Positions 1 through 50,134 of a stretch of DNA of 50,134 bases are shown here, piece by piece. How positions within the stretch are numbered: the stretch's first letter is position 1; the number at the start of each line of letters is the position of its first letter. A program made the position numbers and the translations under genes. The notes beneath the pieces were generated by a model that worked only from the letters and a program-made list of their open reading frames with translations, was not told where the DNA came from and did no database searches. The stretch is from Candidatus Omnitrophota bacterium (GTDB taxonomy: Bacteria; Omnitrophota; Gorgyraeia; JAGLLT01). The DNA lies in assembly GCA_023140385.1 (NCBI GenBank), contig JAGLLT010000008.1, positions 1-50,134 on the forward strand. Direction: 5' to 3'.

Positions 1-31
1 CTCAGGGGTTCGAATCCTCTCTCCTCCGCCA
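1..31 (+). tRNA. 3' end of a tRNA, most likely tRNA-Ser (truncated by window edge; anticodon not visible)
   Basis: GGTTCGAATCC T-arm followed by CTCC-G-CCA, the same acceptor/discriminator ending as the three complete tRNA-Ser genes in the window. Confidence 0.8.
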
Positions 32-61
32 CCGTACCACGCAGGGTACGGTGCGCGGCAC
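30..61 (+). repeat. Post-tRNA palindromic element, GTAC family (CACCGTACC-loop-GGTACGGTGCG...CGGCAC)
   Basis: Hairpin CACCGTACC/GGTACGGTG abutting the CCA; the same motif follows the tRNAs at 26115 and 27248. Confidence 0.85.
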
Positions 62-183
62 CCACTATGGATAATCTGATAAAAGTCTGAATCCTCATCA
101 AAAAACCTCTTGATATTAAAAAATCCAGCGTTATAATATTAGCATTATGATGAAAAAAACGGTCGCCGGCCCTATTTTTGGTA

Positions 184-211
184 TTGACTATATTTAATGA
201 TGTGCTATAAT
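184..211 (+). promoter_or_regulatory. Putative sigma70 promoter
   Basis: TTGACT-16 bp-TATAAT with TG extension, upstream of ORF 250. Confidence 0.55.
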
Positions 212-249
212 ATAGTTAAACTAAATTAAAGGAGTTTAAGGGAAACGAA

Positions 250-1563
250 ATGCCTAATTTGAATCAAATTCTCAATAAAGGCCTCATTAAAAGAGACATA
301 CTGCCAGAGATAATAAAATGGATACCCGGCAAAGAGGCAATTATTCTAATTGGGTCAAGGCAAGTTGGCAAGACTTCATTGCTTTATTTGCTTATTCAGC
401 ACTTGGCAATAAATAAGGGAATAGCCGCAAAAGACATATTTTATTTGGATTTAGAAAGACTCGATAATCTTGAATTACTTAATAGCGGAGTAGATAAACT
501 GATTGATTATATCCATGAACAGAGTCCCGAAAAGAGCAAAAAATTTATTTTTATTGATGAAATACAATATTTAGATAATCCCACCAATATACTAAAGCTT
601 CTTGTTGATCATTATTCGGATAGAATAAAAATATTTGCCACAGGTTCATCAGCTTTAACAATTAAGAGGAAGTTTAAAGATTCTCTTGTTGGCAGGAAGA
701 TAACCTTTGAAATCCACTCTCTCGATTTTAAAGAATACCTAATGTTTAAGAATGAAGATAAATTACAAGATTTGGTAGGTAAGCGCGGCTACCCTCTAAA
801 TAAACATATTTCTTCTGAGCAGCTTAAGCCTATATCTGACATTTCTCATAATAAGCTTATAAAACATTACTTTGAATATGCTCTTTTTGGCGGTTACCCG
901 GCTGTAGTAATGCTTAATGGACATACTCAAAAAAGGAAGTATCTTGAGGATATTTATAATTCTTATATAAGAAAGGATATTAATGCCATCTTTTCTTTAG
1001 AAAACATAACAGCTTTTAACCGAATCGTTAAATTCCTGTCTTTGAATATAGGCAATTTAATTAATGTGCAGGAGATTAGCAAAGAAATAGGTATAGCCCG
1101 GGCGACGGTTGAGAAATATTTTTCTATTTTAGAGAATACTTATATATGCCGGTTTATTAGCCCTTATTTTACGAATAAGAAAAAAGAAATCGTGAAGATG
1201 CCCAAAGTCTATTTCTATGATGTTGGCCTGCGCAACCGGATTATTAACGATTTTAGAGGAGTTGATGAGCGGGTTGATGCCGGGGCGCTTATTGAAAATA
1301 CGGTATTTAGAAACTTACTAAAGAGGGTAGAAAGTGTAGAAAACATAAAATTCTGGAGATTAAAATATGGCTCAGAGGTAGATTTCGTAATTGATGAAGA
1401 AAATATTCTTCCCCTGGAGGTAAAACTAAAAGAGGTAGATACTCCGCCCGCGGGGATAACTTCTTTTTTAAGGAAGCATAAAAGTAAAATAGCCATTGTA
1501 GCTAACAAAAAAATCTTAAAACAAAAAAACGAACTTATATTTACCCCGTTCTATTTAATATAG
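250..1563 (+). CDS. AAA+ ATPase, AAA_14 + DUF4143 (COG1373-type)
   Basis: Walker A GSRQVGKT, Walker B FIDEIQ, TGSS, GGYP, PKVYFYDVGLRN, C-terminal EVDF...EVK motif. Confidence 0.9.
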   Translation: MPNLNQILNKGLIKRDILPEIIKWIPGKEAIILIGSRQVGKTSLLYLLIQHLAINKGIAAKDIFYLDLERLDNLELLNSGVDKLIDYIHEQSPEKSKKFIFIDEIQYLDNPTNILKLLVDHYSDRIKIFATGSSALTIKRKFKDSLVGRKITFEIHSLDFKEYLMFKNEDKLQDLVGKRGYPLNKHISSEQLKPISDISHNKLIKHYFEYALFGGYPAVVMLNGHTQKRKYLEDIYNSYIRKDINAIFSLENITAFNRIVKFLSLNIGNLINVQEISKEIGIARATVEKYFSILENTYICRFISPYFTNKKKEIVKMPKVYFYDVGLRNRIINDFRGVDERVDAGALIENTVFRNLLKRVESVENIKFWRLKYGSEVDFVIDEENILPLEVKLKEVDTPPAGITSFLRKHKSKIAIVANKKILKQKNELIFTPFYLI

Positions 1564-1662
1564 CCCAAATTGGAGCAAGGTCACTATTCCCTTTAGGGAG
1601 CTTAAGCACCATTGTTATCAGAGGTAAAATTATTTTATAGTGTTTTATAAAGGAAAATATTA

Positions 1663-2010
1663 GTGGGTGATATAAAAATTATAATAGATAAAATTAAAAA
1701 GTTCCGCGACGAAAGAGATTGGATGCAATTCCACGATCCAAAAAATATGGCAGTTTCTATAATTATTGAGGCTTCTGAGTTGCTTGAACATTTTCAGTGG
1801 AAAACTAAAAATGAAGTCAAAGATTATATTAAAATAAACAAACAAGAAGTAAGTGATGAAATCGCTGATATAGCTCTGTATCTTTTTGAATTAGCTGATA
1901 ATTTAGGAATTGATTTATTAAAAGCTATGGAGCGCAAAATAGTAAAAAACAGGAAAAAATATCCCATTAAAAAGGCTAAAGGGAAACATACGAAATATAA
2001 TAAATTATGA
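1663..2010 (+). CDS. MazG-like nucleotide pyrophosphohydrolase (dCTPase type)
   Basis: RDWMQFHDPKN, EASELLE, DEIAD, KYP motifs; overlaps next start (ATGA). Confidence 0.9.
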   Translation: MGDIKIIIDKIKKFRDERDWMQFHDPKNMAVSIIIEASELLEHFQWKTKNEVKDYIKINKQEVSDEIADIALYLFELADNLGIDLLKAMERKIVKNRKKYPIKKAKGKHTKYNKL

Positions 2011-4400
2011 GACTTTATTCAGGAAGCTCCCAGCAGTTTATAAATGATACTATACAAAATCAAATTGCAGAAAAATTGAAATTAAATTTTTTTGATTACT
2101 TTCGATTTTATCCATCTCCTTCAGAAGTTAATTCTTGGAGAAATTCTCTAAGGGCCATTTCTCAAGTATTTCAACATGCAAATTTATTAGATCATGGTGT
2201 TATTTTAGAATATCAGTTACCCCTAACATCAAAAAGATTAGACTGTTTGATTTGCGGTAAGGATACGAATAAATCAGATAATGCTGTTATTGTTGAGCTG
2301 AAGCAATGGGAAAAGTGTAAAGAGGCAGAAGGAAAAAACGAAGTACTTACCTGGGTCGGAGGGGCGGAAAGAGAAAGATTGCATCCATCAGTACAAGTAG
2401 GCCAATACCAGATGTACTTAGCTGACACGCACACCGCTTTTTATGTTGGCGCAACTCCTGTTGCATTGAATGCTTGCAGCTATTTACATAATTATAATTA
2501 TTATGCGGAAGATATAATCTTTGCGAATAAATTCCAAACAACATTGGAAAAGTATCCCTTATTTACTGCTGATGATGTTGATAAACTAACGGACTATTTG
2601 ATTGCTAAATTGAGCCATGGTGAAGGGCTTGGCGTTCTTCAAAAAATAGAGGAAAGTGAATATCGCCCCAGTAAAAAATTGATGGAACATGTGGGCAATG
2701 TTATAAAAGGAAAATCAGAGTATATTCTACTTGATGAACAACTTGTAATTTATGATAAAGTTTTTTCTTCCGCGAAAAAAGGGTTTACCGATAAACAAAA
2801 AACAGTGCTTATAATTAAGGGGGGTCCAGGTACCGGCAAATCAGTTATTGCTATTAATTTAATGGCTGATTTGTTGTTAGGCGGGCATAATGCTCATTAT
2901 GCTACTGGGTCTCGAGCGTTTACGGAAACATTAAGAAAAATCATTGGAACAAGGGGATCTGTACAATTTAAGTATTTTAATAGTTATTCTAGCGCTGAGG
3001 CGAATGTAATAGATGTATTAATTGCTGATGAAGCACATCGAATACGCAGTACAAGCAATAGCAGATTTACTCCTAAACACAAAAAGTCATTACTTCCCCA
3101 AATAGAGGAGTTATTGCATGTCGCGAAAGTGGCAGTGTTCTTTATAGATGATGATCAAATAGTACGGCCTAATGAAATTGGTTCCGTAGAACATATAAAA
3201 GAATATGCAAGAAAAGAAAAATGCAAAGTTTGTGAGTATGAATTAACAGCTCAATTTAGATGCAATGGATCGGATGCCTTTGTTAATTGGGTTAATAATA
3301 CCCTGGATGTAAAAAGAACAGCAAATGTTATATGGGATCAACACGAAGAATTTGATTTCAAAATATTATCATCACCGCTTGATTTAGAAAATGCTATAAG
3401 GCGAAAAGTAAGCAAGGGCTTTACTGGCAGGGTGACCGCAGGATTTTGTTGGGATTGGTCTTTGCCTAATTTAGATGGTACTCTTAAGGATGATGTTGTT
3501 ATCGGAGACTATAAACGCCCCTGGGATGCTAAGCCGGAAGCGAAAAAGTTAGCGCCTGGAATACCGAAAGCTGCCTTGTGGGCATATGATCCTAACGGTA
3601 TCGATCAAATAGGGTGTGTTTATACTGCACAAGGTTTTGAATTTGATTATGTGGGTGTTATTTTCGGAGAAGATTTGATATATGATTTTGACAGTCAAGA
3701 ATGGATAGGTAATAAACATAATTCATCAGATAGTGTAGTAAAGCGTTCTGGTGAGAAGTTTGTAAGTCTTGTCAAAAATACTTACAGAGTATTGCTTAGC
3801 CGAGGCATGAAAGGATGTTATGTTTATTTTATGAATAAGGATACTGAGAGATTTTTCAAATCACGGATAGAAAAAAGAGAAAAGATAGAAATTTTAGATG
3901 AATCTTCTGTTGAAAGTGATTTAGAAAAAATTGTAATTGAAATTGAAGAAAAGGCTAAGTATAAAGAATATTTACCCGTATACTCATTAGAAGCTGTTGC
4001 CACATCTTTTGGTAAAGAAGAATTTATTGAAAAATTAGGGTGGATGCAAGTTAAGGATACTATAAAAATTAGTGAAAATATGTTTATTGCGAAAGTTGTA
4101 GGAAAATCTATGGAGCCTACCATTCCTGATAATAGTTGGTGTGTATTTAGAAAAGAGCGGGGAGGATCCAGGGAAGGGAAAATTGTTTTAGCTAATTGCA
4201 ATGCACTTCGAGACCCCGAATCACAAGGAACATATACAATAAAGAAGTATCATAGTGAAAAAGAATATTTTGAGGATGGAACATGGCAGCATAAAAAAAT
4301 AATTCTCTCGCCAGATAATAAAGATTTTGATAATATAGTTCTTGAGAATGTTTCGGCAGGTGACTTTCAGATTGTTGGTGAATTTGTTTGTGTTTTGTAA
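2007..4400 (+). CDS. DUF2075 (Schlafen group 3-like) nuclease-helicase with C-terminal S24 peptidase-like domain
   Basis: N-terminal EYQLP...RLD...ELKQW nuclease-like motif; GGPGTGKS, DEAH, QFRC, GCVYTAQGFEFDY, YRVLLSRG; C-terminal GKSMEP (Ser) and TIKK (Lys). Confidence 0.85.
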   Translation: MRLYSGSSQQFINDTIQNQIAEKLKLNFFDYFRFYPSPSEVNSWRNSLRAISQVFQHANLLDHGVILEYQLPLTSKRLDCLICGKDTNKSDNAVIVELKQWEKCKEAEGKNEVLTWVGGAERERLHPSVQVGQYQMYLADTHTAFYVGATPVALNACSYLHNYNYYAEDIIFANKFQTTLEKYPLFTADDVDKLTDYLIAKLSHGEGLGVLQKIEESEYRPSKKLMEHVGNVIKGKSEYILLDEQLVIYDKVFSSAKKGFTDKQKTVLIIKGGPGTGKSVIAINLMADLLLGGHNAHYATGSRAFTETLRKIIGTRGSVQFKYFNSYSSAEANVIDVLIADEAHRIRSTSNSRFTPKHKKSLLPQIEELLHVAKVAVFFIDDDQIVRPNEIGSVEHIKEYARKEKCKVCEYELTAQFRCNGSDAFVNWVNNTLDVKRTANVIWDQHEEFDFKILSSPLDLENAIRRKVSKGFTGRVTAGFCWDWSLPNLDGTLKDDVVIGDYKRPWDAKPEAKKLAPGIPKAALWAYDPNGIDQIGCVYTAQGFEFDYVGVIFGEDLIYDFDSQEWIGNKHNSSDSVVKRSGEKFVSLVKNTYRVLLSRGMKGCYVYFMNKDTERFFKSRIEKREKIEILDESSVESDLEKIVIEIEEKAKYKEYLPVYSLEAVATSFGKEEFIEKLGWMQVKDTIKISENMFIAKVVGKSMEPTIPDNSWCVFRKERGGSREGKIVLANCNALRDPESQGTYTIKKYHSEKEYFEDGTWQHKKIILSPDNKDFDNIVLENVSAGDFQIVGEFVCVL

Positions 4401-4480
4401 ATTGTAAAAAAGAAAAAGGATAAAGGAAAAGGTGTCTGTCCCCTTAAAATGTCCCCTTAAAATCTAAAAAATACGGTATT

Positions 4481-4945
4481 TTGCCAATGCATGAGAGTCG
4501 GAAATGGGGAGAAGTAAAAAAGGGCTTTACCCATTTCGCAGAAAACGATATTGCTGTAGCTAAAATCACGCCGTGTTTTGAGAACTCAAAGGCTTGTGTT
4601 TTTGAAAAGCTAATAAATGGTTGTGGAGCAGGAACAACTGAATTGCATGTTTTGCGTCCGATCAAGGTAAACTCAAAGCATCTTTACATATTTGTCAAAA
4701 CATCCTCGTTTCTTAAAAATGGCGAGAAAGTAATGACAGGCGTATGCGGTCAAAAAAGGGTTCCAGTGGACTATTTTATGAACGCCATTTTATCATTACC
4801 ACCTTTGAATGAGCAAAAAGCGATTGTCGAACGAGTTGATAAGTTGATGACTATGATTGATAAATTAGAAAAACAAGTCACCGAACGTAAAGAGCAATCA
4901 GAAATGCTCATGCAGTCAGTCTTAAAAGAAGCGTTTGAGGGTTAA
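4481..4945 (+). pseudogene. hsdS: Type I restriction specificity subunit, C-terminal fragment
   Basis: AKITPCFEN, GTTELHVLRP, LPPLNEQKAIV, QSVLKEAFEG; only about one TRD, no hsdM/hsdR nearby. Confidence 0.8.
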
Positions 4946-4947
4946 AT

Positions 4948-5790
4948 ATGATTTATGCTGTTGGTGTTGATATTTCAATAGGATTCAGTAAAGACAAGTA
5001 CTATTTTCGCTATAAGGGTGTTAATTTTAAATATGTGCCACAATATATGAATGATGAAACCGATGATTTGGTTTGTGAAATACCGAAAGGTAAAACTCAG
5101 CCCGAAATTTATGAGTTGATAACAGAATTTATTACTGCTTTTGCGTTTGCAAATAACGCAAAAGCAAGTATTCAAGGAGGCATTGTTGTACATAATCCAG
5201 TAAAATTGATTGATTCAAGAATTCGTTCTAGTCAAAAGAGATTTATTAATGTCAGTGAAAGCATGGATGATTTCTGCAAAATTTCTCTTTTGCAAACAGA
5301 AGATCAAATTCAATTAGCTAGATTGTATCAGGAAGCTTTTAGCGCTAATAATGTATATTTGAAAATTCTATTTTTTTGGCATTGTTTGATTTATCCAAAT
5401 TCGGATGAAAAAAAGGCGGTAAAATATATTGATGATTTTGTTAACAATCTACCAAAAGAACTAATGTATATAAGCGACAGTATAAACAGATTTACTTCCA
5501 ATAAAGTGTTTTTGAGCGATAAAAAAAATGATGTTGGTGTCGGTGAATATGTCAAAAACTCGATCAGGCATAGCATAGCGCACATTGTGAGAAAGCCAGG
5601 ATACGGTATTGACCTTAAATTAGATTCATGGGAACAAATACAGCATCTACATGATATTGAACTTTTTATGCGAGCTATAGCAAGATATCGTTTAGAGAAA
5701 GATTATGATATGGGAGCTTCCAATGATGTGAAAGTTTTTTGCTACATTGACGAAAATAATTTGAAAGAAAAGAATATTGAGGTTTGTTGA
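4948..5790 (+). CDS. MauJ/ApeA-like HEPN-domain protein
   Basis: LARLYQEA...YLKILFFW helix pattern and Rx4H motif RHSIAH. Confidence 0.6.
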   Translation: MIYAVGVDISIGFSKDKYYFRYKGVNFKYVPQYMNDETDDLVCEIPKGKTQPEIYELITEFITAFAFANNAKASIQGGIVVHNPVKLIDSRIRSSQKRFINVSESMDDFCKISLLQTEDQIQLARLYQEAFSANNVYLKILFFWHCLIYPNSDEKKAVKYIDDFVNNLPKELMYISDSINRFTSNKVFLSDKKNDVGVGEYVKNSIRHSIAHIVRKPGYGIDLKLDSWEQIQHLHDIELFMRAIARYRLEKDYDMGASNDVKVFCYIDENNLKEKNIEVC

Positions 5791-5796
5791 GGCAAT

Positions 5797-6483
5797 ATGA
5801 TTGACACTAAAAAAGCAACCTATGTAGGTCATAGAGCCAGGATAAAAGAGAAGTATGAGAAATCAGGCTTGGGCGGATGGCATGATTATGAAGTCCTAGA
5901 GCTGGTATTGTCATATGCTATTGCTCGTAAAGATACAAAGTGCATTGCTAAGGAATTGCTTGGCAAATTTAAAACATTGAACAGCGTGCTTGATGCTGAT
6001 ATTAAAGATTTGCAAGTTATTAGCGGGATATCGAAACATTCAGCATTGTTTTTAAAATTATTGAAAGATGTATCTGCTCTTTATCTGGAAAAAGGGCTTC
6101 ACGATAGAGATTTGCTCTCATCTCCACAGATTGTTTGTGATTATTTGAAGGTCGTACTTAAGGGCTTGTCTGATGAGGAATTTTGTATGCTTTTCTTAAA
6201 TGGGCGTAATCAATTGATTGAAATAGAGACGTTAAAAACAGGTACGGTAAATCGAGCTGTTGTATTTCCTCGGAAGATTGTTGAACGCGCATTATATCAT
6301 CATGCGGTAAGCGTTATTGTCGCGCACAATCACCCTTCGGGTGCGTTAGAGCCTTCAGCAGAAGATAAAGATGTTACACGAGCTATAAAAAACGCCCTCC
6401 AGACAGTTGAGATTGCTTTACTTGATCATGTTATTATTGGCGGGAATGGGTATCTTAGTTTTAAAAGTAAAGGATTTATATGA
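5797..6483 (+). CDS. radC: RadC family JAB-domain protein
   Basis: GHRARIKEK, YEVLEL, GTVNRAVVFPR, HNHPSG...D, LLDHVII. Confidence 0.92.
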   Translation: MIDTKKATYVGHRARIKEKYEKSGLGGWHDYEVLELVLSYAIARKDTKCIAKELLGKFKTLNSVLDADIKDLQVISGISKHSALFLKLLKDVSALYLEKGLHDRDLLSSPQIVCDYLKVVLKGLSDEEFCMLFLNGRNQLIEIETLKTGTVNRAVVFPRKIVERALYHHAVSVIVAHNHPSGALEPSAEDKDVTRAIKNALQTVEIALLDHVIIGGNGYLSFKSKGFI

Positions 6484-6524
6484 TGGACGACTTATTCGTT
6501 GAAAGGTAAAATAAGAACTTCAAT

Positions 6525-7313
6525 ATGAAACGATTATGTTATTTCTTGAAAAGCTATACATTGGATTTGATAGCGCTGTTTACTGCGATTATTTCAGCTA
6601 TTCTCGCATATCATTTTATGAGTAATCAGAAAATTCAAATGTTGACATCGATAATAATAGCAGTATCTTTTCTATTAATTATTATTTATATCCGAAAAAG
6701 AGAGCGAGATTTTATTTTCTCTGCGCTAACGTGGAGGAGGGATATAGAGTCGTGGATTGGCTATGGTGAGTTTGAATATAATCGAGTTCACAATGCTTAC
6801 GCAATTACGAAATCCGAGCCTGGATTTATAAATTCAAAATGTTTGAATTGGAGTAGTTACAGAATTAATTTTGATTTCAAAATAGCGAGCGAAAAACTAG
6901 GCATTATTGTCCGTGCCGTAAATTTGTCAAATTATGTAATGATTCAGGTAAACCCATTGGGCATAAGGCCTCATATAAGGGTTAATGGTGGCTGGAAGGT
7001 CTGGGAAGTTGAAGAAACTGGATTAAAAATTGAAAAACCACTTTCTTTGGATAAATGGTATAAAGCTCAGATAGCATGTGATAAAAATGAAATTTCTATC
7101 AGATTGTATAATGGTAAAAAGTGCGTTTTTGATAGAGTTTGGGAAATTCCCAGAGGAAACGCAGTCTTCAATTTCAAAAAAGATGAAAAAGATAAAACAG
7201 ATAAAGAGATTGATATTCCTTTTCCAATTAATCTTGAGTATGGCTCTGCTGGATTTAGAAACTGCGAAAACGAAAAGGCATTTGTTAGGAATATGTTGAT
7301 TCAAAAAATATGA
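6525..7313 (+). CDS. Hypothetical membrane protein (2 N-terminal TM segments, beta-rich soluble domain)
   Basis: 262 aa ORF; two hydrophobic N-terminal stretches, GSAGFR near the C-terminus. Confidence 0.65.
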   Translation: MKRLCYFLKSYTLDLIALFTAIISAILAYHFMSNQKIQMLTSIIIAVSFLLIIIYIRKRERDFIFSALTWRRDIESWIGYGEFEYNRVHNAYAITKSEPGFINSKCLNWSSYRINFDFKIASEKLGIIVRAVNLSNYVMIQVNPLGIRPHIRVNGGWKVWEVEETGLKIEKPLSLDKWYKAQIACDKNEISIRLYNGKKCVFDRVWEIPRGNAVFNFKKDEKDKTDKEIDIPFPINLEYGSAGFRNCENEKAFVRNMLIQKI

Positions 7314-7487
7314 GAACATACTTTATGAGGAAAAAATATTTGATCATACTCAAAATCAAACATTTGGTAAAATTATGATGAACTCCTTTCTGCAATTTGA
7401 TTCAAGGATAATGACCAAGGGATTTATTTGATATAGTTACTGATATTTGGATGGAGACTGACAAACGCAGAATGGAGGGAACTCCAG

Positions 7488-7560
7488 AGTTCCGGGGGCA
7501 GAACACTTGATTGTTGAAAAGGTGTTGTTGCTTTGATAGAATCTATGTATGGCAAGGATA
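7488..7560 (+). mobile_element. Relic copy of RAYT transposase left end/5' region
   Basis: 73 bp diverged copy of 8932-9004 (AGTTCCGGGG.CAGAACACTT...TAGAATCTATGTATGGCAAGGATA). Confidence 0.75.
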
Positions 7561-7711
7561 AAAAGCAAAGTTTCTCAGAAATGACAAAAACATAGAGCTG
7601 ATCTTAGTTGGCCGGCATATCTCCATTTTTACAAGTTAATAAAAAAATTGACAAAGAGGAAAAAGGGACGGTTCTATTTAATCTGACGGTGGAAAAAGCA
7701 AGAAGACTAAA

Positions 7712-8554
7712 ATGAAAAAATTATTAGAATTTTTTAAAAATAATAAAAAAGTACTCGCAGTGCTTATAATTCTGTGTATCGTTTATTACGGTATTGCCAG
7801 ATGGGTCATAGGCATTACTCCTTTTAGTGTAATATTTGCGATATATTTTTTAGGTGGCTACACTGTTTTAGATAAGCTCATGGATGGTGTTGGTAAAAAC
7901 TACAGAATTATAACGTTATTTTTATTTGCTATTATTATAGCATCCATGAATTATACAAGCGCAGAAAATGCTAACTTAATCATATTAAACAAGATAAATA
8001 AATCTAATTCTCTCTTATTGACTGCTAATAAGATCGCTCTTCATAAAAATGGTGCATTTGAAGATAAAGAGTCAATTTTTTATTGTGGTATAGATACAAA
8101 TCAACAAATTCAAGACGATAATAGCAGTTTTAAAGACGGAGTTAAATTTTGGAATGATCCAAACTATTTTGCAGCAGCTGAAAAATTTGAAAATGCTATT
8201 AATGAATTAAAACAACATCCAGATTTTGATATGTATGCTCCGGGATTATATTTAAATGCTGGCCTTGCTTGTCATAAAATAGGGGAAGAAGTTAAAGCTA
8301 TTAGATATTTGAAGGAATCCATAAAAAGATCAGAAGCTCATGACGGATTACAAAAATGGGCTGCGGCGCCAAAAACTTTAGCTAAAATATATGCTGACCG
8401 TAAAAAGATTGATTTTTCAAAAATAACATCAGAAGATAAAAATATGCGTGAAGCTCTTAAATATGCCAACATGGCTTATGATATAGAACCTGATAAGGAT
8501 ATTTCAGGGACCATTCTTCTTTATGTTGTTACTCGTGATGCAATAGAAGATTAG
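7712..8554 (+). CDS. Membrane-anchored TPR-like protein
   Basis: N-terminal hydrophobic segments; YLNAGLAC...KAIRYLKESI helical repeat pattern. Confidence 0.6.
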   Translation: MKKLLEFFKNNKKVLAVLIILCIVYYGIARWVIGITPFSVIFAIYFLGGYTVLDKLMDGVGKNYRIITLFLFAIIIASMNYTSAENANLIILNKINKSNSLLLTANKIALHKNGAFEDKESIFYCGIDTNQQIQDDNSSFKDGVKFWNDPNYFAAAEKFENAINELKQHPDFDMYAPGLYLNAGLACHKIGEEVKAIRYLKESIKRSEAHDGLQKWAAAPKTLAKIYADRKKIDFSKITSEDKNMREALKYANMAYDIEPDKDISGTILLYVVTRDAIED

Positions 8555-8612
8555 GGCGTTATTTTGATAGGTAAGACAAAAAAAATATAGAAGGTGTATT
8601 GAAGGAGGTAAA

Positions 8613-8819
8613 ATGAAAAATGCAGTAATCTCTTTATGGATAGCCACAATTATAATCATTATTTTTGTTGGCTTAACTCAAAGATATTCGATAGTAGTAG
8701 CAGGGGGGAATTTACCAGTTGCGTATAAGCTTGATAAGATTACAGGCAAAGTTTGGTTTGTTAACGGGCGTGCAGGACAAACATTAGTTTCTGTAAGAGC
8801 TCCGAAAGATGTGAAGTAA
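8613..8819 (+). CDS. Small hypothetical membrane/secreted protein
   Basis: AAGGAGG RBS, N-terminal hydrophobic helix. Confidence 0.6.
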   Translation: MKNAVISLWIATIIIIIFVGLTQRYSIVVAGGNLPVAYKLDKITGKVWFVNGRAGQTLVSVRAPKDVK

Positions 8820-8992
8820 TCTAGGACACGATACTTAATCGCCCCACCGCACTTTCCTCTGAATAGCTTAGTTTTCTAAAAAATATCTTGCGTTCTGATA
8901 TTTTTAGGAATAGTTCCGGGGACAGCACAGTAGTTCCGGGGACAGAACACTTAATTGCTGGAAAGGCGTCGTTGTTTTTATAGAATCTATGT

Positions 8993-9112
8993 ATGGCAAG
9001 GATAGCGAGAATAGTTATTCCCAATCACCCTCAGCATATAATCCATCGCGGCAATCGCCGGGAAAAAGTTTTCTTTAGTGAAGACGACAGACAGGCTTCT
9101 CTGCTTCGCTAA
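8993..9112 (+). pseudogene. Truncated REP-associated tyrosine transposase (RAYT, IS200/Y1 superfamily)
   Basis: Manual translation MARIARIVIPNHPQHIIHRGNRREKVFFSEDDRQ resembles RAYT N-termini; truncated where the repeat cluster begins. Confidence 0.8.
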
Positions 9113-9239
9113 CTATTTACATATTTAGCTTCGCAGGAATTGGGCTTGTCTGCTTCGCCAAGCTACTTTCGTGCTTGGCTTCGCAGGAATAGGCTTGTCT
9201 GCTTCGCCAGACTACTTTCGTGCTTGGCTTCGCAGGAAT
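9100..9239 (+). repeat. Three tandem palindromic units (49 bp period), CTTCG family
   Basis: TCTGCTTCGC-stem/loop-GCTTCGCAGGAAT at 9100, 9149, 9198; same unit at 14132 and 44919. Confidence 0.9.
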
Positions 9240-9297
9240 TGGCTTAATATTGGGATGAGGGGTTTATTAAGAAGATTGAAGGGATTAAAGGGTTAGA

Positions 9298-10488
9298 ATG
9301 GTGAATTTGAAGCGGCTGGTAACGCCAAAAAAATTAAAGGTATATTTGCTTTCAACAGGGCATTTGGTTCATGATATTTATACAAGTTTTCTGTCCCCGG
9401 TACTTCCTTTGTTGATCGAAAAATTTTCGTTGACATATACGCTTGCCGCTTGTCTTAGGCTGGCGATACGGATTCCAAGTATATTGAACCCTTTTATCGG
9501 GCATATTGCCGATGGAGTAGGATTGAAATATTTTGTGGCTTTGGCTCCGGCGATTACCGCGATCGCGATGAGTTTGATAGGCAAAGCGCCCAATTATTTG
9601 AGCATTGTAATACTGCTTATTGTTGCCGGATTGAGTTCTTCTTTTTTTCATGTTCCCGCGCCGGTTATCCTTAAAAGAATTTCAGGCCGGAAACTGGGAA
9701 TGAGTATGAGCAGTTTTCAGATTGGCGGTGAGCTCTCGAGAACGATCGGCCCGATCATTGTCGTAGGCGCGATAAGCCTTTGGGGTTTCGCGGGGATATA
9801 TAGATTAATGCCTTTGGGTATAGTCATATCGATTGTTTTATTATTAAAATTAAAAGATGAAAAAATTCCCCAGCATAGATCAAAAAAATATAACTTCAAA
9901 AAATCGATCACAAAAACCCTGAAACAGGGGAAAATGCTGATTTTTGCCTTGTTGGGAATCATTTTGATTAAATCATTTACCGCTTCTGTAGTATCCGCTT
10001 TTTTACCTACATATTTGAGTTTTAAGGGATATAGTTTGTGGATGGCGGGAGGAGCGCTTTCTATCCTCCAGGCGGCGGCAATAATAGGGGTATTGCTTAC
10101 CGGTACGATATCAGACATGATAGGAAGAAAACGGTTGTTGATTATTGTTACTTTCTGTTCTCCCCTGGCAATGCTGCTTTTTTTGATTGGGGCCAAACAC
10201 GCCCTTATTCCTGTAGTGATATTACTGGGCCTGATCTCATTTTCCAGTACCCCGGTGATATTGGCCTTGATCCAGGAAAGTAATTTTAAGTATCCTTCGA
10301 TTGCCAATGGAATATATATGACCATAAGTTTTCTTTTAAGTTCAATTATTGTGCTGTTTTTTGGAAAGGTTTCCGATATGTTCGGGATGGAAAAAGCTTT
10401 TTTTATTTCGGGGATATGTTCTTTTATAGGGTTGCCGCTGGTTTTTTGTATTCCCGGGGAGAAACAATTCGGGGGACACACCACCTAA
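9298..10488 (+). CDS. MFS transporter, fosmidomycin-resistance (Fsr)-like
   Basis: GHLVHDIY, about 12 hydrophobic segments, GTISDMIGRK motif A, FHVPA. Confidence 0.85.
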   Translation: MVNLKRLVTPKKLKVYLLSTGHLVHDIYTSFLSPVLPLLIEKFSLTYTLAACLRLAIRIPSILNPFIGHIADGVGLKYFVALAPAITAIAMSLIGKAPNYLSIVILLIVAGLSSSFFHVPAPVILKRISGRKLGMSMSSFQIGGELSRTIGPIIVVGAISLWGFAGIYRLMPLGIVISIVLLLKLKDEKIPQHRSKKYNFKKSITKTLKQGKMLIFALLGIILIKSFTASVVSAFLPTYLSFKGYSLWMAGGALSILQAAAIIGVLLTGTISDMIGRKRLLIIVTFCSPLAMLLFLIGAKHALIPVVILLGLISFSSTPVILALIQESNFKYPSIANGIYMTISFLLSSIIVLFFGKVSDMFGMEKAFFISGICSFIGLPLVFCIPGEKQFGGHTT

Positions 10489-10537
10489 CTACCCCCACCA
10501 CACTTTCCTCTGAATGGCCATATAATGTTGATTCCTT

Positions 10538-10605
10538 TTAACTGTTATCCACCTACGAGGAGAGACGCCTATGTCCCACCTCGTAGGTGGGCCGCGGGTG
10601 TAATT
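10538..10605. repeat. Palindromic repeat (CCACCTACGAGG...CCTCGTAGGTGG), copy 1
   Basis: 12 bp inverted repeat; near-identical direct copy at 12107-12175. Confidence 0.85.
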
Positions 10606-10682
10606 AGGATTCGGAGTTAGTAAATAGCTTGGTTGTAGAAATGAAACTTGACAAAGTTAATCATTATATGTTATATTCTAAT

Positions 10683-10714
10683 GTAGGAAAGTAGGAAAGT
10701 AGGAAAGTAGGAAA
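10683..10714 (+). repeat. (GTAGGAAA)4 tandem repeat between promoter and RBS
   Basis: Four exact 8-mers; TTGACA at 10648 upstream, GAGGAGG downstream. Confidence 0.9.
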
Positions 10715-10727
10715 AGAGGAGGAAATA

Positions 10728-10982
10728 ATGCAAGAAATTTTAACTGTTAATCCGAAAGGCCAAGTAACTATTCCCAACGCGGTAAGAAAGTGCTATTTGA
10801 GAGGTATCCGTTATGTAGAATTAAAAACTACGCCTAAGGGGATTTTACTTATTCCTGTAGAGATAAAGGAGAAAGCTCCTTATACAAAAGAGGAGTGGAA
10901 AAAGATAGAGAAGTTAGCTTCTCAAAAGGGAAAAACATACAAATCTTCCAAATCCGCCAAAAAGCATATTGACTTTTTATGA
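10728..10982 (+). CDS. AbrB/MazE/SpoVT family antitoxin-like DNA-binding protein
   Basis: TVNPKGQVTIPNAVR signature, GILLIP. Confidence 0.85.
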   Translation: MQEILTVNPKGQVTIPNAVRKCYLRGIRYVELKTTPKGILLIPVEIKEKAPYTKEEWKKIEKLASQKGKTYKSSKSAKKHIDFL

Positions 10983-11075
10983 TTACCTATGAGTTTAAGA
11001 ATTCCGTATTAAAAGATTTTTGAGAGAAAAAATTAAGTAAAATAAGGGATTTTATCTGTTGGAAGCGGGAAATAG
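10979..11075 (+). pseudogene. Probable RelE/ParE-type toxin remnant
   Basis: ATGA overlap with antitoxin stop; MITYEFKNSVLKDF* followed by out-of-context GFYLLEAGNR, resembling RelE N- and C-termini. Confidence 0.4.
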
Positions 11076-11153
11076 AAAAAAGCTAAAATTTTCTAAAAAA
11101 TATCTTGCGTTCCGACGGTTTTAGTATTATTATGATATACATAATTTAAAATA

Positions 11154-11227
11154 GTCCTGTGTTCGAAGGGGGAACCTGGACTTTAAAACCAGCTCTGTTG
11201 GTCCCGAACCGTTTAATCGGGGAGGGA
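11154..11227 (+). ncRNA. Candidate structured 5' leader RNA (family unassigned)
   Basis: GC-rich island with GTTCG/CGAAC, GGGGAACC/GGTCCC, CTGG/CCAG and CCG/CGG pairings, directly before a terminator. Confidence 0.4.
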
Positions 11228-11231
11228 AAGT

Positions 11232-11272
11232 AAAACCTTCGTTGGTAAACTATAACCAGCGGAGGTTTTTTG
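11232..11272 (+). terminator. Intrinsic terminator in leader of ORF 11292
   Basis: AAAACCTTCGTTGGT-loop-ACCAGCGGAGGTTTT followed by T tract. Confidence 0.75.
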
Positions 11273-11291
11273 TTTATATAGGAGGTACAAA

Positions 11292-11933
11292 ATGAAAAAA
11301 ATATTTATTATTTTAATTCTTAGTATATTGGTATCTACCTTTCCTTCTTTCAAGGCGGTAGGAGGTGGTTTTGAGGATGCGCAGCCAGAAAACAAAGAGT
11401 GGGATGTTCGCACTACAAGCGATATAGTAAGATATGCATCTCATGGAAATATTATATATGGACATGAATTTGGTTTTATTAAAAAAGCTGGTAATAATGT
11501 GGATATGCTGTGGATTTCATGGTCGACAAGTGAAGATGGGTTAGAGCAGTTTAAGGGAAAAAACTGTACTTTTTTAATTGATATTGATGGCGAATTGTTT
11601 GAAGTTGAATTATGTATGGTGGGCGTCTATGAACTTACAACTCTAACAACTGTTGTCTTTTTTACTAATGGTATAGCAAGCCCAAAGTTGATTAAAGCTC
11701 TTGAGGAAGGTGAACTGGCAAATATAGAAATAGTTGGCCCAAAAAAAATATTAGACTATTTTGATATTCCTTCTGATTCATTTAATATAGACGGATATGT
11801 GGAAGGTAGGCAGAAAGCAAAGAAACTTTTTGAAGAGTTAAAATCTCAAAAAGAGAAGAAAGCTGACGAAGAGAAAATTGATAGAGGATTATGCCAAAGA
11901 GCGAAAATGGATTTAAGGTTAGGAGGCACTTGA
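11292..11933 (+). CDS. Hypothetical secreted protein
   Basis: AGGAGG RBS, signal-peptide-like N-terminus. Confidence 0.7.
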   Translation: MKKIFIILILSILVSTFPSFKAVGGGFEDAQPENKEWDVRTTSDIVRYASHGNIIYGHEFGFIKKAGNNVDMLWISWSTSEDGLEQFKGKNCTFLIDIDGELFEVELCMVGVYELTTLTTVVFFTNGIASPKLIKALEEGELANIEIVGPKKILDYFDIPSDSFNIDGYVEGRQKAKKLFEELKSQKEKKADEEKIDRGLCQRAKMDLRLGGT

Positions 11934-12106
11934 ATTAGAATCCGGCCATGAAGAAATGAAGCAGGATTTGGCTTTGATAGAAGAGGCTATGAACAAACAA
12001 CGGGGTCAGGCACTGAAACGTGAAATAGATTGACAAAGGTATAAATCTCAAAAACGTCCTTCCTCAACCCTATCCTATATATTCTTGATTTTGCCCCGAA
12101 TGACAA

Positions 12107-12175
12107 TTAACCGTTATCCACCCACGAGGAGGGACACCTATGTCCCACCTCGTAGGTGGGACAGCGGGTGTAATT
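12107..12175. repeat. Palindromic repeat, copy 2 of 10538-10605
   Basis: GTTATCCACC.ACGAGGAG.GAC.CCTATGTCCCACCTCGTAGGTGGG...GCGGGTGTAATT. Confidence 0.85.
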
Positions 12176-12266
12176 CACTTGCTTTTTGGGATAGTCTTTG
12201 GTATAAATAGATGTGTTGGGTGGGTTGAATCTTGAGAGGATGAGAACTTAAGAAAGGAAAAAGATT

Positions 12267-13217
12267 ATGTATAGACCGGAAATAAAAGTATTAGACTGTA
12301 CTATCAGGGATGGGGGGCTCATTAATAATCACAACTTTGACCACAAATTCGTTAAAGATGTTTATAGGGCTATTTCTGCTTCAGGGGTAGACTATATTGA
12401 ATTGGGCTACAAAAATTCTAAAGAGCTTTTTTCGTCCGAGGAATACGGTTATTGGAAGTTCTGTGAAGATGACGAAATTGAAAAAATCAAAGAGGGTGTT
12501 GAGTCTAACGCAAAAGTAGCAGTTATGGTAGATGTTGGCCGCGTGAATTTAGATGACGTGAAGCCGGCTTCCGAAAGCCCGGTTGATATGATTAGAACGG
12601 CTACTTATGTAAAAGATATTGATAAAGCTATATTTATGGCTAATCATTTTTATGAAAAAGGATATGAGACTACGCTTAATATTATGGCCATTTCCCGCGA
12701 CAGAGGTCTAGAGCTAACGGATGCCCTGAAGCAGATAGAAAAAGAAAGCCACGTAGTAGCTGTCTATATAGTTGATAGTTTCGGCGCCTTGTATCAGGAA
12801 ACGACTGAAGAGCTGGTTAAAAGATACAAGAGTATATTAAGGAACAAGGAAGTGGGTTTTCACGGCCACAACAATCAACAACTTGGTTTTGGTAATACCA
12901 TTGAAGCCATTATTCATGGCGCCAACTATCTTGATGCTACAATTTACGGCATAGGCCGCGCGGCCGGCAACTGCCCGCTAGAACTATTAGTTGGTTTCTT
13001 AAAGAATCCAAAGTTTGATATACGCCCTATTTTAGACTTGATTTCAAAAGAATTTATTCCCCTAAGAGAGAAGATGGAATGGGGATATATCATTCCTTAC
13101 GCTATCTCAGGTATTATGGGTGAACATCCAAGGGCTGCCATGGCTCTTCGAAAAAGCGATAAGAAAGAAAATTATCGCGAGTTTTATGAAAGCCTGACTA
13201 ATACCGGACTTGATTAA
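12267..13217 (+). CDS. DRE-TIM (HMGL-like) aldolase catalytic domain protein, 4-hydroxy-2-oxovalerate aldolase-like
   Basis: LDCTIRDGG, VDSFG, HGHNN, GIGRAAGNCPLE. Confidence 0.88.
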   Translation: MYRPEIKVLDCTIRDGGLINNHNFDHKFVKDVYRAISASGVDYIELGYKNSKELFSSEEYGYWKFCEDDEIEKIKEGVESNAKVAVMVDVGRVNLDDVKPASESPVDMIRTATYVKDIDKAIFMANHFYEKGYETTLNIMAISRDRGLELTDALKQIEKESHVVAVYIVDSFGALYQETTEELVKRYKSILRNKEVGFHGHNNQQLGFGNTIEAIIHGANYLDATIYGIGRAAGNCPLELLVGFLKNPKFDIRPILDLISKEFIPLREKMEWGYIIPYAISGIMGEHPRAAMALRKSDKKENYREFYESLTNTGLD

Positions 13218-13219
13218 TC

Positions 13220-13846
13220 ATGGACATTAATCAATTCAAGCAGCTTCCTATAATGGGAATACTGCGCGGAATTGATGAAAAAGCTATTGAGCCGCTCACC
13301 GAAAGCATTATTGCCTCCGGCCTAAAGACGGTTGAGATTACCATGAACACCAATGGCGCTGCCGGGTTAATCCGGAAGATGGCCGAGGTGTCAAAGGGCC
13401 GCCTGACTATTGGGGCAGGTACAGTGCTTACCCCTGACGTCCTAAAAGAGGCAATTGATGCCGGAGCTACCTTCATAGTTTCACCTACCTTAATTAAAGA
13501 TGTAGTTGAATATTGCGCGAAAAACAGTATACCTGTTTTTCCGGGAGCACTTACCCCTCAGGAAATATATAATGCCTGGAATATGGGAGCCGCGATGGTC
13601 AAGGTCTTTCCGGCTAAATTCTTCGGGCCGGCCTACTTTAAAGAAGTCAAAGCTCCTTTTAATAATATAGAGCTTTTAGCCTGCGGCGGAGTTAATAAGG
13701 ATAATATAAAAGAGTTTTTTAATAATAAAGCCTCGGCTGTAGCCTTCGGAGCAAGTATCTTTAAGCAGGATTTAATTAAAGAAGGCAGATTTGAAGAGAT
13801 AGCAGAAGCAATAACCGCATTAATTAAGGCGTATAAAGCTGATTGA
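13220..13846 (+). CDS. eda: KDPG/KHG aldolase
   Basis: VEIT, GAGTVL, FIVSP, PGALTPQE, VKVFPA, CGGV. Confidence 0.92.
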   Translation: MDINQFKQLPIMGILRGIDEKAIEPLTESIIASGLKTVEITMNTNGAAGLIRKMAEVSKGRLTIGAGTVLTPDVLKEAIDAGATFIVSPTLIKDVVEYCAKNSIPVFPGALTPQEIYNAWNMGAAMVKVFPAKFFGPAYFKEVKAPFNNIELLACGGVNKDNIKEFFNNKASAVAFGASIFKQDLIKEGRFEEIAEAITALIKAYKAD

Positions 13847-13857
13847 TAGCATTTAAG

Positions 13858-14040
13858 ATCTCTCACCCGTCTTTGACGAGTTCGAGATCCAATTTGTTTG
13901 TTAGTGTGTACTTAAAATATCTCTCACCGGCCTTTGGCAGGTTCGAGATCCAATTTGTTTGTTAAAATTGTACCTAAAATATCTCTCACCCGTCTTTGAC
14001 GAGTTCGAGATCCAATTTGTTTGCTAAAATTGTACAAATT
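13858..14040 (+). repeat. Three tandem 60-62 bp hairpin-containing repeats abutting tRNA-Ser(CGA)
   Basis: Units at 13858, 13919, 13981: ATCTCTCACC-hairpin-GTTCGAGATCCAATTTGTTTG...TGTAC. Confidence 0.92.
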
Positions 14041-14131
14041 GGAGAGATGCCAGAGCCCGGTTTATCGGGGCCGCCTCGAAAGCGGCTGTCCGCTTTGCGG
14101 ACCGGGGGTTCGAATCCTCCTCTCTCCGCCA
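14041..14131 (+). tRNA. tRNA-Ser(CGA)
   Basis: GGAGAGA/TCTCTCC acceptor, GCCGC-CTCGAAA-GCGGC anticodon arm, long variable arm, GTTCGAATC, CCA. Confidence 0.95.
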
Positions 14132-14174
14132 TTCTGCTTCGCCAAGCTACTTTCGTGTTTGGCTTCGCAGGAAT
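14132..14174 (+). repeat. Post-tRNA palindromic element, CTTCG family
   Basis: TTCTGCTTCGCCAAGCTACTTTCGTGTTTGGCTTCGCAGGAAT, near-identical to 9149-9190. Confidence 0.9.
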
Positions 14175-14192
14175 TGGCCTTTTGGTAAAAGT

Positions 14193-14435
14193 ATGTATAT
14201 TGTATATATCCTTGTAAGTAGAAAAGATTATAGCCGTTATTATATAGGTATTACGCAAGATTTAAATAGGCGGTTAAGGGAGCATAATAGCGAGCGCGCT
14301 GCTTACGCTAAAAGATATGCTCCATGGGAAATAGAAACTTATATAAGCTTTAAGAATAAACGCCTTGCCGAAGAGTTTGAAAAGTATTTAAAAGCAGGCT
14401 CCGGACATGCTTTTTTAAAAAGAAGGCTTATATAG
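14193..14435 (+). CDS. Stand-alone GIY-YIG nuclease (80 aa)
   Basis: VYIL...YYIG, RRLREHN, PW, FEKYLK. Confidence 0.9.
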   Translation: MYIVYILVSRKDYSRYYIGITQDLNRRLREHNSERAAYAKRYAPWEIETYISFKNKRLAEEFEKYLKAGSGHAFLKRRLI

Positions 14436-14545
14436 AATAAAAGGCAAAGTAGAATGGTGATTATAAACAGGAAAGAGGGTTTTGGGGGAAGTAGTATTTT
14501 ATCACAATAAAGTGATACCTATTATAATAGAGAAAGAATTGATTA

Positions 14546-15649
14546 ATGAAAGCAGAAAATAGTATTCCCGCATTAAAAATCGGTAATTTGGAAGCTCGGG
14601 TTCCCATAGTTCAGGGAGGTATGGGGGTTGGTATTTCGGGTGCCAACCTGGCCTCCGCGGTCGCCAATGAAGGAGCCATAGGAGTAATTTCATCTGTGGG
14701 ACTGGGGATATTTGATAGTGATGTAAAAACTAGTTTTGCCGAAGCTAATAAGCAGGCCTTAATTGATGAAATCAGGCGAGCTAGAAGCATGACCAAGGGT
14801 ATTTTAGGTGTGAATATTATGCTTGCTCTTACCGATCATGCCAAGCATGTAAGGGCGGCAATCGATGAAAAAATCGATATAGTTTTTCTTGGCGCCGGGC
14901 TCCCTCTAAAAAATTTTGTAGATATGTCAATCAGTGAACTTAAAAAATTACACACAAAATTCGCGCCCAAGGTTTCTTCCGCCAGGGCCGCGGATCTTAT
15001 TTTTAAACACTGGGCCAAGAATTACAATCATGTGCCCGATGCCTTGGTGGTGGAAGGCCCTTTAGCCGGAGGCCATTTGGGCTTTAAAAAAGAAGACCTT
15101 GATAAGCCGGAATTTTCTTTGGAGAAAATAGTTCAAGCTTGTGTAAGCTGCCTGAAGCCTTATGAGGAACGTTTTAAGAAAATTATTCCTGTAATTGCTG
15201 CCGGAGGTATTTATACGGGCGCGGATATATATAAGTTTCTGCGAATGGGCGCGGGAGCAGTTAAAATGGGTACGCGTTTTGTGGCCACATATGAATGTGA
15301 CGCGGCTGATGAATTTAAGCAAATGTATGTAGACTGCAAAAAGGAAGATATTACTGTAATTGATAGCCCGCTGGGTTTGCCCGGAAGAGCTATTGTTAAT
15401 AAATTTATCACTGATGTAAGAAGCGGCCTGAAGAAACCTTTTGAGTGCTTGTGGAAGTGCCTTAAAATGTGTGATTATACAAAAGCTCCATACTGCATTG
15501 GCCAGGCTTTGTATAACGCGAAAATGGGAAACCTAAAGGATGGCTTCGCGTTCGCGGGAGCCAACGCTTACAGGATAAAAGAAATCATTTCAGTAAAAGA
15601 CCTTATAGAGACGCTTTTAAAAGAATATAAACTTGCCGCCGGAGTATAA
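14546..15649 (+). CDS. Nitronate monooxygenase/FabK family flavin oxidoreductase
   Basis: PIVQGGMGVG, EGPLAGGHLG, IAAGGI, MGTRF. Confidence 0.9.
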   Translation: MKAENSIPALKIGNLEARVPIVQGGMGVGISGANLASAVANEGAIGVISSVGLGIFDSDVKTSFAEANKQALIDEIRRARSMTKGILGVNIMLALTDHAKHVRAAIDEKIDIVFLGAGLPLKNFVDMSISELKKLHTKFAPKVSSARAADLIFKHWAKNYNHVPDALVVEGPLAGGHLGFKKEDLDKPEFSLEKIVQACVSCLKPYEERFKKIIPVIAAGGIYTGADIYKFLRMGAGAVKMGTRFVATYECDAADEFKQMYVDCKKEDITVIDSPLGLPGRAIVNKFITDVRSGLKKPFECLWKCLKMCDYTKAPYCIGQALYNAKMGNLKDGFAFAGANAYRIKEIISVKDLIETLLKEYKLAAGV

Positions 15650-15720
15650 AAGCTAAAGTTGTTGCCTTGCCCATCTTAATTATTGGTGTAGTTGAAGCCG
15701 ATAAAAAGGAGGCGATGAAA

Positions 15721-16152
15721 ATGATATTGACCAGTCCGAACTTTCAGAATAACGGCGTTATTCCCGCGAAATTTACCTGCCAGGGAGAAGATGTTAATCC
15801 GACGATGGTTATTGATGGGACTCCCGAAGGAACCAAAAGCATGGCTTTAATTGTTGATGATCCGGATGCTCCCGGGAAGACATGGGTACACTGGGTTGTT
15901 TTTGATATTCCGGCCGCTCAGAAGATTGATGAAAACAGCGTTCCGGGGAAGCAGGGTGTTAATGATTTTGGCCTAAGAGACTATAGAGGACCCTGCCCGC
16001 CATCCGGTACCCACCGTTACTTTTTCAAGATATATGCCCTTGATAAAATCCTTGGCCTAAAGGAAGGTATAAGCAAAGAGGAGTTGGAGGAGGCCATTGA
16101 GGGACATGTGCTGGATAAGGTTCAACTGATAGGTTTGTATAAAAAACAATAA
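15721..16152 (+). CDS. YbhB/YbcL family PEBP protein
   Basis: DDPDAP, WVHWVV, GPCPPSGTHRYFF; start chosen from AAGGAGG spacing. Confidence 0.92.
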   Translation: MILTSPNFQNNGVIPAKFTCQGEDVNPTMVIDGTPEGTKSMALIVDDPDAPGKTWVHWVVFDIPAAQKIDENSVPGKQGVNDFGLRDYRGPCPPSGTHRYFFKIYALDKILGLKEGISKEELEEAIEGHVLDKVQLIGLYKKQ

Positions 16153-16176
16153 CTGCCGCCTAACTTTCATATTTTT

Positions 16177-16204
16177 GAAACTTTTAACGAAAAAGATTGT
16201 CTAA
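16177..16204 (+). promoter_or_regulatory. ECF sigma promoter (autoregulatory)
   Basis: GAAACTTTT...GTCTAA with 17 bp between AAC and GTCTA; same motif at 17899. Confidence 0.7.
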
Positions 16205-16209
16205 TATAA

Positions 16210-16809
16210 ATGGATAGAGAAGATTCTTATATTGAGAGGGATGACACAGCGTTGATTCAGGCTTTTCAGGCTGATGAAGAGGAGGCCTTTGATAAGCTGG
16301 TTATAAAGCATAAGAACAGGGTTTTTAATTTATGTTATCGTTTTGTAGGCAGTTACGAAGAAGCGGACGACTGTGCCCAGGAAACCTTTGTAAAGGTTTA
16401 TCGTTCTTTAAAGAAGTTTAAATTCAAATCGGCCTTTTCGACGTGGCTCTATGCTATAACGGTTAATACCTGTAAGAATAAACTTTCATCCTTAGAGTAC
16501 CGGTACAAAAAAAAGATGGTGCGGCTTGACGGCCCTAAGGGCGGAGAAGATGGTGTTTATCGGGTTGAGGTGCAAGATGAGTCTATGTCTCCCCGGGTTG
16601 AAATTGAGAGGAAAGAGAAGAAGGGCTTGATTCAGAAAGCGATAGACTCCCTGCCGGAACAGCAAAAGGTGGTAGTAGTCCTGCGTGATATTGAAGGGCT
16701 GTCTTATGAAGAGATAGCCGAGGTAGCCGGTTTTAAGCCGGGTACTGTAAAGTCAAAACTTGCCAGGGCGCGGCAGCAGCTCAGGGAAAAGCTAAAAGGG
16801 TTGATATAA
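16210..16809 (+). CDS. ECF RNA polymerase sigma-70 factor
   Basis: DCAQETF, FSTWLYAITVN, GLSYEEIA, GTVKSKLARAR. Confidence 0.95.
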   Translation: MDREDSYIERDDTALIQAFQADEEEAFDKLVIKHKNRVFNLCYRFVGSYEEADDCAQETFVKVYRSLKKFKFKSAFSTWLYAITVNTCKNKLSSLEYRYKKKMVRLDGPKGGEDGVYRVEVQDESMSPRVEIERKEKKGLIQKAIDSLPEQQKVVVVLRDIEGLSYEEIAEVAGFKPGTVKSKLARARQQLREKLKGLI

Positions 16810-17871
16810 ATGAATTGTAATGAGATTAAAAAACTTTTATCCGAATATATTGACGGGGCCTTAGAAGCAGACGAAAAGGCGGTTGTAGAGGAGCACCTTG
16901 CTTCCTGCGAAAAGTGTTCGGAAGAAGCTGCCTTATTAAAAGCCTGCGTTGAAAAGATTGGCTCCTTAGAAAAAATTGAGGCGCCGGAGGAGTTTCTGAA
17001 GAAGGTTAAGGAGCGTGTTGAGCGCCGCTCCGTCTTTCAGGAAATGATGCGCGGGCTGTTCGTGCCCGTTAGGATAAAAATTCCTTTAGAGTTGGCCGGC
17101 GTAGCGGTAAGTGTGGTCTTAGTTATTCTTATTTTAAATACTACTCAGCCGCAAAAGCAAATCGCGAGTTTGCCTCAACCAACCGATTCTATGCGTGCAC
17201 CGAACCCTACGTGGTTCGGTGCCGGAGAAGGATTAGCTGGAAAGAGGCCTGAGGAGGACAGTATAAGAGTTGCCTCAAAAGAAGTAAAGAAGCCGCCGTT
17301 AGTCATAAAAGAAGAACTGCTTTCTTATTCAAGAGGTGTTTTAGAAGATGAAAAAGATTCTAGGATAAGGCCGGAAGAAAAACCGATCGAGCTGGCGCTT
17401 TTGATAAGGCCAAAGGATGTTGGCAGTAAGGGCTACTCGGACGCGGCGCTGGACAGTTCATTAGCAGGCTTTGATTATGATGGTTATGAGGAGATAGCTC
17501 CAGCTCCGGGCAGTTATTTAGAGCAGTCAATTAGAGGAGATCACTCGGCGATTGATAAAGCGGACTTAGGCCTTGCGGTTGTAGATAGTGAGGAAGAGAG
17601 ACAAAAAGAAGTAGCCCTATCAGATATACAGAAGTCATATCTTGAAATTAAAAAACTAGTCGAGATTGCAAAAGGAGAAATCATATCTGTAAGCTATAAT
17701 GAAAATACAAATGAACCCCAAGCAATAACTATAAACCTTCCCGTGGAAAACAGCAGTTTGTTCTTAGATAATTTGAACCAACTGGGTGAACTACAAAGTC
17801 CCCCTTCCTTTGCCCCGGCAGAAGGCGAAAGATTAATTCGCCTGCGAATACAGCTTATACCCGCCAACTGA
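16810..17871 (+). CDS. Zinc-finger (zf-HC2) anti-sigma factor, membrane anchored
   Basis: C...HLASCEKC (HxxxCxxC), one TM segment, directly coupled to the sigma gene. Confidence 0.88.
   Translation: MNCNEIKKLLSEYIDGALEADEKAVVEEHLASCEKCSEEAALLKACVEKIGSLEKIEAPEEFLKKVKERVERRSVFQEMMRGLFVPVRIKIPLELAGVAVSVVLVILILNTTQPQKQIASLPQPTDSMRAPNPTWFGAGEGLAGKRPEEDSIRVASKEVKKPPLVIKEELLSYSRGVLEDEKDSRIRPEEKPIELALLIRPKDVGSKGYSDAALDSSLAGFDYDGYEEIAPAPGSYLEQSIRGDHSAIDKADLGLAVVDSEEERQKEVALSDIQKSYLEIKKLVEIAKGEIISVSYNENTNEPQAITINLPVENSSLFLDNLNQLGELQSPPSFAPAEGERLIRLRIQLIPAN
17197..17222 (-). repeat. GTAC-family palindrome inside the anti-sigma CDS
   Basis: GCACCGAACC-CTACGT-GGTTCGGTGC; reverse complement matches the post-tRNA hairpins including the ACGTAG loop. 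Confidence 0.75.
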
Positions 17872-17898
17872 TACATCAAGCAACAATTCAAATTTTTT

Positions 17899-17926
17899 GG
17901 AACTTTTTCGTTTCCTTCTTGTCTAA
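17899..17926 (+). promoter_or_regulatory. ECF sigma promoter upstream of alpha-2-macroglobulin
   Basis: GGAACTTTT...GTCTAA, same spacing as 16177. Confidence 0.7.
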
Positions 17927-18082
17927 TTAAATGAGAGCGTGAAAAGGTTGTGAATGGGATTGATTAGAGATTATTAATATCTTCACTTTCGAGGTGGTCG
18001 TAGGTATGGTAAAATATAGTTTAAGCTTCGGAGTTAATTCTCCCGTGCCCTAATTGTACGGGATCATTAAGGAGATTCACTT

Positions 18083-21000
18083 ATGAAATCTTTTACTGGA
18101 TTTAAACGAGGGTGTTTTTATTGCTTGGCAGGTGTTTTGTTGGTTTTTGGGCTTGTTGCTATAACCGGCGCGGATGAAGCGGGTTATGGAGAACTGAAGA
18201 TAGAGGCTGAGAAGCTTTTTGGTGAAGGGTCTTATGGGTTGGCGCGCAAGGTCTATTTAAAGGCGGACGTGCTTGAGCTTTCCGCGGAAGAGGCGCGCTG
18301 GGTAGATTTTCGCCTGGCTGATACTATGTGGCGTTCACAGGCGGGAACACAGACGGCTGATAACACAGAGTATGAACAGGCGAGAAAGCAGCTTGAGGAA
18401 TTAATCCGTGACGTTAATCGCCCTGAAGAACAAAATCGGGCCTGGGCTGAGGCGCAGGAGTCGCTGGGTGATTTTTGGTGGACGCGCCGCAATTCGCAAA
18501 ATTGGCATCAGGCCTGGCCTTATTATCAGAAGGCGCTTGACTGGTGGGCGGGGGCAAAAGAAATTGAGTTGGCACGAGGGCGTTACATTAAAATTGTTTG
18601 GAATATAGCCATGCCCTCATGGAGCACAGGAAGGAATTACAGCTACTACTATTACGGTTACTATGGCAATATATTGCCCCTTGAGATACTTGAGAATGTT
18701 CTTAAAATTGCCCAAAAGGAAAACGATAAAGCGAGGGCGCATTATCTTATCGCGATGACCCTTCGCCGGGGCGGCGATTGGCAGAAGCGGGAGCGGGTAG
18801 TTGAGGAGTTTGAGGCCGCGCTTAAGTTAAAGAGATCAACCGATTGGTATGATGACGCGCTTTATCATTACGCGGAGTGGCTTGTCAGTAACGGTAGAGC
18901 TGTTTTACTTAAAGACGGCGGTTGGCAAATGGAGCCCGACTATATAAGAGCGTTGGAATTATTCAGGCGCCTGGTAACAGAGCATCAAAAAGGCGAGACG
19001 CGGTACTTTGATCAGGCAAAAGAACGGATAAAAGAGATTACCGGTCCAAAGGTAAATATTAGAGTTTCACACATATTTCTTCCTGGCTCAGAGATTCAAT
19101 TCTATCTGAACTGGCGCAATGTTGATAACATCAATTTTACACTTTATAAAGTAAACCTTTCCGAAGATGTTGAATTTTTAGGAAGTGACGCGGGAAACAG
19201 CCAATGGCTTGAACATATAGACCTTAGCCGGAGCCGGAAGGTTAAGGCCTGGTCAAAGGCGGTGGAGAATAAAGGCAAGCACAAGCCGCGGCAGGAAACG
19301 GCGCGCCTTGATGATAAACTGCCGCTGGGAGCATACGTTTTAGAGGCAAAAAGTCAGGATGCCCGGAGCCGGGAACTGATACTGGTAACCGATGCCTCGA
19401 TAGTTATGAGGACGTCGGGTAAACAGGCCCTGGTTTACTTCGCGAACGCCCTTGACGGCTCACCTATTAATAGAGCAGTAGTGGAATTGTGGGAGCGGCG
19501 CTATAACGGCCAAAAGTGGATCTGGCGAAGGATGGAAAAAGAGACAGATAAGGACGGTATTTGTGTTTTCGACCTGTCAGACACCAGCAATAATTTAGAA
19601 CTTTTTGCCGGAGCGGCTTTTGGCAATCGCCAGGCGTTTAGTATAGGCAATAGTTATAACTACAACCGCCAAAAAGATAAGTGGCGTGTTTACGCGTCCT
19701 GCGACCGCCCCGCCTACCGGCCGGAAGAAAAGGTCAGCTGGAAGTTTATTGCCCGCAGATATGACGGCGCCGTTTATTCAACGCCGGCTCATCAAACTGT
19801 TGAATTTGAAATCAGAGACCCGCGCGGCAGTGAGGTCAAGAAAGACAAGGTTAAATTAAACGCCTTTGGAAGCGCCTGGGGCTCACTTGAATTAACCGAG
19901 TCTATGCCGCTGGGAGAGTACAGGGTAATCTTCTGGGATGAAAAACGGAGTAACTATATAGGAGAGGCGGTTCTCTTCAGGCTTGAAGAGTATAAGCTGC
20001 CGGAGTTTAAAGTCAGTATACAGACACCGCGGGAAAAAGGACAAAGAAAGGCCTTTTGCCTGGGAGATATAGTAGAAGTAGATATTCAGGCCGACTACTA
20101 TTTTGGCGGGGCGGTAGCTAATGCTGATGTTGAGGTAGTTGTCTATCAAAATCCGTTTTATCATTTCTGGCAGACACCGCGCGACTTCCCCTGGTATTAT
20201 GAAAATACCAACTCATACCGCTCCTACTATGGAGACGGCCAGGTGATTAAGCGGGAGAAGATAAAGACTGACGCGGCAGGCAAGGCTGTCCTAAAATTTG
20301 AGACACCCAAAAACGCGCGGCAGGACTTTGAGTACCGTGTTGAAGCGCGTGTTACCGACGCTTCACGCCGTGAAATCATCGCCAATGAAACTGTGCGTGT
20401 TACGCGGCAGGCTTACTATGTATATTTTGACAACAAACACAACCTTTACCGCCCGCAGGATAAGGTGGAGGTTGATATTAAAACCCTTGATGCCAACAAC
20501 CAGCCGGTGCCAAGAGAAGGCGTAGTGAGGGTAACGAGAGATTACTGGTATGAGGTCTGGGAGACTCCTGACGGCAGAGAGGTAAAGGGCAGGGAGCTAA
20601 AGAGACTGCGCGGGAAATATGGCATTTTCCCGCCGAGCCCGGCAAAGAAAGGTAATAAGCGCTGGCGCCTTAAATTTAGCGGCTATGAGCAGGATGTAGT
20701 TCTGACGCGGACTATTAAGACTGATGTTGAAGGTAAGGCCGAATTCACCTTCACTCCGGAGAGAGAAGGTTATTATCGAATTAGCTGGACGAGCCGGGAT
20801 AAAAGAAATACGCCTATTAATAGCCAGACGACCGTCTGGGTTGCTGTTAATGCTACTACAGAACTTAGTTACCGCCCCGGCGGCGTTGAAATTATCGTTG
20901 ATAAGGATACCTTTAACAGCGGACAAAAAGCGGCTGTGATGCTAAGTGTACCCACCAATGGCCGCTATGTGCTCTTTAGCGTTGAAGGAGATGACCTTTA

Positions 21001-24000
21001 TAGCTACCGGTTAATTCATTTAACCGGCACGGTAAAACTTATTGAACTGCCGGTTGAGCAAAAGCACGTTCCTAACATTTTCCTGAACGCGGTAATGGTG
21101 GCTGACGGGCAGTTGTTTACGGACACCAAGCAGGTTATTGTGCCGCCGGTGGAACATTTTCTTGAGGTTGAAGTAAAGTCTGACCGCGAGGAGTATGAGC
21201 CCCGCGATGAAGGAACACTTACAATAACCACACGTGACCATCAAGGCAGGCCTGTTTCGGCAGAGGTGGCTCTTGGCCTGGTGGATGAATCGGTCTATTA
21301 TATTCAAAAAGATTATGCTCCTGACCCGCGGCAGTTTTATTATGGCACCAAGCGCGGCCACGCTATCCGGATGCAAAGCACCTTTTATCAAAAAAGCTAT
21401 ATGAAATTGGTTGAGGGCGACAAAAACCAGTTAATTGATGAAAAGATTCTCCGAAGGCTGAAGTTGGAGGAACGTGATAAAATCGATCATAAGTATAGCT
21501 ATGACTCATTCGGAGGAAATATCAACGGTGTTGAGAGAATAAGAGTAAGCGGAGATTTATCTGTAATGGATGCCTGTTGTGAATGTAGTGAGGAAAGTGG
21601 ATCAATGATGCAATCAAAGAAAAAAATCGTGGGGAGAGAATTTAAGCTTTGTTCCGGAATGGCGTCGGGCGGGGAGCCGGCCGTTCAGGTGCGCAGTGAC
21701 TTTCGCTCCACTATATTCTGGCAGCCGGATATTATTACCGGCAAAGACGGCAAAGCTGAGGTAAAAGTAAAGTTTGCCGACTCACTTACGGGCTGGAAGG
21801 CATCGGCGCGCGTGGTAAGCCGAGGCAATCAGTTTGGCACAGCCTCTACCAATATGCGGACAAAAAAACCGCTTATCGTCCGCCTGCAGGCGCCGAGATT
21901 TTTTGTTGTCGGCGACGAAGTAACTGTTTCAGCGGTTATAAATAATAATACCAATAAACCTATTAATGTCAGCCCCAATTTAGAAGCGGAGGGGTTGACA
22001 GTTAAAGGTGTCCTTAAGGATGGCAAGCTGAAAAGAACCGATAGACAGCAGGTTAAGGTTGATGCCAATGGCGAAGCGCGGATTGACTGGCTTGTAGCTG
22101 TAGAAAAAGCCGGCGAGGTGAAGCTTATGATATCCGGCCGCGGCGGCAAACATTCGGACGCGATGGAGAAAAAGTATTTTGCTTATGAGCACGGTATTGA
22201 GAAGTTTGTTTCTAAATCCGGCAAGACGCGCTCCGATGAGGTGGTTGTAAAGCTTAATATTCCCAAAGAGCGCAGGCCGGAGACAACTACTTTAAATGTA
22301 CAAATTACACCGAGTATGGCTGTAACTATGCTGGATGCTCTTCCATATCTTATTGACTATCCTTATGGCTGTACAGAGCAGACGTTAAGCCGTTTTTTGC
22401 CGGCCGTAATCACCGCCAAAACCCTTAATGACCTGGGTATTGAACCGGAGGTAATCGCGGGTAAAATTTTTGGCGGCATAGAAGAGGAGTATGCCGGCAA
22501 GACTCATCCTAAAGGTAAAAAAGATCTGAAGAAACTTGACAAGATGGTTAAAGAAGGGCTTGTCCGCCTTTATGATTTTCAGCACAGCGACGGCGGCTGG
22601 GGCTGGTGGAAGAAGGGTGAGAGCGATCATTATATGACGGCCTATGCCGTCTGGGGGCTGGCACTGGCACAGGAGAGCGGCATTAAAGTGAAGAAGGATG
22701 TACTGAGGCGCGGGGCAGATTATCTTGATAAGGAGATTGTTGAAGAGGAAGATAGTTATGATATGCAGGCCTGGATGCTGCACGCGCTTTCTTCTTATCA
22801 CGCCTCTATAAAACAACACAAGGTTGGTAAATTGCAGGTAAAGGCTTTTGAAAATCTCTGGAAGAATAAAGACAGGCTTAACGCTTATACCAGGGCTCTG
22901 CTTGCCCTAAGCGCGGATAATTACGGATATACTGAGAAAGCAAAGATACTTGTTCAGAATCTTGCTAATGGCGTTAAGGTTGATACCAGCCCCGATACAT
23001 CGGTAATACAGCGCGGCAGACAGCAATCGCATAAGGCCGTTATCGGCACCGCCCATTGGGGAGAGGACGGCGTCTATTGGCGCTGGTCCGAAGGCGGGGT
23101 TGAGGCGACCGCCTTTGCTTTACAGGCACTGCTTACTATTGACTCGCAGAACGAGTTGATTGAGCCGGTAACCAACTGGCTTATCAAAAACCGCCGCGGC
23201 GCCCAGTGGAGCAATACACGCGATACAGCTATTACAATTCTTACACTAAATAGATATCTGCGCCAAAGCGGCGAACTTGAGGCAGGCATTGAATACGAAC
23301 TATTCGTAAATAATAAGCTGATTGCCAAAAAGAAGATAACCAAAGAGGATATTTTTAGCGCGCCAAGTGTTTTTGAGATTGATAGGGCTTTGATTAAAAA
23401 CGGCGTAAATGAAATCCGCGTAAGGCGCAAGAAGGGCAATGGCCCGCTTTACTTTGCCGCGCGCGCTAAATTTTTCAGCCTGGAGGAACCAATAACGGCT
23501 TGCGGTAATGAAATATTTGTGCGCCGCCAGTATTACAAACTTGTTGGCCGGCCGACACTGCTTAAAGGCTATGTATATGATAAACAACCGCTTAATGATG
23601 AGGGCATGATTAAGAGCGGCGAGCGGGTTGAGGTTGTGCTTACCATTGAGGCGAAGAATAATTATGAATACCTTGTTTTTGAAGACTTGAAACCTGCCGG
23701 CTTTGAGGCGGTTCAGCTTCAAAGCGGAGAGCCTCTGTACGCGAGAGAATTAAAATCAGGCGCTGTTGAGTATCTCTTTGGCAGCTCCGAAGAAGACGCG
23801 GCCATACTGCCTCCCGAACCTGATGGGAACGCGGATGATTATACCGGCCGCAGGCGCTGGATTTATCAGGAACTGCGCGACCGCAAAGTAGTATTATTTA
23901 TTGATAAACTCCCCGAAGGCGTCTGGGAAATCCGCTATAACCTGCGGGCCGAGGTGCCGGGTAAGTTCCACGCCCTGCCGGTGCTCGGACACGCGATGTA

Positions 24001-24055
24001 CGTACCGGAGATTCGCGCCAACGGCCGGGAGGCACGAATAACAGTTGAAGAATGA
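18083..24055 (+). CDS. Bacterial alpha-2-macroglobulin family protein (1990 aa)
   Basis: Signal peptide, DRPAYRP, EEYKLPEF, RSDF...IFW, thioester YPYGCTEQ, DGGWGWW, WSNTRDTA, MYVPE. Confidence 0.95.
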   Translation: MKSFTGFKRGCFYCLAGVLLVFGLVAITGADEAGYGELKIEAEKLFGEGSYGLARKVYLKADVLELSAEEARWVDFRLADTMWRSQAGTQTADNTEYEQARKQLEELIRDVNRPEEQNRAWAEAQESLGDFWWTRRNSQNWHQAWPYYQKALDWWAGAKEIELARGRYIKIVWNIAMPSWSTGRNYSYYYYGYYGNILPLEILENVLKIAQKENDKARAHYLIAMTLRRGGDWQKRERVVEEFEAALKLKRSTDWYDDALYHYAEWLVSNGRAVLLKDGGWQMEPDYIRALELFRRLVTEHQKGETRYFDQAKERIKEITGPKVNIRVSHIFLPGSEIQFYLNWRNVDNINFTLYKVNLSEDVEFLGSDAGNSQWLEHIDLSRSRKVKAWSKAVENKGKHKPRQETARLDDKLPLGAYVLEAKSQDARSRELILVTDASIVMRTSGKQALVYFANALDGSPINRAVVELWERRYNGQKWIWRRMEKETDKDGICVFDLSDTSNNLELFAGAAFGNRQAFSIGNSYNYNRQKDKWRVYASCDRPAYRPEEKVSWKFIARRYDGAVYSTPAHQTVEFEIRDPRGSEVKKDKVKLNAFGSAWGSLELTESMPLGEYRVIFWDEKRSNYIGEAVLFRLEEYKLPEFKVSIQTPREKGQRKAFCLGDIVEVDIQADYYFGGAVANADVEVVVYQNPFYHFWQTPRDFPWYYENTNSYRSYYGDGQVIKREKIKTDAAGKAVLKFETPKNARQDFEYRVEARVTDASRREIIANETVRVTRQAYYVYFDNKHNLYRPQDKVEVDIKTLDANNQPVPREGVVRVTRDYWYEVWETPDGREVKGRELKRLRGKYGIFPPSPAKKGNKRWRLKFSGYEQDVVLTRTIKTDVEGKAEFTFTPEREGYYRISWTSRDKRNTPINSQTTVWVAVNATTELSYRPGGVEIIVDKDTFNSGQKAAVMLSVPTNGRYVLFSVEGDDLYSYRLIHLTGTVKLIELPVEQKHVPNIFLNAVMVADGQLFTDTKQVIVPPVEHFLEVEVKSDREEYEPRDEGTLTITTRDHQGRPVSAEVALGLVDESVYYIQKDYAPDPRQFYYGTKRGHAIRMQSTFYQKSYMKLVEGDKNQLIDEKILRRLKLEERDKIDHKYSYDSFGGNINGVERIRVSGDLSVMDACCECSEESGSMMQSKKKIVGREFKLCSGMASGGEPAVQVRSDFRSTIFWQPDIITGKDGKAEVKVKFADSLTGWKASARVVSRGNQFGTASTNMRTKKPLIVRLQAPRFFVVGDEVTVSAVINNNTNKPINVSPNLEAEGLTVKGVLKDGKLKRTDRQQVKVDANGEARIDWLVAVEKAGEVKLMISGRGGKHSDAMEKKYFAYEHGIEKFVSKSGKTRSDEVVVKLNIPKERRPETTTLNVQITPSMAVTMLDALPYLIDYPYGCTEQTLSRFLPAVITAKTLNDLGIEPEVIAGKIFGGIEEEYAGKTHPKGKKDLKKLDKMVKEGLVRLYDFQHSDGGWGWWKKGESDHYMTAYAVWGLALAQESGIKVKKDVLRRGADYLDKEIVEEEDSYDMQAWMLHALSSYHASIKQHKVGKLQVKAFENLWKNKDRLNAYTRALLALSADNYGYTEKAKILVQNLANGVKVDTSPDTSVIQRGRQQSHKAVIGTAHWGEDGVYWRWSEGGVEATAFALQALLTIDSQNELIEPVTNWLIKNRRGAQWSNTRDTAITILTLNRYLRQSGELEAGIEYELFVNNKLIAKKKITKEDIFSAPSVFEIDRALIKNGVNEIRVRRKKGNGPLYFAARAKFFSLEEPITACGNEIFVRRQYYKLVGRPTLLKGYVYDKQPLNDEGMIKSGERVEVVLTIEAKNNYEYLVFEDLKPAGFEAVQLQSGEPLYARELKSGAVEYLFGSSEEDAAILPPEPDGNADDYTGRRRWIYQELRDRKVVLFIDKLPEGVWEIRYNLRAEVPGKFHALPVLGHAMYVPEIRANGREARITVEE

Positions 24056-24159
24056 CATAAAAGGTATAAACTTTTTGCTTGCGGGAGGAAGTGGGAGGTG
24101 CTATAGTAAAATTAGGTATTATTGTAAATGTCCATTAAGCCGAGGGGGGGGAAGTTTTA

Positions 24160-24471
24160 ATGAAAAAAGAAGAGCTTAAGAAAAAAATTGATAAGCTGTG
24201 GGAAACCAGTAAAAATGACCTGGAAAAGATTATGAAGAACGCTGAACGCCTGGCTAAGGATGGCGAGCGTTACATTAAAGATAAGTCTGAGAAGGGAAAG
24301 AAGCAGTTGGAGATAGCGGCTCTGGCCTTACAGAGAGAGAAGCTGTATTATGAATTAGGCAAAGTTTTGGCTAAAACCCCAAAGGCCAAATGGGCCGGCA
24401 CCAAAAAAGCGCTTGATATTGTAACTAAGATTAAAGGTATTAATCTTAAAATAGGACAGAAAAAAAGATAA
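24160..24471 (+). CDS. Hypothetical basic coiled-coil protein
   Basis: 103 aa ORF with G-rich RBS. Confidence 0.7.
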   Translation: MKKEELKKKIDKLWETSKNDLEKIMKNAERLAKDGERYIKDKSEKGKKQLEIAALALQREKLYYELGKVLAKTPKAKWAGTKKALDIVTKIKGINLKIGQKKR

Positions 24472-24647
24472 AAAACGGGGTAGGGTTATATTTTTAGTCT
24501 AAAATAACACCCTGCCCCTCTCTTTTGTAATGGTGTTTTAATTGAGCATAAAAAACACAGGGCTATTAGAGGCGACTTCGGGTGCTATTGATTTTTATCT
24601 TTAAAGTGGTATAATTGCCAAAAGAGACTTTTAAAAAGGTGGAGCGC

Positions 24648-25019
24648 GTGAAAAAAGGCATAGCTCTTTTTTTTATCTTGTTTGGCCTGTGCGGTTGTTC
24701 GCAGGGATTGATGAGATTGATAGAGGTTGGTAAAAGCCAGGAGGGATTCCAGAAGGAGTTAGTCAAAGAAACGGAAAACTTTGAGGCTGTTAAAGAGGCT
24801 ATAGGAAGCGGTGAGATTAAGACGGGCTGGTCCCGGGATTCCATTAGAGAACTTTGCGGCGGGCCGGTTGTTGTGATCTATGAGGAAAATGACGAAGAAA
24901 AATGGGTTTATAAGCCGGGGCACGCGACCTTTTTTGACAATAATAAAGTGTATCTATTTTTTGATAAAGAGGGCTTGTTAAAAAATTACGAAATTTTAAC
25001 TAAGCCCGATAATAAATAA
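24648..25019 (+). CDS. Putative lipoprotein, SmpA/BamE-like
   Basis: Lipobox LCGC; GWS...GGP...EKWVY...YLFFD pattern; GTG start after GGAG. Confidence 0.6.
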   Translation: MKKGIALFFILFGLCGCSQGLMRLIEVGKSQEGFQKELVKETENFEAVKEAIGSGEIKTGWSRDSIRELCGGPVVVIYEENDEEKWVYKPGHATFFDNNKVYLFFDKEGLLKNYEILTKPDNK

Positions 25020-25028
25020 GGCAACTAT

Positions 25029-25421
25029 ATGAAGCAAGATTATTCAGGCCCGGAGAGGCGCGAGAACAAGAGGGTAGATGTTAGTTTTATTATTGCTTAT
25101 AGAGTAAATAAAGCACCTACTATCTTTATGCTTGTGGGAGGTAAAGAAGTTTATGCTTTGATGATGGATTTAAGTGAAGGAGGTATGGCACTTTTGACAG
25201 AGTACGAGATACCGGTTGGCACTGAACTATCCATTAAGTTTACTTTGATTAATTTTGAGGTTGAAAAAGAGCATCGTACCCGGGTAATGAAGATAACCGG
25301 CAAAGTAAAATACTGCGGCCCCAGCGAAAAAGAAGAAAACCGCTTAGGTATAAGTTTTACCCAGATAAAAAAGGAAGATAAGGCAGCTATAGCCAATTTT
25401 GTGAAGACAATAAAAGCGTAA
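25029..25421 (+). CDS. PilZ domain protein
   Basis: RxxxR (RENKR) and DxSxxG (DLSEGG) c-di-GMP motifs. Confidence 0.88.
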   Translation: MKQDYSGPERRENKRVDVSFIIAYRVNKAPTIFMLVGGKEVYALMMDLSEGGMALLTEYEIPVGTELSIKFTLINFEVEKEHRTRVMKITGKVKYCGPSEKEENRLGISFTQIKKEDKAAIANFVKTIKA

Positions 25422-25451
25422 TTTATGTTTTGATAAACAATTGCGGGTCAA

Positions 25452-25892
25452 GTGAGACGAATTCTAAAGTTATTTATTTTCCTAACGATTTTTCTTCTAA
25501 TAGCCGCCAGCATTTTTTATTCTATTGATAAACAGATCCTTGTAGAAAGGCTTATTTCACGTCTACCCATAGACAAGCACATACCCTATGGTAGAGGCAC
25601 AATCCTGATAAAGGAAGTAAAGGGAAATAGGCTGGTGGGTGTAGAAATTTATGACAGACACGATCCTCTAAAAGAAGTGGTAATTCGAGCCGAAAGCGCC
25701 GACTTTATTATTGATGACCGAGGCAGGAAAATGGATATAATCTTACGTAACGGAACCATTGAAGAAAAAATGCTTAAAAATGAAGACAAAGTGTACTTGA
25801 TGAGTTTTAAAGAATATACAATGACTATTGATCCCACGGAGATTAACAAAAAGCTAAAAAAGCTTAGGAAAAAGATTGAGGAGCACGATTAA
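25452..25892 (+). CDS. Membrane-anchored protein resembling the LptF/G periplasmic beta-jellyroll
   Basis: N-terminal TM; GNRLVGVEIYD...IRAESA...LRNG pattern. Confidence 0.45.
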   Translation: MRRILKLFIFLTIFLLIAASIFYSIDKQILVERLISRLPIDKHIPYGRGTILIKEVKGNRLVGVEIYDRHDPLKEVVIRAESADFIIDDRGRKMDIILRNGTIEEKMLKNEDKVYLMSFKEYTMTIDPTEINKKLKKLRKKIEEHD

Positions 25893-25918
25893 GCAGAAAA
25901 TAGTAAAAAAATGAACCC

Positions 25919-25954
25919 AAAAGAACAACCCGCGAAACGTGAGGTTGTTTTTTT
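25919..25954 (+). terminator. Intrinsic terminator
   Basis: AACAACC...GGTTGTT stem followed by T tract. Confidence 0.65.
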
Positions 25955-25970
25955 GTCTCTATTAGAGCCC

Positions 25971-25999
25971 TTGACAATGAAATACATATATTGTAGTAT
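25971..25999 (+). promoter_or_regulatory. sigma70 promoter of tRNA-Ser(GCT)
   Basis: TTGACA-17 bp-TAGTAT. Confidence 0.7.
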
Positions 26000-26022
26000 G
26001 ATTACTGCTAAAGGGTTAATAC

Positions 26023-26116
26023 GGAGAGGTGCCTGAGTGGCTGAAGGGAGCCGCCTGCTAAGCGGTTGTCCTGCCTAAAAGCGGGACCCTGGGTTCAAAT
26101 CCCAGCCTCTCCGCCA
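26023..26116 (+). tRNA. tRNA-Ser(GCT)
   Basis: GGAGAGG/CCTCTCC, GCCGC-CTGCTAA-GCGGT, long variable arm, GTTCAAATC, CCA. Confidence 0.95.
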
Positions 26117-26291
26117 GCGTACCACGTAGGGTACGGTGCGTGTCTAGTACCCGATGTGGTACTAGGCGCGGCACCGCATAGGATACGTTTAATACCAAAA
26201 TTAGTCTGGTACAGGGCTGTGCCCCGTACCAAGAACAAGTCTGGTACAGGGCTGCGCCCCGTACCCGAAAGTACTTGAGTGGTACGGGGAG
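26115..26291 (+). repeat. Cluster of GTAC-family palindromes after tRNA-Ser(GCT)
   Basis: CGTACC/GGTACG, CTAGTACC/GGTACTAG, two AGTCTGGTACAGGGCTG.GCCCCGTACC units, CCCCGTACC/GGTACGGGG. Confidence 0.9.
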
Positions 26292-26297
26292 TTGATT

Positions 26298-27074
26298 ATG
26301 CCGGATACTTTTTTATTGACTATACTTTTTATTGCCGTAACTACGGTAATTACCGCTTTCGTTAAAGGGAAGAGCAGGGATAGGTGCTTGATGGACTTGT
26401 CCGGCGACGTGGTTGAAGTTGAGATGGTAAACGGCAAGGTTATCTGGGGCAGGCTGAAGGTAGAAAGCACGGGTTTAGAGTTAAGCTATTTAGAAAAACA
26501 CAAAGACGAAGACGGACATGACGAATATAGCTATATGCTATATAAAAATGAGTTTGCGGGTATACAGGCTCTGGTGTTGTATCACGATAAACTGGATGAA
26601 AAGAGCAGAAAAAATAGAGAAGAAGAGTTAAAAAAAACATACCGCCCCGGCTTTTTCAGGCGCTTTAAGAGAAAGATAAGAAACTTCTTTGCCACCGTCA
26701 GAGACTCTATTTTAGAGGTAGTTAATCTTTTTATGGGCCAGGCAAAGAAGATGTCTCCGGCTAAAGGTGTACTCACTTCTCAGGATAAATACGTTAACAA
26801 GATGAAGAGCAATCTTTTTGGTATGTCGGCGACCGCTTATGAGCCCCTTCTGGAAAAGCACATCGGTAAAAAGGTTGTGCTTGAACTGCGAAGAGGAGAT
26901 AAATCATGTGAGTACGTGGGTGTTTTAAAAGACTACACGGCGGAGTTTATTGAAGTTATTGATATTAGTTACAAAAAAGAAAGCAGTGAAGCGGCCAAAA
27001 AAACAGACTTTGTAGTTCCCCGCTCCCTCGGTATCATAAGGCACTTAGCAGAACAACAAATCTTGCGCCCATAA
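26298..27074 (+). CDS. Conserved-looking hypothetical protein with N-terminal TM helix
   Basis: 258 aa ORF from ATG after GGGGAG; no family recognised with confidence. Confidence 0.75.
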   Translation: MPDTFLLTILFIAVTTVITAFVKGKSRDRCLMDLSGDVVEVEMVNGKVIWGRLKVESTGLELSYLEKHKDEDGHDEYSYMLYKNEFAGIQALVLYHDKLDEKSRKNREEELKKTYRPGFFRRFKRKIRNFFATVRDSILEVVNLFMGQAKKMSPAKGVLTSQDKYVNKMKSNLFGMSATAYEPLLEKHIGKKVVLELRRGDKSCEYVGVLKDYTAEFIEVIDISYKKESSEAAKKTDFVVPRSLGIIRHLAEQQILRP

Positions 27075-27080
27075 TAGCTT

Positions 27081-27141
27081 CCTCCTTCGCTAAAGCTTCC
27101 GCCTTCGCTCTAAAGCTACGGCGGACGGGGCGGCGGACGGG
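27081..27141 (+). repeat. Nested CCTTCGCTAAAGCT-type palindromes (CTTCG family)
   Basis: CCTCCTTCGCTAAAGCT followed by CCGCCTTCGCTCTAAAGCTACGGCGG; related reverse copy at 45012-45036. Confidence 0.75.
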
Positions 27142-27172
27142 ACGCTATGGCTTAAGTAGAAAATTCACAGAT

Positions 27173-27249
27173 GCGCCCATAGCTCAATTGGACAGAGTAG
27201 CGGTCTACGAAACCGTTGGTTCCCCGTTCGAATCGGGGTGGGCGCGCCA
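27173..27249 (+). tRNA. tRNA-Arg(ACG)
   Basis: GCGCCCA/TGGGCGC, GCGGT-CTACGAA-ACCGT, GTTCGAATC, CCA. Confidence 0.95.
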
Positions 27250-27394
27250 CCGTACCATTCGCAAAATTTTTAAATTTTGCTCAGGTACGGTGCGCGGCAC
27301 AGGGTTAGTTTAGTGTTGAGTATGTCTAATACAGAGATTAGTCTGGTACAGAGGCGTGTCCCGTACCCGAAAGCATTTGAGTGGTACGGGGAGG
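27248..27394 (+). repeat. GTAC-family palindromes between tRNA-Arg and GIY-YIG gene
   Basis: CACCGTACC-[GCAAAATTT/AAATTTTGC insert]-GGTACGGTGCGCGGCAC; TTAGTCTGGTACAG...CCCGTACCCGAAAG...GAGTGGTACGGGGAG as at 26201-26291. Confidence 0.9.
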
Positions 27395-27401
27395 ATTAAA
27401 A

Positions 27402-27662
27402 ATGTATTTTGTTTATGTACTTATAAGTAAAAAGGATAAGGCTTTTTATATTGGTTTTACGGAAAATGTTGAAAAGAGATTGAGTGAACACAATAGAGGC
27501 GAGGCGGTAAGCACCAAGTCAAGAAGGCCGCTTGTATTGATGTATTATGAGGCGCACTTATCGAAGATAGACGCATTGAGAAGAGAAAGGTATTTTAAAT
27601 CTAGTAAGGGAAGAACTACGTTAAAGCAAATGCTCTGCGAGAGTTTGAGAAGCGGTTTATAA
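27402..27662 (+). CDS. Stand-alone GIY-YIG nuclease (86 aa)
   Basis: FVYVL...FYIG, KRLSEHN, STKSRRP, RRERYFK. Confidence 0.92.
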   Translation: MYFVYVLISKKDKAFYIGFTENVEKRLSEHNRGEAVSTKSRRPLVLMYYEAHLSKIDALRRERYFKSSKGRTTLKQMLCESLRSGL

Positions 27663-27671
27663 TTGATAAAG

Positions 27672-28133
27672 ATGAATGATGAATATTATATGCGGGAGGC
27701 GCTGAAGCTTGCCGTTGAAGCTTTTAAGGCGGATGAAGTGCCGATGGGGGCGGTGATAGTACATAAAGATAGAATTATTGCCAAAGCCCACAATCAAATA
27801 AAGACCCTAAAAGACCCCACGGCTCACGCTGAGATGATTGCCATTACTCAGGCGGCCAGTTATCTTAAAAACGAACGCCTCATTGATACTGTGATGTATG
27901 TAACCATTGAACCTTGCGCGATGTGTATGGGCGCCTTGATACTGGCCAGAGTTAACAGGCTTGTTTACGGAGCGGATGACAGTAAAGCCGGCGCCTGCGG
28001 TTCGGTGATGGATTTATCAGATAATAAAAAATTAAATCACAGCATAGAGGTTAAAAACGGCATTCTTGAAGATAGCTGCCGTGATATTATACAAGAGTTT
28101 TTTAAATTAAAAAGAAAGAAGATCCTTCGCTGA
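27672..28133 (+). CDS. tadA: tRNA adenosine(34) deaminase
   Basis: DEVPMGA, DPTAHAEM, TIEPCAMC; adjacent to its substrate tRNA-Arg(ACG). Confidence 0.95.
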   Translation: MNDEYYMREALKLAVEAFKADEVPMGAVIVHKDRIIAKAHNQIKTLKDPTAHAEMIAITQAASYLKNERLIDTVMYVTIEPCAMCMGALILARVNRLVYGADDSKAGACGSVMDLSDNKKLNHSIEVKNGILEDSCRDIIQEFFKLKRKKILR

Positions 28134-28160
28134 AGAAGCGGTGAAAAGCAATTATAACAT

Positions 28161-28196
28161 GGAGAGGTGCGAGAGCGGCTTAATCGGCGCGCTTGG
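28161..28196 (+). pseudogene. tRNA-Ser(GGA) 5' half, copy 1 (divergent allele)
   Basis: 36 nt matching 28625-28660 with 3 substitutions; ends at ...GCTTGG within the anticodon. Confidence 0.85.
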
Positions 28197-28263
28197 CCAC
28201 CGCCTATGGCGGGGTCCCGCTCTCTTCATTGAAGATACTTCTTTCGGAGAAGCGGTGAAAAGC
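28197..28263 (+). repeat. Structured 67 bp insert following tRNA 5' half (copy 1; copy 2 at 28547-28613)
   Basis: CCACCGCCTATGGCGGG.TCCCGCTCTCTTCATTGAAGATACTTCTTTCGGAGAAGCGGTGAAAAGC present twice, one mismatch. Confidence 0.9.
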
Positions 28264-28275
28264 GAAACAAGAACT

Positions 28276-28524
28276 ATGTTTTACGTTTATATCTTGAAAA
28301 ATAGTGAAAGCAAATATTATACTGGAATGACATCTAAGCCCCCTGAAGCCAGATTAAAAGAACATAATTCTAATGCAAATAAGTGGACAAAAAATAAAGG
28401 TCCTTGGGGTCTTATTTATGCAAAAGCTTTTGAAACAAAAAAAGAAGCTTGGTTAAGAGAGCGTCAGATTAAAAAATATAAAGGCGGAAGTGCCTTTAAA
28501 GAATTAATCCGGAGAGGTGCGTGA
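28276..28524 (+). CDS. Stand-alone GIY-YIG nuclease (82 aa)
   Basis: YVYIL...YYTG, ARLKEHN, GPW, LRERQIK; stop codon lies inside the tRNA 5' half copy 2. Confidence 0.9.
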   Translation: MFYVYILKNSESKYYTGMTSKPPEARLKEHNSNANKWTKNKGPWGLIYAKAFETKKEAWLRERQIKKYKGGSAFKELIRRGA

Positions 28525-28546
28525 GCGGCTTAAACGGCACGCTTGG
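28511..28546 (+). pseudogene. tRNA-Ser(GGA) 5' half, copy 2
   Basis: 36 nt identical to 28625-28660. Confidence 0.85.
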
Positions 28547-28624
28547 CCACCGCCTATGGCGGGATCCCGCTCTCTTCATTGAAGATACTTCTTTCGGAGA
28601 AGCGGTGAAAAGCAATTATAACAT

Positions 28625-28712
28625 GGAGAGGTGCGTGAGCGGCTTAAACGGCACGCTTGGAAAGCGTGTGTACTTAACGGTACCCTGGGTTCGAATCCCA
28701 GCCTCTCCGCCA
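28625..28712 (+). tRNA. tRNA-Ser(GGA)
   Basis: GGAGAGG/CCTCTCC, CACGC-TTGGAAA-GCGTG, variable arm GTAC/GTAC, GTTCGAATC, CCA. Confidence 0.95.
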
Positions 28713-28715
28713 GCC

Positions 28716-29012
28716 TAATCCCATAAGCAGTTAATTCCCTTGACGTTATATATAAAAGTAGTAAAATCAAGGTGTTAACTGCTTTTTGTATTTTTATATA
28801 AATCTTGCATATTTTTATGTTTTTTGAGACTTGTGACACGAAAATGACACGTTATAGCAAATAATAGTTTAACCTAAGGGAGGTTATTAATGGATGGTTA
28901 TGATGCTGCGTTTGTAGCCCCCTGCACATAGACTTCCCTTATTAACAAGTTGACTACCGAAGTTAACGTAGTCACTAAAAATATTTCCAACATAATGTCT
29001 ATGGTAGAAAAA
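28716..29012 (+). repeat. About 300 bp island left-end sequence duplicated at 35390-35686
   Basis: Constant 6674 bp offset; first ~100 bp essentially identical, then diverged. Confidence 0.9.
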
Positions 29013-29207
29013 AGCTGGTCTCAACAAAAACTCGCTCAGGAAGCAGGATTATCCTTTAATGCAATAACAAAAATTGAACAGGGACTAGCAAAATATCCAA
29101 CACTAAAAACTCTTAGCAAATTGTCTAATGTTTTTCAAATTGGCATAGATGAATTAGTTGGAAGAGGAAAAACAAATTTTATTAGGATTAAAAATGGAAA
29201 ATTATGA
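28890..29207 (+). pseudogene. Chimeric pseudogene: N-terminus of a 35564-like gene fused in frame to an XRE HTH
   Basis: MDGYDAAFVAPCT* (TGG to TAG relative to 35564) continuing in frame to VEKS, then WSQQKLAQEAGLSFNAITKIEQG HTH. Confidence 0.75.
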
Positions 29208-32200
29208 TAATACTCACAAAATCTTAACAAAAACTGGACCTATTAGAAAAGGCTTCGATTATCAAGATGCTTGTGCTGCCTTCTTGTTTGTAAAATGGCT
29301 TAGGTACCCAGCAGAAAAAAAATGGGTTAAATTGGAAGCAAAAGAGTGTGGCTTTTTGGATGACATTGTTTTTGTAAGTAAGGATAATACACTATTTCTA
29401 AAACAAATTAAGTATTCATGTCATCCAGAAACCCCGCAAGATGAATGGAGCTTGGAGTCAATATTAAAAGAACCACAAGGGAAAAAAACCAAAAGACAGT
29501 CTTTATTTAAAAGATGGTTTCTGTCTTGGCAGGAATTTCGAGAAAAAAAGTCATTTCGCGAAGTAAAGGCAGAATTACTAACCAATCGAAAAGCCTCTGA
29601 AAACATAATTAATGTTGCTGAAATGTGTGATAACTCTACGGCAATAATTATTGATATCAAAAAGCTAAAAAAATTGTCTCCCGAGCATTATCAAGAGATG
29701 CTTAGGCAAATAAAGCCCTACAAAAAGAAGCATTTAAGGACTTTTTTTAATAATTTTAAATTTAATTTTGACCACTATTCTTTAGAAAGAATGTGGACTC
29801 AAACAGAAGTGATTTTTAAAGAACTGGGTGGGAGTGGTGGTGCATGGTTAGCTTTTAAGGAAAAAATTAGAGAGTGGGCTATAGAACAAGATAAGCCATC
29901 TAAAGAAGGCTTAATAAAAATAGAGGACTTAAGAAGTGCGGCAGGGTGGGAAAAATTAAAAGCGTTAAATCAAGAATTTTCAATGCCAGACGACTTTGAG
30001 TTGTTTGATGAAAGAATTGAGAAAAAGTTAATAAGTGATTTTAAAAAACGAAAAGGTGGCCTGCATATTTTGTATGGACTTCCTGGAGTTGGCAAGAGTA
30101 CTTTTTTGTCACACTTATATAAAAAGTTAGAAGGAGCCAATATCCCGGTATTAAAGCACCACTATTTTTTAACAACGAGCGATCCTGATTTCTATGAACG
30201 ACTTGAACATGAAAGGGCAGAAGAAGGATTAAAGAACGAAATTTACCAAAAATTTAGAGATTTATTGGGAGAACATGCTAACCAAAATCAAAAACAGGCA
30301 AAATTACAAGATTGGTTATCTGCAATCAATAAACAGTTTAATGCCAGAAAACAAGCCTTAGTAATAATCGTTGATGGGCTTGACCATGTTAAAAATTATA
30401 GTGACATAAAAAACTTGAATAAATTTTTGATGCAGATACTTCCGTGCTTAGAAGAAATGTGGATTGTTTTAGGAACACGGTTGATGTCTGAAGAAAATCT
30501 TCCCCCAATAATATATGAACATTGTTCATTTAAACAGTGGATAGAAGTTAAACCATTTTCAAAAAGTGTCGTTGCAAATCTAATACGAAAAAACATTAAA
30601 AGTAAAAAGTTAAGGATTCAAAAGGACAGATATATTATTAGAAAATTTACAAACAAATTTTATCAGCTTACAGAAGGACATCCATTGCATATTAGGTATT
30701 CACTTGAAATCTTATTTGAATTTGGTAAAACAAAAAATATTACAGATTATGATTTAGCTAATTTACCACCCTATCAGGGAAATATCGAGAAATACTACAA
30801 CATATTATGGTCTAAATTAAGACAAGAAGGTAAAAGCGTTGCGATCTTAATAGCAGGTGCTAATTTTTTCTTAAAAGGCCATCAAGTCTTTGAAGTTCTT
30901 GTTTCCAATGCAGTACGTATGGATGCGCTTTTAGAAGGTTTTGGGCAAATAAAACATTTATTGAAAGAGATTCGTCGAGGGGTCACTTTTTTCCACACGA
31001 GTTTTTCGGAATACATTAGACAAACGCAAGAGTTTCAAATTTCGAACCCTACAATAAAAAAAGAGCTAAGGAATTGGCTTACAAGCAAAGCTCCGGAAGA
31101 GCTGTGTTGGCAACAATGGCTTAGATTAGAATATGAGTTAGGAAATTATGAGTTAGTTCTTTCGAATTTAACAAAAGATTGGGTTATAGAAGCGATAGAA
31201 AAACAATGCTCTCTAAAGCTAATTAATGAACATTTGAGTATGGGCATAGATGCCGCCCTTCAACAGGGAAATTTTTCAAAAGGAGCATTCCTGGGGTTAT
31301 TGTTGAATGTGGTTGATAATATAACAGTAGAAAATGAAGATGATTATGAAAAGTTGATAATGTTTTTATTGAAAGAAAAAGATGGAAAAGATATAGATAG
31401 GTATATATTCGAAGAAAACATTCCAAGCTATTCCTCTTCCAAATTAAATGCTTTAGCTACACTGGCAGAAGAAAAAGGAAGAATGGATATTTTGGAGGTA
31501 ATATTTGAGGAGCTTAACACTGGATATGATAGAGATGAAGAATACTCAATGCGAAATCGAGGGCAACGAGAAATAACATTAAGTAAAGTTGTGGCATATT
31601 TAAATATTGAGCCTAAAAGGGTTTTAAATTGGATAAGGAAATTTGATAACAGTGTAAAAAAGGAAGAATTGCTATCATGCTATGTGTTTGGATTGCTTAA
31701 AGCTCGCAAGTTTACAATAATTGAAAATTTGATCAGCAAAAAAATATCACAAGAAGAAAAAAATATTGTATTGAATCAGTATACGAAATATTGTTTCGAA
31801 AATAAAATTGACATTAGTGGCTTTATTTTAAAAAATGGTAAACACATTGTGGGCTTACAAGAAATGTTATTGCTTGCCGTGCTTAATAAGCTCCCTGGAG
31901 ATGTGAGTACTTTAATCCCAGAGCATCAAGTATTCCCACTTGCATTAGAAGATTACAAAAGTAAAGAAGTTTCAGCTCTTGCTATAACCTTTTTTAATTG
32001 TTACACGAGTGCTTTAATACTTAGTTGTGGAGCAAAGAAAACTGTTGTTGAGCATTGGATTAAAAGCGGGGAATTTTTTTCTTGGAGCCGTGAAGCAGCT
32101 AAGAGCCTTGTTGAATTAGGGATGGAACATGGAGAAAAAATAAAAAATGGAATAAATATTAAATATAGCGATCTAATTGACAAATTGAAAGATTTACATG

Positions 32201-35200
32201 TTCTAGATTGGAGAGAAGATAGAGATATCTACGGAATATATAAATCATTTAGAACAGCGGCAGAAAAAGTTTTTAACTTATTAAAAAATATTAAGCGATG
32301 GCAAAACGATAATTTCAAAATTGCTGAAAATGAATTTATTCAATATTGCGATTCAGATTTTTTTGGCAAATATGTAATGTTGAAAAACTTAGCTTATGAA
32401 CGAGAACCGTTTTTAGAGGAAAAAGCATACGTGAAATTTATCACCGAAGAAGAGAAAAGCCTTAAAAATGATGTTATATATTTTAGGGATAGAGTGGAGC
32501 AATATGTAGATTTAGCACATCTTGCGGGCTTACATAAGGACAGCGATAGAATAAAAGTTTTTACTAAAAAGGCAATTTTAAATATGCTAGCTTATGGGGC
32601 TAAAGATGCTTATCATTCTGATGTCTTAGAGTGCGTAGAAGCGTGTCATAAGGCAGGGTCGAAAAAAGGAGATTCATGGCTAAAAAGAATAGCTCCATTG
32701 ATAGAACAAGCAGAAAATTATACCGAAGGTGCTAAGTATTTACAAATAGATCTTGCAGAAAAACTTGCTTTAATAAACCCAGAAAGCTTAAAAAGCTATT
32801 ATATATATCATGCTAATAATGAAAATTTATTTTTGGCACAGGATATTTTTCCCTTTATTGTTTCTATAACTGTTAAAAATAACGAAATTGATAAAGCTGT
32901 ACTAAAAACAGCAATAGATAGAGAGTCAATTGAAAAATTACAGGACATGGCTAAAAAAAATCCTACAGTAGAAACTATTTTAAATGAGAACAGGGAATAT
33001 TTTAATAGTTTAGTAACTTTTCCTCCCAAAGAAGAGCGGGGCACGAACTGCAACCATTCGTCTTTAGCCAATGATTTAACTGATTATAAGTCGATTGCGC
33101 CAAGTAATCTCAAAAACCATTTATTAAATATAAAAGATTTATATCAGAGAAATAGGTATCTGAGCGGATGGAGTCAGTGTTGGCTTTCTGAGGAGGGAGA
33201 AGAAGAGGCGTATAAAATAACGATAGATTGGATCGAAGAAACGGGAATAGAAAAGGCCGATCACGAAGTGCTAGATTTGTTATATCCGTTAGCTTTTAAA
33301 TTTGAAAACAAAGAAAAGAGCTTCTTTTTATTATGTAATGCCCACACTAAAGGATATGGGTGGTCAGGAAGATTTTTTTCAAGAAAAGAAGCAGTTGTAA
33401 AAAGATGGGATTTTTTAAAGCAACATTTCCCTGAAAAATTTAAGGATTTTTGTAAAGAAACATTAACTAAGGTTGACCGAGAGGGAAATTCAAAATTTGT
33501 TGCATATTTGCCTGTTCCAAGAGGTGTAGAATTTATGACTTTTTTTAATGTTCTGGACATCGCAGAACAAATGACGGAAGTTGCAGTAACCTTTGCAGAA
33601 GATTTAATGGCAGATTTAAGCATTCCAAAGCTTGTGTGGCAAGAGTGGAGGGGTAAAAATTCTTTAGATGTTCTTCTTGAGCGATTTAAGTGGCCGAGTC
33701 CACTTGTGCGTGAAAGAGCAGCTACAGCATTATGTAATCTTATCTCTAATGAAGAGACATCGCAATTAGTTGTTACACAACTATTAAAATGGGGAAGTTT
33801 GCAAGGGCTTGAAAGCATAACAGTAATGACATTGCTCCCCTTTGTGAAATCAGCAAGACTTAATAAATGCAACGGATTGGTGGCCTATAAGACAATAAAA
33901 GATAACATTAATAATTCTTCGATAAATTCAGAATTTCTCTTAAGAGAAGTTGCATTAGCAATAGAAGGAGAAGTTCTAAAAGAAGAAGAGTTTGTTGAAG
34001 AAAGAGAACCGGAAAATCTAGAATCTTGTCCAAAGGATTATAAACCTAATAAATTTTTCCTTCGTACTCAAAAAGCTTTTTTGCCACCCATTCATGTGAT
34101 AAGGGCAGAAAAAATCGAAAAAAATACAGGGTTTAAATTTATACAACAGTGGGCTTGGGATGCAGATCGAATTAGAAAAAAGATTGGTATTGAAGAATCT
34201 TTAAGGGATGTAATGGATTTCATGGGAGGAAGATATCAACCTAGTATGCCAGCATTTTCTAGTAAAATGTCGGAAATTTATAGGTCAGCTTTTTTGAGAA
34301 CGCTGTTTCTTTGTTATAAGGAGAATAAAATACCAAAAGGTCTTTTATTTAAATGGACGTTCTCATTGTGTCCAATAGATATCAATTTTTGGGAAATTAA
34401 TGAACGCAATTCTCCTGGTTGGTGGCCAGGCTTAAGCCAAAAATCAAATGGGAAAATAGATATTTCTCAAGGGAAAATTCTTACAGACTTAGAAAGCTTA
34501 TTGGATAAACTAGATTTAGATGAAAATAAGATAGTTGGTCTGCATGGCCCCGCTAAACCTTTTGACGGATGGCATAGTGAAAATCTTGGCACTAAAATTC
34601 TCGTGGTACCTTTTGCTTATGAAATAAAAGGAGCGCAGTTACCAAGCGCAAAAGAAATAGGAGAAGTTATTGCTTACTCTCCTGTTATCGAAGTTCCTTC
34701 AATAACAAAAAAGCCCTTTTGTTTTTTTGAGCAAGAAAATATGCCTTTAGACGAAAGTAACGTTGGAGGGATTAAAGTTAAAGATGCTGTAATATTTCCT
34801 TTAGTTGCGCGGATACACACGCATCCAATTAACTATTGGAAAGCATGTATTGGGCGCCATGCATCTTTTGGTATTGCCGAAAACTTATTAAATGAGGGGC
34901 TTAAGCAGGGATACGAAGCAAATAATTGGTTCTATATGTTTAACGAAGAAAAAGTAATCATAAGTTATGCTTGGAATATAGGAATAATAGAACGGCATAA
35001 TAGTGATTTTGATGCTCCATCTGGACAAATAATAGAAATAAAGAGAACATGGTTAAAAAAAATTTTAGATGAACAAAAGCTAAGGGTAGGATATTTTATT
35101 AAAATGAAATTTATTCATAGACAATATTTACATGAAAAAGCTAGTATTTATGAGGAAGATAAATTACTTAATTTTTCTCCTATAATTGTTCAAAGGGGTA

Positions 35201-35208
35201 AGTGGTGA
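29194..35208 (+). CDS. AVAST-like STAND NTPase with N-terminal Cap4/PD-(D/E)XK nuclease (Avs3a-like, ~2004 aa)
   Basis: GFDYQD...LDDI...QIK nuclease motifs; GLPGVGKS, HHYFL, IVDGLDHV, GHPL; long helical C-terminal region. Confidence 0.8.
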   Translation: MENYDNTHKILTKTGPIRKGFDYQDACAAFLFVKWLRYPAEKKWVKLEAKECGFLDDIVFVSKDNTLFLKQIKYSCHPETPQDEWSLESILKEPQGKKTKRQSLFKRWFLSWQEFREKKSFREVKAELLTNRKASENIINVAEMCDNSTAIIIDIKKLKKLSPEHYQEMLRQIKPYKKKHLRTFFNNFKFNFDHYSLERMWTQTEVIFKELGGSGGAWLAFKEKIREWAIEQDKPSKEGLIKIEDLRSAAGWEKLKALNQEFSMPDDFELFDERIEKKLISDFKKRKGGLHILYGLPGVGKSTFLSHLYKKLEGANIPVLKHHYFLTTSDPDFYERLEHERAEEGLKNEIYQKFRDLLGEHANQNQKQAKLQDWLSAINKQFNARKQALVIIVDGLDHVKNYSDIKNLNKFLMQILPCLEEMWIVLGTRLMSEENLPPIIYEHCSFKQWIEVKPFSKSVVANLIRKNIKSKKLRIQKDRYIIRKFTNKFYQLTEGHPLHIRYSLEILFEFGKTKNITDYDLANLPPYQGNIEKYYNILWSKLRQEGKSVAILIAGANFFLKGHQVFEVLVSNAVRMDALLEGFGQIKHLLKEIRRGVTFFHTSFSEYIRQTQEFQISNPTIKKELRNWLTSKAPEELCWQQWLRLEYELGNYELVLSNLTKDWVIEAIEKQCSLKLINEHLSMGIDAALQQGNFSKGAFLGLLLNVVDNITVENEDDYEKLIMFLLKEKDGKDIDRYIFEENIPSYSSSKLNALATLAEEKGRMDILEVIFEELNTGYDRDEEYSMRNRGQREITLSKVVAYLNIEPKRVLNWIRKFDNSVKKEELLSCYVFGLLKARKFTIIENLISKKISQEEKNIVLNQYTKYCFENKIDISGFILKNGKHIVGLQEMLLLAVLNKLPGDVSTLIPEHQVFPLALEDYKSKEVSALAITFFNCYTSALILSCGAKKTVVEHWIKSGEFFSWSREAAKSLVELGMEHGEKIKNGINIKYSDLIDKLKDLHVLDWREDRDIYGIYKSFRTAAEKVFNLLKNIKRWQNDNFKIAENEFIQYCDSDFFGKYVMLKNLAYEREPFLEEKAYVKFITEEEKSLKNDVIYFRDRVEQYVDLAHLAGLHKDSDRIKVFTKKAILNMLAYGAKDAYHSDVLECVEACHKAGSKKGDSWLKRIAPLIEQAENYTEGAKYLQIDLAEKLALINPESLKSYYIYHANNENLFLAQDIFPFIVSITVKNNEIDKAVLKTAIDRESIEKLQDMAKKNPTVETILNENREYFNSLVTFPPKEERGTNCNHSSLANDLTDYKSIAPSNLKNHLLNIKDLYQRNRYLSGWSQCWLSEEGEEEAYKITIDWIEETGIEKADHEVLDLLYPLAFKFENKEKSFFLLCNAHTKGYGWSGRFFSRKEAVVKRWDFLKQHFPEKFKDFCKETLTKVDREGNSKFVAYLPVPRGVEFMTFFNVLDIAEQMTEVAVTFAEDLMADLSIPKLVWQEWRGKNSLDVLLERFKWPSPLVRERAATALCNLISNEETSQLVVTQLLKWGSLQGLESITVMTLLPFVKSARLNKCNGLVAYKTIKDNINNSSINSEFLLREVALAIEGEVLKEEEFVEEREPENLESCPKDYKPNKFFLRTQKAFLPPIHVIRAEKIEKNTGFKFIQQWAWDADRIRKKIGIEESLRDVMDFMGGRYQPSMPAFSSKMSEIYRSAFLRTLFLCYKENKIPKGLLFKWTFSLCPIDINFWEINERNSPGWWPGLSQKSNGKIDISQGKILTDLESLLDKLDLDENKIVGLHGPAKPFDGWHSENLGTKILVVPFAYEIKGAQLPSAKEIGEVIAYSPVIEVPSITKKPFCFFEQENMPLDESNVGGIKVKDAVIFPLVARIHTHPINYWKACIGRHASFGIAENLLNEGLKQGYEANNWFYMFNEEKVIISYAWNIGIIERHNSDFDAPSGQIIEIKRTWLKKILDEQKLRVGYFIKMKFIHRQYLHEKASIYEEDKLLNFSPIIVQRGKW

Positions 35209-35563
35209 ATAATGCAGAAGGCGGGTGATCTCGGGGAGACGCCTGTCGAGTGCATGTGCGACGCTAAGAGTCCACCAAGAGGACAACGAAGAAGTAACCC
35301 ATGTCAGACCTAATCTTGATTTATTGAGTGTGCTTCCCTGAGGTCGCTCCAAAATGAGTTCGAATTTTATCGAATAAGCACTGCCAGTGTAATCCCATAA
35401 GCAGTTAATTCCCTTGACGTTATATATAAAAGTAGTAAAATCAAGGTGTTAACTGCTTTTTGTATTTTTATATAAATCTTGCATATTTTTATCTTTTTTA
35501 AAATTTATGTCACGAAATTGACACGCCATAACAAAAGATAATTTAATTTAAAGGAGGTCATTT

Positions 35564-36850
35564 ATGGATGGCCATGATAATGCGTTTATAGCCCCCGACA
35601 CATGGATCCTCCCTATTGCTAAGTTGACAGATGAAGTTAACGTATTCACTAAAAATATTTCCAATGTGACGTCTATGGTAGAAAAAAGTTTGGATTTTAG
35701 ATGTAATAGTGCACCAGCTCGCGCGATATTTGATTTGAAGGATACTCTTTCTATAGCAAGTAACAATATTTCATCTATTATATCATGTGCTCATAATTTT
35801 GCAGAAATTGCAGAAACGCCGTCATCACTTTTGTTGGACAGTCAGAAAATAGCTTCTCTTTCGTCTGATTTAGTTGTTGACGCAACAAGCTCAATTTTAG
35901 CCACTACGGCATCAATGCTTAGCAGTGTTCGCAGTAATATTGAGAGTCTTCATATTACTGATTATAATGGAGTAGACGTCTTTAGCATGGAAAAACTGTC
36001 CGCATTATCTATTCCAGACCAACCAGTTGCTATAAATTCATTATCTCAAGATAGTCTTATTTCGTTGGGCAATAGTCTGCAGAATAATACCTTTACAGTT
36101 AAAAGTTTAATAAACACCTCCTTGGCGACATCACGGCTTAACGTAGAGATTTTTACCAACCCCGTGGAAAGTGTAGATACTTATCTTGCTGATATGAACG
36201 AAACAACTATACATTTTAACTCACTATCAGCTTCTGTATATAATGAAATGACTTGTTCTCCTTTGATTGATACAAATAGTTTACTCTTCCAGGCGCCTAC
36301 AATTGAACCATATGCTGCGATATCTGCTGTTGCTGTTCTTGGGGGCTTGGATGAAGATGCTTTAGATCGATTTTGTGTCAAAAGTACAGATAACTTCCTT
36401 GATGCATTAGGAGATGGACTTGAGACGCGTTTGCAAGCAGTGAATCCACAATTAGCCAGCGTATATCGAGAGGGTATGGTGGCGGTAAAATCAGGCCATG
36501 AAGGATGGATTCGTCACGCAGGGGTGTCTTTCAGAACTTTACTTGATCATCTTCTGCGTTATTTGGCGCCTGATAAAAAACTTAATTCATACTTTGAAAA
36601 TCCAAAAGATAATATGATAGACGGAGAATTTAGCCGCAATTCGAAACTTCGATATATATTTCGTGAAATCGCTTGTGGGTCATATTCGAAAATGGCAGAA
36701 CAAGATATAAAACTTGCCGAGGCAACATTTTTCCCATCAAACGAAATAGTGCATAAGCTATCATCACCACTTTCAGAACAACAAATGCGCGTATTTTGCC
36801 GTCGTGTTCAAGGATGCGTATCCGTTATTTTGGAAGTAGCGGGGCATTAA
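35564..36850 (+). CDS. Protein with C-terminal predicted pPIWI-associating nuclease (pP_pnuc_1-like, HEPN-related) domain
   Basis: RHAGVSFRTLLDHLLRYLAPD...SRNSKLRYI...NEIVH pattern after a Ser/Leu-rich N-terminal region; AAGGAGG RBS. Confidence 0.6.
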   Translation: MDGHDNAFIAPDTWILPIAKLTDEVNVFTKNISNVTSMVEKSLDFRCNSAPARAIFDLKDTLSIASNNISSIISCAHNFAEIAETPSSLLLDSQKIASLSSDLVVDATSSILATTASMLSSVRSNIESLHITDYNGVDVFSMEKLSALSIPDQPVAINSLSQDSLISLGNSLQNNTFTVKSLINTSLATSRLNVEIFTNPVESVDTYLADMNETTIHFNSLSASVYNEMTCSPLIDTNSLLFQAPTIEPYAAISAVAVLGGLDEDALDRFCVKSTDNFLDALGDGLETRLQAVNPQLASVYREGMVAVKSGHEGWIRHAGVSFRTLLDHLLRYLAPDKKLNSYFENPKDNMIDGEFSRNSKLRYIFREIACGSYSKMAEQDIKLAEATFFPSNEIVHKLSSPLSEQQMRVFCRRVQGCVSVILEVAGH

Positions 36851-36878
36851 TCGTTAGGGAATAACAGGTATTGGATAA

Positions 36879-37808
36879 ATGATATTGCTATATGTTGCTA
36901 TTTCTATACCCTTTATAATTGCCCTCTTCTCTCTTCTTAAAGACTGGAACGATGAGAAGCGGAGAATTTATATATCATTACTCATATTAACAATATGTGC
37001 CTTTATGGTAAGTTGTCTATGCACCTATTTCTCTGGGAGGGAAAGTGAAGAATTAAAAAAAGAAAATTATTTGAAAGATCGAAGGCAAATAACCCTAACT
37101 CTCCTCTGTAGCAACAGACTCCCTCTAAAACGCCCACTATCAAAAATAGAAAAAAATCTAAGAGCTAATAATTACGATTCAGCAATAGCTTTTGCCGAAG
37201 CAATTTTATTATATGCGAACACATTAGCGGACGGTGAAAGGCAGCAGGTAGTTCGTGATATATATATTTATTTTATCTATAATGCAGAAGATCGCAGGGA
37301 AAAAATTAAGCTTCTTGAATTAATAAATATAGAATATCCTGAAGAATTTGCCGAAGTGCATCGTTTGCTAGGGCAGCTTTATGCTGAAGAGGGACGCTTT
37401 AAGGATGCGATGCTAATTTTGAATAAAGCATTATATATAGAAGATGACAATAGTATAACGTATCATTTACTTGGTCGCGTATCTTTTGCCGAAGGAGATT
37501 GGGAGAAAGCGCTAAAATATTACAAAAGAGGAATAGAAAAAAATGAGAAATATGTAAATTTAAATATTGAAATAGGAGATATTATTTGGTGTTACACAAA
37601 TGACGTGGAAAAAGCAAAAGGGTACTACGAGAAGGCCATTGAGAATAAAGACATAAAAGATTGGTATTATTCTGCATATGAAGAGGATTTAATTAAGAGA
37701 CAATCTGTGGTCAGTAACAAGGATCTTCAATACAATATAAAACCAGCAGATAAAATCACTTTCTTTTTAAAAGAAACACCCTTTGTTGTAGAAGAAAGTA
37801 AAAAGTAA
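36879..37808 (+). CDS. Membrane-anchored TPR protein
   Basis: Two N-terminal TM segments; repeats LLGQLY..EG...DA, LLGRVS..EG..EKALKYY. Confidence 0.75.
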   Translation: MILLYVAISIPFIIALFSLLKDWNDEKRRIYISLLILTICAFMVSCLCTYFSGRESEELKKENYLKDRRQITLTLLCSNRLPLKRPLSKIEKNLRANNYDSAIAFAEAILLYANTLADGERQQVVRDIYIYFIYNAEDRREKIKLLELINIEYPEEFAEVHRLLGQLYAEEGRFKDAMLILNKALYIEDDNSITYHLLGRVSFAEGDWEKALKYYKRGIEKNEKYVNLNIEIGDIIWCYTNDVEKAKGYYEKAIENKDIKDWYYSAYEEDLIKRQSVVSNKDLQYNIKPADKITFFLKETPFVVEESKK

Positions 37809-37815
37809 AAATAAT

Positions 37816-38149
37816 ACTTGACAAATAGGTTAAGTTGTGGTATATTTATATCAACGAGAAAAAAGAGTTCTTTCAAATGACTATTGATATCGGAAGTAAA
37901 TTAAAGGCGAAAAGAGTGCAGATGAATTTAACTCAGCTGGAACTTGCGACAAAGGTTGGAGTTAGTGAAAGTTACATCTGCCAGATTGAGAATGGGAAGA
38001 TGGTATCGATCAAAAAGCTTGAGCAACTAGCAAAGGCAGTAGGATGCAAAGCAAAAGATCTTCTCTAGGATATTTTTTTAATTTGAAACTTGACAAATAA
38101 GTTAAGTAGCATATATTTTTTGCCCTATAACTTTACAAATAGGTTAAGT
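37816..38149 (+). promoter_or_regulatory. Three operator-like palindromes ACTT(G/T)AC-N6-GTTAAGT at 37816, 38088, 38130
   Basis: 20 bp near-identical imperfect palindromes flanking the XRE gene; two contain TTGACA. Confidence 0.8.
37877..38068 (+). CDS. XRE/Cro-type HTH regulator
   Basis: LTQLELATKVGVSESYICQIENG. Confidence 0.88.
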   Translation: MTIDIGSKLKAKRVQMNLTQLELATKVGVSESYICQIENGKMVSIKKLEQLAKAVGCKAKDLL

Positions 38150-38163
38150 AAGGAGGTGAGAAG

Positions 38164-38301
38164 GTGATAGAGATTAAATTTAGCAGACATACGCTGTCGA
38201 CTTTTGAAAAGATGCATTATGCGTGGGTCATCAAGGTGCTTATGACATGTATGGTTCATTTAGGGAAAAGCATTAAGATAATTACAATAGTGTTTAAATA
38301 G
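38164..38301 (+). CDS. Small ORF (45 aa), possible DUF4258-like remnant
   Basis: AGGAGGTG RBS; MIEIKFSRHT...SIKIITIVFK; below the ORF-track cutoff. Confidence 0.4.
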   Translation: MIEIKFSRHTLSTFEKMHYAWVIKVLMTCMVHLGKSIKIITIVFK

Positions 38302-38311
38302 GAGGTTAATT

Positions 38312-38515
38312 GTGGAAAGATTTGTAAGCATAAGTGAAGTATCAAAGTTTTTGGATGTGAAAGAATCAACCTTGTATGTTTGGAGATATAAAGGCATGAT
38401 TCCCTGCTACAAAGTAGGGGGTAGGGTGCTTTTTCGATTATCAGAATTAAACAAGTTCGCTGAATCATTTAAACAGCCGGTATTGGCAAAACCGGCAGTA
38501 AGAATAGCAGGGTAG
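38312..38515 (+). CDS. Excisionase-type HTH (HTH_17) protein
   Basis: SISEVSKFLDVKESTLYVW...IPCYKVG...LF; directly upstream of the integrase. Confidence 0.85.
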   Translation: MERFVSISEVSKFLDVKESTLYVWRYKGMIPCYKVGGRVLFRLSELNKFAESFKQPVLAKPAVRIAG

Positions 38516-38524
38516 TAATAAGAC

Positions 38525-39580
38525 ATGGGCGTAGTTTACAAAAGAAAAGATAGCCCTTGCTGGTGGCTGGCTTATTCAGCGGGAGGGCAAAGGATAAGAG
38601 AAAGCTCCGGTACTGCTTCGAAATTACTTGCCAGAGAAATCCTGATCCGAAAGGAATCCGAAGTTTTACTTTCCGGGGGCAGCAGAGTTTTCTTAAAAAA
38701 ATCTGTAGAGGTCTTTGTTTCTGATTATTTAGAATGGATAAAGGTTAACCGTCGTGAACATACTCTTCGGAGTTACACGACTATTCTAAAAACCTTCGTT
38801 AATTTTCTCAAGGACTATCCTAATATCAAAAACCTATCAGATATTACGTCCAAACTGCTTGAAAATTATAAACAGTATAGATTAGCTCAAGCTAAAACCT
38901 GTACACTAAAAAATCATGTAATTGTTTTAAAGGCCTTTTTTTGTAAAGCAGTAGAGTGGGATTGTTTATCTGAAAATCCGGCTAAAAATTTAAAATCGGT
39001 CGAAATAATTGATTCGAAACCAATTAAAGTATTAACGGAAGAAGAGTACACTGGATTTATGACTACCTGCAAAAGTGAATTTAAAGAATTTTATCCTATG
39101 TTTTATACTTTTATACACACCGGATTAAGAAAATCAGAGCTTCTTAGTCTTGAGTGGAAGGATGTAGATTTTGAAAGAGGTTTAATATATATACGCAATA
39201 AAGAAAATTTTCGGCCTAAAGGAATAAATAAAAAAACAGGTAAAGCCAAAGAAAGAATAATTCCCATACACGATAATCTCAAGCGGGTATTAACAAACTT
39301 ACCGAAAAACAACCCGGTTCTATTTGGGCCATATTCAAAACATATGCCAAGACGAGTTCTTATAAGAATAGCAAAAAGAGCAAACATCACCGGCCTTACC
39401 AGATTGCATGAGCTTAGACATTCATACGCCACATTTCTATTGAAAAAAGGCGTGGATATATATAAAATAAAAGAGTTATTGGGTCATTCTGATATAAGGG
39501 ATACTATGAAGTATGCACATTTACCCACAGTTCATATGAAAGAGGATGTGAAGGTATTGGAAAATTTAGATAATGCTTGA
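38525..39580 (+). CDS. Tyrosine recombinase/phage-type integrase
   Basis: TGLRKSE, HELRHSYAT, LLGH, TMKYAH; N-terminal arm-binding-like region. Confidence 0.95.
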   Translation: MGVVYKRKDSPCWWLAYSAGGQRIRESSGTASKLLAREILIRKESEVLLSGGSRVFLKKSVEVFVSDYLEWIKVNRREHTLRSYTTILKTFVNFLKDYPNIKNLSDITSKLLENYKQYRLAQAKTCTLKNHVIVLKAFFCKAVEWDCLSENPAKNLKSVEIIDSKPIKVLTEEEYTGFMTTCKSEFKEFYPMFYTFIHTGLRKSELLSLEWKDVDFERGLIYIRNKENFRPKGINKKTGKAKERIIPIHDNLKRVLTNLPKNNPVLFGPYSKHMPRRVLIRIAKRANITGLTRLHELRHSYATFLLKKGVDIYKIKELLGHSDIRDTMKYAHLPTVHMKEDVKVLENLDNA

Positions 39581-39653
39581 ATTTATTGCTATAGCCACTT
39601 ATAATAGAAAAGGCCACGCAGTTTGATGCCTTGGAAGGGGAGAGCTTTTAATC

Positions 39654-40499
39654 ATGATAAAAGGTAACAAGAATAAGCCATACTTCAAAAGTGATAACTT
39701 CGAACTCTATTTAGATGACTGTAGGGATTCTTTGAATAATTTGCCTGAAGAATCAGTGGATATGATATTTGCGGACCCCCCGTATAATTTATCCAATGGC
39801 GGTTTTACCTGCCATGCCGGCAAAAGAGTTCCTGTTAATAAAGGCAGTTGGGACGAAAGCAAGGGTTTAGATAAAGATTTAAAGTTTCACATAGCTTGGA
39901 TAAACGCATGTAGGCGCGTTTTAAAGCCTAATGGTACAATTTGGATTAGCGGAACTTATCACTCAATTTATCGCTGTGGATATGCGTTGGAAGTATCAGG
40001 ATATCATATATTAAATGATATAAGTTGGCTTAAGCCTAACGCGGCCCCCAATTTAAGCTGCCGCTTTTTTACCGCAAGTCATGAAACAATAATTTGGGCC
40101 AGAAAAAATAAAAAAGCTAAGCATGTGTTTAATTATAATCTTATGCGCAACGGTGAATGGCCGGGAGATATTATAAAGAAACCCAATAAGCAAATGCGTT
40201 CTGTATGGAGCATTAACACACCTAAACCATTTGAGAAAACATTTGGCAAGCATCCGACTCAAAAGCCGGAAGATTTGCTTAAAAGAATTGTTTTGTCGAG
40301 TACAAACAAAGAACAACTTGTGCTAGATCCCTTTACGGGTAGCTCTACAACAGGACTTGTTGCACATTTATATGGTAGAAAATTTATTGGTATAGATAAT
40401 GAAAGATCTTACCTTGATTTATCGATAAAAAGATTTAATTTACTTAATGCCAACGTAAAGAAAAAACGTGATAGAAAACCAAAGGCGGTACTTGTATGA
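39654..40499 (+). CDS. N6-adenine/N4-cytosine DNA methyltransferase, beta class (DpnIIB-like)
   Basis: DMIFADPPY, HPTQKP, LDPFTGSSTT. Confidence 0.92.
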   Translation: MIKGNKNKPYFKSDNFELYLDDCRDSLNNLPEESVDMIFADPPYNLSNGGFTCHAGKRVPVNKGSWDESKGLDKDLKFHIAWINACRRVLKPNGTIWISGTYHSIYRCGYALEVSGYHILNDISWLKPNAAPNLSCRFFTASHETIIWARKNKKAKHVFNYNLMRNGEWPGDIIKKPNKQMRSVWSINTPKPFEKTFGKHPTQKPEDLLKRIVLSSTNKEQLVLDPFTGSSTTGLVAHLYGRKFIGIDNERSYLDLSIKRFNLLNANVKKKRDRKPKAVLV

Positions 40500-41017
40500 T
40501 AAAGGGCGGCAAAGGTGGAGGCAAAACAATAACGGGCTTAAGATTTGAGTCTAGAATATCTCTTGAAAAAGCAATTTCTTCTCTTTCCCATTATAAAGTT
40601 TCAGATGACACTATTTATTATAAAGATAAGAAGGTTGCAGAATTATACCAAAAACACAAATTATATAAAAACTTATTAGAGCCAAATGATATTGATTTTA
40701 AAGCTATCATTTCTAAAAAATTACTTCCTGATGAAGCGATCTTAATAATAAAAGATAAAACACTCTTTATTATAGAAATCAAATTTCAAGAAGTGGCCGG
40801 TTCTGTTGATGAGAAGCTGCAGACTTGTGATTTTAAGAATAAGCAATACAAAAAATTGCTAACCCCTTTAAACATATCTGTTAAATATGTTTATGTTCTT
40901 AATGACTGGTTCAAAAAGAAAGAGTATAAAGATGTATTAGATTATGTGAAATCGGTTGACTGCTACTATTTCTTTAATGAACTTCCTTTAGATTTCCTAG
41001 ACTTACCCATGCCTTAA
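40496..41017 (+). CDS. PD-(D/E)XK nuclease, probable type II restriction endonuclease
   Basis: LPDE...IEIK, GSVDEK; ATGA overlap with the MTase. Confidence 0.75.
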   Translation: MIKGGKGGGKTITGLRFESRISLEKAISSLSHYKVSDDTIYYKDKKVAELYQKHKLYKNLLEPNDIDFKAIISKKLLPDEAILIIKDKTLFIIEIKFQEVAGSVDEKLQTCDFKNKQYKKLLTPLNISVKYVYVLNDWFKKKEYKDVLDYVKSVDCYYFFNELPLDFLDLPMP

Positions 41018-41035
41018 CTATCTGTTTTAGTTTCA

Positions 41036-42898
41036 ATGCACCACGATAAAATAAAGAGTGCAGAGCAAAAGTTAAACAACATAAGCAATATATTCCAAAG
41101 TAATACGTTACTGCAAAAACCCACTAATCAAATTGAGGAGAAAGCTATCGTGAGAGGTAGTATAAAAAATTGTGAAGACCTTCATTTTTCAGAGTTTTGT
41201 TCAGAAAGAAGAATGTTTATTGTGCCCACATTTCAACGTGCTTACAAATGGACCACTAAAAATATAAGCGATTTATGGGAAAGTATTACATCTTATCCAA
41301 GTAAGTATTTTATTGGTAATATTGTCTGCTTGGAAGGGGCAAGTAATATAGATGGAAGAATGTTAATTATTGATGGACAACAAAGATTGATAACTGTCTC
41401 TTTAATTTTAACGGCTATAAGAGATGAGTATAAAGAAATCGCCAAAACTGTCAAAGGGGAAGACAAAGAAAGCATTGAAGAAAGTTTAGATACAATAAAA
41501 AATATCCTGACACATAAGGAACTCAAAAGGACGGCAAAAAGAGAGCCAAGAATTTTACCTGGAAGAAAGAATGCTTGTGATGTGTATATTAAAATTCTAG
41601 ATAGTAAAATAAATGTTAATAATAAGGCAGAACTAAAAAACTTAGATGGAAGCCAAATAAAATATGTTAAAAACTACAAAACAATAAAAAAGCTTCTTGC
41701 AGAATATATAAAAGATAATAAGCTTGATAAGCTAGAAGATATATTGGGCAGAGTTTTAGATTTGGTAATAATAACTATCATATGTGAAACTGATAGCGAT
41801 GCCTATAATATATTCGAAGGGTTAAATGCGACTGGAATAGGTCTATCTGTTGCTGATTTAGTAAAAAATGCTGTAATGTATTCAGCTGGCAGTACTGATG
41901 CGAGAAAAAGCGTAGAACAAAATTGGGAACTGATGGAAAGTGTCTTTGAAAAAACAACGGTCTCGCTAATTCCCAAGTTTTTAAGGCATCAATGGATATC
42001 GCACGAAGGGTATATTCAGGGTAGTAAGCTCTTTGACAGCATTAAAAGTAAAAAACTAAAAGGCAAGAGCAACGCAAAGATAGTTAATTATGTGAAGTCG
42101 ATATTAAACGATGCCAAGCTATATTCTGATTTACGTTCTGACAACGATGATGAATTAAAGCGATATTTCAATCAAAAAAGTATAGAAATTTTGAAGTGGT
42201 TCCAAGTTCTTAATATAGATCAAGTTTATGAGCTTATTTTGGCGTTTTGTAACAAGTTTATTTCATCTAAGGGCATATATACCGAGGGGCAATTATGTGC
42301 GGATTTAGATAGGCTGTGGTCTTTTTCTTTTAGAGCAAAGCTTCTTTCGTTAAATCCTTCTGATTATGAGAAAGTTTTTGCAGAACAATGTAAGTTAACC
42401 GAAAGATATAATAAAAAAGAAATGAACAGAATGACAGCAAAGTTTTATTCGACGCTTAAGAAAAAAGTTTCAAATGACAATGATTTTATAGACAAATTTG
42501 CTAGTGAAATATGGTATAAAGATGGTTCAAAAAACAGTTTGATTTATCATATTTTCAATACTATGTTCAAAAAGAAAAATCCAGGCATACAGCTTGTAAG
42601 TCCAACGATAGAGCATATATTACCTAAAAAACCTCAAAAATGGGGTTATGAACAAAGCGAAATAAAAGAGTTTGTTGATAACATAGGTAATTTAAGTTTA
42701 CTTTATGATAGTGACAATAAGAAAACTGGTAACGAAAAAATGGATGATAAGGTTAAAAAAGTGTATTCTGTATCGCCATTCGCTATTAATAATGAGATAG
42801 CGAGATATAAAAAAGATTTTGAAGAAGATCCTGAAAAAGCGATAGAAAAAAGAGCGAAAGCATTGGCAAGAGAAGCAGCAGAGCTTTGGAAATTATAG
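41036..42898 (+). CDS. GmrSD/SspE-like DUF262 + DUF1524 (HNH) protein
   Basis: VPTFQRAYKW, DGQQR, FEGLNATG, EHILP, IGNLSLL...N. Confidence 0.9.
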   Translation: MHHDKIKSAEQKLNNISNIFQSNTLLQKPTNQIEEKAIVRGSIKNCEDLHFSEFCSERRMFIVPTFQRAYKWTTKNISDLWESITSYPSKYFIGNIVCLEGASNIDGRMLIIDGQQRLITVSLILTAIRDEYKEIAKTVKGEDKESIEESLDTIKNILTHKELKRTAKREPRILPGRKNACDVYIKILDSKINVNNKAELKNLDGSQIKYVKNYKTIKKLLAEYIKDNKLDKLEDILGRVLDLVIITIICETDSDAYNIFEGLNATGIGLSVADLVKNAVMYSAGSTDARKSVEQNWELMESVFEKTTVSLIPKFLRHQWISHEGYIQGSKLFDSIKSKKLKGKSNAKIVNYVKSILNDAKLYSDLRSDNDDELKRYFNQKSIEILKWFQVLNIDQVYELILAFCNKFISSKGIYTEGQLCADLDRLWSFSFRAKLLSLNPSDYEKVFAEQCKLTERYNKKEMNRMTAKFYSTLKKKVSNDNDFIDKFASEIWYKDGSKNSLIYHIFNTMFKKKNPGIQLVSPTIEHILPKKPQKWGYEQSEIKEFVDNIGNLSLLYDSDNKKTGNEKMDDKVKKVYSVSPFAINNEIARYKKDFEEDPEKAIEKRAKALAREAAELWKL

Positions 42899-43065
42899 CT
42901 GGACAGTATTTGGTATGTAAATAGCGCTATATATTAGCACAGCATATATTTTAAGAAAACAAATAAAAGTAAAAAACTTCTTGACAGATGTCAGTAAAAT
43001 AACATCTGAAATTCCAGGGACACGATAGACAATTATTAAATAAGTATTATGTCCCCATAATTCGG

Positions 43066-43260
43066 CCAGCGACACCAAAAGATGCTCTTGATTGGGAAAC
43101 AATGAATAAATTATGTGCTCAAAATAAAGATTTCAAAAAATTCATACAAGATGTAAAAATTGATTTGGAATCAAAGAGAATGCATAAGTCAGAATATGAC
43201 AAAATAATTGATGACCCAGAAGAATATATAAAAAAGAAATTTCACGGGATTAATGTTTGA
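43066..43260 (+). pseudogene. C-terminal fragment of a COG2958/HrgA-like nuclease
   Basis: Manual translation PATPKDALDWETMNKLCAQNKDFKKFIQDVKID..., resembling the C-terminus of that family; no upstream portion. Confidence 0.5.
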
Positions 43261-43379
43261 TAGATAAACGCGAATTAGCAAACATGATTATAGACTAATG
43301 AAGAAAATATAGAAAATTGTGAGACGATTCTGATATAGTTGTTATTTTGATAGTGTACTAATATAAGAAGGAGGATGGA

Positions 43380-43814
43380 ATGAACAGAAAAGATTGGGCT
43401 CTATTCGCTATAAGCTATGCAGGAGAAGGCCACCTTTCCCCCGCCCAACTTCAAAAAAGTTTGTTTTTGCTTGGAGAAAATAAAAAATCAGCTGTTCGTA
43501 AAGATTTCTACAAATTTGCACCGTATAACTATGGGCCATTTTGCAAAGATATTTATTCTGATACGGGAAGCTTAGAAGCAGATGGTTTGATTAAATTTAG
43601 CCGCCCTATAGGGAGAAGTTGGGTTGGATATTCTCTAACGGGGGAAGGCAAAAAGCGGATAAAAGAGCTAAAAGATGCAGCAATAGCTGATGATTTAAAA
43701 TACCTCTCCGAAATTATAAGGTGGGTTAAAAGCATTTCATTTAAACAACTTCTAACAGCAATTTATAAAGAATACCCTAAATATAAAATTAACAGTCTTT
43801 TTTCAGGAGTATAA
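43380..43814 (+). CDS. Panacea/SocA (DUF4065/YwgA)-like winged-helix protein
   Basis: QLQKSLFL, YKFAPYNYGPF..DIY, YSLT.EG, IYKEYP. Confidence 0.75.
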   Translation: MNRKDWALFAISYAGEGHLSPAQLQKSLFLLGENKKSAVRKDFYKFAPYNYGPFCKDIYSDTGSLEADGLIKFSRPIGRSWVGYSLTGEGKKRIKELKDAAIADDLKYLSEIIRWVKSISFKQLLTAIYKEYPKYKINSLFSGV

Positions 43815-44600
43815 ATGACTTTAATAGTTGGTGTTAAATGTAATAATGGGATAGTAATTGGAGCCGATAGCGCCTCAACTAATACTACAAGCACGGGTCA
43901 GCAAACTGCAATGCAACCCACCAAGAAGTTAGATATCATTGACGATAATATAATTGTTGGTATTTCTGGATCTGTTGGGTTAGCGCAATTCTTTAAAGAG
44001 GAAGTCGAAAAGCTTTGGAAGAATAATGCTTTTTCAAATAAGGGAGTAGAAGAAGCAAGAATTAAAATTACTGGTGCATTCAGAACACATCTGATAAGAG
44101 AGGCAAAATTCGCGCAAGATTCGAGTAACATGTTAGGTCGATTGCATGAGCAGGAAATTATTTCTCATACTCTTATAGCAATGCCAGTTAAAAAGAATCT
44201 TGTACTTTTAGAATTTCCTGCTACGGGTTCATCTGAAGAAAAGAAAGAAGCGATGCCAACTGTAGCAATTGGATGTGCACAACCAATTGCAGACCCATTT
44301 TTATATTTTCTTAGGAGAGTTTTCTGGCCTGATAGGTTGCCTAGTTTAGTTGAAGGGAAAATAGCGGCTTATTGGGCATTAGATTATAGCATAAAAGCCT
44401 CACCAGCCAATGTTGGATTTCCCGTCAAAATAGCTATATTAGAAAAAAAGGGTAGCGATATAAAAGCTTATGAGTTACCCAAAGAAGAGCTCACATACCT
44501 AGGTAATATTGTTGACGAAGCAGAGAAATATTTAAAAAGATATGAAGCTCCTTCGGCAGAGGAGGACAGAATTGAAATCCCAAAACCTGAGAAAAAATAA
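43815..44600 (+). CDS. Proteasome beta-subunit-like Ntn hydrolase
   Basis: (M)TLIVGVKCNNGIVIGADS gives Thr1 and Asp17; KL at the K33-equivalent region, ISGS, AIGCA, VGFPV. Confidence 0.8.
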   Translation: MTLIVGVKCNNGIVIGADSASTNTTSTGQQTAMQPTKKLDIIDDNIIVGISGSVGLAQFFKEEVEKLWKNNAFSNKGVEEARIKITGAFRTHLIREAKFAQDSSNMLGRLHEQEIISHTLIAMPVKKNLVLLEFPATGSSEEKKEAMPTVAIGCAQPIADPFLYFLRRVFWPDRLPSLVEGKIAAYWALDYSIKASPANVGFPVKIAILEKKGSDIKAYELPKEELTYLGNIVDEAEKYLKRYEAPSAEEDRIEIPKPEKK

Positions 44601-44891
44601 AATCTGCCTTTTGATATCCTCCGGGGAGGGAATCTTGGCCGAAAGCCGGAGGGCCAAACTATATTTGAATATCCATATTGTTTTAACTATAAACAGTTTT
44701 TTAGTGTCGAAAGGTAATTTTTTACTATAGATAGTATAGATTTTTTATTCATAATCAATATTAGATATTGTAAGAATTAATATGCAAGATCTAAGTAAAT
44801 GTAATAACTTTATTTATTGAAAGCGCACGATTTTAACACGTTGACATTTCCCATAGTCATAATATAATATAAATAAAGATGTTATGGAGAG

Positions 44892-44918
44892 TGGGTTCGA
44901 ATCCCAGCCTCTCCGCCA
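44892..44918 (+). repeat. attR (duplicated tRNA-Ser(GGA) 3' end)
   Basis: 27 bp identical to 28686-28712. Confidence 0.92.
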
Positions 44919-45036
44919 TTCTACTTCGCTAACTATTTACATATTTAGCTTCGTAGGAATGGGCTTTTTCATTCTGCTATGCCATTCTACGTTTTTAGCA
45001 GAGCTATTTATCCACCGAAGCTATAAGCGTAGGTGG
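44919..45036. repeat. CTTCG-family palindromes after attR
   Basis: TTCTACTTCGCTAACTATTTACATATTTAGCTTCGTAGGAAT (cf. 9100-9140) and CCACCGAAGCTATAAGCGTAGGTGG. Confidence 0.85.
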
Positions 45037-45256
45037 GCGGCTGGCAGGCCAGTTTACGCTAGCCAACTCCGCCGGCCGGGAAGCCATAAATTTTAATATA
45101 TTAAATATAGCAAAAAATTATCCCTTCTCCTCCCCCCCTCTTTCCGCGATTAAAAAAGATTAAAAAATTCTTGCTTTTTAACTGGACTTAATGTATAATA
45201 TATTTTGTGCTATAAAAAAGCTGTTATTTTTTCAGGAAAGGCAGGTGTGTCTAAAA

Positions 45257-45778
45257 ATGAAAAAACCTTATAAACTATCCTATCTATTAAGCACAGTAGT
45301 TATCTTGGGACTTACCCTTATCTTTACTCCATCAGTCACATTAGCAACTGAAGACCAACTACCTGAAGAACCCCTGCCTTATCCACTTGAAGAGTTATTT
45401 TCAGTAGAAGCATCTCAAGTTATTCCATTAAATATAACCATAAAAGACATCACCCGCAGCCTTGAAGCGGGAGAAAGATACACTATCACCTGGCAGATAG
45501 AAGGCTTAACAGAAGAACAACCTGTAGAACATACCTGCCTTTACTGGGCATATCTATCCAATCTCGAAAGCCGGGAAGAACTTGAAGATTATAAAAACTA
45601 TCCCTATCAGGGACAGCTCTTTACCTACAACCAGGCTGAATACATAGATGAGGTTTTCCTTAATCCTCATGAGGTAGTGCCTCCGGCTATAATGCTGGTT
45701 ATCCATCTCAGTATTAATGGAAAAGACTATAACTTAGGCCCCATCCCCATAGATATTGTTTCATCACAGGAGAATTAG
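45257..45778 (+). CDS. Hypothetical secreted acidic protein
   Basis: Signal-peptide-like N-terminus from MKKPY; coupled to the next gene. Confidence 0.7.
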   Translation: MKKPYKLSYLLSTVVILGLTLIFTPSVTLATEDQLPEEPLPYPLEELFSVEASQVIPLNITIKDITRSLEAGERYTITWQIEGLTEEQPVEHTCLYWAYLSNLESREELEDYKNYPYQGQLFTYNQAEYIDEVFLNPHEVVPPAIMLVIHLSINGKDYNLGPIPIDIVSSQEN

Positions 45779-45779
45779 T

Positions 45780-48458
45780 ATGCCCTACAATAAGATTTTA
45801 CGTTACAAAACTGCCATTATTATTACTTTTTTATGTTTGTTTACCTTGTTGGGGGTAGATACGGCTGTTGCTGTTGTGGGCGAGATAGATTACGATTCAC
45901 TGTCTCCTGCACATTGGAAGGGTGTGGTACTGACGTCCTATTATAGGGTTGCTGGAGTTCAAAAACGGACAGAAGGTGAAGGGGTGAGTGACTGGTGGCC
46001 GAATATCGGTGGAGAGTTTGAGTGCCAATATACGCTGTTTCCCGTGGTATCTGGAATGACGCGAAGCAAAAGAAAATATGTTGATAACAATTGGATAGAG
46101 AGATGGACTACGTGGAGCCCTTGGACATCTACCAATTATACTGTCTCTCCATATTCGGGATGCTATGGAACATCTACTCTTTACACGTTTACGAATCCAT
46201 ATTCACAATACTCGAAACTTATAAGTTCTAATGGAATTATAACAAAGAAAGTGGGCGTTCGCATAGACCCCGCGTTATTCACCGGCAGTATGCCCGGAAT
46301 CTTCCGGATTTATGGAGATACTTTTTATAGTGACGACCCCGATCATTATCTCCTGAATGGGAAGGCGCCGATTCCAGGTAAACCTATTGGTGTTGACGCG
46401 GACGACGAGGGTTGTCTTGATGTCGACGATAGGCTTAATAATGGCCTCAAGAGATATAAGATGTGCCTGTATTACAATCTGGGCAGGATCTATTCAGGAA
46501 AGGAGTTTGAAGTAGATATAACAATCCCTGATTTCTTTACACAGGAATTGACTTACTACAATCCACATTATTTATACCAACAAGAAAACAAATACCGGGG
46601 CTTCAGGACCGGCGATATACAACTGACGATTGACGTAAAAGGAGCCCATCCTGTTAAGACAACCGCTTTTTATCCTTCTTTAGCAAAGATAGCCGGTGTT
46701 TTGAAAGAATTAAAAGAAGATGACTACAAAACAATCAAAATCCAGTACGACATTAGAGGCTTTGAAGATACGCTTGAGATATATAGCCTTATCGGGAAAA
46801 CTAACTATGGAGGCCAGGGGAAGATAATAAGGACGATATCCGCGGCCGATTTAAAACCAACCGCAATCAGTGAAGGTTCTTTCTGGGACACTCACCAATG
46901 GGAGTGGGACGGTAAAGATGATGACGGCAATATCGTACCCAAGGGCATATATCCGATTGGGATACATTTTAAGGGCGAGAAACGTAGAGGCATAGTAAAT
47001 GGGGAAGTTATGTACGACCCGAATCAAGGGGCATTTGCTTATCTGGTCTATGGCAAGCCTGTTATCAGCGGGAAGATAGCAACTTTTAAAGCAGTTGGTC
47101 ATCGGAATATCTACCTGAACCTCTATGATGATAAATTCAGGCTTATCAAGAAGCTTTTGACTGGAGAAGAAGTTTCCTTTCGCAGTGAACCGGTGGAGTG
47201 GGACTTTACAGCTTACGCTCCCGGAACGTATCACTATACTGTTTACGCTGGGGATGATAACGACACCCAGTCACATGTCAGAGGGGGCCATTTTGAGCTG
47301 CCTACTGATCATATCCCCGTGGGTAAACCAAAGGACGATCCGCCCTCAGGAAAAGACATATTTGTTGGCTGGGAAAACGAAGGAGCGATCGTCAGGGTGA
47401 GAGCCCCGGGAGTGATTTATTATGAAGTTCCTGAAGAAAGATTTAAAGACAAGGCAGAAAAAGTAAAGGCTATCTTTGATCCGAATCCCAAGGATAAAAA
47501 TGCTTCCGAGCCTACAGACCCTGAATACGAAATGGTGATGCTTGAGGGTGCATATAGAATACACCTGCTTTCTTTATTGGAACATTGCGATATCTTTTAC
47601 TATAGCGGGCATGCCTTCAAGGATTCATTTAACATAATAACCGCTGATGAGATAAGGAATGTAAACAGGACACATTTAGGCAAGACATATCCTTTTACTC
47701 AGGTTTTCATAGATGGATGTAATAGCGCGGCAGGAGAGTTAGCCTCGGCCTTTGATACAAAGTCATACATGGGCTGGCTGGATTATTCCTATAGCATCAA
47801 AGGTGTGAGTATCTCTTACTCTACAGAGGAAAAAGACCCTGATGAGGAAGAAGGCCCTGACGAGGAAGAAGACCTTGACCTGGAAGGAAGAAATTTCCTG
47901 GAAAGGACATATAATTGTTTTAGCGATGGCTATTCAATGACAGCCGCCCGCTGTCTGGGCTTGGGCGAGATTGACCTTTTAGATACATTTAACTGCACAG
48001 ATGAACACACAAAGAAAAAGATCACTTATAATACCCGTGATTATTGCAAGAAAATTTCATATTTAAGCGGCGACGCGAACTGGCAGTATTACACACAGCC
48101 GTTTTATCTTTTTGATGGTGATATTTTGCCGCGAGAGATGCCGATTCTGATAACAGTGAAAACCCTTTTTAACATTTATTATGAACACAGCAACCAACAA
48201 CTGCCGCCGAAGGATGGGGCTATTGTTAATATTAATGGTGTAGATTATTCTTTGGACCCGTATTCTTGCGGAACTAAAACTGATAAGGACGGCGGGATAT
48301 TTATATCCGATAATGGCATACTCTATAGCGTTGACAAAGATATTTTTGAAAGCATTTCAAAAGAAGTCTACAAGACTTACTTTGAATTTAACGACGGGAT
48401 CAACGAACCCTTACGTATGCCCAGTAAGGGCTATTACAACGCGCCGAAGTTTTATTAG
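45780..48458 (+). CDS. Large secreted protein with FlgD-type Ig domain and possible caspase-fold (clan CD) peptidase domain
   Basis: Signal peptide; WEWDGKDDDGNIVPKGIY; IFYYSGH and VFIDGCNS. Confidence 0.6.
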   Translation: MPYNKILRYKTAIIITFLCLFTLLGVDTAVAVVGEIDYDSLSPAHWKGVVLTSYYRVAGVQKRTEGEGVSDWWPNIGGEFECQYTLFPVVSGMTRSKRKYVDNNWIERWTTWSPWTSTNYTVSPYSGCYGTSTLYTFTNPYSQYSKLISSNGIITKKVGVRIDPALFTGSMPGIFRIYGDTFYSDDPDHYLLNGKAPIPGKPIGVDADDEGCLDVDDRLNNGLKRYKMCLYYNLGRIYSGKEFEVDITIPDFFTQELTYYNPHYLYQQENKYRGFRTGDIQLTIDVKGAHPVKTTAFYPSLAKIAGVLKELKEDDYKTIKIQYDIRGFEDTLEIYSLIGKTNYGGQGKIIRTISAADLKPTAISEGSFWDTHQWEWDGKDDDGNIVPKGIYPIGIHFKGEKRRGIVNGEVMYDPNQGAFAYLVYGKPVISGKIATFKAVGHRNIYLNLYDDKFRLIKKLLTGEEVSFRSEPVEWDFTAYAPGTYHYTVYAGDDNDTQSHVRGGHFELPTDHIPVGKPKDDPPSGKDIFVGWENEGAIVRVRAPGVIYYEVPEERFKDKAEKVKAIFDPNPKDKNASEPTDPEYEMVMLEGAYRIHLLSLLEHCDIFYYSGHAFKDSFNIITADEIRNVNRTHLGKTYPFTQVFIDGCNSAAGELASAFDTKSYMGWLDYSYSIKGVSISYSTEEKDPDEEEGPDEEEDLDLEGRNFLERTYNCFSDGYSMTAARCLGLGEIDLLDTFNCTDEHTKKKITYNTRDYCKKISYLSGDANWQYYTQPFYLFDGDILPREMPILITVKTLFNIYYEHSNQQLPPKDGAIVNINGVDYSLDPYSCGTKTDKDGGIFISDNGILYSVDKDIFESISKEVYKTYFEFNDGINEPLRMPSKGYYNAPKFY

Positions 48459-48482
48459 TAAAAAACATAAGGAAACGTATAA

Positions 48483-50134
48483 ATGAAGAAGATTATAGTT
48501 TATCTAACTCTTAGCCTGATGTGTATTGCAACGATTGCTTATGCCGAAGAAGGAGAGTATGTCCTCCACGGCCTTAAGCATACCGGTGAAACAGATCTGA
48601 TTATACACTGGCCCACAGACAAACCGGCTATCCCGCATGTCAAATACGGCCTGGATGAAAGTAATCTTGATATGGTATCCGAACCAGGAGTATCCCGGCC
48701 GTTTATAGATGGAGACGGCAGTATATCTCATTATACACATGAGGTAATCTTAAGGAATCTGCTGCCTGATAAAGAATACCACTACAGAATGGCAACCCAC
48801 TTTGAGGATGGACGTATTGTAGAATCTCAACTTCTCCAATTTTCAACAGACCTTACCCCGCCTGTAGTAGAGATAATATCTCCTTTTCAGGATGATGTAT
48901 TAACAGGGGCCGTAACCCTTGAACTAACCGCTACAGACAATGTAGGAGTTAGTTTAGCCGGATTTAATATAAAGTGTGATGGAGACGCCACTCTGAATGT
49001 AGAGCCTTTTTCCGGGCCGGGTACACTAAAGGTAGGAGTTTATGACGGCAACTCTTACACGCTTGAGGATAACTTTTGCGCTGTTATTGATATGCCTCTT
49101 GGCAGTGAACTTGTTTTTGAGTCTTTGCCATATAGAGCCTTGTGGGATACCACCCAGTTTAAAGACGGTGAATATATAATAAGCGCCTGGGCCTGGGGCG
49201 GGCCGGTAACATACAAAAAGATCAGAGTCAGGGTGGATAATATCCCTCCCGACACCACACCTCCCACTGCCCGAATCACCTATCCTGAAGATGGAGCAAC
49301 TATATACGGCAAGGTTAAAATGACAGCCGAGGCGGCTGATAATCATGAGGTTAGTACAGTAAAGTATTTTGCGAATGAACAATATGAAGGCTATGGCCGG
49401 GGGCCGCTCTATGAGAGAGAGTGGAATACCGCTTTTGATGAGCCCGGTGTATATCAGCTTCAGGCCAAGGTCTGGGATGTGTCTCGAAATGAAGGAACCT
49501 CAGAGATTATCACCGTAACCGTTATCGAAAAAGTTGAAGACACAACTCCACCTGAAACCACAGACAACTATGAGTACAGTGAAGTCTGGATAAACACTGA
49601 CGCCTATATTACCTTAACCGCCATAGATGATATAAGCGGTGTAGCCAAGACCTGTTACACCATAGGCGGTGTTCAGTATGAAGGAACCGCTATCAGTCTT
49701 ACCAATGAAGGAGAACACCTGGTTTATTACTGGAGCGTAGACAATGGCGGCAATATAGAAGGTGAGAAGGTTATAACCGTCAAGATAGATAAGACTCCTC
49801 CTCAAACCACAGACAACTATCAATATGATGGTATCTGGATAAATGAGGATGCTAATATCACCTTAACCGCCATAGATGATATAAGCGGTGTGGCTAAGAC
49901 CTATTACACCATAAACGATGTTGAATATGAAGGAACCGCTATCAGTCTTACTAATGAAGGTGAATACGTAGTTAATTACTGGAGTGTAGACAATAGCGGC
50001 AATATAGAAGGTGCGAAGGTTATAACCGTAAAGATAGATAAGACTCCTCCTGAAGTAGCAATAAGCGTGGATCCGTCTATCCTCTGGCCTGTAAATCAGG
50101 TAGTAGAGATAACTATCAACGGCTCAGCTGTTGA
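48483..50134 (+). CDS. Secreted multi-Ig/FN3-repeat surface protein (runs off window; not in ORF track)
   Basis: MKKIIVYLTLSLMCIATIAYA signal peptide; same frame still open at the window end; DxTPP linkers; 249 bp (83 aa) tandem repeat at about 49544-50041. Confidence 0.8.
   Translation, partial: MKKIIVYLTLSLMCIATIAYAEEGEYVLHGLKHTGETDLIIHWPTDKPAIPHVKYGLDESNLDMVSEPGVSRPFIDGDGSISHYTHEVILRNLLPDKEYHYRMATHFEDGRIVESQLLQFSTDLTPPVVEIISPFQDDVLTGAVTLELTATDNVGVSLAGFNIKCDGDATLNVEPFSGPGTLKVGVYDGNSYTLEDNFCAVIDMPLGSELVFESLPYRALWDTTQFKDGEYIISAWAWGGPVTYKKIRVRVDNIPPDTTPPTARITYPEDGATIYGKVKMTAEAADNHEVSTVKYFANEQYEGYGRGPLYEREWNTAFDEPGVYQLQAKVWDVSRNEGTSEIITVTVIEKVEDTTPPETTDNYEYSEVWINTDAYITLTAIDDISGVAKTCYTIGGVQYEGTAISLTNEGEHLVYYWSVDNGGNIEGEKVITVKIDKTPPQTTDNYQYDGIWINEDANITLTAIDDISGVAKTYYTINDVEYEGTAISLTNEGEYVVNYWSVDNSGNIEGAKVITVKIDKTPPEVAISVDPSILWPVNQVVEITINGSAV

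What the first reader, a model, noticed from the sequence alone, without database searches (positions are those of the whole stretch)
14041..28712. Recurrent tRNA + palindromic hairpin + mini GIY-YIG nuclease cassettes: candidate tRNA-targeting mobile system
Seen: three divergent stand-alone 80-86 aa GIY-YIG genes (14193, 27402, 28276). Each sits co-oriented within ~60-150 bp of tRNA sequence, separated from it only by its own family of structured palindromes (CTTCG family, GTAC family, CCGCC/GGCGG insert). The same palindromes follow tRNA ends that lack the nuclease (30-61, 26115, 44919) and occur dispersed elsewhere (9100, 17197, 27081). Known: GIY-YIG domains act in homing and repair, and REPs are normally attributed to RAYT transposases. 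Inference: this looks like an autonomous nuclease plus non-autonomous hairpin element system homing on tRNA loci, or an RNA-associated nuclease co-transcribed with tRNA. I know of no formal description of it.
Basis: partly seen in the sequence, partly recalled or inferred. Interest (0 to 1): 0.88.

Follow-up and report, generated by a model that had tools for sequence, protein, structure and literature searches.

The report
Mini GIY-YIG nuclease cassettes embedded in tRNA genes
Three tiny nuclease genes in this window sit inside or right behind tRNA genes, framed by tRNA fragments and their own hairpins, and the same arrangement recurs across many bacterial phyla, which points to an apparently undescribed selfish element that lives in tRNA genes.

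Summary
The window holds four tRNAs and three divergent 80-86 aa GIY-YIG genes, each co-oriented 61-152 bp from a tRNA.

The link is general.
- In 31 genomes of the same class, 39 of 85 small GIY-YIG genes lie within 200 bp of a tRNA.
- In 80 loci from other phyla, 40 of 80 do.
- All 79 are co-oriented with the tRNA. About 2% is expected by position alone.

The gene is usually framed by a partial copy of the neighbouring tRNA: 28 of 51 and 11 of 28 loci, against 9 of 51 and 5 of 28 on control flanks. At 28161-28712 the tRNA-Ser(GGA) 5' half occurs three times.

Hairpin type follows protein clade. One clade has terminal inverted repeats that include the tRNA's CCA.

A congener differs from the window at exactly the three tRNA-flanking spacers.

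The fold is closest to UPF0213, Slx1 and HIGLE.

Best reading (0.55): a selfish cassette, co-transcribed with the tRNA, that spreads by nuclease-stimulated recombination through tRNA homology. Movement is inferred, not shown. Strong purifying selection and one vertically kept locus keep a host-function rival alive.

Six literature searches found no description.

The parts
14041..14131 (+). tRNA-Ser(CGA), intact; host gene of cassette C
   Evidence: ARAGORN; Rfam tRNA 40.3 bits
14129..14175 (+). CTTCG hairpin. It starts at the tRNA's CCA. Its first 15 nt (14129-14143) form the left inverted repeat of cassette C.
   Evidence: Sequence; DNA fold pairs the CCA-proximal bases with the distal arm; the same hairpin follows tRNAs in L042, L055, L069 and L084
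14193..14435 (+). GIY-YIG nuclease gene, 80 aa, 'tRNA upstream' type, CTTCG clade
   Evidence: PF01541 55.5 bits; clade of 5 with 99% SH-aLRT support
14443..14457 (+). Right inverted repeat of cassette C: the reverse complement of 14129-14143 with 13 of 15 matches
   Evidence: This copy alone scores 11, equal to the shuffle maximum. The homologous repeats are 15/15, 15/16 and 16/17 in L042, L069 and L084.
27173..27249 (+). tRNA-Arg(ACG), intact; host gene of cassette A
   Evidence: Rfam 61.5 bits
27248..27292 (+). GTAC hairpin directly behind the CCA
   Evidence: DNA fold -15 kcal/mol, z -4.6, 0 of 200 shuffles as good; conserved in G003 and G006
27339..27393 (+). Second GTAC-type hairpin just before the ribosome-binding site; a copy lies at 26238-26291 before the 260-aa ORF
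   Evidence: Repeat family D8; compensatory T>C / A>G change in the G006 copy
27402..27662 (+). GIY-YIG nuclease gene, 86 aa, 'tRNA upstream' type; syntenic with the G006 copy
   Evidence: PF01541 59.5 bits; 79-81% aa identity to the L013 copy, pN 0.09 against pS 0.72
28161..28196 (+). Partial copy a of tRNA-Ser(GGA): positions 1-36, ending at the second anticodon base; 33 of 36 identical
   Evidence: blastn-short; repeat families D5/D6
28197..28264 (+). Module X, copy 1: a CCGCC/GGCGG hairpin plus a second hairpin. It replaces the rest of the tRNA and lies upstream of the nuclease start.
   Evidence: z -2.4. The same module lies upstream of relatives in L094, L096 and L098, and in the 3' pseudo-copy of L109.
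28276..28524 (+). GIY-YIG nuclease gene, 82 aa, 'tRNA downstream' type; its stop codon lies inside tRNA half-copy b
   Evidence: PF01541 61.5 bits; AF2 pLDDT 84.9; nearest folds are UPF0213, HIGLE and Slx1
28511..28546 (+). Partial copy b of tRNA-Ser(GGA): positions 1-36, 36 of 36 identical
28547..28613 (+). Module X, copy 2, without an ORF; 98.5% identical to copy 1
28625..28712 (+). tRNA-Ser(GGA), intact; regenerated host gene of cassette B
   Evidence: Rfam 52.8 bits
26114..26291 (+). GTAC hairpins behind tRNA-Ser(GCT) with no nuclease gene. The same site in congener G001 holds the C-terminal remnant of a GIY-YIG gene.
   Evidence: (the remnant matches PF01541 positions 45-74 at E 0.044, below the cut-off)
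9100..9243 (+). Three tandem CTTCG hairpins away from any tRNA
44880..44962 (+). tRNA-Ser-like minihelix (acceptor plus T arm, 44880-44918) followed by a CTTCG hairpin
   Evidence: 27 of 27 identical to the Ser-GGA 3' end; z -4.3
1..61 (+). 3' end of a tRNA cut by the contig end, followed by a GTAC hairpin
   Evidence: (family D11)

Best explanation
The three genes belong to a widespread family of small selfish cassettes that live in tRNA genes.

Each cassette carries one gene: a minimal GIY-YIG nuclease of 80-100 aa. It has the catalytic domain only and belongs to the UPF0213/YhbQ branch, nearest in fold to the structure-specific nucleases Slx1 and HIGLE.

The cassette sits inside or directly behind a tRNA gene, always in the tRNA's orientation. 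This means it can be transcribed from the tRNA promoter. It carries a duplicate of part of that tRNA, so one intact tRNA copy always remains. There are two layouts:
- 5' fragment, then gene, then whole tRNA.
- Whole tRNA, then gene, then 3' fragment.

The leftover pseudo-copy is broken up by short G+C hairpins placed in or instead of the tRNA arms. Each nuclease clade has its own hairpins or terminal inverted repeats. In one clade the repeats start at the tRNA's CCA.

Inferred mechanism: the nuclease nicks or cuts hairpin- or cruciform-prone DNA at tRNA genes. The break is then repaired from a cassette-bearing copy, or a looped-out cassette recombines back in. In both cases the conserved tRNA sequence provides the homology, so the gene spreads without destroying its host tRNA.

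Shown: the anatomy, the enrichment near tRNAs, the link between clade and hairpin type, the differences between relatives, and the fold.

Inferred: cleavage, the substrate, co-transcription, and any movement.
For: 1. Enrichment and orientation.
- In the own genome, 4 of 6 PF01541 hits lie beside a tRNA.
- In 31 genomes of the same class, 39 of 85 small genes lie within 200 bp of a tRNA, and 33 within 100 bp. The count is 37 of 83 after removing two loci duplicated between G008 contigs.
- Of the 80 nearest loci from other phyla, 40 lie within 200 bp.
- 79 of 79 are co-oriented. My estimate of the chance expectation for the own genome is about 2%: 39 tRNAs x about 740 bp in 1.495 Mb.

2. Framing tRNA fragments.
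- 28 of 51 'tRNA downstream' loci carry a significant copy of the same tRNA within 200 nt upstream of the ORF, mostly starting at tRNA position 1. The control flank gives 9 of 51.
- 11 of 28 'tRNA upstream' loci carry a 3' fragment after the ORF. The control flank gives 5 of 28.
- Window example. Own contig C5, tRNA-Gln.

3. Hairpins and clades.
- The CTTCG clade (99% support) has the same hairpin in 5 of 5 members.
- Its inverted terminal repeats are 15/15, 15/16, 16/17 and 13/15 in four members; the fifth, L055, is weak.
- A CCGCC hairpin lies upstream of the ORF in 12 of 80 loci, against 10 of 1329 background windows.
- tRNA type clusters on the protein tree: 47 changes against a shuffled mean of 53.3, with 0 of 500 shuffles as low.

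4. Turnover between relatives.
- Against congener G001, the only three unalignable stretches in 25919-28800 are the three tRNA-flanking spacers.
- G001 lacks the nuclease gene behind Arg-ACG. It has a different 141-aa ORF before Ser-GGA, and a GIY-YIG remnant behind Ser-GCT.
- G003 and G006 have an empty Ser-GGA site.
- Flanking modules are exchanged between tRNA-Ser paralogues.
- Interrupted or fragmentary copies exist: stops inside 3 matches, plus the fragments dropped.

5. Protein.
- Y5, Y15, G17, A58, E62 and K66 are invariant, and R26 and H30 nearly so, in 36 sequences.
- The nearest folds are UPF0213, HIGLE and Slx1. UvrC ranks only 26th.
- The nearest relatives of the 28276 protein in other phyla (56%) are as close as those in its own class (54%).
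Against: - No cleavage, excision product or empty allele of the same strain was seen. Contigs of four metagenome runs only repeat the filled form and break at the repeats.
- The protein has no DNA-binding domain, so site choice is unexplained.
- The intact tRNA copy would remain a target.
- Cassette A (27402) is syntenic between two families of the order. Its synonymous sites are saturated and pN is 0.09, and G003 looks like a deletion of it. That is vertical descent with loss, not recent movement.
- All 9 close pairs tested show pN far below pS, as for a useful gene.
- About half of the small GIY-YIG genes have no tRNA within 1.5 kb. One such clade is stably linked to a MiaB/RimO-like gene in 4 loci.
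- The hairpin families have only 5-6 copies in this genome.
- The two U-type cassettes in the window have no detectable tRNA fragment behind them.
- The 80 loci from other phyla were chosen by likeness to a tRNA-linked protein, so 40 of 80 is not a rate for the whole family.
- Related genomes are not independent samples.
Confidence: 0.55

Rival explanations
1. Host gene with a tRNA-related job. On this reading, UPF0213 nucleases are housekeeping enzymes encoded in tRNA operons and made together with the tRNA. They might clear hairpins or R-loops at heavily transcribed tRNA genes, or cut tRNA precursors at the trailer hairpins. They are inherited vertically and sometimes lost. The tRNA fragments would be scars of recombination between tRNA genes, and the hairpins would be processing or stability signals.
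For: - Co-orientation is strict: 79 of 79.
- There is no + strand terminator-like site between the tRNA and the ORF behind tRNA-Ser(CGA) or tRNA-Arg(ACG), and no strong promoter match (10 of 12 or better) upstream of any of the three ORFs. Each copy of module X does hold a weak 5-pair terminator-like stem (28208, 28558).
- pN is far below pS in all 9 pairs tested.
- The order Arg-ACG, nuclease gene, tadA is kept between G000 and G006, with a compensatory change in the leader hairpin.
- G003 looks like a deletion.
- Neighbours are tRNA-modification genes: tadA at 27663, and a UPF0004 (MiaB/RimO-type) gene after the non-tRNA clade in 4 loci.
Against: - It does not explain why the ORF is framed by a copy of the very tRNA it adjoins (28 of 51 against 9 of 51 on the control flank).
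- It does not explain the terminal inverted repeats.
- It does not explain several divergent paralogues per small genome at different tRNAs, up to 11 PF01541 matches in one genome, one UvrC-sized.
- It does not explain why congeners differ at exactly these spacers, or why another ORF occupies the same site in G001.
- It does not explain why relatives in other phyla are as close as those in the same class.
Confidence: 0.25
2. Passenger of another mobility system. On this reading, the tRNA-fragment repeats are att-type scars of site-specific integration by a recombinase encoded elsewhere, or of a hairpin-handling transposase acting in trans. The GIY-YIG gene would be cargo, for instance a defence or anti-defence nuclease.
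For: - Direct repeats of a tRNA segment are the classic footprint of integrase-type insertion into tRNA genes. That is my own knowledge and was not tested here.
- This genome has other such scars without a GIY-YIG gene. The tRNA-His 3' half is repeated around a response-regulator gene on C9.
- A 300-nt repeat frames a NACHT-ATPase island behind tRNA-Ser(GGA).
- A 23S_rRNA_IVP-family gene sits behind tRNA-Pro after hairpin repeats.
Against: - The repeat unit at Ser-GGA is 350 bp and holds only the nuclease ORF.
- The same single gene recurs as the only content of such units across phyla.
- Breakpoints fall at many positions of the tRNA rather than at one crossover site.
- PADLOC gives only weak matches to the nuclease domain within larger proteins.
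- Hairpin and end type follow the GIY-YIG clade.
Confidence: 0.1
3. Decayed relatives of intron-borne homing endonucleases. On this reading, the cassettes descend from group I introns in tRNA anticodon loops that carried a GIY-YIG gene. The ribozyme was lost, and duplication of the exon rescued the tRNA.
For: - A true group I intron sits in the anticodon loop of tRNA-Tyr in relative G019, 94.4 bits, with a GIY-YIG gene just downstream of that tRNA.
- Several breakpoints lie in the anticodon loop.
- The 27402 protein has a weak hit to the group I intron endonuclease model TIGR01453, 22 bits against a cut-off of 56.
Against: - No intron model matches anywhere in the window or around the cassettes.
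- The L001 intron holds no ORF.
- Breakpoints also fall in the D loop, in the T loop and after the CCA.
- The fold is nearer Slx1 and UPF0213 than the other GIY-YIG structures listed.
Confidence: 0.05

Closest known systems
Phage T4 SegB, a free-standing GIY-YIG homing endonuclease in the T4 tRNA gene cluster (PMC2330249; abstract and outline read)
   Same: A GIY-YIG gene lodged among tRNA genes. By the abstract, its recognition site includes the conserved T-psi-C stem-loop motif of tRNA genes, and cleavage drives inheritance of the gene together with neighbouring tRNA genes. The cassettes here are likewise tied to tRNA genes and differ between relatives.
   Different: SegB is a phage protein. 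It is much longer than these proteins and carries DNA-binding parts (recalled, not tested). The proteins here are 80-100 aa, catalytic domain only, chromosomal, and found in only 3 of 50,697 phage records. They are framed by partial duplicates of one tRNA and by clade-specific hairpins. Their fold is nearer Slx1 and UPF0213.
REP elements with their RAYT transposase ('REPtron'; recalled; PMC3733652 seen only in a search listing)
   Same: A single small gene is flanked by palindromic hairpins in inverted orientation, and hairpin-only copies lie elsewhere. Each enzyme clade has its own hairpin type.
   Different: The enzyme is a GIY-YIG nuclease, not a HUH/Y1 transposase. The hairpins number 5-6 per genome, not hundreds. 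The elements are anchored to tRNA genes and include the CCA end.
UPF0213 / YhbQ / YazA proteins and the eukaryotic structure-specific nucleases Slx1 and HIGLE
   Same: Sequence matches to the two solved UPF0213 proteins 1ZG2 and 1YWL. The best structural matches are these two, At-HIGLE 7WME and Slx1 in 6SEH, 7CQ2-4 and 4XM5. A review passage places YhbQ and YazA in the Slx1 family (PMC7017083).
   Different: Slx1 has a C-terminal zinc-finger domain and needs Slx4. These proteins have neither: Pfam finds only the GIY-YIG domain. I found no function or genomic habit for the bacterial members in print.
Integrative islands that insert into tRNA genes by tyrosine recombinases (recalled)
   Same: Insertion into a tRNA gene, with a duplicated tRNA segment that keeps the tRNA whole. 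Some breakpoints lie in the anticodon loop.
   Different: There is no recombinase in the 350-bp unit. The duplicated part is often the 5' half, so the cassette lies upstream of the restored tRNA. Breakpoints vary, and the pseudo-copies are remodelled by hairpins.

Membership tests
GIY-YIG nuclease superfamily (Pfam PF01541) | Profile match above the curated cut-off | tested here: met
   55.5, 59.5 and 61.5 bits against 22.6 for the three window proteins
GIY-YIG nuclease superfamily (Pfam PF01541) | Conserved catalytic-core residues: two Tyr, Arg, His/Asn region, Glu. The roles of these residues are recalled. | tested here: met
   Y5, Y15, G17, A58, E62 and K66 are invariant, and R26 and H30 are at least 90% conserved, in 36 tRNA-linked sequences
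UPF0213 (YhbQ/YazA) branch | Stand-alone catalytic domain of about 80-110 aa with sequence likeness to solved members | tested here: met
   phmmer to 1ZG2 at E 6.6e-8 and to 1YWL at E 3e-6; Foldseek rank 1 and rank 4
Slx1 | GIY-YIG domain followed by a C-terminal zinc-finger (PHD/RING-type) domain, with Slx4 as partner | tested here: not met
   The proteins end after the nuclease domain at 80-86 aa, and Pfam finds no second domain. The fold likeness covers the nuclease domain only: TM 0.6 by query length but 0.2 by target length.
Homing endonuclease gene (free-standing, SegB-like) | Presence/absence of the gene at the same site in close relatives | tested here: met
   G001, G003 and G006 against the window at the Arg-ACG, Ser-GGA, Ser-GCT and Ser-CGA sites
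Homing endonuclease gene (free-standing, SegB-like) | Site-specific cleavage of the allele that lacks the gene, followed by non-reciprocal copying | not testable with these tools
   Needs enzyme assays and crosses. Metagenome contigs showed no empty allele of this strain.
Homing endonuclease gene (free-standing, SegB-like) | A DNA-binding module joined to the catalytic domain that gives a long recognition site | tested here: not met
   Only the catalytic domain is present
REP/RAYT system | HUH (Y1) transposase-like enzyme | tested here: not met
   The only ORF is a GIY-YIG gene
REP/RAYT system | Gene flanked by inverted palindromic repeats, with many dispersed copies in the genome | tested here: inconclusive
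   Inverted ends and hairpins are present in the CTTCG clade, but only 5 copies exist in the genome, all on this contig
tRNA-targeting integrative element | Recombinase gene inside the element | tested here: not met
   The 350-bp unit 28161-28510 holds only the 82-aa ORF
tRNA-targeting integrative element | Direct repeat of a tRNA segment at the element's borders | tested here: met
Group I intron with a GIY-YIG ORF | Ribozyme core around the ORF, inside the tRNA | tested here: not met
   No Intron_gpI match in the window. The one found in L001 has no ORF.

The most novel reading that the evidence does not exclude
These may be the first transposon-like elements whose only enzyme is a minimal, structure-specific GIY-YIG nuclease. 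On this reading, the nuclease recognises DNA hairpins rather than a sequence. It cuts at the single-stranded loops that tRNA genes and its own terminal palindromes expose. It thereby moves both the gene-bearing cassette and gene-less hairpin modules into the D, anticodon and T loops and behind the CCA end of tRNA genes, in bacteria of many phyla. That would give the large orphan family UPF0213 a function and add a new enzyme class to those known to mobilise DNA.
Probability: 0.17. Interest if true: 0.95.

Novelty: new variant of a known kind. Interest (0 to 1): 0.8.

Why it matters
UPF0213/YhbQ-type proteins form a very large family: 3278 clusters at 50% identity match the 28276 protein at E <= 0.001. 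Two structures have been solved, but I found no assigned role in print.

The family has a tight, oriented association with tRNA genes across phyla, with tRNA fragments framing the gene. This gives the family a testable biology.

If the cassettes are selfish, tRNA genes in small-genome bacteria (Patescibacteria, Saccharibacteria, Omnitrophota, Ignavibacteria, Bacteroidota) host a common and overlooked mobile element. Such an element would have four consequences:
- It reshapes tRNA operons.
- It breaks assemblies. Many copies sit at contig ends.
- It creates pseudo-tRNAs.
- It makes gene callers report extended ORFs that read through tRNA fragments.

A nuclease of about 80 aa that finds its site without a binding domain would also be of interest as an enzyme.

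Tried and rejected
- Known RNA families on the hairpins. Rfam found nothing but tRNAs at the gathering threshold on the window. It found nothing relevant with permissive filters on the two regions, on 20 relatives' loci or on own loci C44 and C9. A resemblance of the long CCGCC-bounded inserts to twister ribozymes, which I recalled from memory, got no support and is dropped.
- tRNA remnants at own locus C44. T-loop-like motifs are visible by eye but are not recognised by the tRNA model at E <= 1. I do not count that locus as tRNA-linked.
- Excision or empty alleles in sequencing runs. One search listed 11 DNA holders from cold-seep and sediment metagenomes and no RNA holder. Laying the contigs of X1, X3, X4 and X5 showed identical own-strain contigs that stop at the repeats. 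The joints come from other organisms' tRNA-Ser genes. No contig bridges an empty site, so this says nothing either way about excision or expression.
- Hairpins as high-copy REPs: rejected, with 5-6 copies.
- Hairpins as plain terminators. There is no T-run behind them. Only a weak terminator-like hit falls in module X.
- Defence-system membership: only weak domain-level PADLOC hits.
- NCBIfam: no family above its cut-off.
- Phage origin: 3 of 50,697 records.
- The 141-aa ORF in G001. It looked LAGLIDADG-like by eye, but Pfam and NCBIfam give nothing reliable. I make no claim about it.
- Literature. Six searches found no description of small GIY-YIG genes tied to tRNA genes in bacteria. The library lacks most subscription journals, and supplements were closed, so an earlier mention cannot be excluded.
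- Rows dropped. 11 of the 96 HMM hits were left out of the count because E > 1e-15 or the ORF exceeded 150 aa. These include fragments and fused forms. UvrC-sized hits were not fetched.
- Not used: complex prediction, the protein-atlas search, the search for homologous proteins, the listing of cluster members. The look-up of encoding contigs was stated closed and was not called.

Full report
**What is in the window**

ARAGORN finds four tRNA genes on the + strand: Ser(CGA) 14041-14131, Ser(GCT) 26023-26116, Arg(ACG) 27173-27249 and Ser(GGA) 28625-28712. With permissive filters all four pass the Rfam tRNA cut-off.

Three short ORFs match Pfam GIY-YIG well above the cut-off and match nothing else of weight. 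They lie at 14193-14435, 27402-27662 and 28276-28524. The other two are only 35% and 33% identical to the 28276 protein. All three lie on the tRNA strand: 61 and 152 bp behind a tRNA, or 100 bp in front of one.

The gene between the last two, 27663-28133, is a TadA-type deaminase.

The window is contig C56 of a 1.495-Mb assembly with 57 contigs, 41% G+C, 39 tRNAs found and 92.7% estimated completeness.

At tRNA-Ser(GGA), the first 36 bases of the tRNA, up to the second anticodon base, occur three times: at 28161-28196, at 28511-28546 and inside the true gene.

Each of the two partial copies runs into the same 68-nt module, 28197-28264 and 28547-28613. The module begins with a CCGCC-loop-GGCGG hairpin. 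The nuclease ORF lies between the first module and the second half-copy, and its stop codon falls inside that half-copy.

So a 350-bp unit (module, ORF, tRNA 5' half) and a 114-bp unit without an ORF sit head to tail in front of an intact tRNA.

On own contig C5, a fourth GIY-YIG gene lies in front of tRNA-Gln(CTG). It is preceded by a copy of the tRNA's 5' part that ends right after the anticodon.

**Is the tRNA link more than chance?**

In the own genome, 4 of 6 PF01541 matches adjoin a tRNA.

I then took every PF01541 match in 30 relatives of the same class and fetched all places with small open frames. I re-identified the genes with an HMM built from the window's three proteins. This gave 96 hits. 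I kept the 85 with E <= 1e-15 and an ORF of at most 150 aa.
- 39 of 85 have a tRNA within 200 bp, and 33 within 100 bp.
- All 39 are co-oriented with the tRNA.
- In 8 the ORF end overlaps the tRNA 5' end. In 14 the tRNA follows within 1-100 bp. In 17 the tRNA precedes by 36-189 bp.
- Two loci are duplicated between contigs of G008. Without them the count is 37 of 83.

By my arithmetic, a 260-bp gene would fall this close to one of 39 tRNAs in 1.495 Mb about 2% of the time.

A scan of one genome per species with the 28276 protein gave 80 loci. They come from Patescibacteria, Saccharibacteria, Omnitrophota, Ignavibacteria, Bacteroidota, Margulisiibacteriota, Clostridia and others. Of these, 40 have a tRNA within 200 bp, and again all 40 are co-oriented. 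That set was chosen by likeness to a tRNA-linked protein, so it shows breadth, not a family-wide rate. Related genomes are not independent, but the effect is far beyond what that could explain.

**The gene sits inside a duplicated tRNA**

I aligned each adjoining tRNA to the flank on the far side of the ORF. A hit had to beat 60 shuffles of the tRNA and score at least 24. As a control I used the 200 nt on the outer side of the tRNA.
- 'tRNA downstream' loci: 28 of 51 have a copy of that same tRNA within 200 nt upstream of the ORF, and most start at tRNA position 1. The control flank gives 9 of 51.
- 'tRNA upstream' loci: 11 of 28 have a 3' fragment just after the ORF. The control flank gives 5 of 28.

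Examples span many tRNAs and phyla: Glu, Leu, Pro, Tyr, Gln, Cys, Trp, Lys, Met, Ser, Asp and Val.

The general form is therefore a 5' part of the tRNA, then the ORF, then a 3' part, with enough overlap that one complete tRNA survives on one side.

Of the window's three cassettes, only the Ser(GGA) one shows this. The two 'tRNA upstream' cassettes have no detectable fragment behind them.

**The pseudo-copies are remodelled by hairpins**

In the partial copies, short G+C hairpins replace an arm or are set into a loop. This happens at the D loop, the anticodon loop or arm, and the T loop.

A CCGCC-N2-6-GGCGG hairpin lies in the 140 nt before the ORF in 12 of 80 loci, against 10 of 1329 other windows of the same loci.

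The window's module X shares its opening motif, and the later GCGGTG segment that can pair with it, with the leaders of its relatives in L094 and L096. L098 carries a variant. The 3' pseudo-copy of L109 has only the opening double hairpin.

No Rfam family matches any of these.

**Hairpin type follows nuclease clade**

On a tree of 84 small GIY-YIG proteins of the class, the genes without a tRNA fall mostly in separate clades. One of these, which includes the own-genome copy on C7, is followed by a UPF0004 (MiaB/RimO-type) gene in 4 loci.

The window's 14193 protein belongs to a clade of five with 99% SH-aLRT support. All five sit behind a tRNA (Ser, Asp, Met, Ser, Glu), and all five have the same hairpin, which begins at the CCA.

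In that clade the cassette is bounded by inverted repeats of about 15 nt that include the CCA. The matches are 15/15, 15/16 and 16/17 in L042, L069 and L084, and 13/15 in the window (14129-14143 against 14443-14457). The window copy is not significant on its own.

The 27402 protein pairs with the G006 copy at 97% support. Both follow tRNA-Arg(ACG) and the same GTAC hairpins, with one compensatory base-pair change. The two next relatives carry GAAC/GTTC variants of that hairpin.

The 28276 protein groups with other 'tRNA downstream' genes that have CCGCC elements, at Ser(GGA) and Glu(TTC).

Across 77 tRNA-linked proteins, the amino-acid type of the neighbouring tRNA changes 47 times on the tree, against 53.3 on average after shuffling (minimum 49; 0 of 500 shuffles as low). 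The upstream/downstream layout changes 16 times against 22.4 (1 of 500). Shared descent contributes to such clustering, and the tree rests on 86 columns.

**Relatives differ at exactly these places**

Congener G001 has a TadA that is 93% identical. The window stretch 25919-28800 aligns to it at 90-95% identity, except for three segments: 26123-26286, 27250-27659 and 28123-28623. These are the three tRNA-flanking spacers.
- G001 has no nuclease gene behind tRNA-Arg(ACG).
- Before tRNA-Ser(GGA) it has an unrelated 141-aa ORF with no reliable family.
- Behind tRNA-Ser(GCT), where the window has only GTAC hairpins, it has what reads as the last 40 codons of a GIY-YIG gene. That remnant matches PF01541 at E 0.044, below the cut-off.

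G003, of the same family, keeps the GTAC hairpins behind Arg(ACG), but tadA follows directly. The last hairpin lacks its 3' arm, which looks like a deletion of the nuclease gene. Its tRNA-Ser(GGA) is empty. That tRNA carries upstream the 61-bp unit that stands in three copies before tRNA-Ser(CGA) in the window, and downstream a CTTCG hairpin. So flanks have been exchanged between tRNA-Ser paralogues.

G006, of the same order, has Arg(ACG), hairpins, nuclease gene and tadA as in the window, and an empty Ser(GGA) site.

Upstream of the NMO gene, G003 has only a tRNA-Ser 3' remnant with a GTAC hairpin and no nuclease gene.

**The protein**

In 36 tRNA-linked sequences, Y5, Y15, G17, A58, E62 and K66 are invariant, and R26 and H30 nearly so.

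An AlphaFold model of the 28276 protein has a mean pLDDT of 84.9. Its best matches among solved structures are the two UPF0213 proteins 1ZG2 and 1YWL, the catalytic domain of At-HIGLE, and Slx1 from several entries on branched-DNA processing. UvrC's domain ranks only 26th.

There is no second domain. [quoted passage not shown]

The family is large: 3278 clusters at 50% identity at E <= 0.001, mostly 80-130 aa. It is nearly absent from phage records, 3 of 50,697.

**Selection and age**

In 9 close pairs, the share of non-synonymous differences is 0.08-0.26 while synonymous sites are at or near saturation at 0.67-0.84. The proteins are therefore kept functional over long times.

The window/G006 pair behind Arg(ACG) is old. 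Together with the G003 deletion, this fits vertical descent with loss.

The Ser(GGA) cassette has no close relative in its own family or order. Its nearest proteins in other phyla (56% identical) are as close as the nearest one in its own class (54%). This fits acquisition.

**How it most likely works**

Shown: the anatomy, the enrichment, the link between clade and hairpin type, the turnover between relatives, and a fold like structure-specific nucleases.

Inferred:
- Transcription comes from the tRNA promoter. No + strand terminator-like site lies between the tRNA and the ORF behind Ser(CGA) or Arg(ACG), and no strong promoter match lies upstream of any of the three ORFs. Each copy of module X holds a weak terminator-like stem.
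- The nuclease attacks hairpin- or cruciform-prone DNA at tRNA genes.
- The break is repaired from a cassette-bearing template, or a cassette looped out between its tRNA repeats re-enters by recombination. In both cases the tRNA sequence is the homology, so the tRNA is never lost.
- Hairpin insertions in the pseudo-copy would lower loss by repeat recombination and remove a second target.

I put this at 0.55. The main rival, at 0.25, is a host nuclease of tRNA operons. It explains the selection and the synteny but not the framing tRNA copies, the inverted ends or the turnover. A passenger role in another element's movement (0.10) and descent from intron-borne enzymes (0.05) fit less well.

**Comparison with what is known**

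The nearest described case is T4 SegB. By the abstract, it is a GIY-YIG homing endonuclease in a tRNA cluster whose site includes the T-psi-C motif (PMC2330249). A 2026 paper on SegB and amplification of tRNA-region genes was seen only as a listing (PMC13096335).

The cassettes here work like a free-standing homing gene in some respects and like a REP/RAYT unit in others. They fail defining tests of both families: they have no DNA-binding module and no HUH enzyme, and their hairpin copy number is low.

One paper lists a GIY-YIG protein among genes inferred to be transferred from Patescibacteria. It says nothing on tRNAs (PMC12455944, one passage).

Six searches found no description of this arrangement. 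Supplements were closed and subscription journals are mostly not held.

**Verdict**

I rate it a new variant of a known kind (selfish nuclease genes), with a real chance of being something more distinct.

Noticed in passing
window 27173-28133: The TadA-type tRNA adenosine deaminase gene (27663-28133) lies in the same transcription direction just behind tRNA-Arg(ACG). From my own knowledge, this is the tRNA that TadA edits. The order is kept in G001, G003 and G006.
   Followed up: partly
window 44840-44918: A tRNA-Ser-like 'minihelix' of acceptor stem plus T arm only. Its last 27 nt are identical to the 3' end of tRNA-Ser(GGA). By eye it sits behind a close match to a sigma-70 promoter, and a CTTCG hairpin follows it. 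ARAGORN does not call it.
   Followed up: partly
window 28709-29008 and 35383-35682: A 300-nt direct repeat (85% identical) starts at the 3' end of tRNA-Ser(GGA). It frames an HTH gene and a 2016-aa protein with a NACHT/AAA ATPase domain and a weak Cap4-nuclease-like N-terminus. This looks like a defence island inserted next to the tRNA.
   Followed up: partly
window 13846-14040: Three tandem copies of a 61-bp unit lie directly upstream of tRNA-Ser(CGA). A single copy of the same unit precedes tRNA-Ser(GGA) in G003, so it is probably the tRNA's promoter region, here triplicated. Metagenome contigs break or vary in copy number at this place.
   Followed up: partly
L001 1089-1395 (G019): A relative's tRNA-Tyr(GTA) carries a group I intron in its anticodon loop (Rfam 94.4 bits). 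ARAGORN misses that tRNA. A GIY-YIG gene and tRNA-Gly follow it.
   Followed up: partly
own genome C9:2271-2730 (L177): tRNA-Pro(TGG) is followed by three hairpin repeats and then a co-oriented 81-aa gene of the 23S_rRNA_IVP family (69.9 bits). So a second small gene family uses the same niche behind a tRNA.
   Followed up: partly
own genome C9:1483-2147: The 3' half of tRNA-His (positions 42-77, 36 of 36 identical) is repeated about 550 bp downstream of the gene. The repeats frame a response-regulator-like ORF (called so by eye) and look like an att-type scar.
   Followed up: no
window 17160-17280: A palindrome related to the GTAC hairpins lies inside the 353-aa ORF 16810-17871. In contigs of related strains from two runs, this stretch is replaced by 41 other letters.
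   Followed up: no
L089 1970-2395 (G001): The site before tRNA-Ser(GGA) in the congener holds a 141-aa ORF with no reliable family. Its start overlaps a short fragment resembling the tRNA's 5' end. It may be a different selfish gene in the same site.
   Followed up: partly
window 49538-50035; 10538-10591 and 12107-12160; 7488-7572 and 8932-9016: Other repeats: a 249-nt tandem duplication at the window's end, a 54-nt palindromic repeat pair, and an 85-nt repeat pair. None was examined.
   Followed up: no
own genome C7:43496-43711 (L179): The GIY-YIG copy that is not linked to a tRNA overlaps the start of a UPF0004 (MiaB/RimO-type) gene. The same pairing is found in 4 relatives' loci, so this clade looks stably inherited.
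   Followed up: partly

What the first reader, a model, noticed from the sequence alone, without database searches (positions are those of the whole stretch)
28133..28712. Tandem tRNA-Ser(GGA) 5' halves broken inside the anticodon, bracketing a GIY-YIG gene
Seen, in order: [GAAGCGGTGAAAAGCAATTATAACAT] - 5' half (28161-28196) - 67 bp insert - GIY-YIG - 5' half (28511-28546) - same insert - AATTATAACAT - intact tRNA (28625). Both halves stop at the same base, after GG of the GGA anticodon. The insert can close on itself (CACCGC/GCGGTG), contains internal hairpins (TCTTCA/TGAAGA, CTTCT/AGAAG; alternative CCGCC/GGCGG), and ends in AAAGC(G), the sequence that follows the break in the intact tRNA. 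The nuclease's last codons and TGA are supplied by tRNA sequence. Inference: repeated site-specific insertion at the anticodon loop, or a structured tRNA-half-derived RNA that works with the nuclease.
Basis: seen in the sequence. Interest (0 to 1): 0.85.

Follow-up and report, generated by a model that had tools for sequence, protein, structure and literature searches.

The report
GIY-YIG cassette nested in tRNA gene
A tiny nuclease gene has lodged itself inside a serine tRNA gene, pushing aside the old front half and bringing a replacement so the tRNA still works; the same layout recurs at many tRNA genes in many bacteria and appears undescribed.

Summary
Two 36-nt 5' parts of tRNA-Ser(GGA), each followed by the same structured insert, bracket an 82-aa GIY-YIG gene upstream of the intact tRNA. 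It is not a one-off.

- A second locus in the same genome, at tRNA-Gln, has the same layout.
- Of 90 loci holding relatives of this protein in the same class, 55 have the ORF directly upstream of a same-strand tRNA. In 40 the stop codon lies inside the tRNA, and 50 of the 55 carry an upstream partial copy of that tRNA.
- In 17 loci the copy breaks exactly after the second anticodon base. A conserved double GC hairpin ("X") follows, and in 16 the tRNA sequence then resumes before the nuclease start codon.
- Same-genus genomes show an empty site, with the native promoter sitting in front of the old copy.
- The layout also occurs in other phyla.

Best reading: a selfish UPF0213/Slx1-like nuclease cassette inserted at the anticodon, which rebuilds the tRNA gene with its own 5' part. 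The window holds one full unit, one nuclease-less unit and a fragment of a third. Nuclease-driven homing is inferred, not shown. The closest analogues are fungal mitochondrial mobile endonuclease ORFs that carry replacement gene ends. I found no description of the bacterial tRNA form.

The parts
27663..28133 (+). tadA (tRNA adenosine deaminase), the native upstream neighbour. Its last ~16 nt are overwritten by insert-derived sequence.
   Evidence: Pfam MafB19-deam 5.2e-42 and dCMP_cyt_deam_1 2.2e-30. In three class relatives (G013, G019, G015) tRNA-Ser(GGA) starts 39-41 nt after the GA(A/G)TT(T/C)TT(T/C)AA motif of tadA.
28118..28149 (+). Fragment of a third copy of the insert (its 3' part), spanning the tadA stop codon.
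   Evidence: Alignment of 28090-28160 with 28554-28624: the last 27 nt are identical and the preceding ~17 nt are similar. Removing it restores the spacing seen in relatives.
28150..28160 (+). Native leader AATTATAACAT (ancestral tadA stop region plus spacer), copy 1.
28161..28196 (+). h1: displaced older 5' part of tRNA-Ser(GGA), positions 1-36, ending after the second anticodon base.
   Evidence: 33 of 36 identical to the tRNA. The differences include a compensatory D-stem change (A12:T23 instead of T12:A23); A12:T23 is the state seen in same-genus G001 and same-family G003.
28197..28258 (+). X1: double-hairpin insert (CCGCC/GGCGG hairpin, then a longer CCCGC...GCGG hairpin).
   Evidence: Fold of 28197-28263: -27.5 kcal/mol, z = -3.0, 2 of 200 shuffles as good. 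Homologous insert in G078. Family structure with covariation.
28259..28264 (+). tRNA sequence resumed (AAAGCG, the six bases that follow the break in the intact tRNA: third anticodon base onward).
28276..28524 (+). GIY-YIG nuclease gene, 82 aa, UPF0213 / bacterial Slx1-like minimal form. The last 14 nt, including the TGA stop, lie in h2.
   Evidence: Pfam PF01541 9.4e-17. PDB 1zg2 (UPF0213 BH0048) 6.6e-8 and 1ywl 3e-6. Y5, Y15, G17, R26, H30 and E62 are invariant in 14 relatives.
28511..28546 (+). h2: 5' part of tRNA-Ser(GGA), identical to the intact gene.
   Evidence: 36 of 36.
28547..28608 (+). X2: second copy of the double-hairpin insert (one difference from X1, in a loop).
28609..28624 (+). 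AAAGC (shared by the tRNA just after the break and the ancestral tadA end: a microhomology joint) plus native leader AATTATAACAT, copy 2.
28625..28712 (+). Intact tRNA-Ser(GGA), the only gene for this anticodon found in the genome.
   Evidence: ARAGORN; Rfam tRNA 52.8 bits.

Best explanation
The region is a small selfish cassette sitting inside the tRNA-Ser(GGA) gene.

One unit consists of three pieces:
- a conserved double GC hairpin (X) with a few resumed tRNA bases;
- an 82-aa stand-alone GIY-YIG nuclease gene of the UPF0213 / bacterial Slx1-like type;
- the cassette's own copy of tRNA positions 1-35/36.

The unit lies at the anticodon, between the second and third anticodon base. The resident 5' part (h1) is left stranded upstream behind the native leader. 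The cassette's 5' part is fused to the resident 3' part, so one working tRNA gene remains immediately after the nuclease ORF. The ORF borrows its last codons and its stop from the tRNA.

Transcription most likely starts at the native tRNA promoter and runs through old half, X, nuclease and tRNA (inferred).

The window holds one complete unit (X1-GIY-h2), one nuclease-less unit (X2-leader-tRNA 5' part) and a fragment of a third inside the tadA end. The joints show microhomology, as expected if the locus was broken and repaired repeatedly from misaligned copies.

What is shown: the anatomy, its recurrence at many tRNA genes and in several phyla, filled and empty sites within a genus, conservation of the nuclease's key residues, and conservation and covariation of X.

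What is inferred: that the nuclease cuts the tRNA gene at or near the anticodon and that spread is by break-repair copying (homing); that X protects or stabilises the element; and that RNase P processing of the tRNA trims the nuclease mRNA.
For: **Anatomy.**

**Second locus in the same genome.** Contig C5, minus strand: an old tRNA-Gln(CTG) 5' part broken right after the anticodon, a two-hairpin insert, a GIY-YIG ORF, then the intact tRNA-Gln with the ORF stop inside it. A genome-wide search with all 39 tRNA/tmRNA genes of the genome found 5' duplicates only at these two genes, and the Gln match was only 16 nt at E = 0.018.

**Class survey.** 183 of 401 genomes have a relative at E <= 1e-8. 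Of 90 loci examined:
- 55 have the ORF upstream of a same-strand tRNA: 40 overlapping it and 15 with a gap of 3-178 nt;
- 11 have a tRNA just upstream of the ORF;
- 22 have neither, and 2 end at a contig end.

Of the 55:
- 50 carry an upstream fragment of the same tRNA, 41 of them starting at position 1-3;
- 17 break exactly after the second anticodon base;
- in 16 an insert X could be delimited, with the tRNA resuming at the next base in 15 and one base later in 1.

**X is conserved across host families** as TCCCGCC-loop-GGCGGGA(T/C)CCCGCC-loop-GGCGGG. On an 11-sequence alignment 97.3% of cells pair, 3 pairs change on both sides, the covariation score is 0.194 against a shuffled mean of 0.050 (0 of 500 shuffles reach it), and slid controls pair at 32-51%.

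**Filled versus empty sites.** G084 (filled) and G156 (same genus, empty) share flanks. The promoter-like TTGACA...TA(G/A)AAT stretch that precedes the tRNA in G156 precedes the old copy in G084. For Ser-GGA, G006, G013 and G003 have tadA-tRNA with no nuclease gene between them, while G029, G078 and G036 have one directly upstream of this tRNA; in G036 only the first 18 nt of the old copy were seen.

**Nuclease lineages follow tRNA type, not host family.** 13 changes of tRNA type on the tree against a shuffled minimum of 23. Host family: 40 changes against a shuffled minimum of 40 (54 rows).

**Other phyla.** Of 80 loci from named MAGs and isolates (Patescibacteria, Ignavibacteria, Bacteroidota, Omnitrophota and others), 28 have the ORF upstream of a tRNA, and 20 of those 28 carry an upstream tRNA fragment.

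**Mirror form.** Among 23 loci with the tRNA upstream of the ORF, 15 have fragments of that tRNA at or after the ORF end.

**Key residues are invariant**.

**Import hint.** h1 keeps the D-stem state of genus and family relatives; h2 and the intact tRNA have another state.
Against: - No cleavage activity or target is known for this protein. It is only the catalytic domain, with no DNA-binding domain like those of characterised homing GIY-YIG enzymes.
- The rebuilt tRNA gene keeps an intact anticodon region, so the usual logic that insertion destroys the target site does not hold. No sequence-based immunity was seen: the G084 and G156 tRNAs differ by one T-loop base.
- In most loci the old and new 5' parts are 100% identical. 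That shows no foreign origin and could reflect local duplication kept uniform by gene conversion.
- Break positions vary for other tRNAs: 29|30, the D-loop, or the whole anticodon arm replaced.
- 22 of 90 class loci and 34 of 80 wide loci have no tRNA nearby.
- The protein tree has 80 columns, and 43 of 86 inner branches are unresolved.
- X-like hairpins also occur without a nuclease gene, so X might be a separate element.
- The published view of this family is vertical descent and a repair role (passages of PMC1564403).
Confidence: 0.68

Rival explanations
1. A resident, vertically inherited tRNA-linked gene. The small nuclease would be a housekeeping partner of tRNA genes, for example resolving transcription-replication or R-loop damage at highly transcribed tRNA genes. 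The partial tRNA copy with hairpins would be a by-product of its action, or a regulatory leader, not a sign of mobility.
For: - The family is widespread and described as mostly vertically inherited repair nucleases (PMC1564403 passages).
- Key residues are conserved.
- Old and new copies are often identical.
- The breaks lie in tRNA loops, where displaced single-stranded tRNA-gene DNA could fold.
- The tRNA-Arg - GIY-YIG - tadA arrangement just upstream in the window is conserved in another family of the order (G006).
Against: - There are filled and empty sites within one genus.
- Only 3 of 17 Ser-GGA loci compared have the gene: the window plus 2 of 16 relatives.
- The same protein lineage occurs in many host families with no clustering by family.
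- Different tRNAs are occupied in different genomes.
- Old copies decay in different ways.
Confidence: 0.14
2. X is the real mobile unit: a hairpin element that inserts into loops of tRNA-gene copies. The nuclease gene would be its autonomous helper or merely a frequent neighbour. The window would then hold one autonomous (X + nuclease) and one non-autonomous (X only) insertion.
For: - The X covariance model matches 48 of 151 class genomes, with up to 32 matches per genome (both strands counted).
- Of 30 best loci, 16 have tRNA sequence in the immediate flank and 17 an intact tRNA within 500 nt, but only 8 have a GIY-YIG gene within 300 nt.
- X-like inserts lie in D-loops and T-loops of tRNA fragments and at a tmRNA 3' end.
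- Unit 2 of the window has X without the nuclease.
Against: - In the window's own genome X occurs only at this locus.
- 13 of the 30 model hits have no intact tRNA within 500 nt, and these may be generic GC hairpins.
- X has no coding capacity, and no mechanism is known.
- Nuclease-less copies can equally be deletion products.
Confidence: 0.1
3. The 5' half plus X is made as a structured RNA that acts with the nuclease as a guide, decoy or antitoxin-like partner.
For: X lies on the same strand, directly upstream of the ORF. It is conserved and its second hairpin covaries. The 67-nt insert folds better than shuffles (z = -3.0).
Against: - There are no RNA data.
- The whole 103-nt half + insert is not unusually stable (z = -1.2 and -1.6).
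- There is no Rfam match.
- X also occurs with no nuclease gene nearby.
- Hairpin covariation is equally expected for a DNA hairpin.
Confidence: 0.05
4. A one-off slippage duplication or an assembly artefact in this genome.
For: The 38-nt repeat 28134-28171 = 28598-28635 is not bridged by the k-mer contigs. The contig graph alone would also allow an empty site plus a 464-bp circle.
Against: - The distinct h1+X1 and h2+X2 contigs appear in several runs at single-copy depth.
- The same layout is found in long contigs of other genomes, for example a 1.97-Mb single contig of G084.
- 50 of 55 loci have the partial copy.
Confidence: 0.03

Closest known systems
Mobile endonuclease ORFs (mORFs) of fungal mitochondria that carry a replacement gene end (Allomyces macrogynus atp6; Glomus atp6, atp9, cox2, nad3). 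Passages of PMC3630166 read.
   Same: A free-standing endonuclease ORF (LAGLIDADG or GIY-YIG) sits inside a host gene together with a copy of part of that gene. The inserted part is fused to give an intact hybrid gene, and the native part is displaced as a remnant beside it. The insert is co-transcribed with the host gene.
   Different: - Here the host is bacterial and the gene is a tRNA, not a protein gene.
- The replaced part is the 5' part and the ORF lies upstream. A mirror form with the ORF downstream also exists.
- The nuclease is the minimal 80-95-aa UPF0213 type.
- A conserved double hairpin marks the break.
- In the fungal cases the ORF may be fused in frame to the host gene; here the link to the tRNA gene is only a borrowed stop codon.
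Free-standing GIY-YIG homing endonuclease SegB in the tRNA gene cluster of phage T4 (PMC2330249), and SegB-driven segmental amplification (PMC13096335). Only the starts of the abstracts in the search listing were seen.
   Same: A GIY-YIG gene lies among tRNA genes and promotes its own inheritance together with neighbouring tRNA sequence. Repeated cutting can amplify segments.
   Different: Seg proteins have a DNA-binding part (recalled, not checked here). No partial tRNA duplication or hairpin insert is described in what I saw. Those are phage genes; this is a cellular chromosome.
Integrase-borne genomic islands in tRNA genes.
   Same: The element carries a copy of part of the tRNA so that the gene stays intact, and the displaced part remains as a direct repeat. 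The same tRNA-Ser(GGA) gene carries such an island at its 3' end (28713-44918, 27-nt repeat, integrase at 38525-39580).
   Different: The GIY-YIG unit has no integrase, is 350 nt rather than kilobases long, duplicates the 5' part, and its break lies inside the anticodon.
Group I introns with homing endonuclease genes in bacterial tRNA anticodon loops (recalled, not checked here).
   Same: A mobile nuclease-linked insertion at the anticodon loop of a tRNA gene.
   Different: There is no intron: the 3' half does not follow the insert. Rfam found no intron or other family over 25500-29500 at E <= 1. The gene is restored by duplication, not by splicing.
Bacterial Slx1-like / UPF0213 stand-alone GIY-YIG proteins (PDB 1zg2, 1ywl; PMC1564403 passages).
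   Same: The protein belongs here by sequence.
   Different: The passages I read describe the family as minimal, mostly vertically inherited and probably acting in repair. They say nothing about linkage to tRNA genes: 'tRNA' occurs 3 times, and the one occurrence shown concerns a TrmH fusion.

Membership tests
GIY-YIG nuclease superfamily, UPF0213 / bacterial Slx1-like branch | Matches the GIY-YIG domain model above the curated cut-off | tested here: met
   PF01541, 61.5 bits against a cut-off of 22.6, E = 9.4e-17, residues 1-68.
GIY-YIG nuclease superfamily, UPF0213 / bacterial Slx1-like branch | Conserved Tyr...Tyr-x-Gly, Arg, His and Glu positions. Their catalytic role is established knowledge, recalled here. 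| tested here: met
   V4, Y5, Y15, G17, R26, H30, A58, E62 and K66 are invariant in 14 sequences.
GIY-YIG nuclease superfamily, UPF0213 / bacterial Slx1-like branch | Closest solved structures are UPF0213 proteins; minimal domain with no extra domains | tested here: met
   1zg2 at 6.6e-8 and 1ywl at 3e-6. These two are placed in the bacterial Slx1 family in PMC1564403. Protein length is 82 aa.
GIY-YIG nuclease superfamily, UPF0213 / bacterial Slx1-like branch | Nuclease activity | not testable with these tools
   Needs a biochemical assay.
Free-standing homing endonuclease gene | Presence/absence polymorphism at the same site in close relatives | tested here: met
   G084 filled; G156 empty (same genus); G014 without the gene and with the tRNA cassette inverted. 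Ser-GGA: the gene is present in 3 of 17 loci, the window included.
Free-standing homing endonuclease gene | Endonuclease with a DNA-binding part that reads a long specific site | tested here: not met
   Only the catalytic domain is present.
Free-standing homing endonuclease gene | The occupied allele is protected from cutting | tested here: inconclusive
   The old copy is interrupted by X at the break, but the rebuilt tRNA keeps an unchanged anticodon region.
Free-standing homing endonuclease gene | Cuts the empty allele and is copied into it | not testable with these tools
   Needs cleavage and transfer assays.
Gene-end-replacing mobile endonuclease ORF (fungal mitochondrial mORF type) | Endonuclease ORF inside a host gene, flanked by a duplicated gene part, with one intact hybrid copy | tested here: met
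Gene-end-replacing mobile endonuclease ORF (fungal mitochondrial mORF type) | The displaced native part resembles close relatives more than the inserted part does | tested here: inconclusive
   h1 has the D-stem state A12:T23 of G001 and G003; h2 and the intact tRNA have T12:A23, as in G006 and G013. Only 3 differences exist, and in most other loci the two copies are identical.
Integrase-type tRNA-integrating island | Integrase gene inside the element | tested here: not met
   The only ORF of 60 aa or more between h1 and the tRNA with a family match is the GIY-YIG gene. The integrase at 38525-39580 belongs to the separate island downstream.
Group I intron in a tRNA anticodon loop | 5' half, intron and 3' half contiguous; recognisable intron core | tested here: not met
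   No 3' half follows either insert. There is no intron family at E <= 1. ARAGORN with intron search finds only the intact gene.
Multi-copy hairpin repeat (REP/MITE-like), for the insert X | Many dispersed copies in the genome | tested here: not met
   In this genome only the two copies and the fragment at this locus were found. Other genomes have up to 32 model matches, both strands counted.

The most novel reading that the evidence does not exclude
The minimal UPF0213/Slx1-like GIY-YIG proteins of bacteria are, in large part, the nucleases of an unrecognised class of mobile element that lives in tRNA genes.

- A structure-specific nuclease cuts tRNA-gene DNA at its loops (anticodon, D, T).
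- A conserved double-hairpin module (X) is the cis-acting end. Autonomous forms carry X plus the nuclease; non-autonomous forms carry X only.
- Each insertion rebuilds the gene from an element-borne tRNA part.
- As a result the elements move tRNA gene halves between lineages and create chimeric tRNA genes across several bacterial phyla.
Probability: 0.3. Interest if true: 0.9.

Novelty: new variant of a known kind. Interest (0 to 1): 0.78.

Why it matters
- It would give a biological role to a very common, uncharacterised small protein family (UPF0213 / bacterial Slx1-like). The passages of the superfamily survey that I read treat the family as a repair enzyme.
- It would show that bacterial tRNA genes are colonised by mobile nuclease cassettes that keep the gene alive by partial duplication rather than by splicing.
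- It would explain partial tRNA copies and contig breaks next to tRNA genes in many metagenome-assembled genomes.
- It predicts exchange of tRNA gene halves between lineages.
- It offers a compact nuclease whose specificity may be set by DNA structure.
- The hairpin-in-loop inserts may also bear on how intervening sequences arise in structured RNA genes.

Tried and rejected
**Leads that went nowhere**

- Hits in G020 to the first 27 nt of the insert looked like a repeat family. Three of them (L024-L026) are hairpins inside c-di-GMP-I riboswitch-like sequences below the Rfam threshold (41-49 bits against 59), so I treated them as chance GC hairpins. The other G020 places were real tRNA/tmRNA-fragment contexts.
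- Reading the 5' half plus insert as a hidden tRNA or an intron-containing tRNA: ARAGORN, with and without intron search, finds only the intact gene.
- Sigma-70-type promoter and terminator scan of 27900-28900: 3 promoter-like sites against 1.9 expected and 3 terminator-like sites against 0.9 expected, none at a telling place.
- The 149-aa ORF directly upstream of tRNA-Ser(GGA) in G001 and G022 looked LAGLIDADG-like to me from memory. Pfam gives no significant family (best DUF7076, E = 0.032, below cut-off), so I do not name it.
- The X covariance model gave 0 matches in the window's own genome in the 151-genome run, although the window's X was one of its 11 training rows. The run used stricter filters, so its counts are lower bounds.
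- A contig joint 28220->28456 in one run, and a joint 28187->28674 with 25 foreign letters in another, were left aside as probable other organisms or repeats (short sides, likeness threshold 90).
- Literature: seven searches found no paper on bacterial tRNA-linked small GIY-YIG genes with partial tRNA copies. Subscription journals are not covered, and supplements were not opened.
- The organism's name was not worked out. The runs holding the sequence are labelled cold seep metagenome.

**Rows dropped**

- From the ranked list I analysed ranks 1-30 (loci given by the tool) and fetched 60 of ranks 31-101. The 11 left out were 10 hits within about 650 nt of a contig start and one with an internal stop.
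- Rows below rank 101, and the 126 unlisted matches, were not examined.
- The tRNA-type count on the tree used 54 of the 55 rows; the row with an unassigned four-base anticodon (L052) was left out.
Full report
**1. What is in the window**

The order is:

| Element | Coordinates |
|---|---|
| tadA | 27663-28133 |
| 27-nt leader | 28134-28160 |
| 5' part of tRNA-Ser(GGA), h1 | 28161-28196 (33 of 36 identical to the gene) |
| 62-nt insert X1 | 28197-28258 |
| AAAGCG | 28259-28264 |
| 11-nt spacer | 28265-28275 |
| 82-aa GIY-YIG ORF | 28276-28524 |
| second 5' part, h2 | 28511-28546 (36 of 36) |
| insert X2 | 28547-28608 |
| AAAGC plus AATTATAACAT | 28609-28624 |
| intact tRNA-Ser(GGA) | 28625-28712 |

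- The ORF matches Pfam GIY-YIG at E = 9.4e-17. Its last 14 nt, including the TGA stop, lie in h2.
- Both 5' parts stop after the second anticodon base.
- The 103-nt half + insert unit occurs nowhere else in the 1.5-Mb, 57-contig genome.
- Rfam reports only the tRNAs over 25500-29500 at E <= 1.
- The 67-nt insert folds into two hairpins at -27.5 kcal/mol, z = -3.0, with 2 of 200 shuffles as good. The whole 103-nt unit is not unusual (z = -1.2 and -1.6).

**2. Is it assembled correctly?**

Four public cold-seep metagenome runs of one study hold 79-91% of the sampled words. Their k-mer contigs give separate pieces, all with 0 differences and at depths equal to the flanks (about 8-12x in three runs, 14-24x in the fourth):

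- 27300-28163 in one run, and the 3' part of it ending at 28163 in the other three;
- 28142-28244 (h1 with its three variant bases plus X1) in 2 of 4 runs;
- 28234-28540 (X1 tail, nuclease gene, h2) in 4 of 4;
- 28517-28594 or -28613 (h2 plus X2) in 3 of 4;
- 28631-28712, or -28710 in one run.

So the two distinct half + insert sequences are real. The 38-nt repeat 28134-28171 = 28598-28635 is longer than the contigs' word length and is not bridged. From these contigs alone an empty site plus a 464-bp circle is not excluded. Equal single-copy depth in four runs speaks for the integrated form, and raw spanning reads are needed. These runs may include the sample the genome came from, so they are not independent of the assembly.

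**3. It is not a one-off**

- The genome has six small GIY-YIG ORFs. Four lie directly beside tRNA genes.
- One, on contig C5, repeats the whole layout at tRNA-Gln(CTG): an old 5' part (with a 36-nt hairpin insertion in its D-loop) broken right after the anticodon, a two-hairpin insert of about 120 nt, the GIY-YIG ORF, then the intact tRNA with the ORF stop inside it.
- A search with all 39 tRNA/tmRNA genes of the genome against the whole genome found 5' duplicates only at Ser(GGA) and, as a 16-nt match at E = 0.018, at Gln.
- In relatives, G029 has a 55%-identical protein reading into its own tRNA-Ser(GGA). Upstream lies an old copy (positions 1-14, a 58-nt insertion, then 14-35) followed by a hairpin and resumed tRNA sequence.

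**4. Survey in the class**

The protein finds relatives in 183 of 401 genomes of the class at E <= 1e-8. I analysed 90 loci: ranks 1-30 and 60 of ranks 31-101. The 11 dropped are listed under Tried and rejected.

- In 55 of the 90 the ORF lies directly upstream of a same-strand tRNA. In 40 the stop is inside the tRNA (overlaps of 10-39 nt, in more than one reading frame for the same tRNA). In 15 the gap is 3-178 nt.
- 11 have a tRNA within 250 nt upstream, 22 have no tRNA nearby, and 2 run off a contig.
- Host tRNAs include Glu, Asp, Asn, Ser, Pro, Arg, Val, Ala and Gly.
- Of the 55, 50 have a fragment of the same tRNA within 450 nt upstream of the start codon. In 41 it begins at tRNA position 1-3.
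- In 25 the copy ends within a few bases of the anticodon, and in 17 exactly after its second base.
- In 16 (3 Ser-GGA, 13 Glu) an insert could be delimited. The tRNA sequence resumes at the very next base in 15 and one base later in 1. It runs on for 6-19 nt and stops 3-26 nt before the start codon.

For other tRNAs the old copy is interrupted elsewhere: at 29|30 in an Asn and an Arg gene that share a homologous insert, in the D-loop, or with the whole anticodon arm replaced by a 15-20-nt GC hairpin.

**5. The insert**

- Across host families the Glu inserts read TCCCGCC-loop-GGCGGGA(T/C)CCCGCC-loop-GGCGGG(A/G). The Ser inserts of the window and G078 read C(C/T)ACCGCCTATGGCGG(G/A)GTCCCGC...GCGG.
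- On an 11-sequence alignment the two-hairpin structure pairs in 97.3% of cells, against 32-51% when partners are slid by 1-3 columns.
- Three pairs change on both sides, two of them in the second hairpin (CG, AU, GC, UA). The covariation score is 0.194 against 0.050 for shuffles, and 0 of 500 shuffles reach it. This is a small and related sample. The first hairpin never varies, so it says nothing either way.
- A covariance model of X matched 48 of 151 class genomes, with up to 32 matches per genome counting both strands. It missed the window's own copies under the stricter filters.
- Of the 30 best loci, 16 have tRNA sequence in the immediate flank, 17 an intact tRNA within 500 nt, and 8 a GIY-YIG gene within 300 nt.
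- X-like hairpins therefore keep company with tRNA genes even without the nuclease, as in unit 2 of the window. They also occur in T-loops of 3' fragments and at a tmRNA 3' end.

**6. Insertion, not ancestral layout**

- G084 (filled, one 1.97-Mb contig) and G156 (same genus) share both flanks. G156 lacks the roughly 430 nt holding the old copy, X and the nuclease gene.
- The TTGACA...TA(G/A)AAT stretch that precedes the tRNA in G156 precedes the old copy in G084. So the old copy sits at the native place behind the native promoter-like sequence.
- G014 (same genus) also lacks the gene and has the tRNA cassette inverted.
- For Ser-GGA, three class relatives have the tRNA 39-41 nt after a conserved tadA motif. 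In the window, AAG-CAA-TTA-TAA-CAT before h1 and before the intact tRNA looks like that ancestral tadA end. A 32-nt piece resembling the 3' part of X now sits inside it (28118-28149).
- The joint of unit 2 lies in AAAGC, which is shared by the tRNA just after the break and by the ancestral tadA end.
- These microhomology joints, and the 2.5 tandem units, fit repeated breakage and repair from misaligned copies. This is inference.

**7. The nuclease**

- The closest solved structures are the UPF0213 proteins BH0048 (1zg2, 6.6e-8) and EF2693 (1ywl, 3e-6). The GIY-YIG survey places both in the bacterial Slx1 family, the minimal stand-alone form (PMC1564403, passages).
- Y5, Y15, G17, R26, H30 and E62 are invariant in 14 diverse relatives.
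- On a tree of 89 proteins (80 columns, poorly resolved), tRNA type changes 13 times among 54 rows against a minimum of 23 in 300 shuffles. Host family changes 40 times against a shuffled minimum of 40.
- Lineages thus follow the tRNA, not the host family. Relatedness of the rows inflates such contrasts.

**8. Beyond the class**

A pattern scan of one genome per species returned 80 loci from Patescibacteria, Ignavibacteria, Bacteroidota, Omnitrophota, Gammaproteobacteria, Clostridia and others.

- 28 have the ORF upstream of a tRNA (10 overlapping), 12 have a tRNA just upstream, 34 have neither, and 6 end at a contig end.
- 20 of the 28 carry an upstream fragment of the tRNA.
- Among the 23 loci of both sets with the tRNA upstream of the ORF, 15 have fragments of that tRNA at or after the ORF end. 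Some are again interrupted after the second anticodon base. This is a mirror form.

**9. How it most likely works**

Shown: a nuclease ORF wedged between a partial, hairpin-interrupted copy and an intact copy of one tRNA gene; this layout recurring at many tRNAs and in many lineages; filled and empty sites.

Inferred:
- The unit (X, a few resumed bases, the nuclease gene, tRNA positions 1-35) entered at the anticodon.
- The nuclease makes the break. Slx1-type enzymes are structure-specific, which would suit tRNA-gene DNA folded at its loops; this point is recalled and cited in PMC1564403.
- Repair copies the unit from an occupied allele.
- X breaks up the direct repeats or the target in the old copy.
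- The tRNA promoter drives everything.

The unsolved point is why the rebuilt, unchanged tRNA gene is not cut again. The tandem units in this window may be the trace of exactly that.

**10. Comparison and novelty**

- The nearest known kind is the mobile endonuclease ORF of fungal mitochondria, which brings a replacement C-terminal gene part and displaces the native one (PMC3630166, passages).
- T4 SegB is a GIY-YIG homing enzyme among tRNA genes (abstract start only).
- Integrase islands restore tRNA genes in a similar way, and one sits at the 3' end of this very gene.
- None of seven literature searches found the bacterial tRNA form.
- I file it as a new variant of a known kind.

Noticed in passing
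window 28686-28712 and 44892-44918 (island 28713-44918): The last 27 nt of tRNA-Ser(GGA) are repeated exactly 16.2 kb downstream. The stretch between holds an HTH gene (28950-29207), a 2016-aa ORF (29158-35208), a pPIWI-associated-nuclease-like protein, a tyrosine integrase (38525-39580), a DNA methylase and a GmrSD-type restriction enzyme. This is an integrase-borne defence island at the 3' end of the same tRNA gene.
   Followed up: partly
window 27173-27662: A second small GIY-YIG gene (27402-27662, Pfam 3.9e-16) lies 152 nt downstream of tRNA-Arg(ACG) and abuts tadA. The spacer holds hairpins. The same tRNA-Arg - GIY-YIG - tadA order is seen in G006 (another family of the order). No tRNA-Arg fragment was found beside it.
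   Followed up: partly
window 13856-14435: Three tandem copies of a ~50-nt hairpin repeat (ATCTCTCACCCGTCTTTGACGAGTTCGAGATCC...) precede tRNA-Ser(CGA) (14041-14131). A third GIY-YIG gene (14193-14435, Pfam 6.9e-15) follows the tRNA. A similar hairpin precedes tRNA-Ser(GGA) in G003, G036 and G027.
   Followed up: no
own genome, contig C9 1483-2147 (outside the window): The last 36 nt of tRNA-His(GTG) are repeated exactly about 550 nt downstream, bracketing a response-regulator-like ORF. Upstream of tRNA-Arg(TCT) on the same contig, a four-helix-bundle-like ORF runs into a tRNA-Arg fragment that has a GC hairpin in its D-loop; the same hairpin is seen in L107. The family name of that ORF is my recollection and was not tested.
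   Followed up: no
L011 (G001) 1042-1491 and L008 (G022): In the same-genus genome and in one other family, a 149-aa ORF of no recognised Pfam family sits directly upstream of tRNA-Ser(GGA), in the place the GIY-YIG gene occupies in the window.
   Followed up: partly
L027, L028, L029 (G020); L213, L216 (G131, G077): Hairpin inserts lie between a tRNA or tmRNA 3' end and a 17-19-nt repeat of that end, with no GIY-YIG gene found by tblastn in L213 and L216; the G020 loci are only ~320 nt long and were not searched for one. In L029 a 21-nt tRNA-Ser 5' fragment, a hairpin and then the intact tRNA-Ser(GGA) follow each other.
   Followed up: partly
listing: Many relatives of the nuclease gene lie 56-80 nt from a contig end on the strand that would put a tRNA at the very end of the contig. 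This suggests that these duplicated tRNA parts often break short-read assemblies. Those rows were not fetched.
   Followed up: no
L207 (G014) around 270861-270940: Between the same flanking genes as in G084 and G156, the promoter-tRNA-Glu cassette lies in the opposite orientation.
   Followed up: no

Follow-up and report, generated by a model that had tools for sequence, protein, structure and literature searches.

Gene 1 and gene 2, a small Panacea-type gene and the gene for a proteasome-family threonine protease directly downstream of it, form one unit, and their pairing goes far beyond chance. The pair is horizontally mobile and patchily distributed, and it may well be a PanA/PanT-like module, either a type II toxin-antitoxin or an abortive-infection one, in which the threonine protease would be the toxin. 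In the following sections, "the window" means the whole stretch of 50,134 nucleotides of Candidatus Omnitrophota DNA in which the pair was found.

Locus and genomic setting

A 16-kb island in tRNA-Ser holds the pair at its attR end (Table 1). The island carries an integrase and defence genes, and no structural phage genes were found in its scanned part (ORFs at 24160-50132). The first-pass annotation had described a two-gene unit in which TAA directly abuts ATG, a ribosome-binding site for gene 2 itself, and a position at the attR end; the ORFs and coordinates, the AGGAG and the exact recurrence of the 27-nt tRNA-Ser(gga) 3' end all agree with this description. Likewise, HslU, proteasome alpha and Pup genes, as well as the transglutaminase and ATP-grasp genes typical of Anbu, had been reported as missing nearby, and none of them occurs among the window ORFs at 24160-50132.

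Table 1. Coordinates of the gene pair, its expression signals and the island ends in the window
Feature	Position	Strand	Description
Gene 1	43380..43814	+	144-aa divergent Panacea/DUF4065-type (DarG C-terminal-domain-like) ORF; putative antitoxin/inhibitor
Gene 2	43815..44600	+	261-aa proteasome-beta/HslV-like ORF; putative toxin/effector
Shine-Dalgarno-like AAGGAGGA	43368..43375	+	4 nt before gene 1 ATG; read from sequence
AGGAG within gene 1 3' end	43805..43809	+	5 nt before gene 2 ATG; read from sequence
Gene 1 stop TAA	43812..43814	+	abuts gene 2 ATG at 43815; translational coupling
attL: 3' end of tRNA-Ser(gga), last 27 nt	28686..28712	+	
attR: exact 27-nt copy of tRNA-Ser 3' end	44892..44918	+	291 nt past gene 2 stop

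A search of the 300 nt upstream of gene 1 gave a single 10-nt inverted repeat at 43253-43285. It is located where the preceding small ORF ends, some 100 nt ahead of the gene 1 start and off the promoter-like site. No terminator-like site was found, and the RNA fold past gene 2 was no better than those of shuffled sequences (z 0.05).

Gene 1: a divergent Panacea/DUF4065-type domain

Gene 1 encodes a divergent Panacea/DUF4065-type domain. The window protein matches no Pfam model at E values up to 1, and a sequence search against PDB found nothing significant (best E 0.46). Among its relatives, 11 of 29 family members match SocA_Panacea (PF13274; best E 3.6e-5), and one relative (P0081) bears a precomputed PF13274 match. 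The Panacea signature, GPV, is a conserved motif on the beta strand beside the conserved central helix (PMC8832971); in the gene 1 family, G52-P53-F54 is invariant and lies on strand 52-54, that is, GPF with Phe for the Val, and the helix at 21-34 (PAQLQKSLFLL) is highly conserved.

The top fold match of the gene 1 structure model (pLDDT 93.5) is 7yk3_D, from the DarTG complex (Z 11.4, rmsd 4.6, 137 residues, 14% identity; Foldseek E 1.2e-4). This match stands about 2 Z above the winged-helix matches and is the sole one spanning all of gene 1. The core of the protein also has the general winged-helix form (Z 8-9 to MarR/PadR), which would suit DNA binding just as well, and some family members have weak matches to PadR or HTH models of Pfam. 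DUF4065 proteins have been described, with reference to 7YK3, as homologous to the C-terminal DarT-inhibiting domain of DarG (PMC13621843), and distant gene-1-like proteins show weak PADLOC DarG matches over the C-terminal region of DarG. In addition, gene-1-like domains occur with other partners, namely, in a fusion with DUF488 (PADLOC PDC-M19A) and in the tails of Type I specificity subunits. The matches of the relatives to SocA_Panacea, the retained GPF and the top fold match together uphold the Panacea/SocA-like call made on gene 1 in the first-pass annotation.

Gene 2: a proteasome-type protease

Gene 2 encodes a proteasome-beta-fold enzyme that has a complete catalytic set and no propeptide. 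The protein matches Pfam Proteasome (PF00227) at 40.3 bits (cut-off 22.4, E 3.4e-10), and its structure model (pLDDT 89.2) resembles proteasome beta-type folds, both by Foldseek (E ~1e-12, TM 0.63-0.70) and by VIA, where Mycobacterium tuberculosis PrcB (5lzp_C) is matched with Z 22.9 and rmsd 3.1 over 206 residues; the Ntn fold presumed for it is thus present. Residue 2 of gene 2 aligns in VIA with PrcB Thr301, where the mature chain begins, and a PDB profile search, in which archaeal beta subunits were matched (E 7e-9), also placed Thr2 on mature residue 1. The N-terminus reads MTLIVG.

The catalytic set consists of Thr2 (Thr1 once Met is removed), Asp18 (mature 17), Lys38 (mature 37) and Gly52, which include the Thr1, the Asp17 and the Lys near position 33 named in the first-pass annotation. 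In the family alignment of 34 sequences, T2, D18 and K38 are invariant and G52 is found in at least 90%, and T-D-K is present in all of the 73 metagenome copies that cover the region. Proteasome-like Ntn hydrolases also feature Ser129 in a GSG motif. Most relatives have GSG at this site (49 of 61 family copies, the middle residue being variable), and the window copy has G153-C154-A155, the GCA noticed earlier, and hence no Ser129 in GSG.

The model of gene 2 also has a C-terminal helix at 223-241. The family comprises about 596 representative clusters at E <=1e-30 in a set of 1.84 billion proteins. No fused gene 1-gene 2 proteins were seen; the longest relative had 281 aa in one search and, in another, 333 aa among the best 150 relatives listed.

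Two known identities were considered for gene 2 and rejected. HslV is not supported, since the TIGR03692 match reaches 15.3 bits against a cut-off of 157.75 and HslU is absent; in the whole assembly (1.50 Mb, 92.7% complete), the best HslU match has 25.6 bits against a cut-off of 362.45. Gene 2 is the only PF00227 match in the whole assembly, and with neither an HslU above the cut-off nor another PF00227 match, no dedicated unfoldase is in sight in this genome. As for Anbu, its operon is characterized by neighbouring transglutaminase-like and ATP-grasp genes, and no neighbours of this type were found in the ORFs at 24160-50132 or among 150 neighbours of 40 related loci. The gene 2 model matches Anbu 5nyw with Z 21.4; the best beta-subunit matches differ from this by no more than 1.5 Z, and fold similarity therefore does not single out Anbu.

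A second proteasome-like ORF in the genome adjoins SIR2; this adjacency is not conserved in the one relative found.

Conservation of the pair

The proposal in the first-pass annotation presupposed that the pair is conserved in other genomes, which it is. When genome loci were collected with gene 2 as the seed, gene 1 was found upstream on the same strand in 53 of 57, at a distance of at most 140 nt in 52; when metagenome loci were collected with gene 1 as the seed, gene 2 was directly downstream in 77 of 80. The remaining three metagenome loci had less than 150 nt of contig left, and no locus had room for gene 2 yet was without it. At least 498 matches were confirmed in the gene-1-seeded metagenome scan, and both of the viral contigs carry the pair. 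In all 42 full-length related loci, gene 1 comes first, and its stop is separated from the gene 2 start by -4 to +25 nt. The two genes are also co-inherited: the pairwise identities of the two proteins correlate with a Mantel r of 0.74, which none of 999 permutations reached. All-against-all clustering of the neighbours at the 57 loci revealed no third conserved gene, the next commonest neighbour being a transposase (4 loci).

Gene 2 occurs without gene 1 at four loci. In three of them (L045, L046 and L048), residue 2 is N, residue 18 is A and residue 38 is N or T, so that nothing of the triad remains; this dead-triad clade probably represents one evolutionary event, not three. The fourth (L056) contains gene-2 fragments only. 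Every full-length gene 2 seen with the triad intact was accompanied by gene 1 or at least a part of it. At two further loci (L025 and L043), gene 1 looks shortened and gene 2 is matched over most or all of its length; this shortening, if real, does not agree with an antitoxin that is essential, but it may also stem from MAG errors. At one locus (L067), the two genes are divergent, not tandem.

Distribution and neighbourhood

The hosts of the pair belong to many phyla, and its settings include prophages as well as plasmid-like and transposon contexts. At various loci it adjoins transposases, plasmid RepB, phage terminase, capsid or portal genes, and restriction-modification genes. The pair was found in none of 40 relatives of this genome. 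The bicistronic, antitoxin-first, mobile and patchy pattern of type II toxin-antitoxin systems is thus the pattern seen here.

The defence-island setting noted in the first-pass annotation is correct for the window locus, but it does not extend to the pair in general. Clear PADLOC defence genes lie within two genes of the pair at 4 of 40 loci (L006, L007, L013 and L038), and another locus (L005) has a UvrA that matches a mads model; at many related loci, the pair sits among housekeeping genes. From these four loci we do not claim defence-island enrichment.

Predicted complex

The complex prediction for gene 1 and gene 2 gave an ipSAE of 0.43 (runs 0.42-0.44) against 0.00 for the best control and was classed as "weak support"; note that 58 of 80 solved complexes and 2 of 110 mismatched pairs attain the mark applied, and that scores of 0.60 or less include only 7 of the 80 solved complexes but both of the mismatches that passed. 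The partner pLDDT was at least 83, and at least 75% of the contacts agreed between runs. The score came without a report of an interface.

Proposed function and alternative explanations

We infer that the two proteins bind each other and that gene 2 is toxic when free. By translational coupling, gene 1 would be made first and in a fixed ratio to gene 2, and would then bind gene 2 and hold the protease inactive. Methionine aminopeptidase alone would expose the catalytic Thr of gene 2, so that, with no propeptide present, an external brake would be needed. If gene 1 were lost, degraded or displaced, with element loss or a phage cue as the putative trigger, gene 2 would be released, and the freed protease could cleave cellular or phage proteins, its presumed substrates, and stop growth, by which the element would be stabilised or the infection aborted. 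Proteasome-type subunits are normally inactive until assembly and, for folded substrates, depend in most cases on an unfoldase (PMC8665760), and the toxicity of an unassisted gene 2 is therefore uncertain.

The first-pass annotation had proposed a toxin-antitoxin or anti-phage module, with the protease as the effector or the Panacea protein as its adaptor, inhibitor or substrate; our results would narrow this towards an inhibitor or antitoxin role for gene 1. The main competing account is that the protease is regulated and not a toxin, gene 1 being an adaptor, specificity or sensor subunit that recruits substrates (e.g., phage proteins) to gene 2 or switches it on, without suicide. We consider this rather unlikely. 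The obligate pairing, the co-evolution and the weak support for a complex are as compatible with an obligate subunit as with an inhibitor, the joint loss of gene 1 and the catalytic triad fits too, and an accessory factor would be useful because no unfoldase is present. On the other hand, the gene order and the tight coupling follow the type II toxin-antitoxin pattern, and the module has no substrate or toxin gene for an adaptor to deliver. The precedents fall on both sides: the Panacea-domain protein SocA is, as the first-pass annotation had stated, a proteolytic adaptor, which serves ClpXP (PMC8832971), and a sensory role for Panacea is proposed by the NetFlax authors (PMC10440598), but the tested PanA antitoxins neutralise by direct binding, without ClpXP or Lon (PMC8832971), and the homologous DarG domain is an inhibitor (PMC13621843).

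There are two further explanations. In one, which we hold to be improbable, gene 1 is mainly a winged-helix autoregulator of the operon and gene 2 is a stand-alone, non-toxic accessory protease carried on mobile elements. The similarity of the gene 1 core to MarR, PadR and other winged-helix DNA binders (Z 8-9) and the weak PadR/HTH matches in some family members point this way, but the best and only whole-protein match is to the toxin-binding domain of DarG, and the sole inverted repeat found lies off the promoter-like site. Moreover, the co-variation (r 0.74) and the retention in 77 of 80 loci would not be expected of a mere regulator, though co-inherited neighbours also correlate. The other is phage morphogenesis: gene 2 would be a head-maturation or virion-processing protease, partnered by gene 1, and the copies in bacteria would be prophage remnants; to us this appears very improbable. 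The neighbours of the pair do include a terminase, major capsid or portal gene at three genome loci (L023, L029 and L031), the pair also occurs on two IMG/VR contigs, of which L061 represents the element already counted as L031, and the Atlas clusters of both proteins have phage members. However, most loci have no phage genes nearby, plasmid RepB and transposases adjoin the pair as well, and the 82-kb viral contig (L060) has it among regulators, a toxin-like gene and an HNH endonuclease, outside the head module. The island in the window, with its integrase and defence genes and no structural phage genes in the scanned part, also argues against a role in the virion.

We return to the toxin-antitoxin or abortive-infection reading. 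In a wider form, which we put forward more tentatively, a proteasome-family protease would be the effector of a minimal bacterial and phage immune or addiction module, with the Panacea-type protein as both brake and sensor. If true, it would be the first time that a proteasome homolog is seen at the heart of a toxin-antitoxin or abortive-infection system, and an orphan bacterial proteasome-like family would gain its first functional context. N-terminal-threonine proteolysis would be a new effector chemistry for toxin-antitoxin and anti-phage biology, and the partner range of Panacea would be widened. To our knowledge, bacterial proteasome homologs beyond HslV are numerous, and almost none has a known role; with a near-obligate Panacea partner, such a family, until now an orphan, becomes a two-gene system that can be tested directly.

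Comparison with known systems

HslV, Anbu, BPH and 22 families described in PMC8665760 have the fold and the Thr1/Asp17/Lys33/Gly47 set in common with gene 2, the C-terminal helix of which resembles H5 of beta subunits and Anbu. According to the catalogue of Fuchs, Alva and Lupas (2021; PMC8665760), neither genomic context nor co-occurrence gave a hint of function for the bacterial homologs, whereas the gene 2 family has a near-obligate partner.

No PADLOC system is matched by the pair, in line with the undescribed module proposed in the first-pass annotation. Gene 1 matches model positions 6-125 of the 294 of PDC-M19A (E 3.4e-16), the proteins of which consist of a gene-1-like domain plus DUF488 (13 of 13 long Chloroflexota frames). 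PADLOC membership was rejected because gene 1 corresponds only to the N-terminal half of PDC-M19A, without DUF488, and to the tail of one Type I specificity model. For gene 2, nothing significant was found in PADLOC, the sole match being a Type I specificity model (E 0.033). The main text of the PADLOC candidate-systems preprint (10.1101/2024.01.29.577857) has no mention of Panacea, DUF4065, proteasome or M19, and we found no description in print of a Panacea-type protein paired with a proteasome-like protease.

Among the characterised systems, DarTG contains the best structural match of gene 1, the C-terminal domain of DarG (7YK3), which binds and inhibits the toxin DarT (PMC13621843). Gene 1 differs from DarG in having no macrodomain, and its partner is a protease, not a DNA ADP-ribosyltransferase.

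PanA/PanT is also a mobile two-gene unit, with a small Panacea-type protein directly upstream of a variable partner, and its Panacea signature strand motif is present in gene 1 as GPF. Panacea domains neutralise diverse toxins, as the first-pass annotation had stated, and pair with dozens of unrelated ones (Kurata et al. 2022, PMC8832971; Ernits et al. 2023, PMC10440598); the main texts of these two papers do not mention proteasome, peptidase, Ntn or HslV. In contrast to the PanA/PanT pairs, the partner here is a proteasome-family threonine protease, and gene 1 has diverged too far for a direct Pfam match.

Finally, SocAB, a type VI toxin-antitoxin system of Caulobacter, likewise has a Panacea-domain protein that is functionally tied to a protease. 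In SocAB, however, SocB is the toxin and the housekeeping ClpXP serves as the protease; the pair in the window, in contrast, encodes its own protease.

Conservation of the gene pair

The flagged interval of the window is occupied by two ORFs on the + strand: gene 1, which encodes a putative Panacea/DUF4065-type antitoxin or inhibitor, followed by gene 2, which encodes a proteasome-beta-like protein. As read from the sequence, the TAA stop of gene 1 abuts the gene 2 ATG; the spacing to the start codon is 4 nt for AAGGAGGA before gene 1 and 5 nt for AGGAG before gene 2.

A scan seeded with gene 2, using one genome per species, yielded 57 loci in Chloroflexota, Acidobacteriota, Pseudomonadota, Planctomycetota, Bacteroidota, a Woesebacteria genome, KSB1, an Omnitrophota-type genome and others. 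A gene 1 homolog lies upstream on the same strand in 53 of them, within 140 nt of gene 2 in 52 of these 53 (the gap at L017 is 1.5 kb), and both matches to gene 2 among IMG/VR viral contigs carry the pair. A metagenome scan seeded with gene 1 confirmed 498 stretches, the best 80 of which were examined. Gene 2 is directly downstream of gene 1 in 77, the other three have less than 150 nt of contig left after gene 1, and none of the best 80 has contig room after gene 1 yet lacks gene 2. The first-pass annotation had treated the two genes as a coupled module, and from either starting point the pair is indeed conserved in other genomes.

In all 42 full-length loci, gene 2 starts between -4 and +25 nt from the gene 1 stop. 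The two proteins vary together in identity (Mantel r 0.74, a value that none of 999 permutations reached), a correlation that co-inheritance alone would also produce. No third gene recurs beside the pair among the neighbours of the 57 loci. Genes 1 and 2 form one unit.

The gene 1 profile matched 44 of 401 sampled Chloroflexota genomes. Of the 33 loci examined (L062-L094, four of them from three separately chosen genomes), 15 have a gene 2 match, which is in divergent orientation at L067 and a fragment only at L071; the gene 1 matches without gene 2 are mostly DUF488 fusions.

Integrated element

The pair lies at the right-hand end of an integrated element. Positions 28686-44918 make up a composite island in tRNA-Ser(gga), in which two elements may have integrated in tandem, to judge from an internal 300-nt repeat (28709-29008 versus 35383-35682, 85%) and from a degenerate att-like copy at 35360-35407.

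Features of the island and its surroundings in the window
Feature	Position	Strand	Remark
1990-aa ORF	18083-24055		G+C 0.48 versus about 0.34 in surroundings
Deaminase ORF (PF14437 MafB19-like, PF00383 dCMP/cytidine deaminase) between two GIY-YIG ORFs	27381-28524		within tRNA gene cluster (Ser, Arg, Ser)
tRNA-Ser(gga), first 36 nt	28625-28660		duplicated exactly at 28511-28546, 114 nt upstream, which looks like a partial tRNA copy beside the integration site
tRNA-Ser(gga) 3' end, final 27 nt	28686-28712		exact repeat at 44892-44918
Avs-like NACHT ATPase with Cap4-type nuclease	29158-35208		2016 aa; first between att repeats
pPIWI-associated nuclease domain protein	35564-36850
TPR protein	36879-37808
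Tyrosine integrase	38525-39580
Type II methyltransferase and PD-(D/E)XK protein	39654-41017
GmrSD/HEC-06 enzyme	41036-42898
52-aa ORF	43102-43260		no family match
10-nt inverted repeat	43253-43285		overlaps end of 52-aa ORF
Gene 1	43380..43814	+	ORF, 144 aa
Gene 2	43815..44600	+	ORF, 261 aa

The proteasome-type enzyme

Gene 2 scores 40.3 bits against Pfam Proteasome (cut-off 22.4) and falls far under the cut-offs of the NCBIfam archaeal beta and HslV models. Compared with the PDB, a profile of 34 relatives finds archaeal proteasome beta subunits (E 7e-9), with position 2 at mature residue 1. In Foldseek, the AlphaFold model (pLDDT 89.2) resembles both proteasome subunits and Anbu (E about 1e-12, TM 0.63-0.70), and VIA-align superposes it on M. 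tuberculosis PrcB (Z 22.9, rmsd 3.1, 206 residues), placing residue 2 on Thr301, where the mature chain begins. T2, D18 and K38 do not vary in the alignment of 34 sequences, and G52 hardly does; these correspond to proteasome Thr1, Asp17, Lys33 and Gly47. The protein has no propeptide. Met removal is established for Met-Thr N-termini, so here it would expose the predicted nucleophile. The window copy has GCA in place of the relatives' usual GSG, a motif that is variable at its middle position (GSG in 49 of 61 copies). By fold and catalytic residues, gene 2 is thus predicted to encode a complete proteasome-type enzyme.

Neither HslU above cut-off nor a PF00227 match besides gene 2 was found in the window's genome (1.50 Mb, 92.7% complete). 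Among 1.84 billion proteins the family has 596 representatives at E <=1e-30; the counts of 1131 (1e-10) and 1925 (1e-3) include ordinary proteasome subunits.

The same genome has a second MT-start proteasome-like ORF of 256 aa (locus L059, 1501-2271; contig C18, about 5860-6630), which matches the gene 2 profile weakly (E 0.003) and has no Pfam hit. The gene for a SIR2-like protein (396 aa, PF13289) precedes it by 300 nt. A single relative (58% identity) turned up in 300 further genomes of the phylum; its neighbours are an integrase-like ORF on one side and a 236-aa ORF without annotation on the other, so the SIR2 pairing is not conserved.

Exceptions and decayed copies

Gene 2 occurs without gene 1 at four loci. 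L056 holds only gene 2 fragments. At the other three, L045, L046 and L048, all from Planctomycetes, the entire catalytic triad is lost: residue 2 is Asn, residue 18 is Ala and residue 38 is Asn or Thr. Wherever gene 1 is present and the gene 2 match extends over these positions, T-D-K is kept, as it is in 73 of 73 metagenome copies. Judged by their residues, the three Planctomycetes proteins look like a branch of the family that has become inactive. They probably reflect a single event and hence count as one observation, which still ties gene 1 to the active enzyme.

Gene 1 is intact beside an interrupted or truncated gene 2 at L024, L038 and L054; at L025 and L043 a shortened gene 1 accompanies a gene 2 matching over most or all of its length (that of L025 ends at the contig end). 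These decayed copies may be errors of metagenome-assembled genomes.

Genomic context

Two ORFs per side were surveyed at 40 loci (150 ORFs), and many are housekeeping genes. The pair is adjoined by transposases at L003, L004, L011 and L015, by restriction-modification or helicase-nuclease genes at L006, L007 and L038, by a PD-Lambda-2 component at L013 and by plasmid RepB at L017 and L018. Clear PADLOC defence neighbours occur at 4 of the 40 loci, a count without a baseline, so we claim no defence-island enrichment. At L060, a viral contig of 82 kb, the genes around the pair include regulators, a toxin-like gene and one for an HNH endonuclease. The gene was found in 0 of 40 relatives of the window's genome. 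The picture is of a selfish, mobile two-gene cassette.

The Panacea-type domain

The window's gene 1 protein has no hit in Pfam; 11 of 29 relatives match SocA_Panacea (best E 3.6e-5). In the family, an invariant GPF lies on a short strand adjoining a highly conserved helix, in agreement with the Panacea signature, GPV, as described in a passage of PMC8832971. The top match of the gene 1 model (pLDDT 93.5), and the only one over its full length, is chain D of the DarTG complex 7YK3 (Foldseek E 1.2e-4; VIA Z 11.4 over 137 residues). According to a section of PMC13621843 (2026), which cites 7YK3, DUF4065 proteins are homologous to the DarG C-terminal domain, which binds and inhibits DarT. Sequence and model thus identify gene 1 as a probable divergent Panacea-type domain.

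Possible mechanism

The most economical reading, to which we give an even chance, takes the genes for a toxin-antitoxin pair of the PanA/PanT type, in which binding by gene 1 would restrain gene 2, a protease made without a propeptide. Once released, gene 2 would cause proteolysis and arrest growth, to the benefit of element maintenance or of abortive infection. Binding and toxicity are inferred, as are the trigger and the substrates. Complex prediction gives ipSAE 0.43 (three runs, 0.42-0.44; best of three controls 0.00), with partner pLDDT of at least 83 and at least 75% of contacts agreeing between runs. In the benchmark, scores this low (<=0.60) were given by only 7 of 80 solved complexes, plus both mismatched pairs that passed; the prediction weakly supports binding.

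Gene 1 could instead serve a non-suicidal protease as its adaptor or sensor subunit, which we consider unlikely. After 7YK3, the next fold matches of gene 1 are winged-helix regulators (Z 8-9 over 75-90 residues); that gene 1 is a plain transcription regulator and gene 2 an accessory protease is a still more doubtful proposal. Phage terminase, capsid or portal genes adjoin the pair at L023, L029 and L031, and a role in phage morphogenesis is very improbable.

Comparison with known systems

The PADLOC match of gene 1 to the candidate-system protein PDC-M19A spans only the N-terminal half of that model. The complete PDC-M19A protein joins a Panacea-like N-terminal domain to DUF488, an arrangement seen in 13 of 13 long Chloroflexota frames (L077, L078, L080-L083, L085-L090, L094). 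We therefore reject gene 1 as a member, since the DUF488 half is missing, and regard the two as related. The Panacea-like domain has a further match in the C-terminal tail of a single Type I specificity subunit model.

The terms proteasome, peptidase, Ntn and HslV are absent from the main texts of the Panacea (PMC8832971) and NetFlax (PMC10440598) papers, whose supplementary partner-cluster lists could contain the pairing. None of the papers searched joins 'DUF4065' with 'proteasome', and literature searches for proteasome homologs linked to toxin-antitoxin systems or to defence turned up nothing relevant. Fuchs et al. 2021 (PMC8665760), who catalogued 22 new proteasome homologs, report no function-suggesting genomic context or co-occurrence. 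We rate the Panacea-type toxin-antitoxin architecture as known and the class of partner, a proteasome-type protease, as new.
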